Source of the DNA: Chiloscyllium plagiosum
Lineage: Eukaryota
Direction of reading: 5' to 3'
NCBI RefSeq assembly: GCF_004010195.1
Contig: NC_057719.1
Coordinates: 1,940,749-2,004,748 of the forward strand
DNA length: 64,000 bases
In this document: positions 1 through 64,000 of the stretch, in pieces
Layout of the letters: every line of letters begins with the position of its first letter
How positions within the stretch are numbered: position 1 is the first letter of the stretch
The notes under the pieces: generated by a model
Seen by the model: only the letters and a program-made list of their open reading frames with translations
Database searches by the model: none
Told to the model about the DNA's origin: nothing
Translations under genes and position numbers: made by a program

Positions 1-2449
1 TTATTATTCCACCCGTCTCATCCTCATCTCTCCCCCCGACCCTTTACTATCCCACTCAGTCTAAGCCCCCTCTCTGTCTGAGTCCATTAATATTCCACCT
101 TATTTAATCCCACTCTCCCCCTCTCTCGCTGCACGCAGTAACTACCCCACCCAGTCTCATCCCACTCGCCCTGTTCCCTTTACTATCCCATCCAGTTTAA
201 CTCTCCCTGTTGGTTCGTTAATGCTTTTATTGTTGTGTTTTAATGTAACTCGCAAATTAGCTTTGTGGATGAAACTTATAGGCACTGAACGTTCTAACCC
301 GCCATCTGTGTAAAGAGATTATTTTCTTTCTTTTCTTTGTTCACAGGATGTGGCTATAATTGGCTGGGCGGACTTTTATTGCCCATCCCTATTTGTCCTT
401 GAGATGATGGGTGAGCTCCCTTCTTAAACCGCTGCAATTGTTGAAGGCCGCTCTTTAAACCTTTGTAGATAAGCTCCCTGGACGAGTTCCCGGAGTGTGC
501 CGAGGATATTTACTTGGCAGCTTGAATACCCGCATGGACTGTACCCCAGTGGGCAGCCGTGCAGGGTGTTGTCATGGGTAAACAGAAGGGGAGAGGCTGG
601 AGTTCAGCACTCTGCCCTGAGGCTGCAATCATTTCAGATTGGCAGACATTCCAGCGCATGTGGTTCTGTTTGTGCTCGTGCGAGTGCATTTTTCTTTCAA
701 AAAGACAAAGGGGGAAGAGCTCCTAAAAATAAAATCATTCATTGTGTGTGTGACAGTGAACATGTAGCAGCCTGTCCAGGCAACTGTTTATATGTGCAGT
801 TTGCCAAGGTAACTGGCTTGGCTCTGGTGAGGCTGAATTATTCCTATAAGAGACCAGGTGTTGCCTCCATGACTGAGGAGCTCTGATTGTATGCTTTTTA
901 ACTCAGCCCCAGCTTCCGCACAGCCCTTCAAGAACAATCCAAACAAACTGCTTTGAACACTTATTCCCATCTCACCACATTGATCTGTGCTCTGAACCAA
1001 GAGGGATGAAAAGTTTGTTACCTTCTAATGCAGTGCATGTAGCCACTACCTCCACCTGGCTGAGGCTGAGACTTGGCATGTTTTTAAAAAAGCTTGCATC
1101 TTTATAGCGCTTTTCCTGACCTCCACTGTGGCTCCCAGAGCAGCTAAAGTACTTTTGAAGTGTAGATATTATTGTAGTGAGGAGACATGACAAAGCTCTC
1201 CAAGGGGCGATGTGATCAGAAGCAGGTAATCTGTTGGCTGACAGAAGTCAGGCGATGGGCACTGCGGAGAGATCCCCTTCACAACTTTGGTAAGATCATG
1301 ACTGTGTCTAAATAAAGGCTGTGCCCCCCCCCCCCCGCCACCTTCGTCTCCTGCCTCTGTTCCCCCCTGACCCCCTACCCCTCATTCCCGTCCTCAATCC
1401 TCTCCCCCTCATCCACTTACCCTTCTCCCCCTAAAACCCCTATCCCCCTCACGCCTGTCACTCCCCATCACCATCCTATTCTTCCCTTCTGACACCCACC
1501 CAGCCCCTCCTTCTGACCCATTCCCCAACCACTCCCCTTCAGCCCCATCCTTCCTCCTCACTCCCCANNNNNNNNNNNNNNNNNNNNNNNNNNNNNNNNN
1601 NNNNNNNNNNNNNNNNNNNNNNNNNNNNNNNNNNNNNNNNNCCAGCCTACACCCCATTCCCCGTCTCTGTGCTGTCCCCCACTACCTCCGACACTTGCTC
1701 CCCTCACTGACCCTGTTCCCCCTTCCCTCACTGGCCCCTCTCTTGTTCCTCTCCCGGTCTCTCGCCCAGCCCATGCTAGTCTCTCTTGCTTTCCCTGCTC
1801 TTATCACTCACTGTTTGTGTCTGTCTCACCTGGCACCCGTGCCTGTCTCTGACACTACCTGCCTCTAGCTGTGCCTCTCTCCAGCCTGTCTTGCCTCGAA
1901 TACGTATTTGGTGTGTGTGTGTGTGTCTTTCTCACCCCATCCCCTGTCACCCCACCTCCTTATGAGCAATGTCTCTGCCCACCTGTGTGTGCTGTTCTCT
2001 TATTACAAGAACATTTCTGTCTGACTGCCCCCCCCACCTTTCTTTACTTGCAGGCTTGTGTCCAATTATCTGGCAAGGTTTGCACTTCCTGCCTTTATAA
2101 ATGTTCACAATTGTTCCCTCTGCACTGTTAACGGTCACAACTGAAATCTGATTTCGAGCAAGGTCAGCGATTTAAAAAAAACGTGTCCCTCATTTATCTC
2201 AGCGCACTGCCTGCAGAATAGAAAGTGTCAGAATCTAATACAGCAGGGGGCACACTACAATCAGTAAAGCTAAAGTCAACTACAGTGCCTGTTACTTGCT
2301 TCTGTTTGAGGGTGTGTTGCAGATTGTGTCTTTGCTTCTTTGGCACACAACCACACACAAATGATGATGGAGAGATACTTTCCCTCCACAAAGAATCTTT
2401 GCTCACCCATTATGAATGATCATGCCCCCTCGTCGCCTTAAGGCCATTG

Positions 2450-3420
2450 TCCAAGTAAAGTGAGGTACATACAAACAAGGAGTAGGCCACTCAGCCCATT
2501 GAGCTCGCTCCACCATTCACTAAGATCATGGCTGATCTGGATTTTAACTTGGCTCTACATTCCTGCACAATCCCTGACAATCTTCCAACTCCCATTGGTA
2601 ATCAGGAATCTATCTCCTTCTGCCTTAAAAATATTTAAAGGTTCTTCATCCACTGCCTTTTGAGGAAGGGAATTCCAAAAAAACTCAACCTTAAGATGAA
2701 AAAAAAGGTTCCAAATTGTAAATGGGCACCTTCTTATTTTTAAACTATAACCCTCTGGTTCTAGATTTTTCCACAAGAGGAAGCATCCTTTATACCTCCA
2801 CCAAGTCAAGTCATAGAGATATACAGCATGGAAACAGACCCTTCGGTCCAACCCGTCCATGCCGACCAGATATCCCAACCCAATCTAGTCCCACCTGCCA
2901 GCACCCGGCCCATATCCCTCCAAACCCTTCCTATTCANNNNNNNNNNNNNNNNNNATTTTGTAAACCTCTATAAGGTCACCCCTCAGCCTCCGACGCTCC
3001 AGGGAAAACAGCCCCAGCCTGTTCAGCCTCTCCCTGTAGCTCAAATCCTCCAACCCTGAAACATCCTTGTAAATCTTTTCTGAACCCTTTCAAGTTTCAC
3101 AACATCTTTCCAATAGGAAGGAGCTTACATGTTTCAATTAAATCACCTCTGCTTCTTCTAAACTCCAGATGAAATAGGCCAAGCCTGTCCAGCTTTTCCT
3201 ACTAAGGTAATCCACGCATTTTGGGTATTGTTTAGTGAAGCTTCTCTGAACTGCTTCCACTGCATTAACACCCTTCTGTCAGCACTGTACATGCTACTCC
3301 AGATGTGGTCTCACCAATGGCCCGTATAACCGAAGGATGACCTCCCTATCTTTCAATCAGTTCCTCTCATAATAAACTATAATATTCTATGACCTTTCCT
3401 GATTGCTTGCTGTCAGAAAC
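2450..3420 (-). mobile_element. Nested degenerate CR1 3' fragments; other CR1 fragments at ~13780-15000 (+), 21550-22160 (-), 23737-24020 (-), 27740-28345 (+), 31720-32240 (+), 35670-36160 (-), 38190-38940 (+), 39853-40085 (-), 42130-43130 (+), 49905-50325 (+), 53390-53915 (-), 59430-59715 (-)
   Basis: Recurrent CR1 C-terminal and 3'UTR motifs (RRLRGDL.EVYK, FF.QRVV..WN.LP..VVEA, gggccgaagggcctgtttcc tail). Boundaries are approximate. Confidence 0.75.
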
Positions 3421-4784
3421 AGAGCTTCAAGCAGCTGCCCCAGAACAGGGCACATTGTTTTAGCTGGCGTGGCCATGTAAAAGAATTCCATTAAGAGAGC
3501 ACCTCGTGTGTGGGAACTTCCTAAACACTTCACGTGTGGTGCGTTACTCCAGAATACACAGGTTGCTGTGGAGACAAATCTGGCTCAAAGGAACAATGAG
3601 ATGAACAGACTGAGTACATCCTGAGGGATTGCTAATTGGGAAAGGAATGTTGGCCAGGATTCTCAGAGAGTTTCCGACTCCCCTTCTGGAGAATCTGTTG
3701 GCCAGACTTTAAGCCAAGGTCGCGCATTCTGGTTGAACGCATCCCTGCATCTGTTATTACATGGATTTCTTTTTTCAACACCCCTAAACATGTTTATTTT
3801 CCTGCACCTCACATTCCCACTACAGTTGAGAAACAGAATCTTTGTCCCCCAGTCAGATGATTCTGAGTTCCAGTATTTTTATTTGATCAATCAGTATTAA
3901 GTGAAAAGCAGCAAGATGGGTTTTTTCAGAAATCATGATTTCATAATTCCACATTCTTTATTGAGTTCAAATTCCACCATTTGCCATATCCAGAACATTA
4001 CCTGAGTTTCTGGATTAATAGTCTACAATAATACGAGTAGGCCATCGCCTCCCCATGGTGTGAATCATCCCTGCAGCCATATTCCAATGGTATGGGAGTA
4101 ATAGCTTGGGCAAAGCTTCTTTATGACTGGTGTGACACCTTTGCAGGTTTCCAGTTTACCTAGTTAGTTACAAATTAATACAGCAGTTTGCCTAGTTAGC
4201 TGTGAGTTAATATAACACGGGCTACTCTCTCCATGTTTTATTAAATATCTGCAAGCAAATACATTGAGTAAACATCCCAAATTTTCTGTCAATCACTTTG
4301 GTAATGAGAATGTAAATCTTATCTGGACAAGAAGGACTTTTATAGGTCGCTCAATCTTTGATTGGTGTGATTCCATGAAACTTAAACCGTATGCAGTATC
4401 AAGAGTTCATCTCTCGAACTGCAGAAGTCTCCTTTTTGAGAGGATTATTTGAGCATACTGGCAAACATGCTCATGTTCCACCCAGCCCCCCAACCCTCCC
4501 TTTCTCTCTTCTTCCTCCCCATCACCATGACATCTGTAATTCGGATTATATATCCTGATGCAGATATAGGTGTCTTGCGGAAGCAGCTAACTTCCTCATG
4601 GCTCTTCATGGTGTGAGGTGACAGAAGATTGAAGCCCATTATTATAAATTGCTGACAACACGCAGATTTCACTGATCCTAGTTGAGGGAAATCTCCCTGG
4701 AGTTGGTTTGATTTTCCTTCTTCACTGAAGTTGCCAGTCAGTACAGAGCAGGATCAAACCTGGACCTTTGCTCAGTCCCAAAGG

Positions 4785-5355
4785 TGTCATTGTGTCTCAG
4801 TCAGTCTTGCCTCTGAATCGGAAGGTTATAGACTCAACTTCCACAACAGACACCTGAGCACAACAGCTTGAGGTACTGTCTTTACATTAAACTGAGACCC
4901 TATCTGCCCTCTCAGCTGGATGTAAACAAATTCCTGATGAAGGGCTTTTGCCCGAAAAGTGGACTCTCCTGCTCCTCGGATGCTGCCTGACCTGCTGTGC
5001 TTTTCCAGCACCACACTCTCGACTCTGATCTCCAGCATCTGCAGTCCTCACTTTCTCCTGGACGTAAACAAACCCATGGCCACTATATCAACGAGGTGCA
5101 GGGGTGTTCTGCCTGCTGCCATTGGCCCATCAATACAATTACAACAACAGCCAAGATGTCTCGGTCATTATTACATTGCTGTTTGTTGGCTGCCCCAATT
5201 TATAGAATCTTTGAATTATACAGTACAGAAGAGGCCCTTCAGTCCATCAAGTCTGTACCAACATTTCAGCATACACACCAGTGGTACACTGTGACTGTAC
5301 AACACTTTGACAACTCCCTGAGGTTCTGTAAGATGCTATAGAGATGCATTCTTTC
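4785..5355 (+). mobile_element. Deu-domain-like SINE (SacSINE1/AmnSINE1-like), degenerate; partial copies at ~1085-1290 (-), 22925-23085, 24250-24380 (-), 39225-39760 (-), 54285-54460, 63320-63485
   Basis: Motifs tctgccctctcag.tggatgtaaa.a.cccatggc, tcattatcacattgctgtttgtggg and gctatataaatgcaag, recalled as Deu-SINE core/tail. Confidence 0.55.
4931..5057 (+). mobile_element. Solo 127-bp Penelope-type pLTR insertion with 15-bp TSD
   Basis: Starts ttcCTGATGA. Flanked by ctggatgtaaacaaa (4916-4930) and ctggacgtaaacaaa (5058-5072). Inserted into a SINE. Confidence 0.85.
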
Positions 5356-7884
5356 TTTGTTTATTACAGTGGATGCTTATTTATTCACCAGGAACAGTAC
5401 AATTTATTAAACTGTTCCTAACCTCAATGGGTTGTTTGTTCATGACTGGATGCTTTGGCACTTCCCTTATGTTGTAAAGTATCTTACTTGTTGAATTGTG
5501 CACCAACCTTGGCTGATCTTAGGGTTAACAAGCCACAGTGCAGCACACAGGGTTACCATTGCGTGATCAGCTTTGCCCTCTGTTAACTGATTTGACCAGT
5601 ACAGGTATGACAGATGGGCCTGAATGTCACTGGGCTTAGAAAAGGAGAAAATAACAAACATTACCTAAACCTGCTGTCTATTGAAGAGAGGATGTGGGTG
5701 AAATGTAAAGCTTTCTGTTGCTGGCTGCCTGTTTAATCTGTATTCAGGTTTAATGGTGGTGCAGGGATGTTTTTGAGACAATTTATTCTTGAGGAGAGTG
5801 GAAGTATTTTCCTTTCAGTGTGTTGCTTACATAATCTCACCTTCAGGTTGGGACATGCAGGAGACAGCAGTTGTATTTCGATCAGTAAAAGCAGGGGTCA
5901 TTCATACTCATTGAACTCTGCTTCCTTCAGAAGGACAACAGTGCACAGATCACATTTCAGGCAGTTATCAGCCACTTTCATGCAATCCAGTTAGATTGAA
6001 TATCTTTCTTTGCTTTCCTTATTTCATTATACATTGTTAATGCATTTATAATCTCTCTTTCATCCACTCTCCCTTTCTGTCTGTGTATCTCTAATCCCTC
6101 AGCTCCTTCTGTCGTTGTCTTTTACCCCACTGCCTCTGTATCCAACCATGCCTATTTGTTTCAGACATCTCAGTCTATCTGTTTCTTGCTGCCTGTGTGA
6201 GTGACTGCAGAGCTGTTCACCAACGGGAGCTCTTACTTTAAGATGAAAATAGCAACAGGTAAGAACGTAGAAACACTCCCCCCCCCCCCCCCACCTCCTC
6301 ACTGGCCTCACGAAACCTTAGCATTCGCAACGTTTTTTTTGATCATATTAGCAAAAGCGGAAGACTTTCAGCCTTCTACAGCCACTCCTCTCTCTTATCA
6401 GTAACTGTACACCCAACAAAGAGATTTGCATTCTGTATAACTCACAGAAGGGCTGCCAACAGCAGCTTGCCTGCAGAGTTAATGGTTATACAGCTTTTTG
6501 GCATTAGGTCAGAAGGCTACTCAGCAAACAGTGAGTGAGTGAGCCAGGGAGGGACAATTCCGGTGAGCACTTGATGCTGTCAGCTTCAGGTGGGATGGAG
6601 AGGTGGCCTGACGCTAACTTTTGGCAGTCAGTATAGAGTTCCCGGTCTCCCACTCCACTGTCGACACAGGCTTTTTATGTGCAGCATTTTTGCTGATTGA
6701 TGGTGGAAGCCAGGCAGCTCCTGAGAGTGGGCTTTCCTTCAGGCACAGCAACACTGTCAGTCACAGATCAGAAAAATGTGGCGTGTGGAATGTATGATGT
6801 GGGTTCAAGGGCAATGATATCAGCTCCAAACCTTCAACATTAATCCTTTTCATATTTCTCACCTCACCTGAACCCAAATAGTTCCAAAATGTAAAACGTG
6901 GATGTCCACCTTATTTATGCACAAAAGCAATAGATGATCATATCATATCACACGTGGTCTACAGCTCAGAAGAGGGCCCTTCAGCCCACCCAGTCTGCGC
7001 TGGACAAGAAGAACTGTTCTCATCCTGTTTTGTAGCTCTTCAGGCAGGATCTGGACTCACCGTCGATTAATGCTTCACCCTGAGTCATTTTCTTGGTGAT
7101 TTTTGTCAGGGGCACTTTGCCTATGTCTTCCACTGCCAGAGCCAGGATGAGGAGACAGCTACCTGGTTTACCTCAGCCAGAGTGGGAATCAAACTTACAC
7201 TGTTCCCAAGTACACACTAAGCACCTAGTGAGCAGCTGCCTTGTTACCTGAAAATAAACCAACAAATGCTGAAGATCACAGGTGGATCAGACAGCATCCA
7301 TGGGGAGAGAGCAAGCTAATGTTTCCAGTCTGAAGGCACCTTTGGTTGCTGGTGGTGGGAATGATGGTAGTGGATTGCGCTACAGGTGGTGTAACAGGGA
7401 GGCAAGTTATTGCTGGACTGTTAATCCAGAGATCCAGATAGTGTTCTGGGGACTCAGGTACAAATCCTGCCATGGCAGAGGGGTTCAATAAATAATATGG
7501 AATTAAGAGTCCTATGATGACTATGAATACATTGACAATTGTTCGAAAAATTCATCCAGTCCATTAATGCCCTTTAGGGAAGGAAACTGTCATCCTTACC
7601 TGGTCTGCCCTATATGTGACTCCAGACCCACAACAATATGGTTGACTCTTAACTGCATTCTGGGCGTTTAGGGGTGGGCAATAAATGCTGGCCTTGTTAA
7701 CAATGCCCTTATCCCTTGAATGAATTTTTAAAAAGGCTCCAAAACCTAATTAGATAAAAATGTTCTCAATCACACTTTATTGTTGCCATTTAAGCATGAA
7801 ATTCATAATGTGTGGAATATTTTTCTTCAGTCTTATAACAAAGTCATTTCCGGAAAGGCTGATATTTATGACTCATACTTAATA

Positions 7885-8185
7885 GAATCATAGACCCCAA
7901 TGGAATCTGCACCAACCCTCACCCAGCCCCCCAACTGATCTATGTAACCCTGCATTTACCCTGGCTACCCCACCGAGCCCCTCAATCCCTGAACACGGTG
8001 GACAATTTAGCATGGCCAATCCACCGCTGTGGACTGTGGGAGGAAACCAGAGCACCTGGTGGAAGCTAGGCAGACTCAGGGAGATCATGCAAACCCCACA
8101 CAGACAGTCACCTGAGAGTGGAATCAAACGCAGGTCTCCGGCACTGTGAGAAAGCAGTGCTAACCACTAAGCCACCGTGCCACCT
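7885..8185 (-). mobile_element. tRNA-derived V-SINE (HE1-like), older copy
   Basis: Reverse complement begins gtggcacggtggcttagtggttagcactgc and carries the V-domain. Confidence 0.8.
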
Positions 8186-9821
8186 CTGAGGAGGTGGTGG
8201 CAATCTTCCTTCTCAAACTGGCGGCCTTTGTTTGTGATCTGACTGGCTCCTGGGCTGTTTTCAAGGGCAGTACCAGCTAACCATAATGGTCTGGGCTCCG
8301 AGCCACATACACGTCCAGATTGGGCAAAGCTGGTAGGTTTCCTTCCCCAAAGGACACTTCTTGAATTTTCAACAACAATAACCAATCATATGAGTAGAGA
8401 GAATTTCAGAGAGCTACCCTCAACCCTGTGCTTCACTTCCATTCTGTGAGGGCTTTTTCTGTCAATATACAATGCTTAAATATGTGAACCATTAAAGGCA
8501 CACTCCTGTTCCAGCTGCTACTTGTAATCCATGCGTCATAGATCCATAAATTGAGGCTGCCTGACATGTATCCCCGTAAGGTAGGAGTTCCAAGACCTTT
8601 TTAAATAAGACACTCACTGCACTCTGCTCGTGCTGCCTGCCTGAGGGTTTGTATTTTACAAGCAATGTGTGGGAAGGATTATAGGTTAATGAGCTAACTG
8701 GAAGACCTGTCCGAAGATGAACTGCTCTTTATAGAGGCTTGCAGCTTCAATAATCATCCCTCCAAGAGGGTAAATAGAATACCCAATAAGCTTTGTTAGA
8801 GGAGTTAGGGCCGGGGTCCAGAATATGAGATTAGGTTTTAAGGAGGTATTGAAATTTAAAGAGACAGAAGATGGCATTAAGGGAGGCAATGATGGGCACA
8901 AGAATCACGATGGCTACTTTTGTCTCCATGATATTACCTGTGTACCTCAGCCCTAATCCTAACCGTATTCCTAACTCTTAATCCATTACTCTAAAATCAA
9001 CATTTCCAATCTCTTCTTGACCAGTTACCCAGTCCACCAGCTAATCCAAAACTGTACTTCTCAAGAGCTACAAGTCCCCATACACTTTCCTGTCCTGAAT
9101 AGATCACAAGTCTCCCAATAATTTCAATTTTAAAAAAATCCCATCGCCTTCATGTTTAAATCTTAACATGACTTTTCCTTATCCTATCTCTTTAAGCTCC
9201 TTCTCCCTCCTTCACAGCTCCTCTGATTCTAGCCTTTTTTCTGTTCGCTTCCTCCCTTTCCCCCTCAGTGGCTGTATATTTTGCCTAACCTCCACATTGT
9301 GTGAAATTCCCTTCCTAAATCTCTGTGCCTCCCTCTTGTACTTTCAGAGGATCTTTAGAAGCCACATCTTTGATCAGCTTTTTGGCCTGGGTCGAATTTT
9401 CTGTCATTGTGCCTTTGTGCACTTTTTGGATTGATTTGAACTTGAGCAGAAATATACAAAGGTTTCTGAACATTATACTTGTAGCAAAACAGGGGGATGG
9501 TTAGCAGGGACCATGGAGGACATAGGAGCTGATATATAGTCATGTAAGGTTACAAAGCCTACTCCTGCTTGTAACACCCATGTACCTAGTAACTCCAAAA
9601 GGGAACTGAGTTCATACTTGAAGGGAGAGCACTTTGTAAAGCTTTGAGGAAAGAGGAGAGGAGTGGGACCAATTGGAGTGCATTCTCAAAGTGCTGAAAT
9701 AGACTCAGTGGTGTGAGATAGAGAGCAGCATTCTCAGCACCAATTTCCGGGAGTGTGGTTAGAGACTGCTTTATCGGATTTCCCAGATTTCAGGATCTGA
9801 CTGCTTTTTCTCTCTTTACAG

Positions 9822-9865
9822 AATGGCACCAGGAAGTACTGGGATTTCATGAAAACACACGACAG
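9822..9865 (+). CDS. NUDT14: NUDT14 coding exon (probable exon 2), NGTRKYWDFMKTHD(S)
   Basis: Polypyrimidine tract + tttacAG acceptor (9820-9821) and AG|gtgac donor. 44 nt, phase 0 to phase 2. Peptide matches recalled vertebrate NUDT14 'NGAQKSWDFMKTHDS'. Confidence 0.93.
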
Positions 9866-10384
9866 GTGACTCTCCCCTGACATTTTGTCGCTATCTCCAG
9901 TTTGTTCTTGTCCACATTCACTAGACCACTTTATCCTAACTGCTGCTGCTTATTTAATGTTTACTTGGAGCTTTCTTTCCTTATTATCCCAACTTTCCTT
10001 AGTTTCCACCCCCTTCTTTCCCATTGGTGCTCAGTCTGTGTGGACCAATTATCCAGTCTGATCTTCAATTCTAGATAGAACTTGGGCAGGTTCGCCCTGT
10101 GAAATAGCAAACCATAAACCCAACCAGTTCACTAATATAAGGAAATGATGATTCCTTGGCTAGACAGATAACAATGGAATCAGGTTAGTTCATTTTAAAA
10201 ATTGCTGTTAGAAGGTGGGCAATGCCAGCAAGACCAGCATTTATTGCCCGTCCCTAGTTGTCCCTTGAGAAGGTGTGGGGGGGGGTGAGCTGCCTTTTTG
10301 AACTGCTGTGGGTTGACTGACAATGCCCTTAGGGAGGGAATTCCAGGATTTTAACCTAGCAACAGTGAAGAAAGGGTAATATAT

Positions 10385-10960
10385 ATTCCAACTCAGGAAT
10401 ATATATTTACCACTAATAGGTTGCTGTGGCCAAGTACAAAGATGTTCTATCTATAACACAAATAGGTAATGTGATATGTGAATTTGAGTGCTGGTATGAT
10501 GCCAAGTATGTCGGGCACACATCCCATTGGTTCACAATAAGCAAGATACTGACTGTACCCAATCAGTCTGCACTTGCAAAACTCTACCCATGTCCAACAT
10601 TCGATGAATTCCACAATTGGACAATATTTGTTAAATAATACTCAGTCATTAAGAATTACACTGACAACTAATTAAAATTAACAAAAAAAAAGAAAGAATT
10701 GTGGATGCTGGAAATCAGAAACAGAAACAGAAATTGCTGGAAAACTCAGCAGGTCTGGCAGCATCTGTGGAGAGAAATCAGAGTTAATATTGTGGGTCAA
10801 ATGAAGCTTCCTCAGAACTGCTTAGGATTGTCAGTCAGGCTGTTAGTATGACACGTGTGCATGTATTGGAAGCTACACAGATTAATACACAGGGCTCTGG
10901 TGCTTTGCAGAGAGCAAGGGCATGTACACACATCGTGACTCAACTCAACAAGATAGGTGA
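10385..10960 (+). mobile_element. Old degenerate Penelope-like GIY-YIG fragment, interrupted by a pLTR-type element at ~10690-10820
   Basis: KDVLSITQIGNVICEFECWYDAKYVGHTS resembles PLE GIY-YIG 'KD.L....SNVVY.F.C.C...YVG.TS'. Confidence 0.6.
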
Positions 10961-12221
10961 CATTTCTCTGTGGTTCGTTTCTCAGGGTAATGCTGTAGAG
11001 TCAATCTGCCTTGTGTAAAATTCAAGCAGAACTTTTAACTGTCAATTAACTGTTAGTTATTATTAACTGATGTATTCTCCTTAACAACATTCTACGAATC
11101 AAGAATCTATTTACAAATCAATCAGCACCACACTCTCATACAATATAAATATTGTTTTCTTTTTACTTTGGTATTTTTTGCGAATTGTCCTGACAAGTGC
11201 AAATGAGAAAAGCTTTGACAATATGTGTCTTTTCTCCCAATACTCAAATTCCTAATTCTCATTACTCTGTCCTCGGGGGCTCTGCCTTCAGAGGCTTGGA
11301 GTAGAACTTCTGGAATTTCCACTGTGCCTCTGTACCTCGCCTTCTTCCATTAAAATGCCCCATTAAACTTGTTCTTGCATGATCGTCTGTCTCAATATGG
11401 TCTTAATTGACTCGGTGTCAGATTTGCTTTGTAGTGTTCCTGTGAATTGGTGTTTCATTAAGTTGATGGTTATATATAAATAGAAAGTTGTTATTGTACA
11501 TATGCACTGCTGCACAGTGGTACCACCAATATGGGTAGAGCGATATTGCCGCCCACTGTGATAGTGGGATAAGTTAAAGGACCCTTGCCCGAATTATTGT
11601 GTATATGAGTGTAAGGAGGTGTTGCAGCTGAGGCAACTTTTTTAAGGATAGGTATGACTGGCCGGTATACTGAATGCCCAGTCTACATTTTTAGCAGTGA
11701 GTCAGGGCTGCAGAATTTAAACATTGCTGACTATTCCCTTTATTCAAGCAGGTCTCTTTTCACAAGCAATAAGTAATAGTCATAGGTTCAGTAACCCCAT
11801 CAAATTAATTTTATCAAAGAGACGGAGAGGGGGGTGCTCATGGGGACATGATGGGGGAGACTAGAATGAAGCTGAGTGTATTGACCTCCCAGTGGGAATG
11901 TTGAATATTCCACAGATCAGTTTCAAGCCCCTATCAAGTTCAGGGGAAGACCAAACAACCCTTTTGAGATGCGGTGAGTGTTTTGTAAATTACTGATCTC
12001 AGAGAAGGACTGACTGTGATCGATGACAGATCCCAGTGCTCCTGTATGTGTGCAAGATGGTGCTGTTGAGGTGTTCAGTTTAAAGTGTGAATCTGAAGAA
12101 GAGGAACACAGCAATTAGGAGCAGGGGTTGGCCATTCAGCCCGTCAAGCTTCCTCCTCATTCAATAAAAGATCGTGGCTGATCTGGTTGTGGTTTCAACT
12201 ATACTTCCTTGTCATCTCCAG

Positions 12222-12352
12222 GTTCCTGATGAAGAGAATATGCTCGAAACATTGAATTCTTCTGCTCCTTAAATTCTGCCAGACCAGCTGTGCTTTACTA
12301 GCACCATACTCTTTGACTCTGATCTCCAGCTCTTACATTACTCACTTTCTCC
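12222..12352 (+). mobile_element. Solo pLTR copy (GGGC family, degenerate); further copies at 12551-12645 (+), 25360-25445 (+), 27330-27422 (-)
   Basis: Share the ctgatgaagggc..gcccgaaac...gctgcctgacctgctgtgcttttccagcaccacactctc consensus. Confidence 0.78.
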
Positions 12353-12354
12353 AA

Positions 12355-13700
12355 ATTTATTGACATGTCAGGAATTTGTGTCTCATTCCTGGATGCCAAG
12401 ATCCCTGTCTAACAAAAGTTTCTGCAATCTTTCTCCATTTAAATGATATACTGCTTTATATTATTTTTGCCAAAATAGACAAGTTCTCATTCTTCCACAT
12501 TGTACTTCAGCTGTCATTTTTTTCCTCAATCGTTAACCTGACTAACTCTATTCCTGATGAAGGGCTTTTGCCCGAAGCGTCGATTCTCCTGCTCCTCCGA
12601 TGCTGATTGACCTGCTGTGCTTTTCCAGCAACACACTCTCATGTCTAATTCTACAGGATTGTACACTTTCCCTTTCAGTTTGATCCAATTGTTAACTTCT
12701 TTAGTTAACCAGGAATTGTGTGCCCCTCTGGTAGAATCTTGCTTTCTGAACCGACTTTACTTTTGCTGAAAAGCATGGAATATCTCCTTAGATATCTGCC
12801 ACTGTTTCATGAAATGTTGTGTTTGCTATTGCTGAGAGCTTCCTTTATTTTGAGTTTATTCGTTAATCTTGTCTCACCGCATATTACCAGGTCTAATATA
12901 GTCTGTGCTCTGGTTACCTTTGTCAATCTGAGTTGCCCCAATCAATGTGTTGATTAAAATCGCTCATGATTATTGCAGTACCTTTCTTATTATCGTCCAT
13001 TATGCCGTTGTGTGTGTTCTGTCCCAGAGTGTAGTTATTGTTAGGGATCTGTAAATGAACTCTTACCTTTGCCATTTCTTATCCTAATCCAAATTGATTC
13101 TGTTTCTTGATCTTCTGAACTTTGCTATGCTAATGCCAGCCTTAATGAACAGAATTATTATCCTGCTTTTATCAAGCTTCTTGTACTTATTGTTCTTGTC
13201 CAAAATGTTAAATAGCTATGAATATTTTGCTGGAGGAGAAAGTGAGGTCTGCAGATGCTGGAGATCATGCTAATGCTAGCCTTAATGAACAGAATTATTA
13301 TCCTGCTTTTATCAAGCTTCTTGTACTTATTGTTCTTGTCCAAAATGTTAAATAGCCTTGAATATTTCGCTCCCAGCTTAGTCACCTTGCAACCACATCT
13401 CTGTAATCATATCATTCATATTTATTTCTATTCGTGCTAAAGATTCAACCATTTTAATACCAATGCTGCCTGCATTCAGATACAGGGCCTCTAATTCTGA
13501 CTTGTTACTATTCTTGCAACCTCTGGCCTCATCTGCTGTTCTCTTGAGCATCTCTGCTCTGTCCATACCTACCATACTTTAGCTATCATTTGTTACATCA
13601 GTTCCCTGTTCTATTGCCTTTTGCTTTCTCTCAATTTTACCGTCTGTTCATCTGATCCATGGCCCCACCCTATTTAACGTAAAGCTCTATATACCGTGTA
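12355..13700 (-). mobile_element. Degenerate CR1 ORF2 5' region (AP endonuclease start)
   Basis: LEALYLNAGSIGIK...IEINMNDMITEMWLQGD at 13378-13500 resembles CR1 EN 'LYLNARSI.NK...I.ITETWL'. Confidence 0.7.
13127..13371. repeat. 105-bp direct duplication (13127-13231 / 13267-13371) flanking a 35-nt pLTR tip
   Basis: Near-identical copies separated by ggaggagaaagtgaggtctgcagatgctggagatc. Confidence 0.9.
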
Positions 13701-14202
13701 GTTATAGCACTCACCAGACACCTGGTCCCAGCATGGTTGAGGTGAAGGTTATGGAGTTTGGTAAGAGGAGTGGAGGAGATAGCCACATACCTCAGTCCTA
13801 TTACAGTATACAGGAACGGATTAGGAAACACTAGGAATAGTGATAATTTGTGCCGAGACTCTTGTGAAATTTGCATATAGTAATGAAAATTGTTTTAAAA
13901 TTCAGGATGATAGAGGAAGTGTGATGTTGTGCATTTCGGAAGGACTAATATGCAAAGACAGTGTACTAAAAATGGCACTGCTTTGAAAAGTGCAGATAGA
14001 CTGAGAGACATTGGTATTCATAGACACACAAAACCTTAAAATGACAGAGTGGGTTGATAATACGGCTGAAAAAACATTTTGGTTACTTGGTTTATAAATA
14101 GAAGAGTAGAAAATAAAAGCAGGGATCTTGTTGAACTTTTATAAATCACTGGTTAAGCCTTAGCTGGAATATTACGGACAACACTATCGGCACTATACTG
14201 TA

Positions 14203-14545
14203 GGAGAGGCAGTGGCTTAGTGATATTATCACTGGACTGTTAGACCAGAGACCCAGGTAATGTTCCAGGGACCTGGGTTCAAATCTCACCAAGACAAGAT
14301 GGTGGAATTTGAATTCAATTTTTAAAAATCTGAAATTAAGCAGCTAATGTTGGAAAAATCTATCTGGTTCACTAACATCAATTAGGGAAGGAAACTGCCG
14401 TCCTTACCTGGTCTGGCCTACATGTGACTCCAGACCCACCACAATGTGGTTGACTCTTAACTGCCCTCTGGGTAATTAGGGATTGGCAGGAAATGCTGAC
14501 CCAGCCAGCAGTGACCTCATCCCATAAATGAATTTTTTAAAAACT
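14203..14545 (+). mobile_element. tRNA-derived SINE with 3' tail of the 18215/33095/44720 LINE family; copies at ~7385-7735, 47203-47560, 49563-49893 (+) and 3915-4056, 8200-8385, 55020-55138 (-)
   Basis: Box A agtggcttagtg, box B ggttcaaatc, conserved body atccttacctggtctggcctacatgtgactccagacccac, LINE-like tail. Confidence 0.8.
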
Positions 14546-15694
14546 TGAAGAATGATGTTAGGGAACAGAAAACGAAAGAACTGTGAATGCTGGAAATCAG
14601 AAACAAAATCAGCAATTGCTGGATAAACTCAGCAGGTCTGGCAGCATCTGTGGAGAGAAAACATTAACTCTACTTTCTTCCACAGATGCTGCCAGACCTG
14701 CTGAGTTTATCCAGCAATTTTTGATGCAAGGGAACGGAGTAGTTTTACTAGGAGATAAGCAGGGATGTGGGACTCACTAATGAAGATATGTTAGGACTGT
14801 TCCCCTGTGATCCATAACTGAATAGACATTTTCAGGAAGATAGATTTTGTTAGGTGGAGGAGCATCTTGAGGAGTAGATCTGTAACTCGCAGTCTTAGAT
14901 TTAAAGCCATTGGGAAAATAAATGAAGGTAAATGAGCAATATTTCTACTTGGGATTGTTGGGATCTGGAGTGATCTAAGATCACAGAATTGTTATAGTAC
15001 AAAAGGAGGCCATTCTGCCCACCATACCCACACTGACTCATTAGATGAGCATCATTAGCTAGTGCCAATCTCTTGCCTTTTGTCCATACCCTTGCAGATA
15101 ATTTTTATCCAAATATTCATCAGAAGCCCCCCCCCCGCCCCATCTTCAGTGCCCCTTAGCTGATGCTGGACTAAGCTTGGTTGCCTGTTTTAGGTCAGTA
15201 CAGGTAGTAAGGGCCAAATTTTAATTCATTCAGGGGATGTGGACATCGCCGGCTGACCAAGAATTTATTGCCCGTCCCTAGTTGCCTCTTGAGGTGGGGG
15301 TGAGCTGCCTTCTTGAACCGCTGCTGTCCAAATGCTATAGGTAGACCCACAATGCCTTGAGGGAGGGAATTCCAGGATTTTGACCCAGTGACACTGAAGG
15401 AATAGGTTCTATCTGTGATGTAGTTTCAATGATAATACCCAATGCTCGGATAGTAAGGCAATCTGGAACTGATCTTTACAGTCGATTTAAAAAATCTTAA
15501 TTCTCTCCCTTTCAAATTCTTAAGATTATGAAAGCGTAGATATCGGCATGATGTATTCAACTGGGGATAGTCAACAAAATCCAGCAGGAGAGTTAGACAA
15601 CCCCTCTTTACCCAAGAATGGTGTGAAGGTGCAATGTCCTGTCACAAGCAGCTGTAGAGATGACTAGCATAGATACGTTGGTATACCATATAGA

Positions 15695-16748
15695 TATACA
15701 GTTGGGCTAAATGACCTGTCTCTGTTGTACACAGCTGGGCTGAATGGCCTGTCTCTTGTACACAGCTGGGCTGAATGGCCTGTTTCTGTTATACACAGCT
15801 GGGCTAAATGACCTGTCTCTGTTGTACACAGCTGGGCTGAATGGCCTGTCTGTGTTGTACACAGTTGGGCTGAATGGCCTGTCTCTGTTGTACACAGCTG
15901 GGCTGAATGGCCTGTTTCTGTTATACACAGCTGGGCTAAATGACCTGTCTCTGTTGTACACAGCTGGGCTGAATGGCCTGTCTCTTGTACACAGCTGGGC
16001 TGAATGGCCTGTTTCTGTTGTACACAGCTGGGCTGAATGGCCTGTCTGTGTTGTACACAGTTGGGCTGAATGGCCTGTCTGTGTTGTACACAGCTGGGCT
16101 GAATGGCCTGTCTCTGTTGTACACAGCTGGGCTGAATGGCCTGTCTCTGTTGTACACAGCTGGGCTGAATGGTCTGTCTCTGTTGTACACAGCTGGGCTG
16201 AATGGCCTGTTTCTGTTGCACACAGCTGGGCTGAATGTCCTGTCTGTGTTGTACACAGCTGGGCTGAATGGCCTGTTTCTGTTGTACCCAGCTGGGCTGA
16301 ATGGCCTGTCTCTGTTGTACACAGCTGGGCTGAATGGCCTGTCTATGTTGTACACAGTTGGGCTGAATGGCCTGTTTCTGTTGTACACAGCTGGGCTGAA
16401 TGGCCTGTTTCTGTTGTACACAGCTGGGCTGAATGGCTTGTCTTTGTTGTACACAGCTGGGCTGAATGGCCTGTTTCTGTTATACACAGCTGGGCTGAAT
16501 GGCCTGTTTCTGTTATACACAGTTGGGCTGAATGGCCTGTCTCTGTTGTACACAGCTGGTCTGAATGGCCTGTCTATGTTGTACACAGTTGGGCTGAATG
16601 GCCTGTCTGTGTTGTACACAGCTGGGCTGAATGGCCTGTTTCTGTTGTACACAGCTGGGCTGAATGGCCTGTTTCCGTTGTACATAGCTGGGCTGAATGG
16701 CCTGTCTGTGTTGTACACAGCTGGGCTGAATGGCCTGTTTCTGTTGTG
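15695..16748. repeat. 33-bp minisatellite (GTACACAGCTGGGCTGAATGGCCTGTYTCTGTT)n, about 32 units
   Basis: Directly visible tandem array; two units carry a 2-nt deletion. Confidence 0.97.
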
Positions 16749-17291
16749 TAAATTCAATGCAAGGTATTGGCTTTATTGTGGAGCTTTTTCCTTTCATCTG
16801 AAGGAATGTTTTAACAAGCGTGCAGGCACAGAGACATCTTGTGCGTACACAAATGTCTAAAGGTGACAGGACAAGTTGATGAGACTGTTTAAAAATAAAC
16901 CGCACTGGATATTTATCTTTATAAATAGAGGAATGAAGTGAAAAAGCAAATAGGCTATTTTAAATTTTTATAAATCAGGTTACTTCTCCTGTCTTTCTTT
17001 CCTCTCTCTGCCTCATCCTCTTCTGTTTCCCTCACTCTCATTTTCATGCTGCCTCGCAAGATTCTCGCCATGAGGAAAGCATGAAAGATGGAGCAGGATG
17101 GTCTTGATGTCGAGTTGGGGCTCACTATACTGCCACCTTATGCAGCCACATCCCTGAAGCCCCTACGAGATTCCACCCACAGTCTTGAACCCCCCCACCC
17201 CCAGCCAGGCTGCTCCCTCTGGTGAATCTATTAAGTTGTGTTAGAAACTAAGATTAAGCAATGAAACTTGACACTTCCCTCCACAGTGTAG

Positions 17292-17795
17292 ATCAGAGTG
17301 GTGCTGGAAAAGCACAACAGGTCAGGCAGCATCCGAGGAGCAGGAAAATTGACGTTTCAGGCAAAAGCCCTTCATCAGGACTGGAGGCAGGGAGCCTCCA
17401 GGGTGGAGAGATAAATGGGAGGGGGGGTGGGGATGAAGGTGATAGGTCAGAGAGGAGAGGGTGGAGCGGATAAGTGGGAAGGAAGAGAGGCCGGTAGGAC
17501 AGGTCATGGAGACGGTGCTGAGCTGGATGGTTGGAATTGGGGTGAAGTGGGGGAAGGGGAAATGAGGAAACTGGTGAAATCCACATTGATGCCCTGGGGT
17601 TGAAGTGTTCCGAGGCGGAGGATGACATGTTCTTCCTCCAGGCGTCGGGTGGTGAGGGAGCGGCGGTGAAGGAGGCCCAGGACCTCCATGTCCTCAGCAG
17701 AGTGGGAGGGGGAGTTGAAATGTTGGACCACGGGGCAGTGTGGTTGATTAGTGCGGGTGTCCCGGAGATGTTGCCTAAAGCGCTCTGCTAGGAGG
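17292..17795 (-). mobile_element. Penelope-like element (Neptune-like) 3' fragment: GIY-YIG C-terminus plus terminal repeat with hammerhead
   Basis: Minus-strand peptide LAERFRQHLRDTR...VVQHFNSPSHS..DMEVLGL...RRLEEEHVILRLGTLQPQGIN, followed by the pLTR (CTGATGAAGGGCTTTTGCCTGAAACGTC...gctgcctgacctg). Confidence 0.85.
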
Positions 17796-18214
17796 TCATT
17801 ATTCATTGTTAAACGCCTTGTTAACACCACAGCTTTCCTCATTAATATTCACACTCCCATCCTACCAAACTCACCAAACATTAGGACATCTGGTCGGCAT
17901 GGATGAGTTGGACTAAAGGGTTCCTGTGCTGTATGTCTCTATGACTCTATAAGGGAGACAACAGGAAGATTTGACAAAGAAACCAGAGCAAGTAGCTGGT
18001 GGATTCAGCATGGCACTTACCCAAATGACCTCCGTGTTGGACAGCAGGGGTAGTGGGGTGGTGGGGGGGGGAGAGGTTGTCATCCAGAGTCAGGACACCC
18101 TAGCTTCAAATTGGGGTAGCAGTGTATGACCACAGCTGGCCCATGGGCACCCCATATACCACGGTCCATGTGGGAAGGATAGGAACTGTAGGCACAGGTA
18201 CACAGGTTAAGAGG

Positions 18215-19970
18215 TCAAGGGATATGGGTGTCACTGGCTGGCCAGCATTTATTCCTTATCCCTAGTTGCCCCTTGAGAAGGTGGGGGTGAGCTACCTCCT
18301 TGAACCGCTGCAGTCCATGTGCTGCATTTAGACCCATAATGCCCTTCGGGAGGGGATTCCAGGATTTTGATTCAGTGACACTGAAGGAATGGCGATATAT
18401 TTCCAAGTCAGAATGGTGAGTAACTCAGAGGGGAACTTGCAGGGGGTGGTGTTCCCATGTATCTGCTGCCCTTGTCCTTCTAAATGGAAGTGGTCATATG
18501 TTTAGAAGGTGCTGTCTGAGGATCTTTGGTGAGTTTCTGCAGTGCATCTTGTAGATGGTACACACTGCTGTTACTGAGCGTCGGTGGTGGAGGGAGTGGA
18601 TGTGATGCCAATAAAGCGGGGGTTGCTTTGTCCTGGATGGTGTCAAGCTTCATGAGTGATGTTGGAGCTGTACCCATCCAGGCAAGTGGGGAGTATTCCA
18701 TCACACTCCTGAATTGTGCTTTGATAGGCTTTGGGGAGTCAGGAGGGGAGTTACTCGTAGCAATACTCCTAACATCTGACCTGCTCTTGCACTCACTGTA
18801 TTTTCTGGCTAATACAGTTCGGTTTCTGATCAGATGTAACGTCTGGATGTTAGTAGTGGGGGATTCAGTGATGATAAAATCATTCAATGTCAAGGGGTGG
18901 TGGCTAGATTATCTCTGATTGGAGATGGTCATTGCCTGCCACAAATATTATTTTCCATTTGTCAGCCCAAGCCTGGATATTGTCCTGATCTTGTAATATT
19001 TGAATATGTATCTGAGGAATTGCAAATGGTGCTGAACACTGTGCTGTCATCAGTGAACATTCCCACTTCTGACCTTATGATGGAGGGAAGGTCAATGATG
19101 AAGCAGCTGAAGATGTTGAGCCAAGATACTACCCTGAGGAACTCCTGCAGAGATGTCCTGGAGCTGACCTCCAACAACCACGACCATCTTCCTGTCTATC
19201 AGACATGACTCCAACCAGCAGAGAGTTTTCCCCCGATACCCATTGATGCCAGTTTTGCTAGGACTCCTTGATGCCACATTTGATTCAATCCAGCCTTGAT
19301 GTCTAGGGCAGTCCCTCTCCCCTCCCCTCTGGAATTCCGCTCTTTTGTCCATGTTTGAGCCAAGGCTGTAATGAGGTCAGGAGCTGAGTGACCCTGGGGG
19401 AACCCAAACTGGGCGTCACTGAGCAGGTTATTGCTGAGCAGGTGCTGCTTGATAGCACTGTTGGTGACCCCTTCCATCACTTTACTGATGACCGAGAGTA
19501 GACTGATGGGGCAGTAATTGGCCGGGTTGGAATTGTCCTGCTTTTTATGTACAGGATATACCTGGGCAATTTTCCACATTTCTGATGAAGGGCTTTTGCC
19601 CGAAACATCGACTCTCCAGCTCCTCAGATGCTGCCTGACCTGCTGTGCTTTTCCAACACCACACTCTCAACTCTTATCTCCAGCATCTGCAGTCCTCACT
19701 TTTGCCTAATTTTCCACATTGTCAGGTAGATGTCAGGGTTGTAACTGTACTGGGTGCTTGGCTAGGAGCGTGGCAAGTTCTGGAGCTCAAATCTTTAGTA
19801 CTATTGCTGGAATGTTATCAGGGCCCATAGTCTTTGCAGTATCCTGTGTTTCTTGATATCATGGGGGATGAATTGATTTGGCTGAAGACTGGTGTCTGTG
19901 ATACTGGGGAGCACTGCTGGAGACTGAGATAGATCATCCACTTGTCATTTCTGACTGAAGATTGCTGAAT
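18215..19970 (-). mobile_element. Non-LTR retrotransposon (CR1/L2-group LINE, second family), degenerate RT + 3' tail
   Basis: WKIAQVYPVHKKQDNSNPANYCPISLLSVISKVMEG, QFGF, ISAGVPQGS and GMFTDD motifs, with frameshifts. Confidence 0.88.
19581..19707 (+). mobile_element. Solo 127-bp Penelope-type pLTR insertion with 13-bp TSD
   Basis: Starts tCTGATGA. aattttccacatt at 19568-19580 and 19708-19720. Interrupts the minus-strand LINE. Confidence 0.88.
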
Positions 19971-20949
19971 AACAGATAAAGGCTGTGGATATTGAGGGTT
20001 CATCAGCATGTTCTGGCAGAGGCTGGTAGTTGCTGAAGGAGGACCATTCCCTGTTACCCTTCTGCCGTGCTGGAAATGGAAAGAGCACAGTAGGGTAGAA
20101 AATGGCTCCTCTGAGTGAGTGGGGTAATTCGCTGAGTCTGTGAAGGAGGGGACTGAGGCACATAGCTTTTTGAAAGGGCTTTTCAAACAGAACAACATTG
20201 GACATAGGCTCATGAACTCTTGTCCATGCAGGTTGCCTACTCCCTCCAAGTCTAGATGGGCCAATCCTGCTGAGGGTCCCTTCGCCAGAGGCAAGTGGAT
20301 CCTCCTCATCTTGGACTCCAAGGTAGCAGGAAGTTGGAGGGCCTGGTCACCTCTGCAGTGAGAGTGGTAACTGGCACCTGTGGGTGGATCCACCCTCCAA
20401 TTGGTTGCTTCCTGGAAATGCCCAGTCTCCTTGAGCAGAAGATTCCCCATCCCCGTCACCCTATCTTTGGTCCTACAGACTAGTGGTTGGGGAGATGGTG
20501 CCAGTGTGAGTGTCTCTCCTGAGGCTGCTGGTATTGGCTCTCCATGGTAACTGTTGACCTGTCCATATGACACACTGCCCTGCTGCAGTTTCTGGGCGTT
20601 GAGTGCCACCTATTCCTCGATGCCTGTTTGCTTCTGCTCCTCCACCCTGTGCATTGCTGGCACTGCAGGCTCCTGGGGCTGGGCAGGTGCCTGGTCTCTG
20701 GCAGTCCTCCAAGTGCAGGCGGCCTGGACTATTTCTTCCTCAGCCAGCTGCTCAGTGATTGTGAACCCACACTCTCTCTGCCTACGATTTCCACTTAGGT
20801 GAAAGGAAGTGTTGTTCAATTATCGAGACTGATAGCAGGGTTCATGGGAGAGTGGCAGTGACATGCAGAGTGCTACTTACTCGCTTGGTGAGACATGGAG
20901 GTCTCAGCGTCTCTGCAGGAGTGGTCCCAGCCTGCTCCTGCAAGGTTCA

Positions 20950-21390
20950 GGAACTGTGTTCCTGGATGGTCAAAGGCTACGCTGGCCACTGGAAGGCAAT
21001 GTTGAATTTCCCTGTTGATGCCCTGTGCTCACTGAGACGAGGCTTTCGGGGTATGAAGGTGAATCAACATTATCCAGTGCTTTACAATTATCCAGTGGAT
21101 CTTAGCAGTCTGGAGTCAGTGCTGCACAGTGGGAGCACAATAGGCAACCTTTGTTTTCAGGATATTAGCCTAAGGGCCATGTTTTGGTACACTTCCATTG
21201 CAGTTTGGAACTCAGTCTCTGAGCGAGCACACACGTATGCTGCAGCTCAGTGACAGACGTTGGGGTGGTCCTGGTTCTAGACTAGAGGCAACATGGATTA
21301 AAGTTTCCCCCTCATCCCATGGATGACCTCGATGCCAGCAGGAAACTTCAGGGAGCTTCCTCTGGTAACACAACTTGCCATGTTGTATAA
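20950..21390 (-). mobile_element. RTE-clade LINE RT remnant
   Basis: Manual minus-strand translation across frameshifts: PAGIEVIHGMRGKL.N...SRTRTTPTSVTELQ..VCARSETEFQ...YQNMALRL..KTKV...ALDNVD...INREIQH....ASVAF. This resembles RTE RT 'GKLFNLRRL..TK....ELQYADD...MGL.LN..KTKV'. Confidence 0.7.
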
Positions 21391-24300
21391 GGCTTTCTAG
21401 CAATTTTATTTCTACTTCTGATTTCTAACGTCCACGGTACTTTGTTTTTTATCGTATATTGCATATCTCCTGTTAGCAATTGACTTAAAATTTATTAAAC
21501 TTTACCAGATGAGTGAAACAGTGATGTTGATCTTGCACATTAGCAAAATATGTGATGTATAGAGGCCATTCAGCCCATTGTCAGATCCTTGATTGTTTGA
21601 AGATGCTCCTCTGCAAACCTTTTCCTTTGAATATTAATCATTTTTAAAATTATTATTGAAGCAGCTTCCATTGCCCTTTCAGGCAGCTCCGAGATTGCAA
21701 CAAACTAAGTGTAAGAGTAATCCCCCTCTTCTCACCTCAGTTTCTTTTGCTAGTCATCCTATAACTGTGTCCTCTGGTTATCATCACGTCTTCCAGTGGA
21801 AACATACCCATTAGTTAATAAATCAGAATCCTCCATTCTTGTAAACCTCCCTTTGTTTTCGCTGCTCTAAGGACACCAATCCCAGTTTCTCCAGGCTGTC
21901 CATAATCACTGGAATCCTTTAGATCCATAACCAAGACATTTTGAAGGGTGATGCCCGGTATTAGATGAGACACTGCAGTTGGGACCTTCCCACTGGTTTG
22001 TAAAGGAACAGAACTTTTGTACTTGATGCCAAAGATCCCATACATTTTGTTTAACAGCATTCTGAACTTGTCCTGCTACTTTCAGAGATTTGTGTATACA
22101 CACACTGCAAGGGCTCTCTGGTAATGCACCCTCTTTAACATTGTACTATTTGGATAGAGCAGAGATCAGTGAAAATTAAACTGTGTGTACCATAAATTGC
22201 ACTTTAAGGTGCACTTCATCTACCCCATAATGTGGTATCAATGAGGTTTTGAACAACGTGATTGATTCTTCCCAGATCGAGCGGGAGCTTAACATTTGCC
22301 AAAGTTAAATCACATTTTCACTCACAACCCAGCTTTCGAAAGATCTACTTGGAGGTGGCTTTGGTGGGTGTGGGAGGGTATGCTGACTGGATCTAAATAT
22401 AGACAGTGTTCCCACTGTCCAAATAAAGACACACACGGCAATGCAGAAAACTGCACCTTTTTTAGTGTCTGCCCGTCTGCTGCTTGGCAAACTAGTGATT
22501 CTTACTATGGAGCTGCTGATGCTGCCTGAATATACAGCAGCTTCCAGACTTGCAACTCGACAGCCTCAGTGCAATTATTTAGAACAACTGATCAACAGCA
22601 TTTTATTAAAATTTAAACAGCAAGACAAATCTTGTAATCCCTTTGCATCCCTCTCACTTTATCCTCTCTCTCTCTCTCTTCATTCTTCATCTCCTCCTTC
22701 ACCCCTCCCCTACAAGTCACCTTCCCCTCACTCTTTTCTGTATGATTCTCCCTTTACACACCTCCCACTCAACCCCCACTCCCCCTGCAACCTTTAAACC
22801 TCCAACTAATCTCCTCCCTGCTAAACCCCTCTGCCCCACACCATCCTAGAGTCCTCTCCCACCAATGCACAGCCCATCCCTTCATTTCCCTCCTACGTTC
22901 TTCCCTCTAACACCCTCATATCTAAGTCAGGAAATGTTGTGGCTTCAGGTTCCCCAGCTGGAGTTGAGCACACACCAGATCTCAGTGCCATACTGTCAGA
23001 AGGTGCTTTCTGCTCAGTGAGACACTTAACAAGAGCTCTATCTGCCCTCTTGGATGGGCGTGACACCTTCTGAGACACTAGTTCAATGCGGGTGCAAAGG
23101 AGATTCACCAGGAGACTACCTGGTCTGGAGGGTCTGAGCTGTGAGGAAAGGTTGGACAGGTCAGGTTGATTTTGTTATATTTAAGATGAGAGGTAGAAGT
23201 TGAAGAGACGAGTTGTGGGGAAATGTTTTCACCCACAGGGAGATGGGGATCTGGAACTCATTGCCTGAATGGCTGGTTGAGTCAGAAACTCTCATAACAT
23301 TTCAGCAGCATTTGGATATTCAGTTGCATTGTCATAGTTTCCGGGTCTTCTGGGACAAGAGGTAGAAAATAGGATTAGTTCAGACAGACCTTTGTAGAGT
23401 AGCATGAAAATGATGGGCCAGGTGGCCTCCTTCTATGTTGCAAATGTTTTAAATAGCTGTCCATTCAACTTTGCTGTTTGTGTGGACTTGCTGTGTGTAA
23501 CATTGGCTGATACTTTACAATTCAAAAGTGCATCATTGATTTGAATGGTCTCATGGACATGAAAATGCAATCCAATATTTTATTCAACAAGGTTAACTCT
23601 TAACTGCCATCCGGAGTGGTTTATCAAGGTGTGCTGTTTTATTAACCCTGTGTTGCCTTCTCAGGATGGGTGATAAATGCTATTAACTTTATTCTGCATT
23701 AAATAGCATGAATTTCACATAAGCAATGGCAGATTTTCACTCAGTCATACTGCATGGAAATAGACCCTTCAGTTCAACCAGTACATACCAACCATGTTCC
23801 CAAACTAAACTAGTCCCACCATGTCTCTCCAAACATTTCATATTCATGTACTTATCCAAATAAATTTTCAATATTGTGACTGTATCAGCATCCACCACTT
23901 CCTCTGGGAGTTTATTCCACACATTAACCACTCTGTGAAAATGTTGCCCCTCATGTACTTTTACCTCTCACCTTTAAAATATTCCCCTTAGTCTTGAACT
24001 CCCTTACCCTGAAGAAAAGATGGGTATTTGAAGTAGTGGACTTCACGCTCGCCACCCCCTCCATGGTCTGTTTGGTGATGGTGGGGTGGTGGGCAGCTGT
24101 CACTGGGTAGGAGGGGGTGCCAGAGGTGACCCTCCTGCCTTCCTATTCAGCAGCAAGGAGCTCCTCTGATTGGCCTTCTATTCCGATAGCAGTATTAGGC
24201 CATTCAGCCCATTGAGTGTGCCAAGCCATTCATTGGGGATAGGAAAATACCTGCATTTCGATAACGCTTTACCAAACAGTATAGCTTTGCAATGTTCTTT

Positions 24301-25540
24301 ACGACTAACAAACTACTTTTGAATTCTAGTCGCTGTTTTAATGTGGGTAACATGACTGCCAATTGGCATGCAACAGTTCCCATGGGAAACCATTACAAGG
24401 AGCCTCGCGAGAACAGTATAAGTAAGCAATGAGTGACACTAAACCAAAGAAGAGAACACTTGACCAGGACACCAACAGACTTGGTCAGATACAGCCTGTG
24501 GAGAGTTAAAGGATGTGGGAGTTTGAGGTTGGACTTCCAGTGCATTGAGCCAATCCCGGCTGCAAAGAGCAGGATGGAGAGGGCCTCACGGACTGGAGCA
24601 GTTCTAGGGTCTCAGGCTTGTAGAGCTGGAGAGGGGTTACTGACGTAATCAGGGGAGAGGCCATGGAGAACGTGGTAGCAAATATTATCAATGTTATAGA
24701 TGATAAAGGCAGCTTAAAGACAAAGCTAATAATCGCAGAATAATTGAGCCTACGTGGTGGAAGGAAGCTGTTTGGCCCGTCAGGCTGTGTGCTGACTCTT
24801 TGAAAGAGCAGTCCTGCTTGGTCAAACACCCTCTGTAGGTTCCTTGCCCTCAAGTAGCGACCCAACTCCCTTTTAAAAATATTGATGGATTCAGCTTCCA
24901 CCACCTTTTCAAGTAATGTTCTAAATTCAAGAAACCTTCTGAGGGTAAGCATCACTCCCCCACCAGAAAAATGGCCAATGGTTTTGTCTTCCTGACTTCT
25001 GGTTGTTCACCTATTCACCAAACCTGTCATCAGTTTTCAAATCTCCATTAGATCAATCCTCTTTGTTCCCCAAGGAGAGCAGTCTCAACCTTTCTGACAT
25101 CTTCTCATCACTGAATAACTCCCATCATGGTGAATCTCTTCTGTTCCCTTTCTGATGCAGTTGCATTTCTCCTGAAGTGTCGAGCCCAGAATTGTCCACC
25201 ATATTGCAGCTGAAGCCAAACCAGTGATTATTTTAATATTTCTAGCATAATCTCTTTTTTATTCTGTCTTGCTCCACTTGGGAGCAGATACTGATATCAA
25301 AGTCCCGCTGTGCTTTGGATCATCACAAAAGTTAAGGATTAAATCAGATTATTCAAGGTCTTCATCAGGAAGGGCTTATGCCCGAAACATCAGTTTTGCT
25401 GTTGCTTTGATACTGTGCTTTTCTAGCACCACACTCTCGACACTAACTATTCTGTCTCGCAGTCAATAGTTTGAGGCAGCAGCTGGTAGATAAATAGTGA
25501 GTGAGAATAGCGAGCTATCTTCCAATACTTTGTTGCTTGC

Positions 25541-25700
25541 AAGGTTTGTGAAGGTTTGTAGCTCAGGTTGAGGTTTAGGGTGTGGGTTTGCTCGCTGAGC
25601 TGTAGGTTTGATATCCAGACGTTTCATTACCTGGCTAGGTAACATCATCAGTGGCGACCTCCAAGTGAAGCAAAGCTGTTGTCTCCTGCTTTCTATTTAT
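25541..25700 (-). mobile_element. Penelope-like 3' terminal fragment related to the 29752 family
   Basis: Shares the aaggtttgtga.gatttgtagctc terminus and an equivalently placed hammerhead with the 29752 element. Confidence 0.7.
25615..25654 (-). ncRNA. Minimal type-I hammerhead ribozyme motif (intact core)
   Basis: Minus strand reads CCA-CUGAUGA-U-GUUACCU(AGCC)AGGUAAU-GAAAC-GUC-UGG: stem I CCA/UGG, 7-bp stem II, full core, GUC cleavage triplet. Confidence 0.8.
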
Positions 25701-26270
25701 TGCTTTGTTGCTTCTCTGAAAAGAGAGTGGATGCTGTCTCTTTAAGATCTGGAAGCTTTCCGCCAATGTATTGTTCACACACAGACTGCCTACCTGCCCA
25801 GGAGCCAATCAGGGTGTTGTTGTTGTGCTGATGATTCCTGACCCACAGAACAGTCCTGATTGGTTTTTCAATCAACAGGCTCCCTGTGGGCAAAACTGCC
25901 CTGAACAGAGCCAATGAGTTCAGTAATCCTCCCTCACTGCTTGAACGAGGTGTAACTACAACTCAGAATGGGTTCCGGTAACTTGTTTAGAAGTACAGCA
26001 TCTCCTTCCACAGTTTCCTTGGTTTATAGCAGACTTTTCTGATTTTGTCCATAACCCAAAATAAAGAAAAATAAAAAAAGACGTAGTCTTTACAGTTCCA
26101 TTCCTCTATGTATAAAGCCAAGTAATCAATACACTTTTGCAACAAGCTTATCAACTTGGCCTGCCATCTTCAAGGACTTTGTGTACTCTTTAAATAAACC
26201 AATAAAGTAAGCAAGAGCCAAATGAACTAATTAAACCAAAGTGACCGATAATTGTCCCTTACAGGAACAC

Positions 26271-26426
26271 GGAGGAGAAACTGAGGACTGCAGATGCTGG
26301 AGTACCAGAGTTGAAAAATGTGGTGCTGGAAAAACACAGCAGGCCAGGCAGCATCCGAGGAGCAGGAATCCTGAAGAAGGGCTTATGCCCGAAACATTGA
26401 TTCTCCTGCTCCTTGGATGCTGCCTG
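26271..26426. mobile_element. Fold-back pLTR insertion with 14-bp TSD
   Basis: ccttacaggaacac at 26257-26270 and 26427-26440. Inverted arms aggcagcatccgaggagcagga / tcctgctccttggatgctgcct around a hammerhead core at 26371. Confidence 0.85.
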
Positions 26427-26696
26427 CCTTACAGGAACACATCTGATTGTCAAAGGAAAGTTCCAAACTTTAGATTAAAATTTGTGTAGGGATGGGGGAG
26501 GAGGTGGGGTTAGAGGTGGAGTTGATGCATTTCAGGTCCTGTGATACCCATGGTTGTTTTCGGCATACCAATGGAAGGATTTGTGTACATAGGCATTGGA
26601 GTCTCTCTACTCATCAGCACGTTCACAAAATTGTGTGCTTCTCCGGAGGGGCAGTGTAATGAATATTGTTTTTTTTCTCTCCTTTTTCTATCTCAG

Positions 26697-26761
26697 TGTC
26701 TCAGTCCTGATCTTCAATTCTACACAGGAGTCCTTTATCCTGGTCAAGCAGTTCCGCCCAG
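26697..26761 (+). CDS. NUDT14: NUDT14 coding exon (probable exon 3), (S)VSVLIFNSTQESFILVKQFRP(A)
   Basis: ttttctatctcAG acceptor and G|gtaatc donor. 65 nt, in frame with the previous exon. Carries the LVKQFRP motif of NUDT14/ADP-ribose pyrophosphatase-like Nudix proteins. Confidence 0.95.
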
Positions 26762-29700
26762 GTAATCTTTGCTCAGAAGTGTGTGTTTTGCTATCTGCAG
26801 AGATTTGGAATCCAAGCAGTATACAGTGGGCTGTTTGTGGAAGTGTCCCTTGTTTTGAGGGAAGACCTACAGGAATGGGTAGATGAATATAAACTGGAGC
26901 TCAGCACCAGTGAGATATATCCCAGCGATGCTGTGGAGTAAGGCACCAACTAGCAGTCAGGATAACCCCCACATCAGCTGATGTTTGCTAGGGCTATTGT
27001 CTGTCGACAGGATCAGATTACCTGTGACATTTGAGTGTCTCACCAACATGCTCTTGCTCACATTAATAACTCATTGGGCAAATTACTGGACAGTAGTTAT
27101 CACCTACAAAATGATACCTCTGTGGGCATCAGGTGAAAAGGAGCTCTCAGTTGACTTTATGGATGGCATAAAGTTAATAATCCACCTGTCTGTTGCTCAA
27201 AAGATTATGGGTTCAAGTCCCGCTCCAGTACTTGTTGCACATTCTAACAGCCTGGTGTAATATTACTTGAGGGATCACATGACAGGTTGAGAAAGGGAGG
27301 ATAATGTCCTGACCAAACAGATTGAGTAGAGTTGAGAGTGTAGTGCTGGAAAAGCACAGGAGGTCAGGCAGCATCTGAGGAGCAGGAGAATAGACATTTC
27401 GGACATAAGCCATTCATCAGAAAAAGATTGATTAGTTATTGATGTCATTTTTAATGGGATAACGATGCTCACAAGTTGTCTGCTATATTTGTCTAAAAAG
27501 CCTGTGATTCCCTGGCTGTGGATCAAGCACCCTGGGGAGTGCTCAGGATCTTTACCTCATTGGTGGATCTGGTTGGGATGCTGTTCAAAGGGTCAGTCTG
27601 AAATTGATGGGCCGAGTTGCCTGCTTCCACACTGTCGAGATTTTGTGGTTCTGATCTGGAATGTGATGTCTGAGAGGGCGGTGGAAGCAGGCTCAGTAGT
27701 AACTTAAAAAAGGAATAAGTACTTTGTGGGGAAGAGTCTGGATTTATTTTGGAAAACTGTGGATGTACTTTGGAAGAAAGTGGTGTTTGTCCACAGATCC
27801 CTGAAGGTGGCAGGATAGTACCAGGGTCATAAAGAAAGCAGGCAGGACACTTGCCTTTATCAGCCAAGATATAGATTATCAAAGCAGGGAGATTATGTTG
27901 GAAACAGAAATTGCTGGAAATACTCAGCAGGGTCTGGAAGCATCTGTGGAGAGAAGGCAGGATTAACACCTTGTATCCAGTGAACCTTCCTCAGAACACT
28001 GGGGAGGTGGTCCTGAGAGAGGTGCATAAGATTATGAGGGGCGTGGACAGGGTGGATAGAGCTGTTCCCTTTAGTTAAAGGGTCAGTAACAAGGGGGCAA
28101 CATTGTAAGGTGAAGGTTTAGAGAGGATTTGAAGAAACATTTTTTTTAACCCAAGGGTGCTGAGCATCTGAAATGCACGGTCTGGGCGGGGAGTTGAGGT
28201 GGGAAACTTCACAACCTTTAAAATGTACTTGGATGAGAACTTGCAATGTCATAACATTGAAGGCGATGGGCCACGTGCGGTAAAGTGGGATGATATAGCA
28301 TAGCCTTTTGGCGCAGACTTAATGAGTCATAGGCATCTTCTGTACCTGTATGATTCTATTGTACTGGGCTATGGGGAAAGAGAGATGGGAATTGGATAGC
28401 TCTTTTAAAGAGCAGCTAGAGGGCTATTGAATAGAATAGCCACCTATGTTGTATGATTCCGTGATACTGAACCCAAGATGACTCGATGGTTGCTTAAATA
28501 ATAGAAGGTTACAGTCAAGAAGGTGAAGTCTGCATTCTGAGATGAAGTCTCAAAGTCACTAATAAAGAAGGTCTCTTTCCTTACAGGACAGTGAACCTTG
28601 TGAAACATGCATACCTACATTGGCACCTATACAGGACTGGCTTAGTATCTGTTGGGAAGAGCAGACTGAGAGTTGAGTGGACATAGCCATACTGTCTGAT
28701 TTGTTCAGATGGGGTCAGCAGGTAGTGAAACTCAGACAGGCTCTTTGATATGACTTTGACAAACTGCTCTGGACAGAGTGAGTAGCAGTCTTCTCGATTT
28801 GCTTATGCAAGAGTAAGGTTTGGTGTTTTTGAACATGCCAGAACGGTGGTAACACAGACTGCTCCTGGAACAGGAGGAAAGCAGCATGCATTGTTTGTAC
28901 ATTTTTACCTTTATCAACACCATGTAATTTGTACCCCTGTTGCCCCCTGTCTCATTCTTTATCCTGCTATCTGAAAAGCTTGTCTTGGCAAAGCATTTAA
29001 TTGAAATGCATTCAAGTGCCTGATTTCATTTCCAACCAAAGCCTTTTTTAGTTTGGGTTAGCCTTTGCTGCACTATTATGTGTAAACGAGTTTAGTTAAA
29101 CATATACTGGGTAAATTGCCTTTGATCACTGAAGCATTGCTGTAGCCTGCACTGGCCTGTGGCTAATCTCTGCATTGATCTAATAGCATGTGGAGGCTGG
29201 AGTCAGTCTGTTATTTTCTATTTCCACTGACAGCACGCGCGCGCGGGAGTCTATAGAAATAATACCAGGTTCCTGAGCCTTCCCTCCACTGAAGATGGGA
29301 AGGTTGGATGGACTGGGGGAGGGGGGGAGGTGAGGGTGTCTTCATTTGTACAGCGAAGACTGAGAGGAGATGTGATTGAAATGAGGGGCCCAGGGTGGAT
29401 CTTATTCCTCTTCTTTAGGGGATTCATAGCCAACGGTATCGATTTAGAGGTGGGAGATTTGAGGGAAAAGCTTTTCATCCGGAGAGTAGAGAGAATCTGG
29501 AACTCACTGCCTGGGAAGTACTCAAGGCAGAAACCCTCAGGATACTGAAAACTGCATAGGAAGGTGCCGTGGTGGTGTGGAGAGGAGTGGACCAGGGTAT
29601 CAGGGAGACAATAGTGCCTATTGGATGCTGACAGTGGAGGAAGGAAGATGTGTTTAGTGGTGATATCCTGCTGGAGGTGGCAGAAATGCTTGGGTGAATT

Positions 29701-29824
29701 TTCCTGATACTGACCAGCACAGAAGTAAAACTTCTAAGAAATGCCCTGATCAAAGTTTGTGAGAAGATTTGTAGCTCGGGTGCTCGTTGCTGTGGTTCTG
29801 TTCACCGAGCTGGAAGTTTTTGTT

Positions 29825-29864
29825 GCAAACGTTTCGTCCCCTGTCTAGGTGACATCCTCAGTGC
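29825..29864 (-). ncRNA. Minimal hammerhead ribozyme motif in Penelope terminal repeat
   Basis: GCA-CUGAGGA-U-GUCACCU(AGAC)AGGGGAC-GAAAC-GUU-UGC, with palindromic AAACGUUU stem III region. Confidence 0.72.
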
Positions 29865-30524
29865 TTGGGAGCCTCCTGTGAAGCGCTTCTGTGGTGTTTC
29901 CTCCGGCATTTATAGTGGCCTGTCCCTGCCGCTTCCGGTTGTCAGTTTCAGCTGTCCGCAGTAGTGGTCGGTATTTTGGGTCCAGGTCTATGTGTTTGTT
30001 GATGGAATTTGTGGATGAGTGCCATGCTTCTAGGAATTCCCTGGCTGTTCTTTGTTGGCTTGCCCTATAATGGTAGTGTTGTCCCAGCCAAATTCATGTT
30101 GCTTGTCGTCTGCGTGTGTGGCTACTAAGGATACCTGGTCGTGTCGTTTCGTGGCTAGTTGATGTTCGTGGATGCGGATCGTTAGCTGTCTTCCTGTTTG
30201 TCCAATATAGTGTTTTGTGCAGTCCTTGCATAGGAGTTTGTACACTACGTTGGTTTTGCTCATGCTGGGTATCGGGTCCTTCATTNNNNNNNNNNNNNNN
30301 NNNNNNNNNNNNNNNNNNNNNNNNNNNNNNNNNNNNNNNNNNNNNNNNNNNNNNNNNNNNNNNNNNNNNNNNNNNNNNNNNNNNNNNNNNNNNNNNNNNN
30401 NNNNNNNNNNNNNNNNNNNNNNNNNTACAGCGGATAGCTGAAACTGACAACCGGAAGCGGCAGGGACAGGCCACTATAAATGCCGGAGGAAACACCACAG
30501 AAGCGCTTCACAGGAGGCTCCCAA

Positions 30525-30564
30525 GCACTGAGGATGTCACCTAATCAGGGGACGAAACGTTTGC
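30525..30564 (+). ncRNA. Minimal hammerhead ribozyme motif (inverted partner copy)
   Basis: GCA-CUGAGGA-U-GUCACCU(AAUC)AGGGGAC-GAAAC-GUU-UGC; differs from the 29825 copy only in loop II. Confidence 0.72.
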
Positions 30565-31134
30565 AACAAAAACTTCCAGCTCGGCGAACAGAACCACAGC
30601 AATGCCCTGATCTTTTTTAGAAAAAATTCTTTTGTCCACACTGAGTGAGCAGATCAATTATAATTTAATATGTCACCCAAGATTCCCTCTGTACCAGGTG
30701 AACCTGTTACTGAGGACAGTGGGGCTTCTCTCTCATTAGAAAGATAGTGGCTTAACCCCAAGGTCACATGCCTCTGGTGAGGGGAGAGGTTGAGAAGGTA
30801 GAACTTGATGGTGACCCCATTATGTTGGTATCACTGTACAATGCAGCTGTCCAATCAACTGAGCTAACTGGCCCATCTATTCTAGACTGGCAATGCCTTA
30901 AATTTGGAAGTCTGGACTCTGCCTTGAATCTGCATTCAGACACTGCAGTGGGAAAGGTGAGGCTAAATGATTTCCTGCACTTCAACACTCCATCTGTACC
31001 TCCTTGAAAGTCCTTCAGTTCAAAACCTGCCATTCGTTCAACACGAGTAAAGAGGCCACAGGTGGACAAAATACAGCTTTTAGATTGAAGCAGGTCTCAG
31101 TCTGGGTGCTGAGGTGAGGTACCTATCCGCCAGG

Positions 31135-31328
31135 AGAAAGTGAGGACTACAGACAGATGCTGGAGATCAGAGTCAAAAAGTGTGGTGCTGGAAAAGCACA
31201 GCAGGTCAGACAACATCCGAGGAGCAGGAGAGTCAACGTTTCAGGCATAAGCCCTTCATCAGGTTGACTCTCCTGCTTCGCGAATGCTGCCTGACCTGCT
31301 GTGCTTTTCCAGCACCACACTCTTCGAC
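31135..31328. mobile_element. Fold-back pLTR insertion
   Basis: Arms gtgtggtgctggaaaagcacagcaggtcag / ctgacctgctgtgcttttccagcaccacac. The inversion point is next to a minus-strand hammerhead (about 31230-31265). Confidence 0.82.
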
Positions 31329-32277
31329 ACCTACCCTTCAGGACAGAAGAAAGACAATCATCAGGTAGAGTGACACTTAGAGCCTTTTGATAAGTGCCAG
31401 AGCTAATAATTGGTAATAGCATCCAAGAAGCTGAATGAATTTATACTGACTGTCTGCAGTAGAACTCAGTCAACTCCATATCCTCTCTGCTTTTCTCAGT
31501 CGTCCTATAAATTTGTTCTCTTTACAGTCATGAACAAACCTAATCAAAGGTGGTATAGTTCATTCCTGAAAACAGGTATTATTGATAGATCTTAGCTGCA
31601 CAAGTAATGTGGCTAATGGACTGGGAAGCAAAGTTTAAAGGGGAAATGTGTTTAAGGGCCAAGGGTGTAAACTGTGTGCTGCACTTTATGAAGATTTCAA
31701 GTCAGTACAAATATTTCTGCCTTCACTGGGGAGCTGTGAGTTGTCCTCTTCAGCATAGTGTAGATTTTATGAAGGACACTGAATAAAGTTGAGCTAAGGT
31801 ACTAGTGAATGGTACAATGGATGGGAGACTTCAGTAATGAGGAGAGAAGCTGGGATTGATCATTTTATAGTAGACAGGATTAAGGCGAGTGTTACGGGAT
31901 GTTCAGAATGATGAGGGGCACTGGCAGAATACATAAGGAGAAACAATTTTTACTGGCGTAGGATCAGTAACAAGAGGATAGGATTAAAGTTATTTGCTGA
32001 AAGAAGCCAAGAGGTGATGGCGTGAATCGTTTTACATGCTGTGTTGTTGTGATCCGAAACACACAGCCTGAAAAGGTGCTGGAAGAGGATTCAGAAATAA
32101 CTTGCAAATGGGAATTAGGTCAACACTTTTAAAGGGAACATCTACCATGCTATGGTAATAATGCTATGGGAATAATTGGACAGCTCTTAGCTGGCAACAA
32201 AGGGCAAATTGGCCACCTCGAGTGCTGTTAGTATCTGTGGTGAAATGTTGCTGAGTCTTGTAGTCCTTCATTTGCAG

Positions 32278-32515
32278 CTGTCTACATGAGTGAGTGTGCA
32301 AGGCAAGGGTTGGTACCACCCGATGAGACAACTGAAGATGATTCTTCTCACTCAGTCAAACTCCTGCCTGCGTCTGTTGGCGTGACCTACGAGCTTTGTG
32401 CTGGAATTGTCGATAAGCCAGGGCTTTCTCTGCAGCAAATAGCCAAGGAAGAGGTTTTGGAGGAATGCGGCTACAATGTGCCAGTGGAAAAGTTGCAGAA
32501 GATTACCTCATACAG
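32278..32515 (+). CDS. NUDT14: NUDT14 coding exon (probable exon 4) containing the Nudix box ELCAGIVDKPGLSLQQIAKEEVLEECGY
   Basis: tttgcAG acceptor and AG|gtgagt donor. 238 nt, frame compatible. NUDT14-type Nudix motif (recalled human [28 protein letters not shown]). Confidence 0.96.
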
Positions 32516-32852
32516 GTGAGTGCATCCAGAAGGTAATGGGGCTGTGCCTGCAGCTGTGGAGGTTACCTGATCACGAGTGCAGAGACTTCCAGTTTCCTCA
32601 CTGACACAAATACCAAACAGGTTGGAAGAAAGGGAAGGAGGAACCTCTGTAGAAGAGGACAACTAACTAAACTCTGACCTGGGAGCATTTCATAGGACAG
32701 TGACGGTGGGCTTTTACTCTAAATAATGCCTGGTGATCCTTCTCTGTGAGGGTTCAATGAGGTAGCCTATTGGGAGTTTTACTCTGTGTCTGACCCCTAT
32801 GCTGTACCTATCCCGGCATGTGTTTGATAGGGACAGTGTAGAGAGAGCTTTA

Positions 32853-33079
32853 AAAACAAACACAGAAATTGCTGGAAAAGCTTAGCAGGTCTGGCTGCAT
32901 CTGTGAAGAGAAATTAGAGTTAATGTTTCAGATCCAGTGTCCCTTCCTCAGAGGGTCAGCAGACACAAGATGTTAACTCTGATTCCTCTTCACAGATGCT
33001 GCCTGACCAGCTGAGCTTTCGAAGCAATTTCTGTGTTTGTTTCTGATTCACAGCGACCACAGTTTTTTTCGGTTTTTAA
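32853..33079. mobile_element. Fold-back element of a further pLTR-type family with 14-bp TSD; related copies at ~7250-7345, 10690-10820, 14570-14725 (fold-back), 27900-28000, 50885-51015, 63200-63270
   Basis: tagagagagcttta at 32839-32852 and 33080-33093. Arms aaacacagaaattgct..ctcagcaggtctggcagcatctgtg. Degenerate CTGAGGAAGGG...GAAAC core at the centre. Confidence 0.78.
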
Positions 33080-33094
33080 TAGAGAGAGCTTTAC

Positions 33095-34525
33095 CCTGTA
33101 TTTTGCCACTCCCCTAGCCAAGCTCTTCCAGTACAGCTACAACACTGGTTATTTATCCAACAATGTGGAAAGTGACCAGGTATGTTCTGTACACAAAAAA
33201 CAGAACATATTTAATTACCGTCCCATCAGTCTACTGTCAAACATCAGTAAAGTGATGGATGGGGTCATCAATGGTGCTATCAAGCAGCATCTGCTCAGTG
33301 ACACCCAGTTTGGGTTCTGCCAGGGCCACTCAGCTCCTGACCTCATTCCAGCCTTTGTTCAAACATGGACAAAAGAGCTGAATCCCGGAGGGGAGGGGAG
33401 AGTGATAGCCCTTGATATCAAGGCTGGATTTGACAGAGTGTGGCATCAAGGAGCCCTGGCAAAACTGGAATTGATGGGAATCAGGGGCAGACTCTGCTGG
33501 TTGGAGTCATACCTGATACATCGGAAGATGGTTGTGGTTATTGGAGGTCAGTCACCTCAGCTCCCGGACATCTCTGCAGGAGTTCCTCAGGATAGTGTCC
33601 TAGGCCCAACCATCTTCAGCTGCTTCATCAATTACTTTCCCTCCATTAAAAAGGTCAAAATTGGGATGTTCACTGATGATTTCACGATGTTCAACACCAT
33701 TTGCAGCTCCTCAGATATTGAAGCAGTCATGTTCAAATGCAACAAGATCTGGACAATGTCCAAGGGTGGGCTGACAAATGGCAAGTAAAATGACGCCACA
33801 CGCCACAAGGCAAACCATGCTCAATAAGGGATAATCTAATCACCACCTCTTGACATTCCCCACTGAATCCCCCACATCCTTGGGATTACCATTGACCAGA
33901 AACTCAACTGGATTCGCCACATGCATATAGTGGATACAAGAGTAGGTCAGAGGTTAGGGATACTGCAGGAAGTTTCTCACCTCCTGAATCCCCAAAGCTT
34001 GTCCACCATCTACAAGGCACAAGTCAGGAGTGTGATGGAATACTCCCCACTTGCCCTGGATGGGGGCAGCTCCAACAACACTCAAGGAGCTTGACACCGT
34101 CCAGGACAAAGCAGCCGCTTGATTGGCCCCACATCCACAAACACCCACTCCCTCCACCACACCAATGCTCAGTAGCAGCAGTGTGTACCATCTACAAGAT
34201 GCACTGCAGAAACTCACCAAAGATCCTCAGGCAGCACCTTCCAAACCCACGACCACTTCCATCTAGAAGGAGAAGGGCAGTAGATAATGGGAACACCATC
34301 CCCTGCAAGTTCCCTCCAAGCCACTCAGCATCCTGACTTGGAAATATACTGCTGTTCCTTCACTGTCACTGGGTCAGAATCCTGGGATTCCCTCCTTAAG
34401 GTCAACCTACAGCACATGGACTGCAGCAGTTCAAGAAGGCAGCTCACCCCCACCTTCTCAAGGGGCAGCTAGGGAAGGACAAGAAATCCTGGCCAGCCAA
34501 CAATGCCCATGTCTCACTCCTACAA
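33095..34525 (+). mobile_element. Same LINE family as 18215, degenerate RT + 3' tail
   Basis: NYRPISLLSNISKVMDG, ALDIKAGFDRVWHQG, SAGVPQDSVLGPTIF and GMFTDD motifs. Confidence 0.9.
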
Positions 34526-34529
34526 AAAA

Positions 34530-34900
34530 TATCTAACCTTGTATTGTCCCTGAATTCTTAGTATTTGATGGATACAGTGTAGAAGGAGCTTTACTTTGTA
34601 TCTAACCCCGTGCTGTCCCTGTCCTGGGAGTGTTTGATGGGGACAGTGTAGAGGGAGCTTTACTCTGAATCTAACCTCATGCTGTCTCCCTGTCCTGGGA
34701 GTGTTTGATGGGGACAGTGTAGAGGGACCTTTACTCTGTATCTAACCCCGTGCTGTCCCTGTCCTGGGAGTGTTTGATGGGGACAGTGTAGAGGAAGATT
34801 TATTCTGTATCTAACCCCATGCTGTCCCTGTTGCTGAGAGTGTTGGATGGGGACAGTGTAGAGGGAACTTTACTCTGTATCTAACCCAGTGCTGTATCTG
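34530..34900. repeat. ~69-bp minisatellite (CTAACCCCGTGCTGTCCCTGTCCTGGGAGTGTTTGATGGGGACAGTGTAGAGGGAGCTTTACTCTGTAT); degenerate units also at 32670-32852
   Basis: Unit starts at 34602, 34671, 34742, 34811 and 34881. Confidence 0.9.
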
Positions 34901-36513
34901 CCATTGTCTTGGCAAGTATACAGAGATAGTTATGTATGTAATCAGCAATAGTGATTTCTCTGCACAGTTCTTGAGAACGTTGAAGCTATTAATCTCCCTT
35001 AAATGAGTTTGACCGAGTATGCACCTGTCCCTTTGTGTCATATATTGATCATTGTCTCAGTTTAGTTTCAGAATGATTACATTTCACCTGTTCTTGTAGT
35101 TTTTAATTCCTTATAATGTCTACTGTGTACAAACCTTTGAAAATAGTACAAACAGTGGAATAGATAAGGGAGCCTATCTGGTTTCCCAATCTGAGATAGT
35201 AACAGTCTATTCATAAACTGTCAGTGCTGGTTTGTTTTTATGTTATTGTCATTCACTCTGTTTCCTCCTCTATCTGTGCGAATGTCTCCTCTCTTCTGAA
35301 AATGTAGGGTCGCGTCGGGGTACTGGAGGTTTGCTGGGTATTTATTACCCTCTTGTCACTTCTCAAAGTCTGCTGGTTCTTCCAAGGTACAGGGCATTGA
35401 AAGGCCTGTGAGACAATCATGTGGTGCACCAGCCTGAGAGCCACTCCCAGCCACTGTCTAACTATGATTATTATACAGTGGTCGGGGGCAGAAACCTGAG
35501 CTGACTTCTCTCCCTCTCCATTACAGAGGATAGCAATTCTAATTGTATCTCTCTCGACTGCCAGCAAGCCAGCAACCTCAACACCGATAACGAATGACAC
35601 ATGATTGATATAAATCTTCAGATTACATCAGGTGATCAACTTAGAAACACAGCTGGGGGAGCCAGGAACACAGGTACAGGAGTAGGCCATTCTGCCCATT
35701 GATCCTATCCCACTATTTAATATAGTTATGGCTGATCAAACACCTTCGTGGCTTTTATCTACCACATTCCAAAGTCCTTATCCCACTGATAATCCAAAAT
35801 TTATCAACCTGTACCTTAAACATACCCAGAGACTGAGCTTCCATAGCCATCTGTGTTACAGAATTCCAACAATTCATAACCCTCTGAGTAAAACATTTTC
35901 TCTTCATCTTTGACTTAAGTGGCATCTCCCTTATTTTTAAATTGTGCCCCTAATTCTAGACTAATTCAGTCCCGCCATCCCAACCTCCATTGCACTCCCT
36001 CATGGCAATATCTTGTCTGAGGTAAGGAGACCAAACCAGCAGACAGTGCTGCAAGTGTGGGCTAACCAAACTCCTGTACAATTAACACCAGACTTCACTA
36101 CTCCTGCACTCAAATCCTCTTGCAATAAAGGTTAACATTCCATTAGCCTTCCTAACCGGGGAAGCAAATACTCGTTCGCTGGAAAAGCCCATTACATACT
36201 GCAGTTTATTGTGGACTGCTGACCACCAGTGAGCTTCAGAGAGTGAGGAGATTGCAGGTTGTCTATGGAGAGTGCTGGTTGTCGATAGATAATGCTGATC
36301 GTCTGTGGAGAGCACTGGTGAGCAATGGAGAGCACCAGCAGTCTCCACACAGTGTCAGTTGACTTCAGAGACTGCTGATGGGGTATGCAATGTGTGTCGA
36401 GTAGGCCAATAGATACAGGAATTGGCACAGGAGAACTAAGAATACTGATGGCCTACAACATGTCAGGGTTAGAAGAAACGTCAGACCAATGCAGGGAGTG
36501 CTGTGGATGGGAG

Positions 36514-37028
36514 GCTGCAGGGAGGGCCTGCAGGGAGGGCCTGCAGGGAGGGCCTGCGGGGAGGGCCTGCAGGGAGGGCCTGCAGGGAGGGGCTGCAGGG
36601 AGGGGGCTGCGGGGAGGGNNNNNNNNNNNNNNNNNNNNNNNNNNNNNNNNNNNNNNNNNNNNNNNNNNNNNNNNNNNNNNNNNNNNNNNNNNNNNNNNNN
36701 NNNNNNNNNNNNNNNNNNNNNNNNNNNNNNNNNNNNNNNNNNNNNNNNNNNNNNNNNNNNNNNNNNNNNNNNNNNNNNNNNNNNNNNNNNNNNNNNNNNN
36801 NNNNNNNNNNNNNNNNNNNNNNNNNNNNNNNNNNNNNNNNNNNNNNNNNNNNNNNNNNNNNNNNNNNNNNNNNNNNNNNNNNNNNNNNNNNNNNNNNNNN
36901 NNNNNNNNNNNNNNNNNNNNNNNNNNNNNCGGGGAGGGACAGCGGGGAGGGACTGCGGGGAGGGACTGCGGGGAGGGACTCCGAGGAGGGACAGCGAGGA
37001 GGGACTGCGGGGAGGGGCTGTGGGGAGA
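36514..37028. repeat. G-rich 13-bp minisatellite (CTGCRGGGAGGGM)n spanning an assembly gap
   Basis: Tandem ctgcagggagggc left of the gap and ctgcggggaggga right of it. Confidence 0.9.
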
Positions 37029-39400
37029 GATTTGGGAGCGGTTGCAGATGTATCCACGGAATGCCAGCTGGCCTTGGAGAAGCAGGGTAGATATGGAGGA
37101 TACATGTTGGTGCCACTCAGTATTTGATGGGGTTGAACTGCCTAACCCTATTTGAACTGTTGAACTGCCTGCTGGGATCGCTCTGGAGGATTTCAGTGGG
37201 TGCTGGGTTTTGTTGTGAAGCAGTGAGCTGCTGTATGGTGCTGAGGATCAGCCATGACACTGTCTGAAAGCAGCGTCCAGCCCTCTGGCCTTGTTACCAT
37301 GCTCAGCTGTGTCCCTGCTGTTCCCATTGGTGAGTGTGGCTCTCCAGCTGATTGGTGGAAGCCTGGTTGCTAAGGGATTGTTTATTGTTTAGCATTGGGT
37401 TTTTTGTTGGTGTGTAGGTGAAGGGCAGACAGCTGTTACTGTCTAAACATTCAGAGCATTCAACCTTACCCAGAGAACAAATGTAAGGTTCTGTCAAAAA
37501 GGCCTCTCCTTGGTGTAAGGTGTCCACACCTGACTTTTAAATAACTCTTGCAGGCTCAGAGTAATCCATTGCCTCATACTGTCTGAATGTACTCACACTT
37601 GGATCTAAATTGGGTGAATTTTAATCTGTTTGGACACATGGAAACTCTAATGGAACTCAGTACACTGGGAATGAGCTCATCAGGGGCTTCTTGCCATGTT
37701 CACATAGCCAGAAAGAATTCCACCTGCTGGGAAAGTACAAAACCTAAAAATTTTTATTTCTAAATCAAATCCTAAGTGAAGAGCCCAGGTCTGTTGTCGG
37801 AAGGTAGACCTGTTTGTATTCACGGAGATTATGGCTGAGAGCTGTCTTAACCCTAGTTTCCTGCCTTGATAACGTAGAATTTAATATCTTTGCTTAAAAG
37901 AAAACTGTTAGCCTCAATTTTGATATTTTTAATTATCCCTCAGCCTCAGTAACATTTAAGAGCATGACTTTCAGATTTCCATGACTCAGTTATGAGAAAT
38001 GTTGCTTCCTAGCAACAGCCTGAATGGCTTATCTCTACTTGAAGGGTTGTATATGGGGCAATACCAAAAAGAGATGACCTGAGGTATGATTTGACAAGAG
38101 AGATGGTTCAAGGTGGAGGTACTGAATGTGGAAAAGAGTAAGGCCTTTTTGTAGGTATGTGAAAAACAATGCACACTCTTCTGCTTCTCCCAGGAGGGTA
38201 CTATCAGGCTGGGGAAGGTTCAAGAAGACTTACAGCCTTAGAGTAAAGGGAACACCTTTGCGAATAGAGATAATGATAAACTTCTTCAGCCAGAGAGTGG
38301 GGAATCTATGGAATCCATTGCCACAGAATCTGTGGAGGCCAGGTCATTGAGTATATTTAAGACAGAGATAGATAGTTTCTTGCTTGTCAAGGGGATCAAG
38401 GATTACGGGGACGAAGTAGGAAATGGGGTTGGGAAACCTAGCTATGACTAAGATGGAGCAGATGGGCTGAATGGCCTAATGCTCCTATGTCTTATGGTCT
38501 TACGTTGTTGGGAATGAAGGGTGTCAGTTATAAGGAGAGGCTGGATAGGCTGGGATGTTTTTCACTGGAGTGTTGAGGGGTGACCTTATAGCATCATGAG
38601 GGGTATAGATAAGATCAATGGCAGGTGTCTTTTCCCTGTGGTAGGGCATTTCGAGAGTTGGGGCCTATTTTTAAGGTGAGAAGAGAAAGGCCTCGAAAGG
38701 ACAAGAGGGGCAACTTTTTTACACAGAGTTACAGAGTATGGTCCGTGTGTGGACTGAACTTCCAGAGGAAGCAGCAGATGGGGGTGCAGTTACAACGTTT
38801 AAAAGACATTTGGATAAGACCATGAATAGGAAAGGTTTGGAGAGATATAAGCAAAACGCAGGCAGGTGGGACTCGATTGGTTTGGGAACATGATTGGCAT
38901 GGACTGGAGGGTCTATTTCCATACTGGATGACTCTAAGGGCACAGCAACATTTTCAATGTATGACACTTACACATTTTTTTAACTGTCCTGCAAATCATT
39001 TGCATACCTGCTTTTGTACCTTAGCTTCAAAACAGATCAACTTCCCAAAGAGGGGCCAGGGTTTCTGCTTGTGGTCAGTGTCCAACCACTCCATTTATTC
39101 CAACCATAGCTTGGACGTGGGCAAGATTGGCACCGGCTAGGTAGAGATGGGCAATAAATTCTAGTCAGTAATGCCTTCATCCTGAGGATCCATTTTATAA
39201 AAGAATCCTTTCAATAAAAAAAGAGCGTGCATTTATAAAGTGCCTTTCATGATTGTAAGAGACCTCAAAGCGGTTCACAGCCAATGAAATACCTTTTGAG
39301 GTGTTGTTATTGTTTTAAAGTTGGAAACGTGGGGCAAACAAATTGATCACAGCAAGGTAATACAAAACAGCAACATCAAAATGACAAGTTCCTCTGTTTT

Positions 39401-39525
39401 AAGTTAAAAATCACACAACACCAGGTTATGGTCCAACAGGTTTAATTGGAAGCACACTAGCTTTCGGAGCGACGCTCCTTCATCAGGTGATAGTGGAGGG
39501 CTCGATCGGAACGCAGAATTTATAG
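39401..39525 (-). mobile_element. Solo 125-bp pLTR-type insertion (GGAGC hammerhead family) with 11-bp TSD
   Basis: tcctctgtttt at 39390-39400 and 39526-39536. Same sequence as the arms of the 55654 palindrome. Confidence 0.82.
39455..39489 (-). ncRNA. Minimal hammerhead ribozyme motif (GGAGC family)
   Basis: CAC-CUGAUGA-A-GGAGC(GUC)GCUCC-GAAAG-CUA-GUG: stem I CAC/GUG, stem II GGAGC/GCUCC, palindromic AGCU. Confidence 0.75.
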
Positions 39526-42500
39526 TCCTCTGTTTTGGGTTTTGTTTGAGGATACTGGAGAGAATTCCCCTGCTTCTTTTTGAGTGATGACCATCCATCC
39601 TCTGTACTCATGTATGAGGATAGATTAGCTCTTTAACATCTGACTGAAAAATGCACCTCCAAAATTACAGCACTCCTTTACTGTGTTGTATGTGACAGCT
39701 CAAATTATACACGTATTCGAGGCTCTGAAATGTGACTTGAGCTGATGACATTGCTACATGTGGCCAATACCGAATGAGAGGAGTTTCTGCAAGTCTTTGA
39801 CACCACATTTGAGACCATTCATTCAGCAGCTGCATCCCTCCTTTTCCCTCATCCATAGAACATAGAACATTACAGTGCAGTACAGGCCCTTCAGCCCTCG
39901 ATGTTGAGCCAACCTGTCATACCAATCTGAAGCCCATCTAACCTCCACTATTCCACTTTCATCCACATGTCTATCCAATGAGCACTTAAATGCCCTTAAA
40001 GTTGGTGAGTCTACTACTGTTGCAGGCACTGCGTTTCACACCCCACTACTCTCCGAGTAAAGAAACTACCTCTGACATCTGTCTGTTGGCCCACATTTCT
40101 CCTCATGTTCAAACATGCACCAAGTCCTGTTCACCTTTCAACTCTTTGTTGACCCATGGTGACCCCCATTCCAACAAAATGTCAATATTAAAAAATTCTT
40201 ATCCTTGTTTCCAAATGTCTGTGTGGCCTTGCCTTTCCCTATCAATGGAATCCCTTCCAACCTGACACCTGGCAGTGCACATTGCTGCAGCTCTGCCCAC
40301 TTGTATGTTCCTGGTTTTGCACACTGCATCATTGATGCCCATGCCTTGACCTGCTTGGGTCCTGAGCCCTGAGTTTCTCCTTTAAATCCTTCACCTCACT
40401 TTCTTCCTTTAAGATAGTCTTTAAAGCCCACGTCCTTGACAACCATTTTGTTATCTTTCCTGGTATCTCTTTATGTCACTTGGTATCACGTTTCTTTTAC
40501 TAATGTTCCTCTGAAGCTCCCTTACTTCATTAAAGATGCTGTGTACATGTAAGTTGTTATTGTTGCTGAGCATGCTGCTGAATGTCAGTCACTGAGACTT
40601 TGAGGTCGAACTCTTGAACGATTCAGGAGCTGTGGGGTGGGGGCGGGGGTGGTTGTAATTGATGTATGGTAAAATAAAAACGCAAGTCAGTTGCTACCCA
40701 CTGATTTTTAAAAGACTGCTGAAGGGCTATGGCCAGTTGAAGCCCTTGCCTCTCCCCACCCCTGTATGCAGCCATTGTAAACTCTGCTAACCGGGAACCT
40801 CTGTTCTTTCCGCGCTCTTTTTGTTAAAACCTTTTTTGCCTGTGCCACCTCCATGAGCCCTGCACAGCTGGCCTGGCATAAAGTGCAGGTTTTATAGTCA
40901 CTGCTTTCTGTCTACAAGATGGAACACGCCAGTGCAGTTAACCATCACAACCTGTCAGGCTTCAGTGGAAACATTTTGAATAATTGAGGGGGAAAGGCCG
41001 CCAAGTTTCTCACTGTGAAGCACTCTGTGCTAGTTATTTCTCAGCACCAGTCACACCGTGTCAATGGCATAAATATCAGTGCCTGTAGGAAATCTCCATA
41101 TGGGAGTGAGGGGCAGAGGGAATACATGGACACACTGGAGTGTTGGAGCAGGGAACTGTTATTACATGCCTCAAGCAAAGGGGAAATAGGTAGGAAGAGT
41201 TTGGGAGATCAGAGAGATGGGGCTGCACTTGGAAATTGGATGTGAATACAGGATCTGAGAGAGGGTCCAGTTAGGGGATATAATCCCTGCCAAAATAATC
41301 TAGAGGGGAGCCATTGTTTAATGATCAATCTTATTATTTCATTGAAATGTACAGAATGATTGACTCCACATAATCCTCGCTCGCCACTATGGAACTTTGA
41401 TTTTGTTTAGTTGCAGTATTGTCATTGGACTTTTTCTGCTTTCTGCAATTTTTAACAATTCATTGTTTACCTTCCCATTAATTAAATGTCACCAAGTGAT
41501 GGGACACCAGAGTGGCTCTCTGCACTCAATGTCTTCTCTTATGGCTTGGAATATGTAAACTATTATTCAGTAGGCTGAATTTTTATCTCCCTTTTTGGTT
41601 TTACCTCTCTCATTCTCGGTTTCTGTCTTTATCTCTCTCTCTTTCTGTCTTTCACTAGCTGTTCACATTTTCTGGCTCTCCCTGTCATTTCTTCCAACCT
41701 TTCTCTCTCTCACACACACACTCACTCTCTCTCTTGCTTTCAGTCTCTCACTTTGTCTCTGCCTCTCTGTTTATGTCTCCATGTCTCTGTCTCATCTCCT
41801 CTTTCTTTCCCTCACTTCCGTCTCTCTCTCTCTTTTGCCTTACCCATCTCTCGCTCCCTCCTTCTCTCAGTCTGTCTTGCACTGCCTGTCTCTGACTCTC
41901 ACCATTTAATAGATGCTAATATAAAGCCAGTATTCTTCTAAAACTTCCTCCCACCTCCCTTCTAAGCTTCAGTACACACTGTTCCTGCTCCCTGCAGTTC
42001 TGAATATCTGTCAAGCTGTATTCTAATTCATTCATTCCAAAGACTTCTCTTCCTCCTACACTCTCAAAAGCTTTCAGACTTCAAGCTTCACGATACCTAA
42101 TGCTCCTTGCAGAATGATGTCTGCATCTTTCCTCTTATTTTTGAAACTTGATGTGTGCCATTTAAACACAGAAAGCTACATCATGATGAGCGAGGAGGTA
42201 GCTCAGAGACTTGCAGGGCTCATCATTGATAATGACCAGATTTTGGAGAGACTGCCTGTATTTAAAATTGAAAAGGCACCAGAACTGGATGAGCTGTATC
42301 GGAGGATGACGAGGTTGGTGAGAATGGAAATTAATTGCCCTGGCAATAATCTTTCAGTCTTTTTCAGACTTGGGTGTGGCCAGAGGACTGGAGAATTGCA
42401 AATGTTGCATCCTTATTCAAAAAGATATAAAGCTGTGTACAGCAACTAGAGAAATGTTTAACCTCAGTGGTGGGGAAGTTTCTATAAATGATAATTTGGT

Positions 42501-43194
42501 ACAAAATGAATGCTCTACTGTGTGTCCACAAATAAAGCCAGTATGATAACTAACTTGCTTGAATGTTTTGCTGAGGTAACAGAGAAGGTTGATGAGGGTA
42601 ACACAGTTGGGGTCCATCTACATGGACTTCCAAACTCACCACAGATCTGTGTGCAAAATTATGTGTCATGGAATAAAAGGGACAGTAGCAACGTGAATGA
42701 GGAATGGGCTGAATGACATGAATTGGAGAGTAGGGGAGTTGTAGTGGAGTGGCCAGGGATCAGTCTCTTTCTAAGATACATATGAAGACCTAGACTTCTC
42801 TATGCAGGGCACAAATTCAAAATGTTCAAATAATACAAACTTGGAAACATTAGGAACTATGAGGACATTGTAGAACTTCAAAACAGCATTGGCTGGCAGA
42901 GTGTGAGACACATAGCAGATGAAATTTAATGCAGAGAATGATGAGATCATGTGTTTTGGTAAGAAGAAAGCAGAAAGTCAGTATAAAATATAGACTACAA
43001 TTCCAAAGGGGTATATATGTATCAACCAATCATTGAAGGATGCAGCATGAGTTGAGAAGCCAGTTAATAAGGAATACAGTGACCTTCAATAATAGGGACT
43101 TCAAGTACAAGAGCAAGGATGTCCTTATATAAAGTTGAAGTCACTTACCAGATTATAGGGCTGCTCTCTCATTAGAGAGAGACAGAGAGACTGG

Positions 43195-44370
43195 ACTTTA
43201 GTAAGGAGTTCCCCATGGTAGACTAATGGAGAAAGTGCAGTTACATGGTGTGCAGGGTGTTCTAGCTAGGTGGATAAAGAACTACTTGAGCAACAGGAGA
43301 CAGAGAGTAGTAGTTGAAGGGAGTTTCTCAAAATGGAGAAAGGTGACCAGTGGTGTTCCACAGGGGTCAGTGTTGGGGCCACTGTTGTTTGTAATATACA
43401 TAAATGATCTGGAAGAGGGCACTGTTGGTATGATCAGCAAGTTTGCAGATGACACAAAGATTGGTGGAGTAGCAGAAAGCATAAGGGACGGTCAGAGAAT
43501 ACAGGAGGATCTAGATAGACTGGAGGGTTGGGCGGAGAAGTGGCAGTTGGAGTTCAATCCAGATAAATGTGAGGTGATGTATTTAGGCAAGTCTAATTCT
43601 AGAGCGAATTATACAGTGAATGGAAGAGCCTTGGGAAAAATTGATGGGCAGAGGGATCTGGGAGTCCAGATCCATTGTACCCTGAAGGCTGCTGCACAGG
43701 TGGATAGAGTGGTCAAGAAGGCATATAGTATGCTTGCCTCCATCGGATGGGGTATTGAGTATAAGAGCTGGCAGGTAATGTTAAAATTGGACAAGACATT
43801 GGTTCGGCCGCATTTAGAATACTATGTACAGTTCTGGTCACCACATTACCAAAAGGATGTGGACGCTTTGGAGAGGGTGCAGAGAAGGTTAACAAGGATG
43901 TTGCCTGGTATGGAAGGTGCTAGCTATGAAGAGAGGTTGAGTAGGTTAGGTTTATTTTCATTAGAAAATAGGAGATTGAGGGGGGACCTGATTGAGGTTT
44001 ACAAAATCATGAAGGGTATAGACAGGGTGGATAGAGACAAGCTTTTTCCCAGGGTGAAGGATTCAATAACGAGAGGTCACGTGTGAAAGGTGAGAGGTGA
44101 GAAGTTTAAGGGGTATATATGTGGCAAGTACTTTACACAGAGGATGGTAGTTGCCTGGAACACGTTGCCAGCAGAGGTAGAAGAGGCAGGCACAGTGGAT
44201 TCATTTAAGGTGCGCCTGGACAGATGTATGAGTAGGTGGGGAGCAGAGGGATACAGACACTTAGGAATTGGGCGATAGGTTTAGACAGTGGATTTGGATT
44301 GGCTCAGGCTTGGAGGGCAGAAGGACCTGTTCCTGGGCTGTAAATTTTCTTTGTTCTTTGTTCTTGTTCT
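43195..44370 (+). mobile_element. CR1-clade LINE, 5'-truncated RT domain + 3' UTR
   Basis: ORF 43226-44086 with VTSGVPQGSVLGPLLFVIYINDL, SKFADDTKIGG, LVRPHLEY and [14 protein letters not shown]. Ends in a (TTCTTTG)n-like tail. Confidence 0.95.
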
Positions 44371-44719
44371 GGTTATCCTGTGTGTCACCATGCCTCAGGT
44401 TGAGAAGGAGAATCTTTCATGATAACCTCAGCTGGTGCAGGAATTGAATCCATATTGTTGGCATCACTCTGCATCATAAACCAACTATTCATCCAACTGA
44501 GCTAACCAACCTCCATTGATAAGTGAAATATTGTGTCCAGTTCTGGGGGGTTACTCTTTGGGAAGTACTGGAAACCATTGGAGAAAGTGCAGGAAACATT
44601 CAGGAGAACAGTTGTAAGGATGAGGAACTTCAGTTTTTGTGGATAGATGGAGAAGCTGGGGCTGTTTCCCTTGGAGAGAAGAAGGTTGTAACAGATCTGA
44701 TTGAGGTGTTTAAACAGAT

Positions 44720-46630
44720 CCAGCAACTCAAGACTGGACATCGATGAGGCGCTGTGGACAATCACCAGCAGCAGAACCGTACTCCAGCACAATCTGTAAC
44801 CTCGTGGCCTGGCATATCCCCCACTCAACCATTCCCATCAAACCGGGGGATCAACCCTGGTTCACTAGAGAGTGCAGGAGGGCATGCCAGGAGCAACACC
44901 TGGCATACCTCAAGAGGAGGTGTGAAGCTACCAAACAGGACTGCTTGCATACCAAACACATGAGCAGCAAGTGATAGACAGAGGTAAGAAATCCCACAAC
45001 CATTGGATCAGATCTAAGCTCTGCAGTTTTCCTACATCCAGTCAAGAATGATGGTGGACAATGAGACAGTTCACTGGAGGAGGAAGTTCCACAAATATCT
45101 CCATCCTGCTGAAGTCTGAAAGTCCGCTGACAAAGCCAGCTCTTCCTGTTTACAAGGCTATACAAGATTCTCATCAAGCAGCATCTCTGAAGGCGCTAAA
45201 TACTGCAAAACATATGGGCCCTAACAACATTCCATTATAGTACTAAAGACATGTGCTCCAGAACTTGCCGCTGCCCGAGTCAAGCTGGTCCAGTACAGTT
45301 ACAACACTAGTATCTACACGACAGTGTGGAAAGTTGCCCAGGAATGTCCTGTACATAAAAAACAGGACAAATTTAACCCAGCCAATTACCATCCCATCAG
45401 TCTACTCTCAATCAGTAAAGTGATGGAAGGGGTCACCAACAGCACCTGCTCAGCAATAACCTGCTCAGTGACGCCCAGTTTGGGTTCCCCCAGGGCCACT
45501 CAGCTCCTGACCTCATTACAGCCTTGGCTCAAACACAGACAAAAGAGCTGGATTCCAGACGGGAGGGGAGAGGGACAGCCCTTGACATCAAGGCCACATT
45601 CAACTGAGTGTGGCATCAAGGAGCCCTGGCAAAACTGGAATCAGTGGGTGTCAGGTGGAGACCTCTCTGCTGGTTGGAGTCACACCAAGTATGTGGATGT
45701 GGTTGTTGGAGGTCACTCATCTCAGTTCCAGGATATCTGTGTGGGAGTTCCTCAGGGTAGTGTCCTAGGCCCTATCTTCAAGTGACCTTCCTCCATCATA
45801 ATGTCAGAGTGGGGATGTTTACTAATGATTTAACAATGTTCAGCATCATTCGTGACTCCTCGGATACTGAAGCAGTCCGTGTCCGGGTTTGGGCTGACAA
45901 GTGGTAAGTAAAACTTGTATTATACAAGTTCCAGGGAATGACCATCTCCGTCAGGAGAGAATTAAACCATCACTCCTTCATATTCAATGGTGTCCCTATA
46001 ACTGAATCCTCCATTATCAACACCCATTGACCAGAAACTGAACTGGACTCGTCTGTGTAAGTACTGTTGCCATGAGGGCAGATCAGAGGCTAGGAATACC
46101 GCAGCAGATAACTCACCTCCTGATTCTCCAAAGCCTGTCCACCTTCTACAAGGAATGTGATGAAATACTCCCCAATTGCCTCCATTGTTGCAGCTCCAAC
46201 AATATTCAAGAAGTTTAACACAATCAATCCCTCTCTCCCCCACCGACGCTCAGTAGCAGCAGTCTGTACCATCTTCAAGATGCACTGCAGACATTCACCA
46301 AAGCTCCTCAGACAGCACCTTCCAATCCCATGGCCATTTGCATCGAGAAGGACAAGGGAGGCAGATAAATGGGAAGATGAGAACAAGTTCCCCTCCAAGC
46401 CATCCACCATGCTGACTTGGAAATTTATCGCTGTTCCTTCACTGTCATTGGGTCAAAATCCTGGAATTCCCTCCTTTAAGGGCATTGTGGATCTACCTAC
46501 AGCACATGGACTGCAGCCGTTCAAGAAGCCAGTTCAGCCCCACCTTCTTAAGGGCAACTAAGAATGGCCAGTAAATGCTGGGCCCAGCCAGCGACATCCA
46601 TATCCCATGAACGAATAGCAAAAAAAAACA
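44720..46630 (+). mobile_element. Same LINE family as 18215/33095, longer degenerate copy with A-rich end
   Basis: IKPGDQPWF, WKVAQECPVHKKQDKFNPANYHPISLLS and GVPQGSVLGP motifs. 3' tail ...gctgggcccagccagcgacatccatatcccatgaacgaatagcaaaaaaaaa. Confidence 0.88.
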
Positions 46631-48029
46631 TGAGTGGGCCTAGACAGAGTAGATGCAGAAGCTGTTCCCATTGACTGAAGGATTGAAAGCCAGAGGAAAC
46701 TGATTTCAGGGGACAGGCCACTGGAGGATGATGTTCACACAGCAAGTGGTTCAGATCTCAAACGTAGTAGAGGCAGGTTCAATCGATGTATTCGAGAGAA
46801 TTTTTTTTTTATCCAAAACTACAGAGTTATGGGGATAAGGTGGGCAATTTGTTCCTTCAGAGAGCCAGCACAGATGCAATGAACCAAATGGTCTTCTTTA
46901 TGCTGTTACTGCTCTGAAGTTCTGTGAAGAAAGACTAACATCACCTAATTCAGCTTTCACCCTAATCATATGATACATTAACAGCTTCATTCACTAATTA
47001 CAGTCATTAACCTTTATTAATGAATCTATAACAGGAGCAAATATGAGTTAGGAATCTGCCATTTGGGAGGGGGGGGTGGTTTGTGAACCATGGTCTAAAA
47101 TCACCTGGTCCTCACAAGTGACCTCCATTCACTATTCGTAGTGTCTCAAAATGACCCTCCAGCTCCTTTCTCCATATCAAGAGATATTGCCTACCAACAA
47201 TGAGGGAGGTGATAGCTGAATGGTATTATCACTCAACTATTAATCCAGAGATCCAGGTGATGTTCTGTGGATCTGCGTTCAAATCCTGTCATGGCAGATG
47301 GTGGAATTTGAGTTCAATTTAAAAAAAAATCTGGAATTAAGAGTCTATTGATGACCATGAGATCATCATTGATTGTCAGGAAAAACCATCTGGGTCACTA
47401 ATATCCTTCAGGGAAAGAAACTGCCATCCTTACCTGGTCTGGCCTACACGTGACTCCAGACCCACAGCAATGTGGTTGATTCTTGGCCAAGTAGGGACAG
47501 GCAATAACTGCTGGCTCAGCCAGTGACACCCTCATCCTGTGAATAAATAAAGAAAAAAAGTTACTTCAGACTCTGTGTTTTATAGTCAGCATTGGTGTCC
47601 CGGCAACTGTTCCCAAAGGTTTATGTCCATCTTGTTAGCTATGGCAGCTAGTTTACCTTTTACCCATGCTCCCTAAACAGCAGCAACAAAAGCCTGCATT
47701 TATGTAGAACTCCTCAAGTCAGTTACATCTCTGATCTGTTTTGTTCTTCATTCTATAATGTACCGGATTTAAAGTTACAGTGACTTGTTAATGGAACTCT
47801 GACACCCATTCTCTCTCTCTCTGATTTTACTCCACGTTTTTTTTCTATTTTTTTCTGTTTCTATTATGACTTCAGCTGATGGAGTTATTGGGAAGTCAGA
47901 TCCAGAATAAACTTAGATTAACAGATCATCTGTCTACAGTTTTGTTTAGCTGGTTAACGTGGTGGTTAATTACTGGGACATAGTCACATGACGCTGCAGA
48001 TTTTCTGTAATAAGAGAATGTAGGTTTAT

Positions 48030-48250
48030 CAAAGGTGAAGTCACCATTGTCTTACCAGACCTCTCGCCAGCTGTCAATGAGAGCTACTTCCTCATCAGAG
48101 AGAGAGAGAGAGAAAACCAGTGATGCTTTAACCAGAGGGTCACCATGCCTCAGAAAGTCATTATGGTAAGCTCAGTTGGTGTAGGAATTGAACTCACATT
48201 ACTCGCATTACTCTGAATCACAAACCAGTCATCCAACCAACTGAGCTAGA
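48030..48250 (-). mobile_element. Further tRNA-derived SINE family; copies at ~30700-30870, 43130-43195 + 44370-44512 (split by CR1), 7110-7230
   Basis: Minus-strand head ttagctcagttggatg...gttcaattcct.caccagctgag and shared body ctctctcattagagagaga..gggtcaccatgcctcagg. Confidence 0.6.
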
Positions 48251-48610
48251 GACAAAGAAAACCAAGGTACCAAAATGTAAAACACCATTAGCCAGATGTA
48301 AAATACAGAGGAAACAAAGTTTCCCAACACGATCCATTACAGAGATTCGAGTCCAGAGAAATTACACCCCACTTTCAACTCTTTAGAGCTCCACTAAACT
48401 TTCCAGATCTGAACTTGCAACATGAACGTCTCCTGAAATCTGAGTGTACAGTTTGTCAGGTCCCTAGTTTGGAATTTTCACAAACTTAGCCATACCACTG
48501 AGGTAATTAGCTCCTGAACTGCCCTAAACAACTTCTAGGAAAGAAGCTAAACTTGGTTTAAAACAAGCAACCCTGGTCCCATCTGAACGACACCTTACTT
48601 GTTTAACTGG

Positions 48611-49515
48611 GAGAAAGTGAGGACTGCAGGTGCTGGAGATCAGAGTCGAGAGTGTGTTGCTGAAAAAACGCAGCAGTTCAGGCAGCATCCGAGGAGCAGG
48701 AAAATTGACGTTTCGGGTATAAGCGCTTCATCAGCAATGAGGCTTGTGGGTCGGAGCTGAGAGACAAATGGGAGGGAGGGTGGGGTTGGGGGGAAGGTAG
48801 CTGAGAAAGCGATAGGTGGATGAAGGTGAGGGAGAAGATGATAGGTCAGAGGGGGGAGTGATGGACAGGTCTACATTTATCCCGTGTGGTTGCAGGGTAA
48901 ATCCGCATTTATACTGTGTGGTCCCAAGCCTCCATCTCGGTTTCCTCATTTCCCCTACCCCCACATTGTCCCAGTCACAAGCCTCCATCTCGGCACCGCC
49001 CGACATTGGCAGAGGTACAGGTGAATTTCTGAAGGACGTAGAAGGATCCCTTGGGGCCTTGGACGGAGGTGAGGGGAGTGGTGTGGGCGCAGGTTTTGCA
49101 TTTCCTGCAGTGGCAGAGAAAGGTGTCAGGAGTCTGGTGTGGGCTGGGGCGTGGACCTGACGAGGGAGTCGCGGAGGGAATGGTCTTTCCAGAACACTAA
49201 TAGGGGTGGGGAGGGAAATATATCTTTGGTGGTGGGGTCTGTTTGGAGGTGGAGGAAGTGGCAGGGATGATGCGTTGTATGCAGAGGTTGGTGGGGTGTA
49301 AGGTGAGGCCCAGGGGTGTTCTGTACTTGTTGCATTATGAGGGGTGGGGGTTCAAGGGCAGTGATGAGTGAGGTGTTAGAAATGCGCTGGAGGGCATTGT
49401 CAACCATGTGAGAAGGGACATTGTGATTGTGGAAGAAGGAGGCCATGTGGGGTTTTCTGAAGTGGAAGTGGTCATCCTGGGAACAGATGTGGTGGAGGCG
49501 GAGGAATTGGGAATA
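48611..49515 (-). mobile_element. Penelope-like element (same family as 17292) with RT thumb/linker remnant and terminal repeat
   Basis: Minus-strand YSQFLRLHHICSQDDHFH..MASFF..., DPTTKDIFPSPPLLVF.KDHSLRDSLVRS and RLGT/LQPHGINVD. pLTR at 48611-48735. Confidence 0.82.
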
Positions 49516-51991
49516 CATGTATAATTGTTGTAAACCTAATAACATAAGGGTATGAAAGCATAAGGGGAGGAGATGACATGGTGATACTGACACTGCAAGT
49601 AATGCAGAACGCCAAGTTATTGTTCCCGGGATACTGTGGCAGATGGTGAAATTAGAATTCAGTAAAAATCTGGAATAAAAAGCTTGCTGAATGATGACCA
49701 TGTGATTGCTGACAATTACTGTAAAACCCACTTGGTTCACTAATGAAATCCGCCATCCTTACCTGGTCTGGCTTCCATGGGAATCCAGACCCATAGCAAT
49801 GTGGCTGACTCGTAACTGCCCTCTGAGCAGTAAAGATAGATAGTAACTGCCTATCCAGCAACATCTACATCTCATGAATTTTTTTTTAAAAAATCAACAG
49901 CTTTAGGGAGAGACTGAACAGGCTGGGGCTGTTTTCCCTGGAGCACCGAAAGCTGAGGGGTGACCTTATAGAGGTTTATAAAATCATGAGGGACATGGAT
50001 AGGGTAAATGGACAAGGTCTTTTCCCTGGGACAAGGGTGTCCAAAACTAGAGGGGCATAGGTTTAGGATGACGGGGCAAAATTTAAAAGAGACCTAAGGG
50101 GTAACGTTTTCACGCAGAGGGTGGTGCGTGTATGGAATAAGCTGCCAGAGGAAGTGGTGGAGGCTGGTACAATTACAACATTTAAAAGGCATCTGGATGG
50201 GTATATGAATAGGAAAGGTTTAGAGGGATGTGGGCTGGCAAATGGGACTAGATTAATTTAGATTATCTGGTTGGCATGGACAAGTTGAACCGATAGATCT
50301 CTTTCTATACGGTACATCTCTGTGTCTTTCCCTAAACTCCACAGGGGTCTGCAGTCATCTGTTATCTGAGATTTCATTACTTCTGGGAGGACTCTCTGAC
50401 ATTTTGTAAAAGTAAGTCCTTCCCAGAAACACCTAACACCCATCTCCCTCTATTTTAAAATCTGAGTTCCAAAAATTTAACTTAATATGTATAAATACTG
50501 TACCTTCACACTAACACTCCGAACAGAATTTTCTTGATCTCATAGTGAGGTGTGTTTTGGCTTGAAGTAAATTTGTAGATGAAGGTGTCAGGTCAGTGTG
50601 CAGCCTGTTCCTGGTGATCTATCTGGAGGTGACCTAGCTGGAGGTAATCAGCAGTGGCAGGATAATCTGACCTGGCAGCAGCAGTTAGTTCAATAATCAT
50701 AACCTAATGAGGGGTGGCTCTGTATAGAATTAGGATGCTCTCTTTTGTAATCAGAAGTCAGGGCATAACTGGGAGAATGTTTTTGTCTCAGAGGGTTGTA
50801 TGAGTCAGGAATTTGCAGTCTCAGATGGTGAAGGAAGCGGGTCATTTAATTGATTAATACAGAGGTGGATAGATTCTTGGAGGTGCAGTTCTGAAAAAGG
50901 GTTACTGGACTCAAAACACGAATTCTGTTTCTCTCTTCCCAGACAGTGCCTGACCACCTGAGTTTATCCAGCAGTTTGTTTCTGTTTCAGATTTCCAGTA
51001 ATCGCAGTTTTTAAAAATTGTTTTATTGAAGATAATTTGTATAGAAGTTCAAACCAGCTTCATGGTTAGTCTTTATCCTATTCCTCAGTCGGATTGATGT
51101 GGAACTGACGGAGCTCATAGTTCTCTTTGCTGTTTGCAAACTTATGAAACTAGTAACATGAGTTGTTTCTCTGCAGGTACTTCTTGGTGAGGTGTTTCAG
51201 ACACCTCTAGGAGAATGGAACCTCAGAGGTAACAGTGACCTTACTCTTGTTCCTCATTGCCCAGGTTCCCAGCTTTACCTCTCACTTTGATGAGTTCCTG
51301 CAGGAAAATTGGAGAAGACCAAGATGTCTGATTAGGTGCAGTCCAATTTGGACTTAAGCATAGGTCTCTTCTCTGGCCTCTTGTCAGAAGCTTCTTTATG
51401 GGAGCCATGTCTGCACAAGATGGCAGAGTGAATATATTGTGGATAGATTCTTGCTAAGGACAGGAATCAAGGGTTATCTCAGGTAGATGGGAATGTGGAA
51501 TGGAAATACAGAACATCCGCCAAGAATTTTGAAATAACTCCACAGAGGAAGGTATCTGTCACTAAGTCACCCTTATTTGCACATGAGCAGTCCTTGACTT
51601 TAAATCTGCCTCATTCAGAGTCAGGTACCAGAGTATCAGGATCTCTGACACTCCCCTTTCTATCTGTCAGACAGGGTTCCCTGATTGGACCAGATTAACT
51701 GGCCCAAGTCAGGGAACTCGTATTTTATAAGAAAGAATAAAACATTTATTGAACAGGGAGTGCATGAACTAAATGACATTAGGCAAAATGAATGGTTTGA
51801 AAGATTTCATTACAGACATCGCAAATAGAATTTGGGAAAATTGTTTTTCACTCAGCAGCTATTGGGAATCTGGAATGGACTGTCTGGGAAGGTAGGGGAG
51901 GCCAGGCTCTTTAAATATCATTACATTCAAGTATATGGGACAAGTGCAGGAAATTGGGATTATTGCGCCTTTTAGTGGTAGTTATGTTGGT

Positions 51992-52162
51992 GCTGAAAAA
52001 TGTGTTGCTGGAAAAGCGCAGCAGGTCAGGCAGCATCCAAGGAGTAGGAGAATCGACGTTTCGGGCATAAGCCCTTCTTCAGGAACCTGCCTGACCTGCT
52101 GCGCTTTTCCAGCAACACATTTTTCAGCTCTGATCTCCAGCATCTGCAGTCCTCACTTTCTC
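51992..52162. mobile_element. Fold-back pLTR insertion with 14-bp TSD
   Basis: gtagttatgttggt at 51978-51991 and 52163-52176. Arms gctgaaaaatgtgttgctggaaaagcgcagcaggtcaggcag and its reverse complement. Confidence 0.88.
52051..52086 (-). ncRNA. Minimal hammerhead ribozyme motif (GGGC family)
   Basis: GUUC-CUGAAGA-A-GGGC(UUAU)GCCC-GAAAC-GUC-GAUU. Confidence 0.7.
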
Positions 52163-52289
52163 GTAGTTATGTTGGTACCAACTCAATGGGCCGAAGGGCC
52201 TTTTCTGCACTGTATGAATCTATGCTGTAACTAATTCATTCAATGATTCAGTTTAATATTTCATCTTGCCTATTTGCTCTATCTTTGTA

Positions 52290-52930
52290 CCTCAATCTCG
52301 CCTTCTCTTGTCTTTCTTATTCTGTCTCACTTCTTAGTTCTCTGTGTCCCTCTGTCTCATGTTTTTAGATCAACCTCTGTTCGCTTATATCTCTCTCTCC
52401 ACCTCTGACACTCTATCTGTCTGTCTCTCTCTCTCTCCCCATCTCTGACACTCTCTCTTTCTCTCTCTGCCTGCCTGTATCCTCTCACTGTCACTGCCTT
52501 TCATTGCCTTATTGTTTCTCTTTGTCTGCTTTGTTTCCCATTCTCAGTGTCTATCTCCCCCTTTGTCTGGTCTCACTTATTTTCATTCTTGCTTACTGAC
52601 ACTGTCAGTCACTGGCATCTCATTTGTTTCTGCTCGTCTATCTCCTGCAGTCTGTTGATCCCTCTTCTGGTCTGGTGGTTTCTCTCTCTCTTTCACTGTC
52701 TGTCACTCTCACTGTCCATCAGTCACTTGCTATCCATCTCCCTCTGCCTGTTTTGCTCTTTCCCCATCCATCTGTCTATCTCTCTCTCTCTATCTATCCA
52801 GCACCTGTTATTCTCACTTCCTAACTCTCTCTCACTCATTTGCTCTCTGTTTGGCAGCTTTCTCACTTCTGTGTCCAGCCTGGACTGGTCATGTGTGTTT
52901 ACTCAGTGTGAGTGAATGTGTCCTGTTTCT
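52290..52930. repeat. CT-rich low-complexity tract upstream of the last NUDT14 exon; similar tracts at 1-200, 1320-1900, 22640-22910, 41590-41910; (TG)n at 63270-63322
   Basis: Pyrimidine-rich simple sequence. Confidence 0.8.
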
Positions 52931-52937
52931 CCCTCAG

Positions 52938-53202
52938 GTCCGGTGTTGGGGTGACAGGATCCAAGCACACCATGTTTTACGTGGAGGTATCAGATGATCT
53001 ACACGTAGGATCGGGTGGAGGGCAGGCCGAGGAGGGAGAGCTGATCGAAGTGGTTCACGTGCCCCTGAAAGACTGGCAAACATTTATATTTGACGAGTGC
53101 ATCCCCAAAACAGTGGGTGTGAGTTTTGCTTTCATGTGGTTTCACAACAGCATTGCACCTCAACTGCAGGGCTCCAAGTGCCTGGCGTCATCCTCTCGAT
53201 GA
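52938..53202 (+). CDS. NUDT14: NUDT14 last coding exon, (R)SGVGVTGSKHTMFYVEV...EEGELIEVVHVPL...IPKTVGVSFAFMWF...SSSR*
   Basis: tttctccctcAG acceptor and TGA at 53200-53202. The four exons total 612 nt (204 codons including stop) without frameshift. Matches recalled human SGVGLTGSRQTMFY...EEGELIEVVHLPL...IPKT. Confidence 0.96.
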
Positions 53203-53923
53203 GGAACCAGTCCCTCGCGATGAGCTTTGACACTACAGTTGAGTCAGTGTAAACTAGGGCAGAATCAGTGCCAGAAGCTCTGTCAAACACAAACAGTTTC
53301 AGGGCTGATCTCAAATTTAAACACAAAGATCCACCTTCAGGCATTTTTATAGTTGTTCATCTTCACTTCTGATTGACTTTTTCTGAGGAAAACGGGAACA
53401 GCAGTTGACCGTTCAGCCCATCAAGCTTGACCCACCATTCAACATGATCATGGCTGGTCAAACACTTTAATGTCTTTGACTCTACCTTATACACACTCAA
53501 AACCTCAGCAGCCACGGCCCTGTGTGGGAGAGAATCCCTAAGGTTCATGACCCCGTCAAAAACTATTTTCCTCACCTTGGGGCTAAGTTCACATTCCCCC
53601 TTACTTTTAAATTGTGCCCCTGGTTCTAGACTCCCCAACCACTTGCATCTAATCTGTCTATCCCTTTCAGTGTTTTGTGAATTTCAATAAAAGTACCTGT
53701 CATTGTTTGAAACTCTCGAGTATAAGATACAGTTTGTCCAATCTCTCTCTCCAAAGGGCAGTCCTGCTCTCCCAGGAACAGGACTGGCTGGTGAACCTGT
53801 ATTGTACTTCCCCCAATGGCAATATTCTCTTTCTTGAGATAAGGAGACCAAAACTGCACACAATGGTGCAGGGGTGGTCTAACCAAGCTCCTGTACAATC
53901 CCATGAGTTCTTTATGACATCTT

Positions 53924-54197
53924 GGGAAGGCACGGTGGCTCAGTGGTTAGCACTGCTGCCTCCCAACACCAGGGTCCCAGGTTCGATTCCGCCCTCGGGT
54001 GACTGTGTGGAGTTTGTGCATTCTCCCCGTGTCTGCATGGGTTTCCTCCCATAGTCTGAAGATGTGCAGGCCAGGTGAATTGGCCATGCTAAATTGCCCA
54101 TAGTATTAAGTGCATTAGTCAGAGGGGGGTGGGTTACTCTTTGGAGGGTTGGTGTGGACTTGCAGGGCCTGTTTCCACACTGTAGGGAATCTAATCT
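53924..54197 (+). mobile_element. tRNA-derived V-SINE (HE1-like)
   Basis: Box A ggtggctcagtggtta, box B ggttcgattcc, V-domain gtgtggagtttg..cattctccccgtgtctgcatgggtttcctcc, CR1-like tail and (aatct)n end. Confidence 0.88.
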
Positions 54198-55621
54198 TTG
54201 AGGGGGGTTGTGATCCTGTTAAAGGCACGTAGTTATTTCTAATCATTTGTGGAACGTGACGTGATTACCCTAATTTAAGATAAAGCAGGAGAGCTCTTTC
54301 CAGTGTCCCAAGTCAACAGACATCGGTATGGACAGATCATCTGCTTATTATCACATTGCTGTTTGTGGGAGCTTGCTGTGCACAAAATGGCCACTGTGTT
54401 TCCCACTTTCCAACAGTGACTGCAGTTCAAAAGTACTCTGCTGGGTGTAAAGAACTTGTGTCATGTGCTATGGTGTTAGTTACACTGTCTCCTGAGGTCG
54501 AGTTAGGTTCCTGCCTTTATATTTTTGTTTTTATGGGATGTTGGGATTATGGCACATTATATTCCTCTCTCGACAGTTAGGAGTCAACCACATTGCTGTA
54601 GATCAGGGGCGTGGCTGGCTGGGCCAGCATTTCTCACCCGTCCCTAATTACCCCTTGAGAAGGGGGTGTGGTGAGCTGCCTTGTGTAGACCAGAGCAGGT
54701 TCCTTCCATTAGTGAGGATGGGGGGAAGGGGTAGGTTTTTACAGCAAACCATAGTAGTCATACTGACCACTAGAACATAGAACATAGGAAAGAACGAGGA
54801 GCAGGAGTAGGCCGTCCCTCAGTAAAATCATGGCTGATCCTTTTGTGACCTCAGCTCCACTTCCCCACATTTTCACCATGTCCCTCAATTCCTTTATTTT
54901 TCAAAAAAGCTATCTACCTTAGCTTTAAAATCAATTACTGACGTAGAGTCAATTACTTCTCTGGGCAAGGAATTCCATAGATTAGCAACTCTCTGGGGTT
55001 GTTGTTACTAAGACTTGTCTATATCAATTTTAATGAGATTTCAGTTTCACCCAATTGCCTGGTGAGATTGGATGCCGCGTCCCCACTGGGTCTACATTAA
55101 TAACCCAGTGACGATCCCACGATGCCACCTCCTCCCCCTGGGGTCACTGAGCTATTGGGGTGACCCCCAGGCCACAACTGAAACGACAAGCAGGTTTTGC
55201 GGATTACTCAGAGGCACAGTGTACATGTGACATGTTTCATGTTGGGAGCTCACTCCAATATTAAAGGATAAGACTAACCTGCACCCAGGGTGGGGCACAC
55301 AGCACTCTCACTCTGTATGTTAAAGGGAAAGATTATTAGCCGGTACCATAGAGCTGAACCCTGAAAGACCACTCAATGAGAGCTCGAGTCCCTGACCTCA
55401 GTTAGCAATTGGTTCAAACAAGGCTTGAGAATTCCCAATTCACATTTTGTTCCATTTACAAGACACCTCGACACAGCAGCCTTCTGGGTGATGAACAAAT
55501 GTGAACAGGAGGAGACCATTCAGCCCCATGGGTATGCTGCACCGCTCAATATGATGATGGCTGATCTGATTGGAATCTCAAATCCACCCTGCTGCCTGCT
55601 TTTTCTACCTTTTCACTCTTG

Positions 55622-55827
55622 ATCTGGAGGAGCCAGTGTTGGCCTAGGGCGACAAAGTTAAAAATCACACAACACCAGGTTATAGTCCAACAGGTTTATT
55701 TGGAAGCACTAGCTTTCTGAGCGCTGCTCCTTCATCAACCATCTGATGAAGGAGCGTCGCTCCGAAAGCTCGTGCTTCCAAATAAACCTGTTGGACTATA
55801 ACCTGGTGTTTTGTGATTTTTAACTTT
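55622..55827. mobile_element. Fold-back pLTR-type insertion with near-perfect 174-bp palindrome (55654-55827)
   Basis: aaagttaaaaatcacacaacaccaggttatagtccaacaggtttatttggaagcac... and its reverse complement. Probable TSD cttttcactcttg (55609-55621) / cttttgactcttg (55824-55836). Confidence 0.85.
55740..55774 (+). ncRNA. Minimal hammerhead ribozyme motif at the centre of a 174-bp palindrome
   Basis: CAU-CUGAUGA-A-GGAGC(GUC)GCUCC-GAAAG-CUC-GUG. Confidence 0.7.
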
Positions 55828-56181
55828 TGACTCTTGTTAGTCAAGAACCTAAAAATATACCTCCTTGTCTTCAGACATAAATTATTTTTAAACTGTATCC
55901 TCTGGCTATAGTCTGTCCGCCAGAGGGAAACATTCTTGCACCATCTGTCCTGTCAGGGTTTTAGATGTCTCAATCCAGTGACCTGTCACCTTTCTAAATC
56001 CCAACAAATACAGAACCTTTCCTCATGAGGTAACAACCTTCCAATAACCCTCCTCCACTCTGCCCATTAATTGTTGGGAATGAATCGTGGGTACATGTTG
56101 ATCGAATACACATCGCTAAAGACTGTTCTTTGTTTGGAGGGGACCTGCTCTGTGTCCTATTGTCATTGTGCAAAGAACTCT

Positions 56182-56187
56182 ATTAAA
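56182..56187 (+). promoter_or_regulatory. Candidate NUDT14 polyadenylation signal (ATTAAA with downstream GU/U-rich tract); alternative AATAAA at 53686-53691
   Basis: ATTAAA in non-repeat sequence followed by gaggtgttttgttattt. No transcript evidence is available. Confidence 0.3.
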
Positions 56188-56629
56188 AAAAGTTATTTAA
56201 TCACTGAGGTGTTTTGTTATTTCATTCCAGCTTCTTTTTGCTTTATTATTGAATGTATATTCTATCCACAGTGCTTGGAATTACTCTTAAAACAAGCCTT
56301 CACTGTTGTAAACTATCTCTAGATGCAAACAGGGGTGATTACCTGACTCCCCGCCCCCGAAACGAGAAACTAGGACAACCTGATCGAAGAGTTGGTTAAA
56401 AAGAATCTCTCAAAGAAAGTGAAGGAGGTTGGTTTATGTACAGCGGACAAGAGGAGACCACTTGGCCCTTCAAGCCTGCTCTCCCATTCAATATCATCGT
56501 TGCTGTTCGGATTTTAACCTCAAATCTATGTTCCTGCACACCCCCAATAATCTTTCCATCACTCAGGAATCAAGAATCTCTGCCTTCGAAATATTTAAGG
56601 ATTCTATATTCACTGCTTTTTGAGGCAAT

Positions 56630-57949
56630 TCCAGTGACCATAATTCTATTAGTTTTAAAATCGTGGTGGAAAAGGATAGACCAGATCTAAAAGTTGAAGT
56701 TCTAAATTGGAGGACGGCTAATTTTGACGGTATTAGGCAACAACTTTCAAAAGCTGATTGGGGGCAGATGTTTGCAGGTAAAGGGACGGCTGGAAAATGG
56801 GAAGGGGCGGCACGGTGGCTCAGTGGTTAGCATTGCTGCCTCACAGTACCAGAGACCCGGGTTCAATTCCCACCTCGGGCGACTGTTTGGAGTTTGCACA
56901 TTCTCCCCATGTCTGCATGGGTTTCCTCCCACAATCCAATGATGTGCCGGTTAGGTGAATTGGCCATGTTAAATTGCCTGTAGTGTTAGGTGCATTAGTC
57001 AGAGGGAAATGGGTCTGGGTGGGTTAATCTTCGGAGGGTCGGTGTGGACTTGTTGGGCCGAAGGTCTGTTTCCATGCTGTTAGAAATCTAATCTAATCTA
57101 AAAAATGAGATAACGAGAGTCCAGAGACAGTATATTTCTGTTAGGGTGAAAGGAAAGGCTGATAGGTATAGGGAATGCTGGATGACTAAAGAAATTGAGG
57201 GTATGGTTAAGAACAAGAAGGAAGCATATGTCAGGTATAGACAGGATAGATCGAATGAATTCTTAGAAGAGTATAAAGGCAATAGGAGTATACTTAAGAG
57301 GGAAATCAGGAGGGCAAAAAGGAGACATGAGATAGCTTTTGCAAATAGAATTAAGGAGAATCCAAAGGATTTTTCAAATACATTAAGGACAAAAGGTTAA
57401 CTAGGGAGAGAATAGGGCCCCTCAAAGATCAGCAAGGCGGCCTTTGTGTGGAGCCACAGAAAATGGGGGAGGTATAAAATGAATATTTTGCATCATTATT
57501 TACTGTGGAAAAGGATATGGAAGATATAGACTGTAGGGAAATAGATGGTGACATCTTGCAAAATGTTCAGGTGTACCCTAGAACTCTGTGGGAAGCTAGA
57601 GAAGTGATTGCTGGGCCTCTTGCTGAGATATTTGTATTATCGATAGTCACAGGTGAGGTGCCGGAAGACTGGAGGTTGGCAAAAGTGGTGCCACTGTTTA
57701 AGAAGGATGGAAAAGACAAGCCAGGGAACTACAGACCGATGAGACTGATGTCGGTGGTGGGCAAGTTGTTGGAGGGAATCCTGAGGGACAGGATGTACAT
57801 GTATTTGGAAAGGCAAGGACTGATTAGGGATAATCAACATGGCTTTGTGCGTGGCAAATCATGTCTCACAAACTTGATTGAGTTTTTTGAAGAAGTAACA
57901 AAGAGGATTGATGAGGGCAGAGCAGTAGATGTGATCTATATGGACTTCA
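56630..57949 (+). mobile_element. CR1-clade LINE ORF2 fragment (runs into gap), interrupted by a SINE at 56804-57100
   Basis: GEVPEDWRLAKVVPLFKK..KDKPGNYRP..L.SVVGKLLE, QHGFVRGKSCLTNLIEFFEEVT and AVDVIYMDF motifs. Confidence 0.93.
56804..57100 (+). mobile_element. tRNA-derived V-SINE (HE1-like) nested in CR1 LINE
   Basis: Same structure as the 53924 copy; ends aatctaatctaatcta. Confidence 0.88.
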
Positions 57950-58905
57950 NNNNNNNNNNNNNNNNNNNNNNNNNNNNNNNNNNNNNNNNNNNNNNNNNNN
58001 NNNNNNNNNNNNNNNNNNNNNNNNNNNNNNNNNNNNNNNNNNNNNNNNNNNNNNNNNNNNNNNNNNNNNNNNNNNNNNNNNNNNNNNNNNNNNNNNNNNN
58101 NNNNNNNNNNNNNNNNNNNNNNNNNNNNNNNNNNNNNNNNNNNNNNNNNNNNNNNNNNNNNNNNNNNNNNNNNNNNNNNNNNNNNNNNNNNNNNNNNNNN
58201 NNNNNNNNNNNNNNNNNNNNNNNNNNNNNNNNNNNNNNNNNNNNNNNNNNNNNNNNNNNNNNNNNNNNNNNNNNNNNNNNNNNNNNNNNNNNNNNNNNNN
58301 NNNNNNNNNNNNNNNNNNNNNNNNNNNNNNNNNNNNNNNNNNNNNNNNNNNNNNNNNNNNNNNNNNNNNNNNNNNNNNNNNNNNNNNNNNNNNNNNNNNN
58401 NNNNNNNNNNNNNNNNNNNNNNNNNNNNNNNNNNNNNNNNNNNNNNNNNNNNNNNNNNNNNNNNNNNNNNNNNNNNNNNNNNNNNNNNNNNNNNNNNNNN
58501 NNNNNNNNNNNNNNNNNNNNNNNNNNNNNNNNNNNNNNNNNNNNNNNNNNNNNNNNNNNNNNNNNNNNNNNNNNNNNNNNNNNNNNNNNNNNNNNNNNNN
58601 NNNNNNNNNNNNNNNNNNNNNNNNNNNNNNNNNNNNNNNNNNNNNNNNNNNNNNNNNNNNNNNNNNNNNNNNNNNNNNNNNNNNNNNNNNNNNNNNNNNN
58701 NNNNNNNNNNNNNNNNNNNNNNNNNNNNNNNNNNNNNNNNNNNNNNNNNNNNNNNNNNNNNNNNNNNNNNNNNNNNNNNNNNNNNNNNNNNNNNNNNNNN
58801 NNNNNNNNNNNNNNNNNNNNNNNNNNNNNNNNNNNNNNNNNNNNNNNNNNNNNNNNNNNNNNNNNNNNNNNNNNNNNNNNNNNNNNNNNNNNNNNNNNNN
58901 NNNNN
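57950..58905. other. Assembly gap (others at 1568-1641, 2938-2955, 30286-30425, 36619-36929)
   Basis: Runs of N. Confidence 1.
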
Positions 58906-59429
58906 CAACAGCCACTCTCAGACAACTCACCAGAACGAAGGACCCGATACCCAGCATGAGCAAAACCAATGTAGTGTACAAAATCCCATGCAAGGACTGC
59001 ACAAAACACTACATAGGACAAACAGGAAGACAGCTAACGATCCGCATCCATGAACACCAACTAGCCACGAAACGACACGACCAGCTATCCTTAGGAGCCA
59101 CACATTCAGATGACAAGCAACATGAGTTCGACTGGGACAACACTACTATTATAGGACAAGCCAAACAGAGAATAGCCAAGGAATTCCTAGAGGCATGGCA
59201 CTCATCCACAGATTCAATCAATAAGCACATCGACCTGGGTCCAATATACCGGCCACTGCAGCGGACAGCTGGAACTGACAACCGGAAGCGGCAGATTCAA
59301 ACCACTATAAATGCCGGAGGAAAGATCACAGAAGCGCTTCACAGGAGGCTCCCAAGCACTGAGGATGTCACCTAGACAGGGGACAAAACTGCAACACAAA
59401 TTCCCAGCTCAGCGAACAGAACCACAACA
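58906..59429 (+). mobile_element. Penelope-like element 3' part: GIY-YIG endonuclease ORF plus terminal repeat
   Basis: ORF 58956-59375 NVVYKIPCKDCTKHYIGQTGRQLTIRIHEH...FLEAW..INKH shows VVY/YIG, CxxC and R..EH motifs. Followed by a degenerate hammerhead at about 59356-59392. Confidence 0.9.
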
Positions 59430-60529
59430 CCTCTTTATTTTTAAACAATGACCCTGTAGTTCTGGATTTTCCCACAAGAGGAAACACCCTCTCCACATTC
59501 ACCTGGTCAAATCCCCTTAAGATCTTCTGTGTTTCAGTTATCACTTCTGACTCTGCTAAACTCCAGCTGATACAGGGCCATGCCTGTCCAGCTTTTCCTC
59601 ATAAGGCAGTCTGCCCATTCCAGGGATTAGTCTCCTAAACCTCAGAACTGCTTCCAATGCACTGATGTTAGTGCAAGGTGAGCAAGCACTGTACACGGGA
59701 CTCGAGATGTGTTTTACTATATTAGAAATACCACCCCAGTGGAAAGTTGAAAGGTTCGGAAAGATTGGAGGAGGAGGCTGTTGAAGTTACAGCTGCTAAT
59801 GGTGGGCAGTGTGCGCAGGGTAATTCTCATTGGTCTCTCAGCATTATCTCTGAGCTGCCTCTAGTAACTCATCCAGTCGGTATTGTCTGTGGTGAAGGAG
59901 CAGTGTCCATTCTCCACTCCATGTCGTCACCGGGTCTTCCACATGCAAACTGCAAGATTCTGTCAGTCAGTGACACTCTCCCTCCAGGCAGCCTTGTTCA
60001 GGGAGAACCTGTGTCTGCAGCACTGCGGGAGTGCGACTCGGGCAGTAGAGCCAGACGTTACATCTTCAGACCATTTATCTGGGACACGTGGAACAAGAGG
60101 GAGCGTTTGTTGCTCTGCACGTCCCCAGACGATGGCTACTGTCAGGGCGGTAAATGCTGCACTTTATTATACACCGCAAGATCCCATCAAAGATAGTCTG
60201 CTGTTGGTGGGGGTGTTGAAGGATGAACACTGAGAGCTGCCAGAAGGAATTCTGCCTCATTTAATAAACTGATGAGTCAGTCACCATGGAGGAGAGCTTA
60301 ACTTAGGCATCTATCTCAGCCCAGACTCAGACTGCACTTAGAAAGAGCCACTTGTTCAGACAGTCAGTGTGTGTGTGTGAGTCAATGCTGAGAACCATTG
60401 ATCACTCATCCACAGGTCATTGTTAATCAATCGTAACATTCTCCTTGTTTGAACAATCACTTTACTAAATAATTTACCACTCTGAGCTGGATGAGATAGA
60501 AATACTGGTCAAGTTCATAGGTTAGTGTG

Positions 60530-62350
60530 GCCTGTCTGTGTGACTGACTGACTGAACTCTCGATAGTGCGCACCTGTCTCTGTGTGACTAACTGACCCCT
60601 CGATAGAGCGGCCCTGTCTCTGTGTGACTAACTGACTGACCCCTCGATAGTGTGGCCCTGTCTCTGTGTGACTAACTGACCCCTCGATAGTGCGGCCCTG
60701 TCTCTGTGTGACTGACTGACTGACCCCTCAATAGTGCGGCCCTGTCTCTGTGTGACTGACTGACTGACCCCTCGATAGTGCGGCCCTGTCTCTGTGTGAC
60801 TGACTGACTGACCCCTCGATAGTTCGGCTCTGTCACTATGTGGCTGACTGACCCCTCAATAGTGCTGCCCTGTCTCTGTGTGACTGACTGATCCCACGAT
60901 AGTGCGGCTCTGTCTCTATGTGGCTGACTGACCCCTCAATAGTACTGCCCTGTCTCTGTGTGACTGACTGACTGACCCCTTGATAGTGCAGCCCTGTCTC
61001 TGTGTAACTGACTGACGCCTCGATAGTGCGGCTCTGTCTCTATGTGGCTGACTGACCTCTCAATAGTGCGGCCCTGTCTCTGTGTGACTGACTGACTGAC
61101 CCCTCGATAGTGCGGCCCTGTCTTTGTGTGACTAACTGACCCCTTGATAATGTGAACCTGTCTCTGTGTGACTGACAGACTGACACATCGATAGTGCGGC
61201 CCTGTCTCTGTGTGAGTGACCCCTCGACAATGTGGCCCTGTCTCTGTGCGACTGACTGACTGACCCCTCGATAGTGTGACCCTGTCCCTGTGTGACTGAC
61301 TGACTGACCCCTCGATAGTGCGGCCCTGCCTCTGTGTGACTGACTGACTGACCCCTCGATAGTGCGGCCCTGTCTCTGTGTGACTGACTGACTGACCCCT
61401 CGATAGTGCGGCCCTGTCTCTGTGTGACTGACTGACTGACCCCTCGATAGTGCGGCCCTGTCTCTGTGTGACTGACTGACTGACCCCTCGATAGTGCGGC
61501 CCTGTCTCTGTGTGACTGACTGACTGACCCCTCGATAGTGCGGCCCTGTCTCTGTGTGACTGACTGATGACTGACTGACCTCTCGATAGTGCGGCCCTGT
61601 CTCTGTGTGACTGACTGACTGACTAACCTCTCGATAGTGCGGCCCTGTCTCTGTGTGACTGACTGACTGACTAACCTCTCGATAGTGCGGCCCTGTCTCT
61701 GTGTGACTGACTGACTGACTAACCTCTCGATAGTGCGGCCCTGTCTCTGTGTGACTGACTGACTGACTAACCTCTCGATAGTGCGGCCCTGTCTCTGTGT
61801 GACTGACTGACTGACTAACCTCTCGATAGTGCGGCCCTGTCTCTGTGTGACTGACTGACTGACTAACCTCTCGATAGTGCGGCCCTGTCTCTGTGTGACT
61901 GACTGACTGACTAACCTCTCGATAGTGCGGCCCTGTCTCTGTGTGACTGACTGACCCCTCGATAGTGCGGTCCTCTCTCTGTGTGACTGACTGACTGACT
62001 AACCTCTCGATAGTGCGGCCCTGTCTCTGTGTGACTGACTGACCCCTCGATAGTGCGGTCCTCTCTCTGTGTGACTGACTGACTGACTAACCTCTCGATA
62101 GTGCGGCCCTGTCTCTGTGTGACTGACTGACCCCTCGATAGTGCCTGTCTCTGTGTGACTGACTGACTGACCCCTCGATAGTGCGGCCCTGTCTCTGTGT
62201 GACTGACTGACTGACCCCTCGATAGTGCAGCCCTGTCTCTGTGTGACTGACTGACCCCTCGATAGTGCGGCCGTGTCTCTGTGTGACTGACTGACCCCTC
62301 GATAGTGCGGCCGTGTCTCTGTGTGACTAACTGACTGACCCCTCGATAGT
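60530..62350. repeat. Compound minisatellite: 30-nt core CCYCTCGATAGTGCGGCCCTGTCTCTGTGT + variable (GACT)n, units about 36-48 nt
   Basis: Directly visible; homogeneous blocks of 44-nt and 48-nt units. Confidence 0.97.
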
Positions 62351-62941
62351 TTGGCCTGATCAGTGGGTAAATGACTCCAGGACAGTGTAGTTTTGACACT
62401 AGCTGACTGACAGGATTATTAATGCTGGCTGTGGACACTTTGCTGTCAATGTAGATGCTATCACAGACATCGTAAACAGGCCCTGCTAGTGTTCCTCAAC
62501 TAGTATTGTAAATTGATTTGTGTGTTATTATCTCGCTCTGCTGTTGAAAGGACAATTATTTATAAAAATTATTATCAGACACAGGATAATTCACGGAGTA
62601 ATACAAGCCCAGTGTCATAGCAGTGAAGTTGGGACTGAGAAACAGGGTCTGCTGTGATGGGCGAGTCTGTCCCTTTGATCCACTGCAGCTGCCCCCAGTT
62701 AGTGATTGCATCCAGTTTCTGCTGGACTGAGCAGTGAATGAAGCCAAATCTCTGACATACAACTTTACTCTAGAAAGGAAAATAGTGTTGAGAGATTTGG
62801 AGCGGGTGACTTCACCAAGTGTTCACAGGGCCAGGAAGATGTCTTTCACCTGGAATCAGACAGTACAGAAAAGGCCCTTTGGCCCATTGAGTCAGTACTG
62901 CTGCAGTCCATGTCTGTTTTGTCCTGGTCAGAATTTACCCC

Positions 62942-63155
62942 TCAGAGTCAAGAGAGTGGTGCTGGAAGGACACAGCAGGTCAGGCTGCATCCAAGGAGCA
63001 GGGGAATTGACGTTTCAGGCAGAAGTCCTTCATCAGGAGGGCTTAGGCCTGAAACATCGATTCTCCTGCGCCTTGGATGCTGCCTGACCTGCTGTGTCCT
63101 TCCAGCACCACTCTCTTGACTCTGATTTCCAGCATCTGCAATCCTCACTTTCTCC
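62942..63155. mobile_element. Fold-back pLTR insertion
   Basis: ~85-bp inverted arms (tcagagtcaagagagtggtgctggaaggacacagcaggtcagg...) meeting at cttcatcaggagggc. Confidence 0.85.
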
Positions 63156-64000
63156 TAGTGTTTAACCTGAACCAACATCACTTTAAGTTAATCAAATTAG
63201 TTCTGAAGAGCAAACTGTTAACTGTTTCTTTCTCTCCATAGATGTTGCCAGGCCTGCTAAGTTTCTCCAGGTGTGTGTGTCTGTGTGTGTGTGTGTGTGT
63301 GTGTGTCTATGTGTGTGTGTGTCACTTTCTTATATATCTATCATAACCTTGCTTTGTGGGGACTCATAATGTGAATTTGGTTTCTTTGTCCCAACAATGA
63401 CTAGACTTCATCACTCATTGGATGCAAACTGCTTTGGGACATCTTGGGATCACAAAAGGTGCTATATAAATGCAAGCTCTTCACTTTCTAATAGCTTAGA
63501 CTCTCCTTGAACATTGCTGGGGCCTGACCCAGTTTTCTGCCCAGGGTCAAACAGCTCCACTGAGGTGGAACAAGGGACGAATTGGTCACCTTGCAACCAT
63601 CGGTAAATGGCAGCCCGTGTCCCAGAGTGGGGGCAGATCCATGGAGGATGGGGCTGCCTCGCTAACACCTATTGGATCCTCTCAGAATAGGATCATATTC
63701 GACCATGAGCCACCTCTGGGCGATTAGCTTGCTGGCATCCATGCTCTTCACTTGTTTCTCAAGCGTGAACATGAATTAACCCAACTATTCAGGCAATAAT
63801 GTAGAGTTGGGGAGGGGTTTATGTGAGGGCGTCCAGAGAGGCGCTCTGATCCCTGCAGGGTTACCAGGAAATCTCGTCTGGCAGCAGGTGAAGGGAAGTT
63901 CCGAGGCAGCAGAAAGGGTTAACTGACAGCAGGAACGGGAGAAAGCTGTAAGTGAGAGCTTTCATGTTTCAGACATGTACAGCCCTGTTCCCTTACCAGA

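Follow-up and report, generated by a model that had tools for sequence, protein, structure and literature searches.

Minimal hammerhead ribozymes of Penelope-like retroelements were described by Cervera and De la Pena in 2014 (PMC4209133), and they are characterized by the hammerhead core with an unpaired base after A9, a G10.1-C11.1 pair, a palindromic 15.2-16.2, a helix I that is short, the presence of several families in one genome and mostly single, dispersed copies, all of which were also found here. About 9,000 intact hammerheads were given there for Xenopus and about 4,000 for the coelacanth, counts obtained with other descriptors and from other assemblies than ours, and no shark is named in its text passages or its supplement file 2. 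The shark set differs from that set in its size, estimated here at about 180,000-275,000 intact motifs, and in its main family, designated A, which has a helix II of 4 bp and a helix I of 2 bp. The link to Penelope-like elements was thus published in 2014, and the scale is the new aspect of the present hammerheads.

Four further systems are close to the insertions described below. The Poseidon-type element PAc of the anole (Frangieh et al. 2024, PMC11167929), according to the passages available, uses two internal start sites for reverse transcription, carries an optional tail, has both target strands cut and extended, and takes uncleaved RNA as substrate, RNA ends being absent from the cleavage site; PAc was studied in vitro, whereas the short insertions found here are mainly Neptune-type and known from genomic copies. 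Stubs bounded by the start sites, a cap-derived G and a rule of one tail per hairpin are not addressed in those passages. Endonuclease-bearing Penelope insertions (PMC3846280 and PMC8557442) share with ours head-to-head inverted repeats, a tail of 30-40 bp at one end, a target duplication, and TATA- and initiator-like motifs inside the repeat, but the unit here is only about 170-230 bp and the duplications peak at 14-15 bp; those studies prefer self-priming or resolution to two primings. L1 twin priming (PMC11702581) likewise involves a second priming event on the opposite DNA end, joins with microhomology, discrete duplications and an extra G at the 5′ junction, which at full-length L1 copies is attributed to the cap, but it copies different parts of the RNA, whereas here both arms are copies of the same short leader, begun at two fixed sites. 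Animal non-LTR retrozymes (bioRxiv 10.64898/2026.07.22.740005), of which one chondrichthyan case is reported, share the type-I hammerhead and the Penelope origin, but they form head-to-tail tandem units bounded by cleavage, whereas our copies occur singly or head-to-head and begin before the core.

The analyzed stretch (the window) comprises 64,000 nucleotides of Chiloscyllium plagiosum contig NC_057719.1. All 21 sites listed in a first-pass annotation were recovered within about 40 bases of the positions given there. Its figure of about 20 motifs stands for recognizable copies and not for intact ribozymes, since under a minimal descriptor, which demands CUGANGA, a bulge of 0-1, three or more base pairs in stem II, and GAAA, the core and stem II were kept in 14 of the 21 sites, these together with the UH cleavage triplet in 13, and all of them plus a pairing palindromic 15.2/16.2 in helix III in 9; shuffles of the window (n = 30) gave mean numbers of 0.43, 0.13 and 0.10 matches, respectively. 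The other seven sites failed the descriptor by mutation. An Rfam scan of the window with E up to 5 returned no hammerhead family; its weak microRNA matches coincided with hairpins, and many perfect hairpins resemble microRNA precursors.

The solo stubs of family A are 4930..5063 (+; C3 at 4934; tailed, UH lost, 9-bp target duplication), 12223..12352 (+; C3 at 12226; decayed, core and UH kept, helix III non-palindromic), 12550..12640 (+; C3 at 12554; untailed, failing the descriptor by loss of A15.1), 19578..19707 (+; C3 at 19582; tailed, 12-bp target duplication, palindrome of helix III destroyed by CpG decay) and 27328..27423 (-; C3 at 27420; decayed, failing by a stem II mismatch). Two copies are long, namely 17285..17848 (-; C3 at 17378; core intact, ends approximate), in which remains of the C-terminal endonuclease are found with TATA-like and initiator-like sites and the hammerhead, and the decayed 48610..49758 (-; C3 at 48734; upstream end approximate), which fails by a broken stem II and has thumb and linker remains upstream. 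Head-to-head insertions are located at 26271..26430 (+; C3 at 26371; 10-bp target duplication), 31133..31330 (-; C3 at 31262; core intact), 51992..52161 (-; C3 at 52082; core intact, one arm tailed, 14-bp target duplication) and 62942..63159, with arms 63036- (core intact) and 63031+ (start of the core lost). A fragment at 25364..25444 (+) lacks the start of the core.

Family B is represented by 39401..39526 (-; C3 at 39486; core intact), which spans the stretch between the TATA box and the first 3′ end and has a target duplication of 8 bp by script or 11 bp by eye, and by the head-to-head insertion 55622..55827 (ends approximate), whose arms 55743+ (intact) and 55738- differ in their loop II variants. 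The Poseidon-type families comprise the family D copy 25540..25700 (-; C3 at 25651; core intact, upstream end approximate), with a TATA-like box and a tail, the family C copy 58917..59429 (+; C3 at 59359), whose GIY-YIG frame enters the motif and which fails the descriptor by loss of G12, with UH also lost, and the family C head-to-head insertion 29752..30600, which contains GIY-YIG remains and an assembly gap at 30286-30425. The arms of the latter, 29861- (tailed) and 30528+ (untailed), had been listed separately and are the two sides of a single insertion flanked by a 12-bp target duplication. Family E consists of the solo stubs 10687..10819 (-; C3 at 10815; tailed), 27901..27997 (-; C3 at 27994) and 50885..51012 (+; C3 at 50891), all decayed in core or stem and failing the descriptor, and of the head-to-head insertions 32853..33078 (-; C3 at 32951; core and UH kept, 14-bp target duplication) and 14569..14725 (core lost, one arm tailed). 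The partner arms 55738- and 63031+, the fragment 25364+ and the core-less hairpin at 14608-14725 were absent from the earlier list. Head-to-tail tandem hammerhead units were not found in the window, and a non-LTR retrozyme was rejected on this ground.

The five families proposed from the window were borne out, and two further families were found in genome tiles. That stems vary in a compensatory manner between families holds to the extent of tabulated compensatory pairs in stems I, II and III of the family majorities, in which the unpaired base after A9, G10.1-C11.1 and the palindromic 15.2-16.2 are also present. In the pair table the helix I of family A has 2 bp only, followed by a T-T mismatch, and in many copies the palindrome reads CA or TG because of CpG decay. 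Across four family-A subfamilies all 11 core columns are invariant, and 23 of 41 upstream columns are variable. Conservation was further compared in long copies after removal of 54 of 103 rows (hairpins), and of 6 more partner arms before the stricter test: the core was better conserved than the flanks (p 0.001) in a comparison whose flanks include subfamily differences, but under the stricter counting of private changes 10 core changes were observed against 17 expected (p about 0.07). Since private changes in the core are fewer than in the flanks, purely neutral decay is not proven. Among 43 flank-anchored long copies the core was retained in 29, and the palindrome as well in 23.

At least 98,055 exact core matches were counted in the genome (for families C and D two patterns were combined, the second covering the N7 = G variant), which bears out the expectation of a very large number. 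In genome tiles (1.335 Mb), 108 matches with core, stem II and UH were obtained against 0-2 in shuffles, and the palindrome was kept as well in 84 of them (about 63 motifs per Mb). The density of the window is not typical, being about 2.5-fold that of the tiles (13 in 62.5 kb against 81 per Mb). Diversity, too, is modest, since 77 of the 108 tile matches belong to one family, although at least five families exist. The supposed ribozyme population is real as a population of motif copies; nothing observed shows it to be one of working ribozymes, a third of the window sites have lost the core, and the copy ends point to templates that had not been cut.

All motifs in the window belong to Penelope-like retroelements of Neptune and Poseidon type. 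The earlier attribution to minimal type-I hammerheads of Penelope-like pseudo-LTRs is upheld by GIY-YIG frames directly 5′ of the motifs (Pfam matches weak and below cut-off) and by protein relatives of about 890 aa with a reverse transcriptase (PF00078) and a GIY-YIG domain (PF01541), the closest relatives of the family-A endonuclease region being from three carpet sharks (72, 58 and 56% identity), in indirect support of a shark origin. Clades were assigned by the rule based on the zinc-finger linker between reverse transcriptase and endonuclease (PMC8557442). A clear CX4CX2C linker, within the CX2-5CXXC pattern, was read in family A (loci L135 and L282), and a decayed two-cysteine remnant resembling it in family E (L032), so that on this motif both would fall in the Neptune clade, Nematis being a possible alternative; family B, with no linker seen in the copies examined, is of uncertain position. 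The family D copy L096, read through the linker, has no trace of a zinc finger before GIY-YIG, and families C and D would accordingly be of the Penelope/Poseidon clade, C being placed by similarity. Pfam searches of 16 frames gave nothing for the A, B and E fragments, and the reverse transcriptase matches came from two CR1-like frames only. No similarity was detected pairwise between the A and C endonuclease fragments, and a sequence search of the PDB that used the GIY-YIG frame as query gave 0 matches. All-against-all extension yielded no full-length element, giving artefacts from overlapping loci, and no copies extending past the tail were found.

Family-A copies are mostly stubs of 90-130 bp. 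Their sharp 5′ edge lies at an initiator-like site 4 nt upstream of the core, and a TATA-like box is found about 30 nt before this edge. Among 241 downstream-anchored family-A arms, 36 ended at -4/-3, 63 at -8..-2 and 13 at -39..-9, and the same count gave 2 ends at +28 and 9 at +25..+31 for the cleavage site, where ends are thus not in excess in this sample, a small one as far as hairpin arms are concerned. Of 56 solos, 43 still had the family base at -4, and at -5 it was lost. In family B the edge lies at -8, the TATA box at -38, and helix I has 3 bp. Two 3′ end peaks about 36 nt apart (about +90 and +126) were seen in all four family groups. The Poseidon-type C/D copies are mostly long (44/50), and stub formation is therefore not a route common to all families.

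Just outside the 5′ edge G is in 3-4-fold excess. At position -5 of family A, 3,197 G stood against 1,374 A (background ratio 0.64), at -9 of family B 2,178 against 333, and at a control position two bases upstream 229 against 606, where the count of A is inflated by palindromic junctions; hairpin junctions confound test and control counts alike, most of all in family B. No long copy was present among 30 G-bearing loci. Twelve G-bearing solos have a clear target duplication, and in 9 of them the G lies inside it, which makes this G target-derived and only indirectly related to a cap; in 40 unselected solos position -5 was C in 18, T in 10, G in 9 and A in 3, the prevalence of C speaking against a cap G. 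In the informative RNA run, from the same or a close species (773 reads; a second run gave 0), both strands were about equally represented, 95% of reads entered the flanks, and neither a start pile-up nor a 5′ end was found; the loose ends of 56 reads at -4 are explained by genomic stubs inside longer transcripts and are not RNA starts.

Head-to-head hairpins make up about 40-45% of family-A copies and by extrapolation number tens of thousands. Of the 76 family-A hairpins, 73 have a tail on a single arm, where 38 would be expected, and so do 14 of the 16 from family B. Target duplications of at least 9 bp, with a mode of 14-15 bp, flank 46 of the 76 hairpins against a null of 4.7%, and those of at least 8 bp flank 22 of 70 solos (null 0.6%). 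Amplification of the hairpin as a MITE unit was rejected, the test for a shared internal junction having failed with heterogeneous offsets (at most 8 of 117 arm views share the top junction).

With fair confidence we read the main-family stubs as products of a capped, uncut RNA leader of 90-130 bases that is reverse-transcribed with priming from one or both strands of a staggered DNA break. Transcription would start at the initiator-like site forming the 5′ edge, and the extra G would be a copy of the cap. The enzyme, probably a dimer, would nick both DNA strands 14-15 bp apart, and either internal start site of the RNA would give rise to one cDNA; joining of the two cDNAs near the RNA 5′ end would give a head-to-head hairpin, and survival of only one a solo stub. 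Because the hammerhead is followed by the start sites at about 90 and 126 nt and preceded by the RNA start at 4-8 nt, nearly every insertion, however short, carries the motif, whose large number is then a side effect of this geometry. The ribozyme, whose cleavage is predicted, is probably selected in source elements, and the dispersed copies are probably decaying passengers.

The hairpins might instead arise from one cDNA begun at the tail site that folds back, copies to the first site and is resolved by the endonuclease, or from antisense self-priming, which we consider unlikely. Fold-back accounts for the single tail and for rare variants common to both arms (L281, L245, L271), and, as the two arms mostly match in subfamily (median divergence 9%, against 22% in random pairs), it explains them equally well; self-priming on an antisense template was proposed for rotifer elements in PMC3846280, and tail resolution by the endonuclease in PMC8557442. 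It is opposed by the 43 of 94 solos that end at the first site, which is therefore a start site in its own right, by hairpins pairing different subfamily variants (55743/55738, L251), by many junctions with spacers in which both arms reach the start, and by the anole protein, which extends both strands in vitro (PMC11167929). That the 5′ edge reflects stalling of reverse transcriptase on the folded hammerhead, or splicing, and not an RNA start is hardly credible: the family A edge does match the 5′ strand of helix I, and a Drosophila intron ends at helix I (PMC4209133), but the enzyme reaches the fold from its 3′ side and ends peak beyond it, family B has its edge at -8 with a 3-bp helix I, the solos have neither a common upstream exon nor AG ahead of the edge, and G is in excess there.

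It is quite improbable that the dispersed motifs are selected, working ribozymes cutting host pre-mRNA as dimers or with the aid of a protein, despite the about 63 motifs per Mb retaining core, UH and palindrome, the presence of copies among the RNA reads described above, core changes slightly below expectation, and cleavage of the anole motif with protein (PMC11167929). Besides the failing window sites and the losses among long copies, helix I is at most 2 bp in 58 of 84 intact tile motifs, a same-strand intact partner lies within 4 kb for only 16 of 84 (the closest same-strand spacings being 334 and 721 bp), and 22 of 79 intact tile motifs lie inside short hairpins. Energy folds of monomers gave stem II only and a full hammerhead in none, two monomer copies did not co-fold into a double hammerhead in the energy model, low activity in vitro is reported in PMC4209133, and no RNA-read ends were piled at the cleavage site (a weak test, with one run). 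Very improbable, too, is an origin of stubs and hairpins as independent non-autonomous units of retrozyme, SINE or MITE kind. Uniform size, target duplications, very large number and the descent of animal retrozymes from Penelope repeats (bioRxiv 10.64898/2026.07.22.740005) are in its favor, but the hairpin centres are heterogeneous, the TATA-like box lies outside the stubs, tandem arrays of the motif were not found in the window, and the stubs share subfamily variants with long endonuclease-bearing copies.

Priming of a capped leader from the two break strands may be extended, only tentatively, to a programmed two-ended route of Neptune-type elements in which the first four transcribed bases form helix I; with the hammerhead four bases from the cap, the predicted cleavage would strip the cap off and so serve to switch the mRNA off, and not as a step in making the template. 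With hundreds of thousands of copies, the insertion route, the one-sided tail and the role of the hammerhead become counting problems, and the counts favor sense, capped, uncleaved templates over models of cleavage and circularization or antisense self-priming, with exact predicted sites at -4 or -8, at about +90 and +126, and with a 14-15 bp stagger. For ribozyme surveys this means that motif counts in sharks mirror the geometry of insertion and not function, in a window in which Rfam reported no hammerhead. If the programmed two-ended reading is true, the shark genome would contain more hammerhead motifs than any other known and would hold a record of several hundred thousand insertion reactions.

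Motif positions were counted from C3, the first base of the CUGANGA core (C3 = 0; sites are named by its window position and strand), with cleavage of family A predicted just before +28, and families were named by stem II (A, GGGC/GCCC; B, GGAGC/GCUCC; C, GUC.CCU/AGG.GAC; D, GUUACCU/AGGUAAU; E, GGGUC/GACCC). About 20 hammerhead motifs had been claimed for the window by the first-pass annotation; all 21 sites were present, but only 14 matched a descriptor of core, optional bulge and a stem II no shorter than 3 bp, and the remaining seven were decayed. In the descriptor search, UH was kept at 13 of the 21 sites and UH plus 15.2-16.2 pairing at nine, and the means of 30 shuffled windows were 0.43 (core and stem II), 0.13 (with UH) and 0.10 (with the 15.2-16.2 pair). 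Several sites were arms of head-to-head insertions, and 29861- and 30528+ shared a 12-bp target duplication. The proposed stem covariation was borne out by pair comparison of family majorities, in which helix pairs varied yet remained complementary (helix I: A, CG-TA; B, CG-AT-CG; C, AT-CG-GC; E, TA-TA-GC-AT; helix III pair: CG or GC). An Rfam scan of the window returned no hammerhead match.

The window begins at 1.94 Mb on a 95.8-Mb contig; the whole assembly is 3.556 Gb. Exact core patterns, which end at 15.2 and leave UH outside, matched 70,526 times genome-wide for A, 13,389 for B and 3,804 + 10,336 for C/D (sum, 98,055), and reversed-pattern controls gave 0. The tiles, 140 stretches of 10 kb placed at round coordinates along the 40 largest contigs and amounting to 1.335 Mb excluding N, contained 108 descriptor matches that included UH, or 80.9 per Mb (bootstrap 64-100). 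A palindrome was present in 84 (62.9 per Mb), and three tile shuffles gave 0-2 descriptor matches. Genome estimates were 213,000-274,000 by length scaling and 180,000-231,000 by exact-pattern ratio, and these, together with the exact cores, support the very large number of genomic motifs that had been proposed. The highest count in the accessible part of PMC4209133, ~9,000 in Xenopus, is below this estimate, although the methods are not alike. Family A made up 77 of the 108 tile motifs, the others forming five smaller clusters and eight singletons, and two more hammerhead families without window members were found at other loci of the genome (L041, L119, L177 and L218; L202 and L209). For the whale shark, the available portion of bioRxiv 10.1101/443036 describes introns in which Penelope elements have expanded, and a 2026 retrozyme preprint (bioRxiv 10.64898/2026.07.22.740005), as far as its accessible text goes, covers one chondrichthyan and tandem units only. 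No count of shark hammerheads, no stub bounded by the start site and no cap-derived G is described for these elements in the accessible text of the literature searched, which covers neither subscription journals, Dfam and Repbase nor supplement 1 of PMC4209133, where a shark may be listed.

At 59359+ and 29861-, GIY-YIG-type frames stopped shortly before the motif (Pfam matches weak and below cut-off), a C-terminal endonuclease fragment lacking a Pfam match stood upstream of 17378-, and long copies outside the window retained remains of thumb, linker and endonuclease. The linker between domains carried CX4CX2C in A, a decayed version of this motif in E, and neither in the single D copy read. 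By the linker rule for Penelope-like clades, as stated in the available part of PMC8557442, A and E would be Neptune-type, with Nematis possible for them, and C/D would be Penelope/Poseidon-type. A search with the family-A frame gave 17 relatives with carpet-shark proteins at the top, among them RT + GIY-YIG proteins of ~890 aa. At L178, L055 and L278, loci elsewhere in the genome, a long CA-rich microsatellite region lay between the family-B endonuclease frame and promoter.

The window also contained tandem repeats of 33 bp (15698-16747; ~32 copies, 91% matches), 44 bp (60535-62350; ~42 copies) and 69 bp (34560-34895; ~5 copies), and the hairpin at 32951 seems inserted into the last repeat type, because related repeat pieces flank it. 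Probably CR1-like, LINE-type reverse transcriptase frame fragments were located at 19199-19666, 33015-33788, 43205-44086, 45225-45785 and 57478-57950, two of the five with Pfam RVT_1 matches. A 140-codon open frame (42027-42449), without confident Pfam match, may hold a host exon, and a weak Gag_p10 match (20765-21253; E 0.014, below cut-off) is probably due to chance.

Family-A tile cores with clean flanks (n = 133) were divided into short head-to-head pairs (hairpins; 60), long copies (37) and solos (36), and a stricter pass (n = 119) gave 48, 33 and 38, respectively; C/D copies were long in 44 of 50. Two 3' ends ~36 nt apart, the further one formed by an optional tail, were common to all four family groups, were placed at ~+90 and ~+126 in family A by target duplications, and match the arrangement in anole Poseidon, which has a tail and two internal RT start sites according to the accessible text of PMC11167929. 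Exactly one arm was tailed in 73 of 76 distinct A hairpins (38 expected, p ~1e-18) and in 14 of 16 B hairpins, both sets taking in loci chosen by pattern. Target duplications of at least 9 bp enclosed the entire unit in 46 of 76 hairpins (mode 14-15; null 4.7%), and those of at least 8 bp were found at 22 of 70 solos (null 0.6%).

At locus L162 (7370-8030), a long-armed head-to-head family-A insertion with its axis ~200 nt upstream of the motif had a single tail and a 15-bp duplication, so that the hairpin rule extends to long arms. At L069 (~1500, minus strand), an inverted family-A arm passed straight into a family-B hammerhead at the core that both share, which suggests a template switch between families or an insertion that combined two RNAs. 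At L055 (~1500, minus strand) a family-A element stood tail to tail with a family-B copy, at its 3' end; one family may target the end of another. Hairpins fold at z ~-12; microRNA-precursor scores below gathering thresholds fell on the window hairpin insertions 14616-14717, 52003-52126, 55694-55787 and 62971-63095, and such insertions probably give rise to false microRNA calls in sharks.

Short copies have a sharp 5' edge just upstream of the core, which would be the transcription start. Among 241 of 244 family-A arms, anchored on +44..+90 alone, 44 reached at least 40 nt upstream, 13 ended at -39..-9, 63 at -8..-2 (36 at -4/-3 alone), 72 at -1..+24, nine at +25..+31 (two at the predicted cleavage position, +28) and 22 at +32..+44, these bins summing to 223 and 18 arms falling in none of them. 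The edge base was the A of TCATTC (family A) or TCAGTT (family E), with TTTAT or ATAT/ATAAA ~30 nt upstream, and family B had a TATA box at -38 and its edge at -8 despite a 3-bp helix I. Edge sequence and AT-rich box agree with the initiator and TATA consensus. Initiator/TATA-type motifs likewise occur in rotifer repeats (PMC3846280), whereas Drosophila Penelope has an internal promoter without TATA (PMC2377424), according to the available portions of these papers.

G occupied -5 in 0 of 60 long family-A copies. Genome-wide, with G barred at -6, the base before ATTC was G in 3,197 cases vs A in 1,374 (background 0.64), and the G excess over background was ~3.0-fold after T, ~4.2-fold after A and ~3.4-fold after C, as counted by eye among the matches listed (first 100 of each search). 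A control position two bases upstream gave G 229 vs A 606, an A count that is too high because palindromic junctions inflate it; in the cleanest (T) context the control ratio was ~1.0 vs 1.21. Thirty G loci comprised 16 solos and 14 hairpins, and 30 A loci 13 solos, 14 hairpins and three long copies. In family B, -9 was G in 2,178 vs A in 333, part of which is confounded by partner arms. The edge G lay within the duplication in nine solos with a clear duplication and outside it in three; the cDNA would carry an extra 3' C, which may pair with a target G or be joined unpaired. In L1, an extra G at full-length insertions from capped RNA is reported in the accessible text of PMC11702581.

These features are probably explained by two-ended priming on a capped, uncut leader RNA. 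Formation of the hairpins by fold-back of a single cDNA is unlikely, and membership as Penelope-type minimal hammerheads, which the available text of PMC4209133 already records in Penelope-like terminal repeats, is near certain under both of these readings. An independent non-autonomous element is very improbable, and an edge arising by stalling or splicing more improbable still.

That the dispersed motifs are a working host ribozyme population is also improbable, since putative ribozyme activity is opposed by the small share of intact motifs with a same-strand partner within 4 kb (16/84) and by a short helix I (2 bp in 44 of the 84, shorter in 14). Motifs lay inside hairpins in 22 of 79 cases, and one single-cell RNA run contained the motif on both strands within longer RNAs, with no pile of read ends at it. 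Conservation of core over flank held in part: core and stem II columns did not vary across four A subfamilies, whereas promoter columns did, which is consistent with selection in the source elements, but private changes in copies (core, 10/388 sites vs flank, 142/3,011 sites; 17 expected base-matched) gave p 0.066; the core was kept in 29 of 43 flank-anchored copies. The motif set is genuine, ordinary in kind and unusual in number, and carries a testable mechanistic record.
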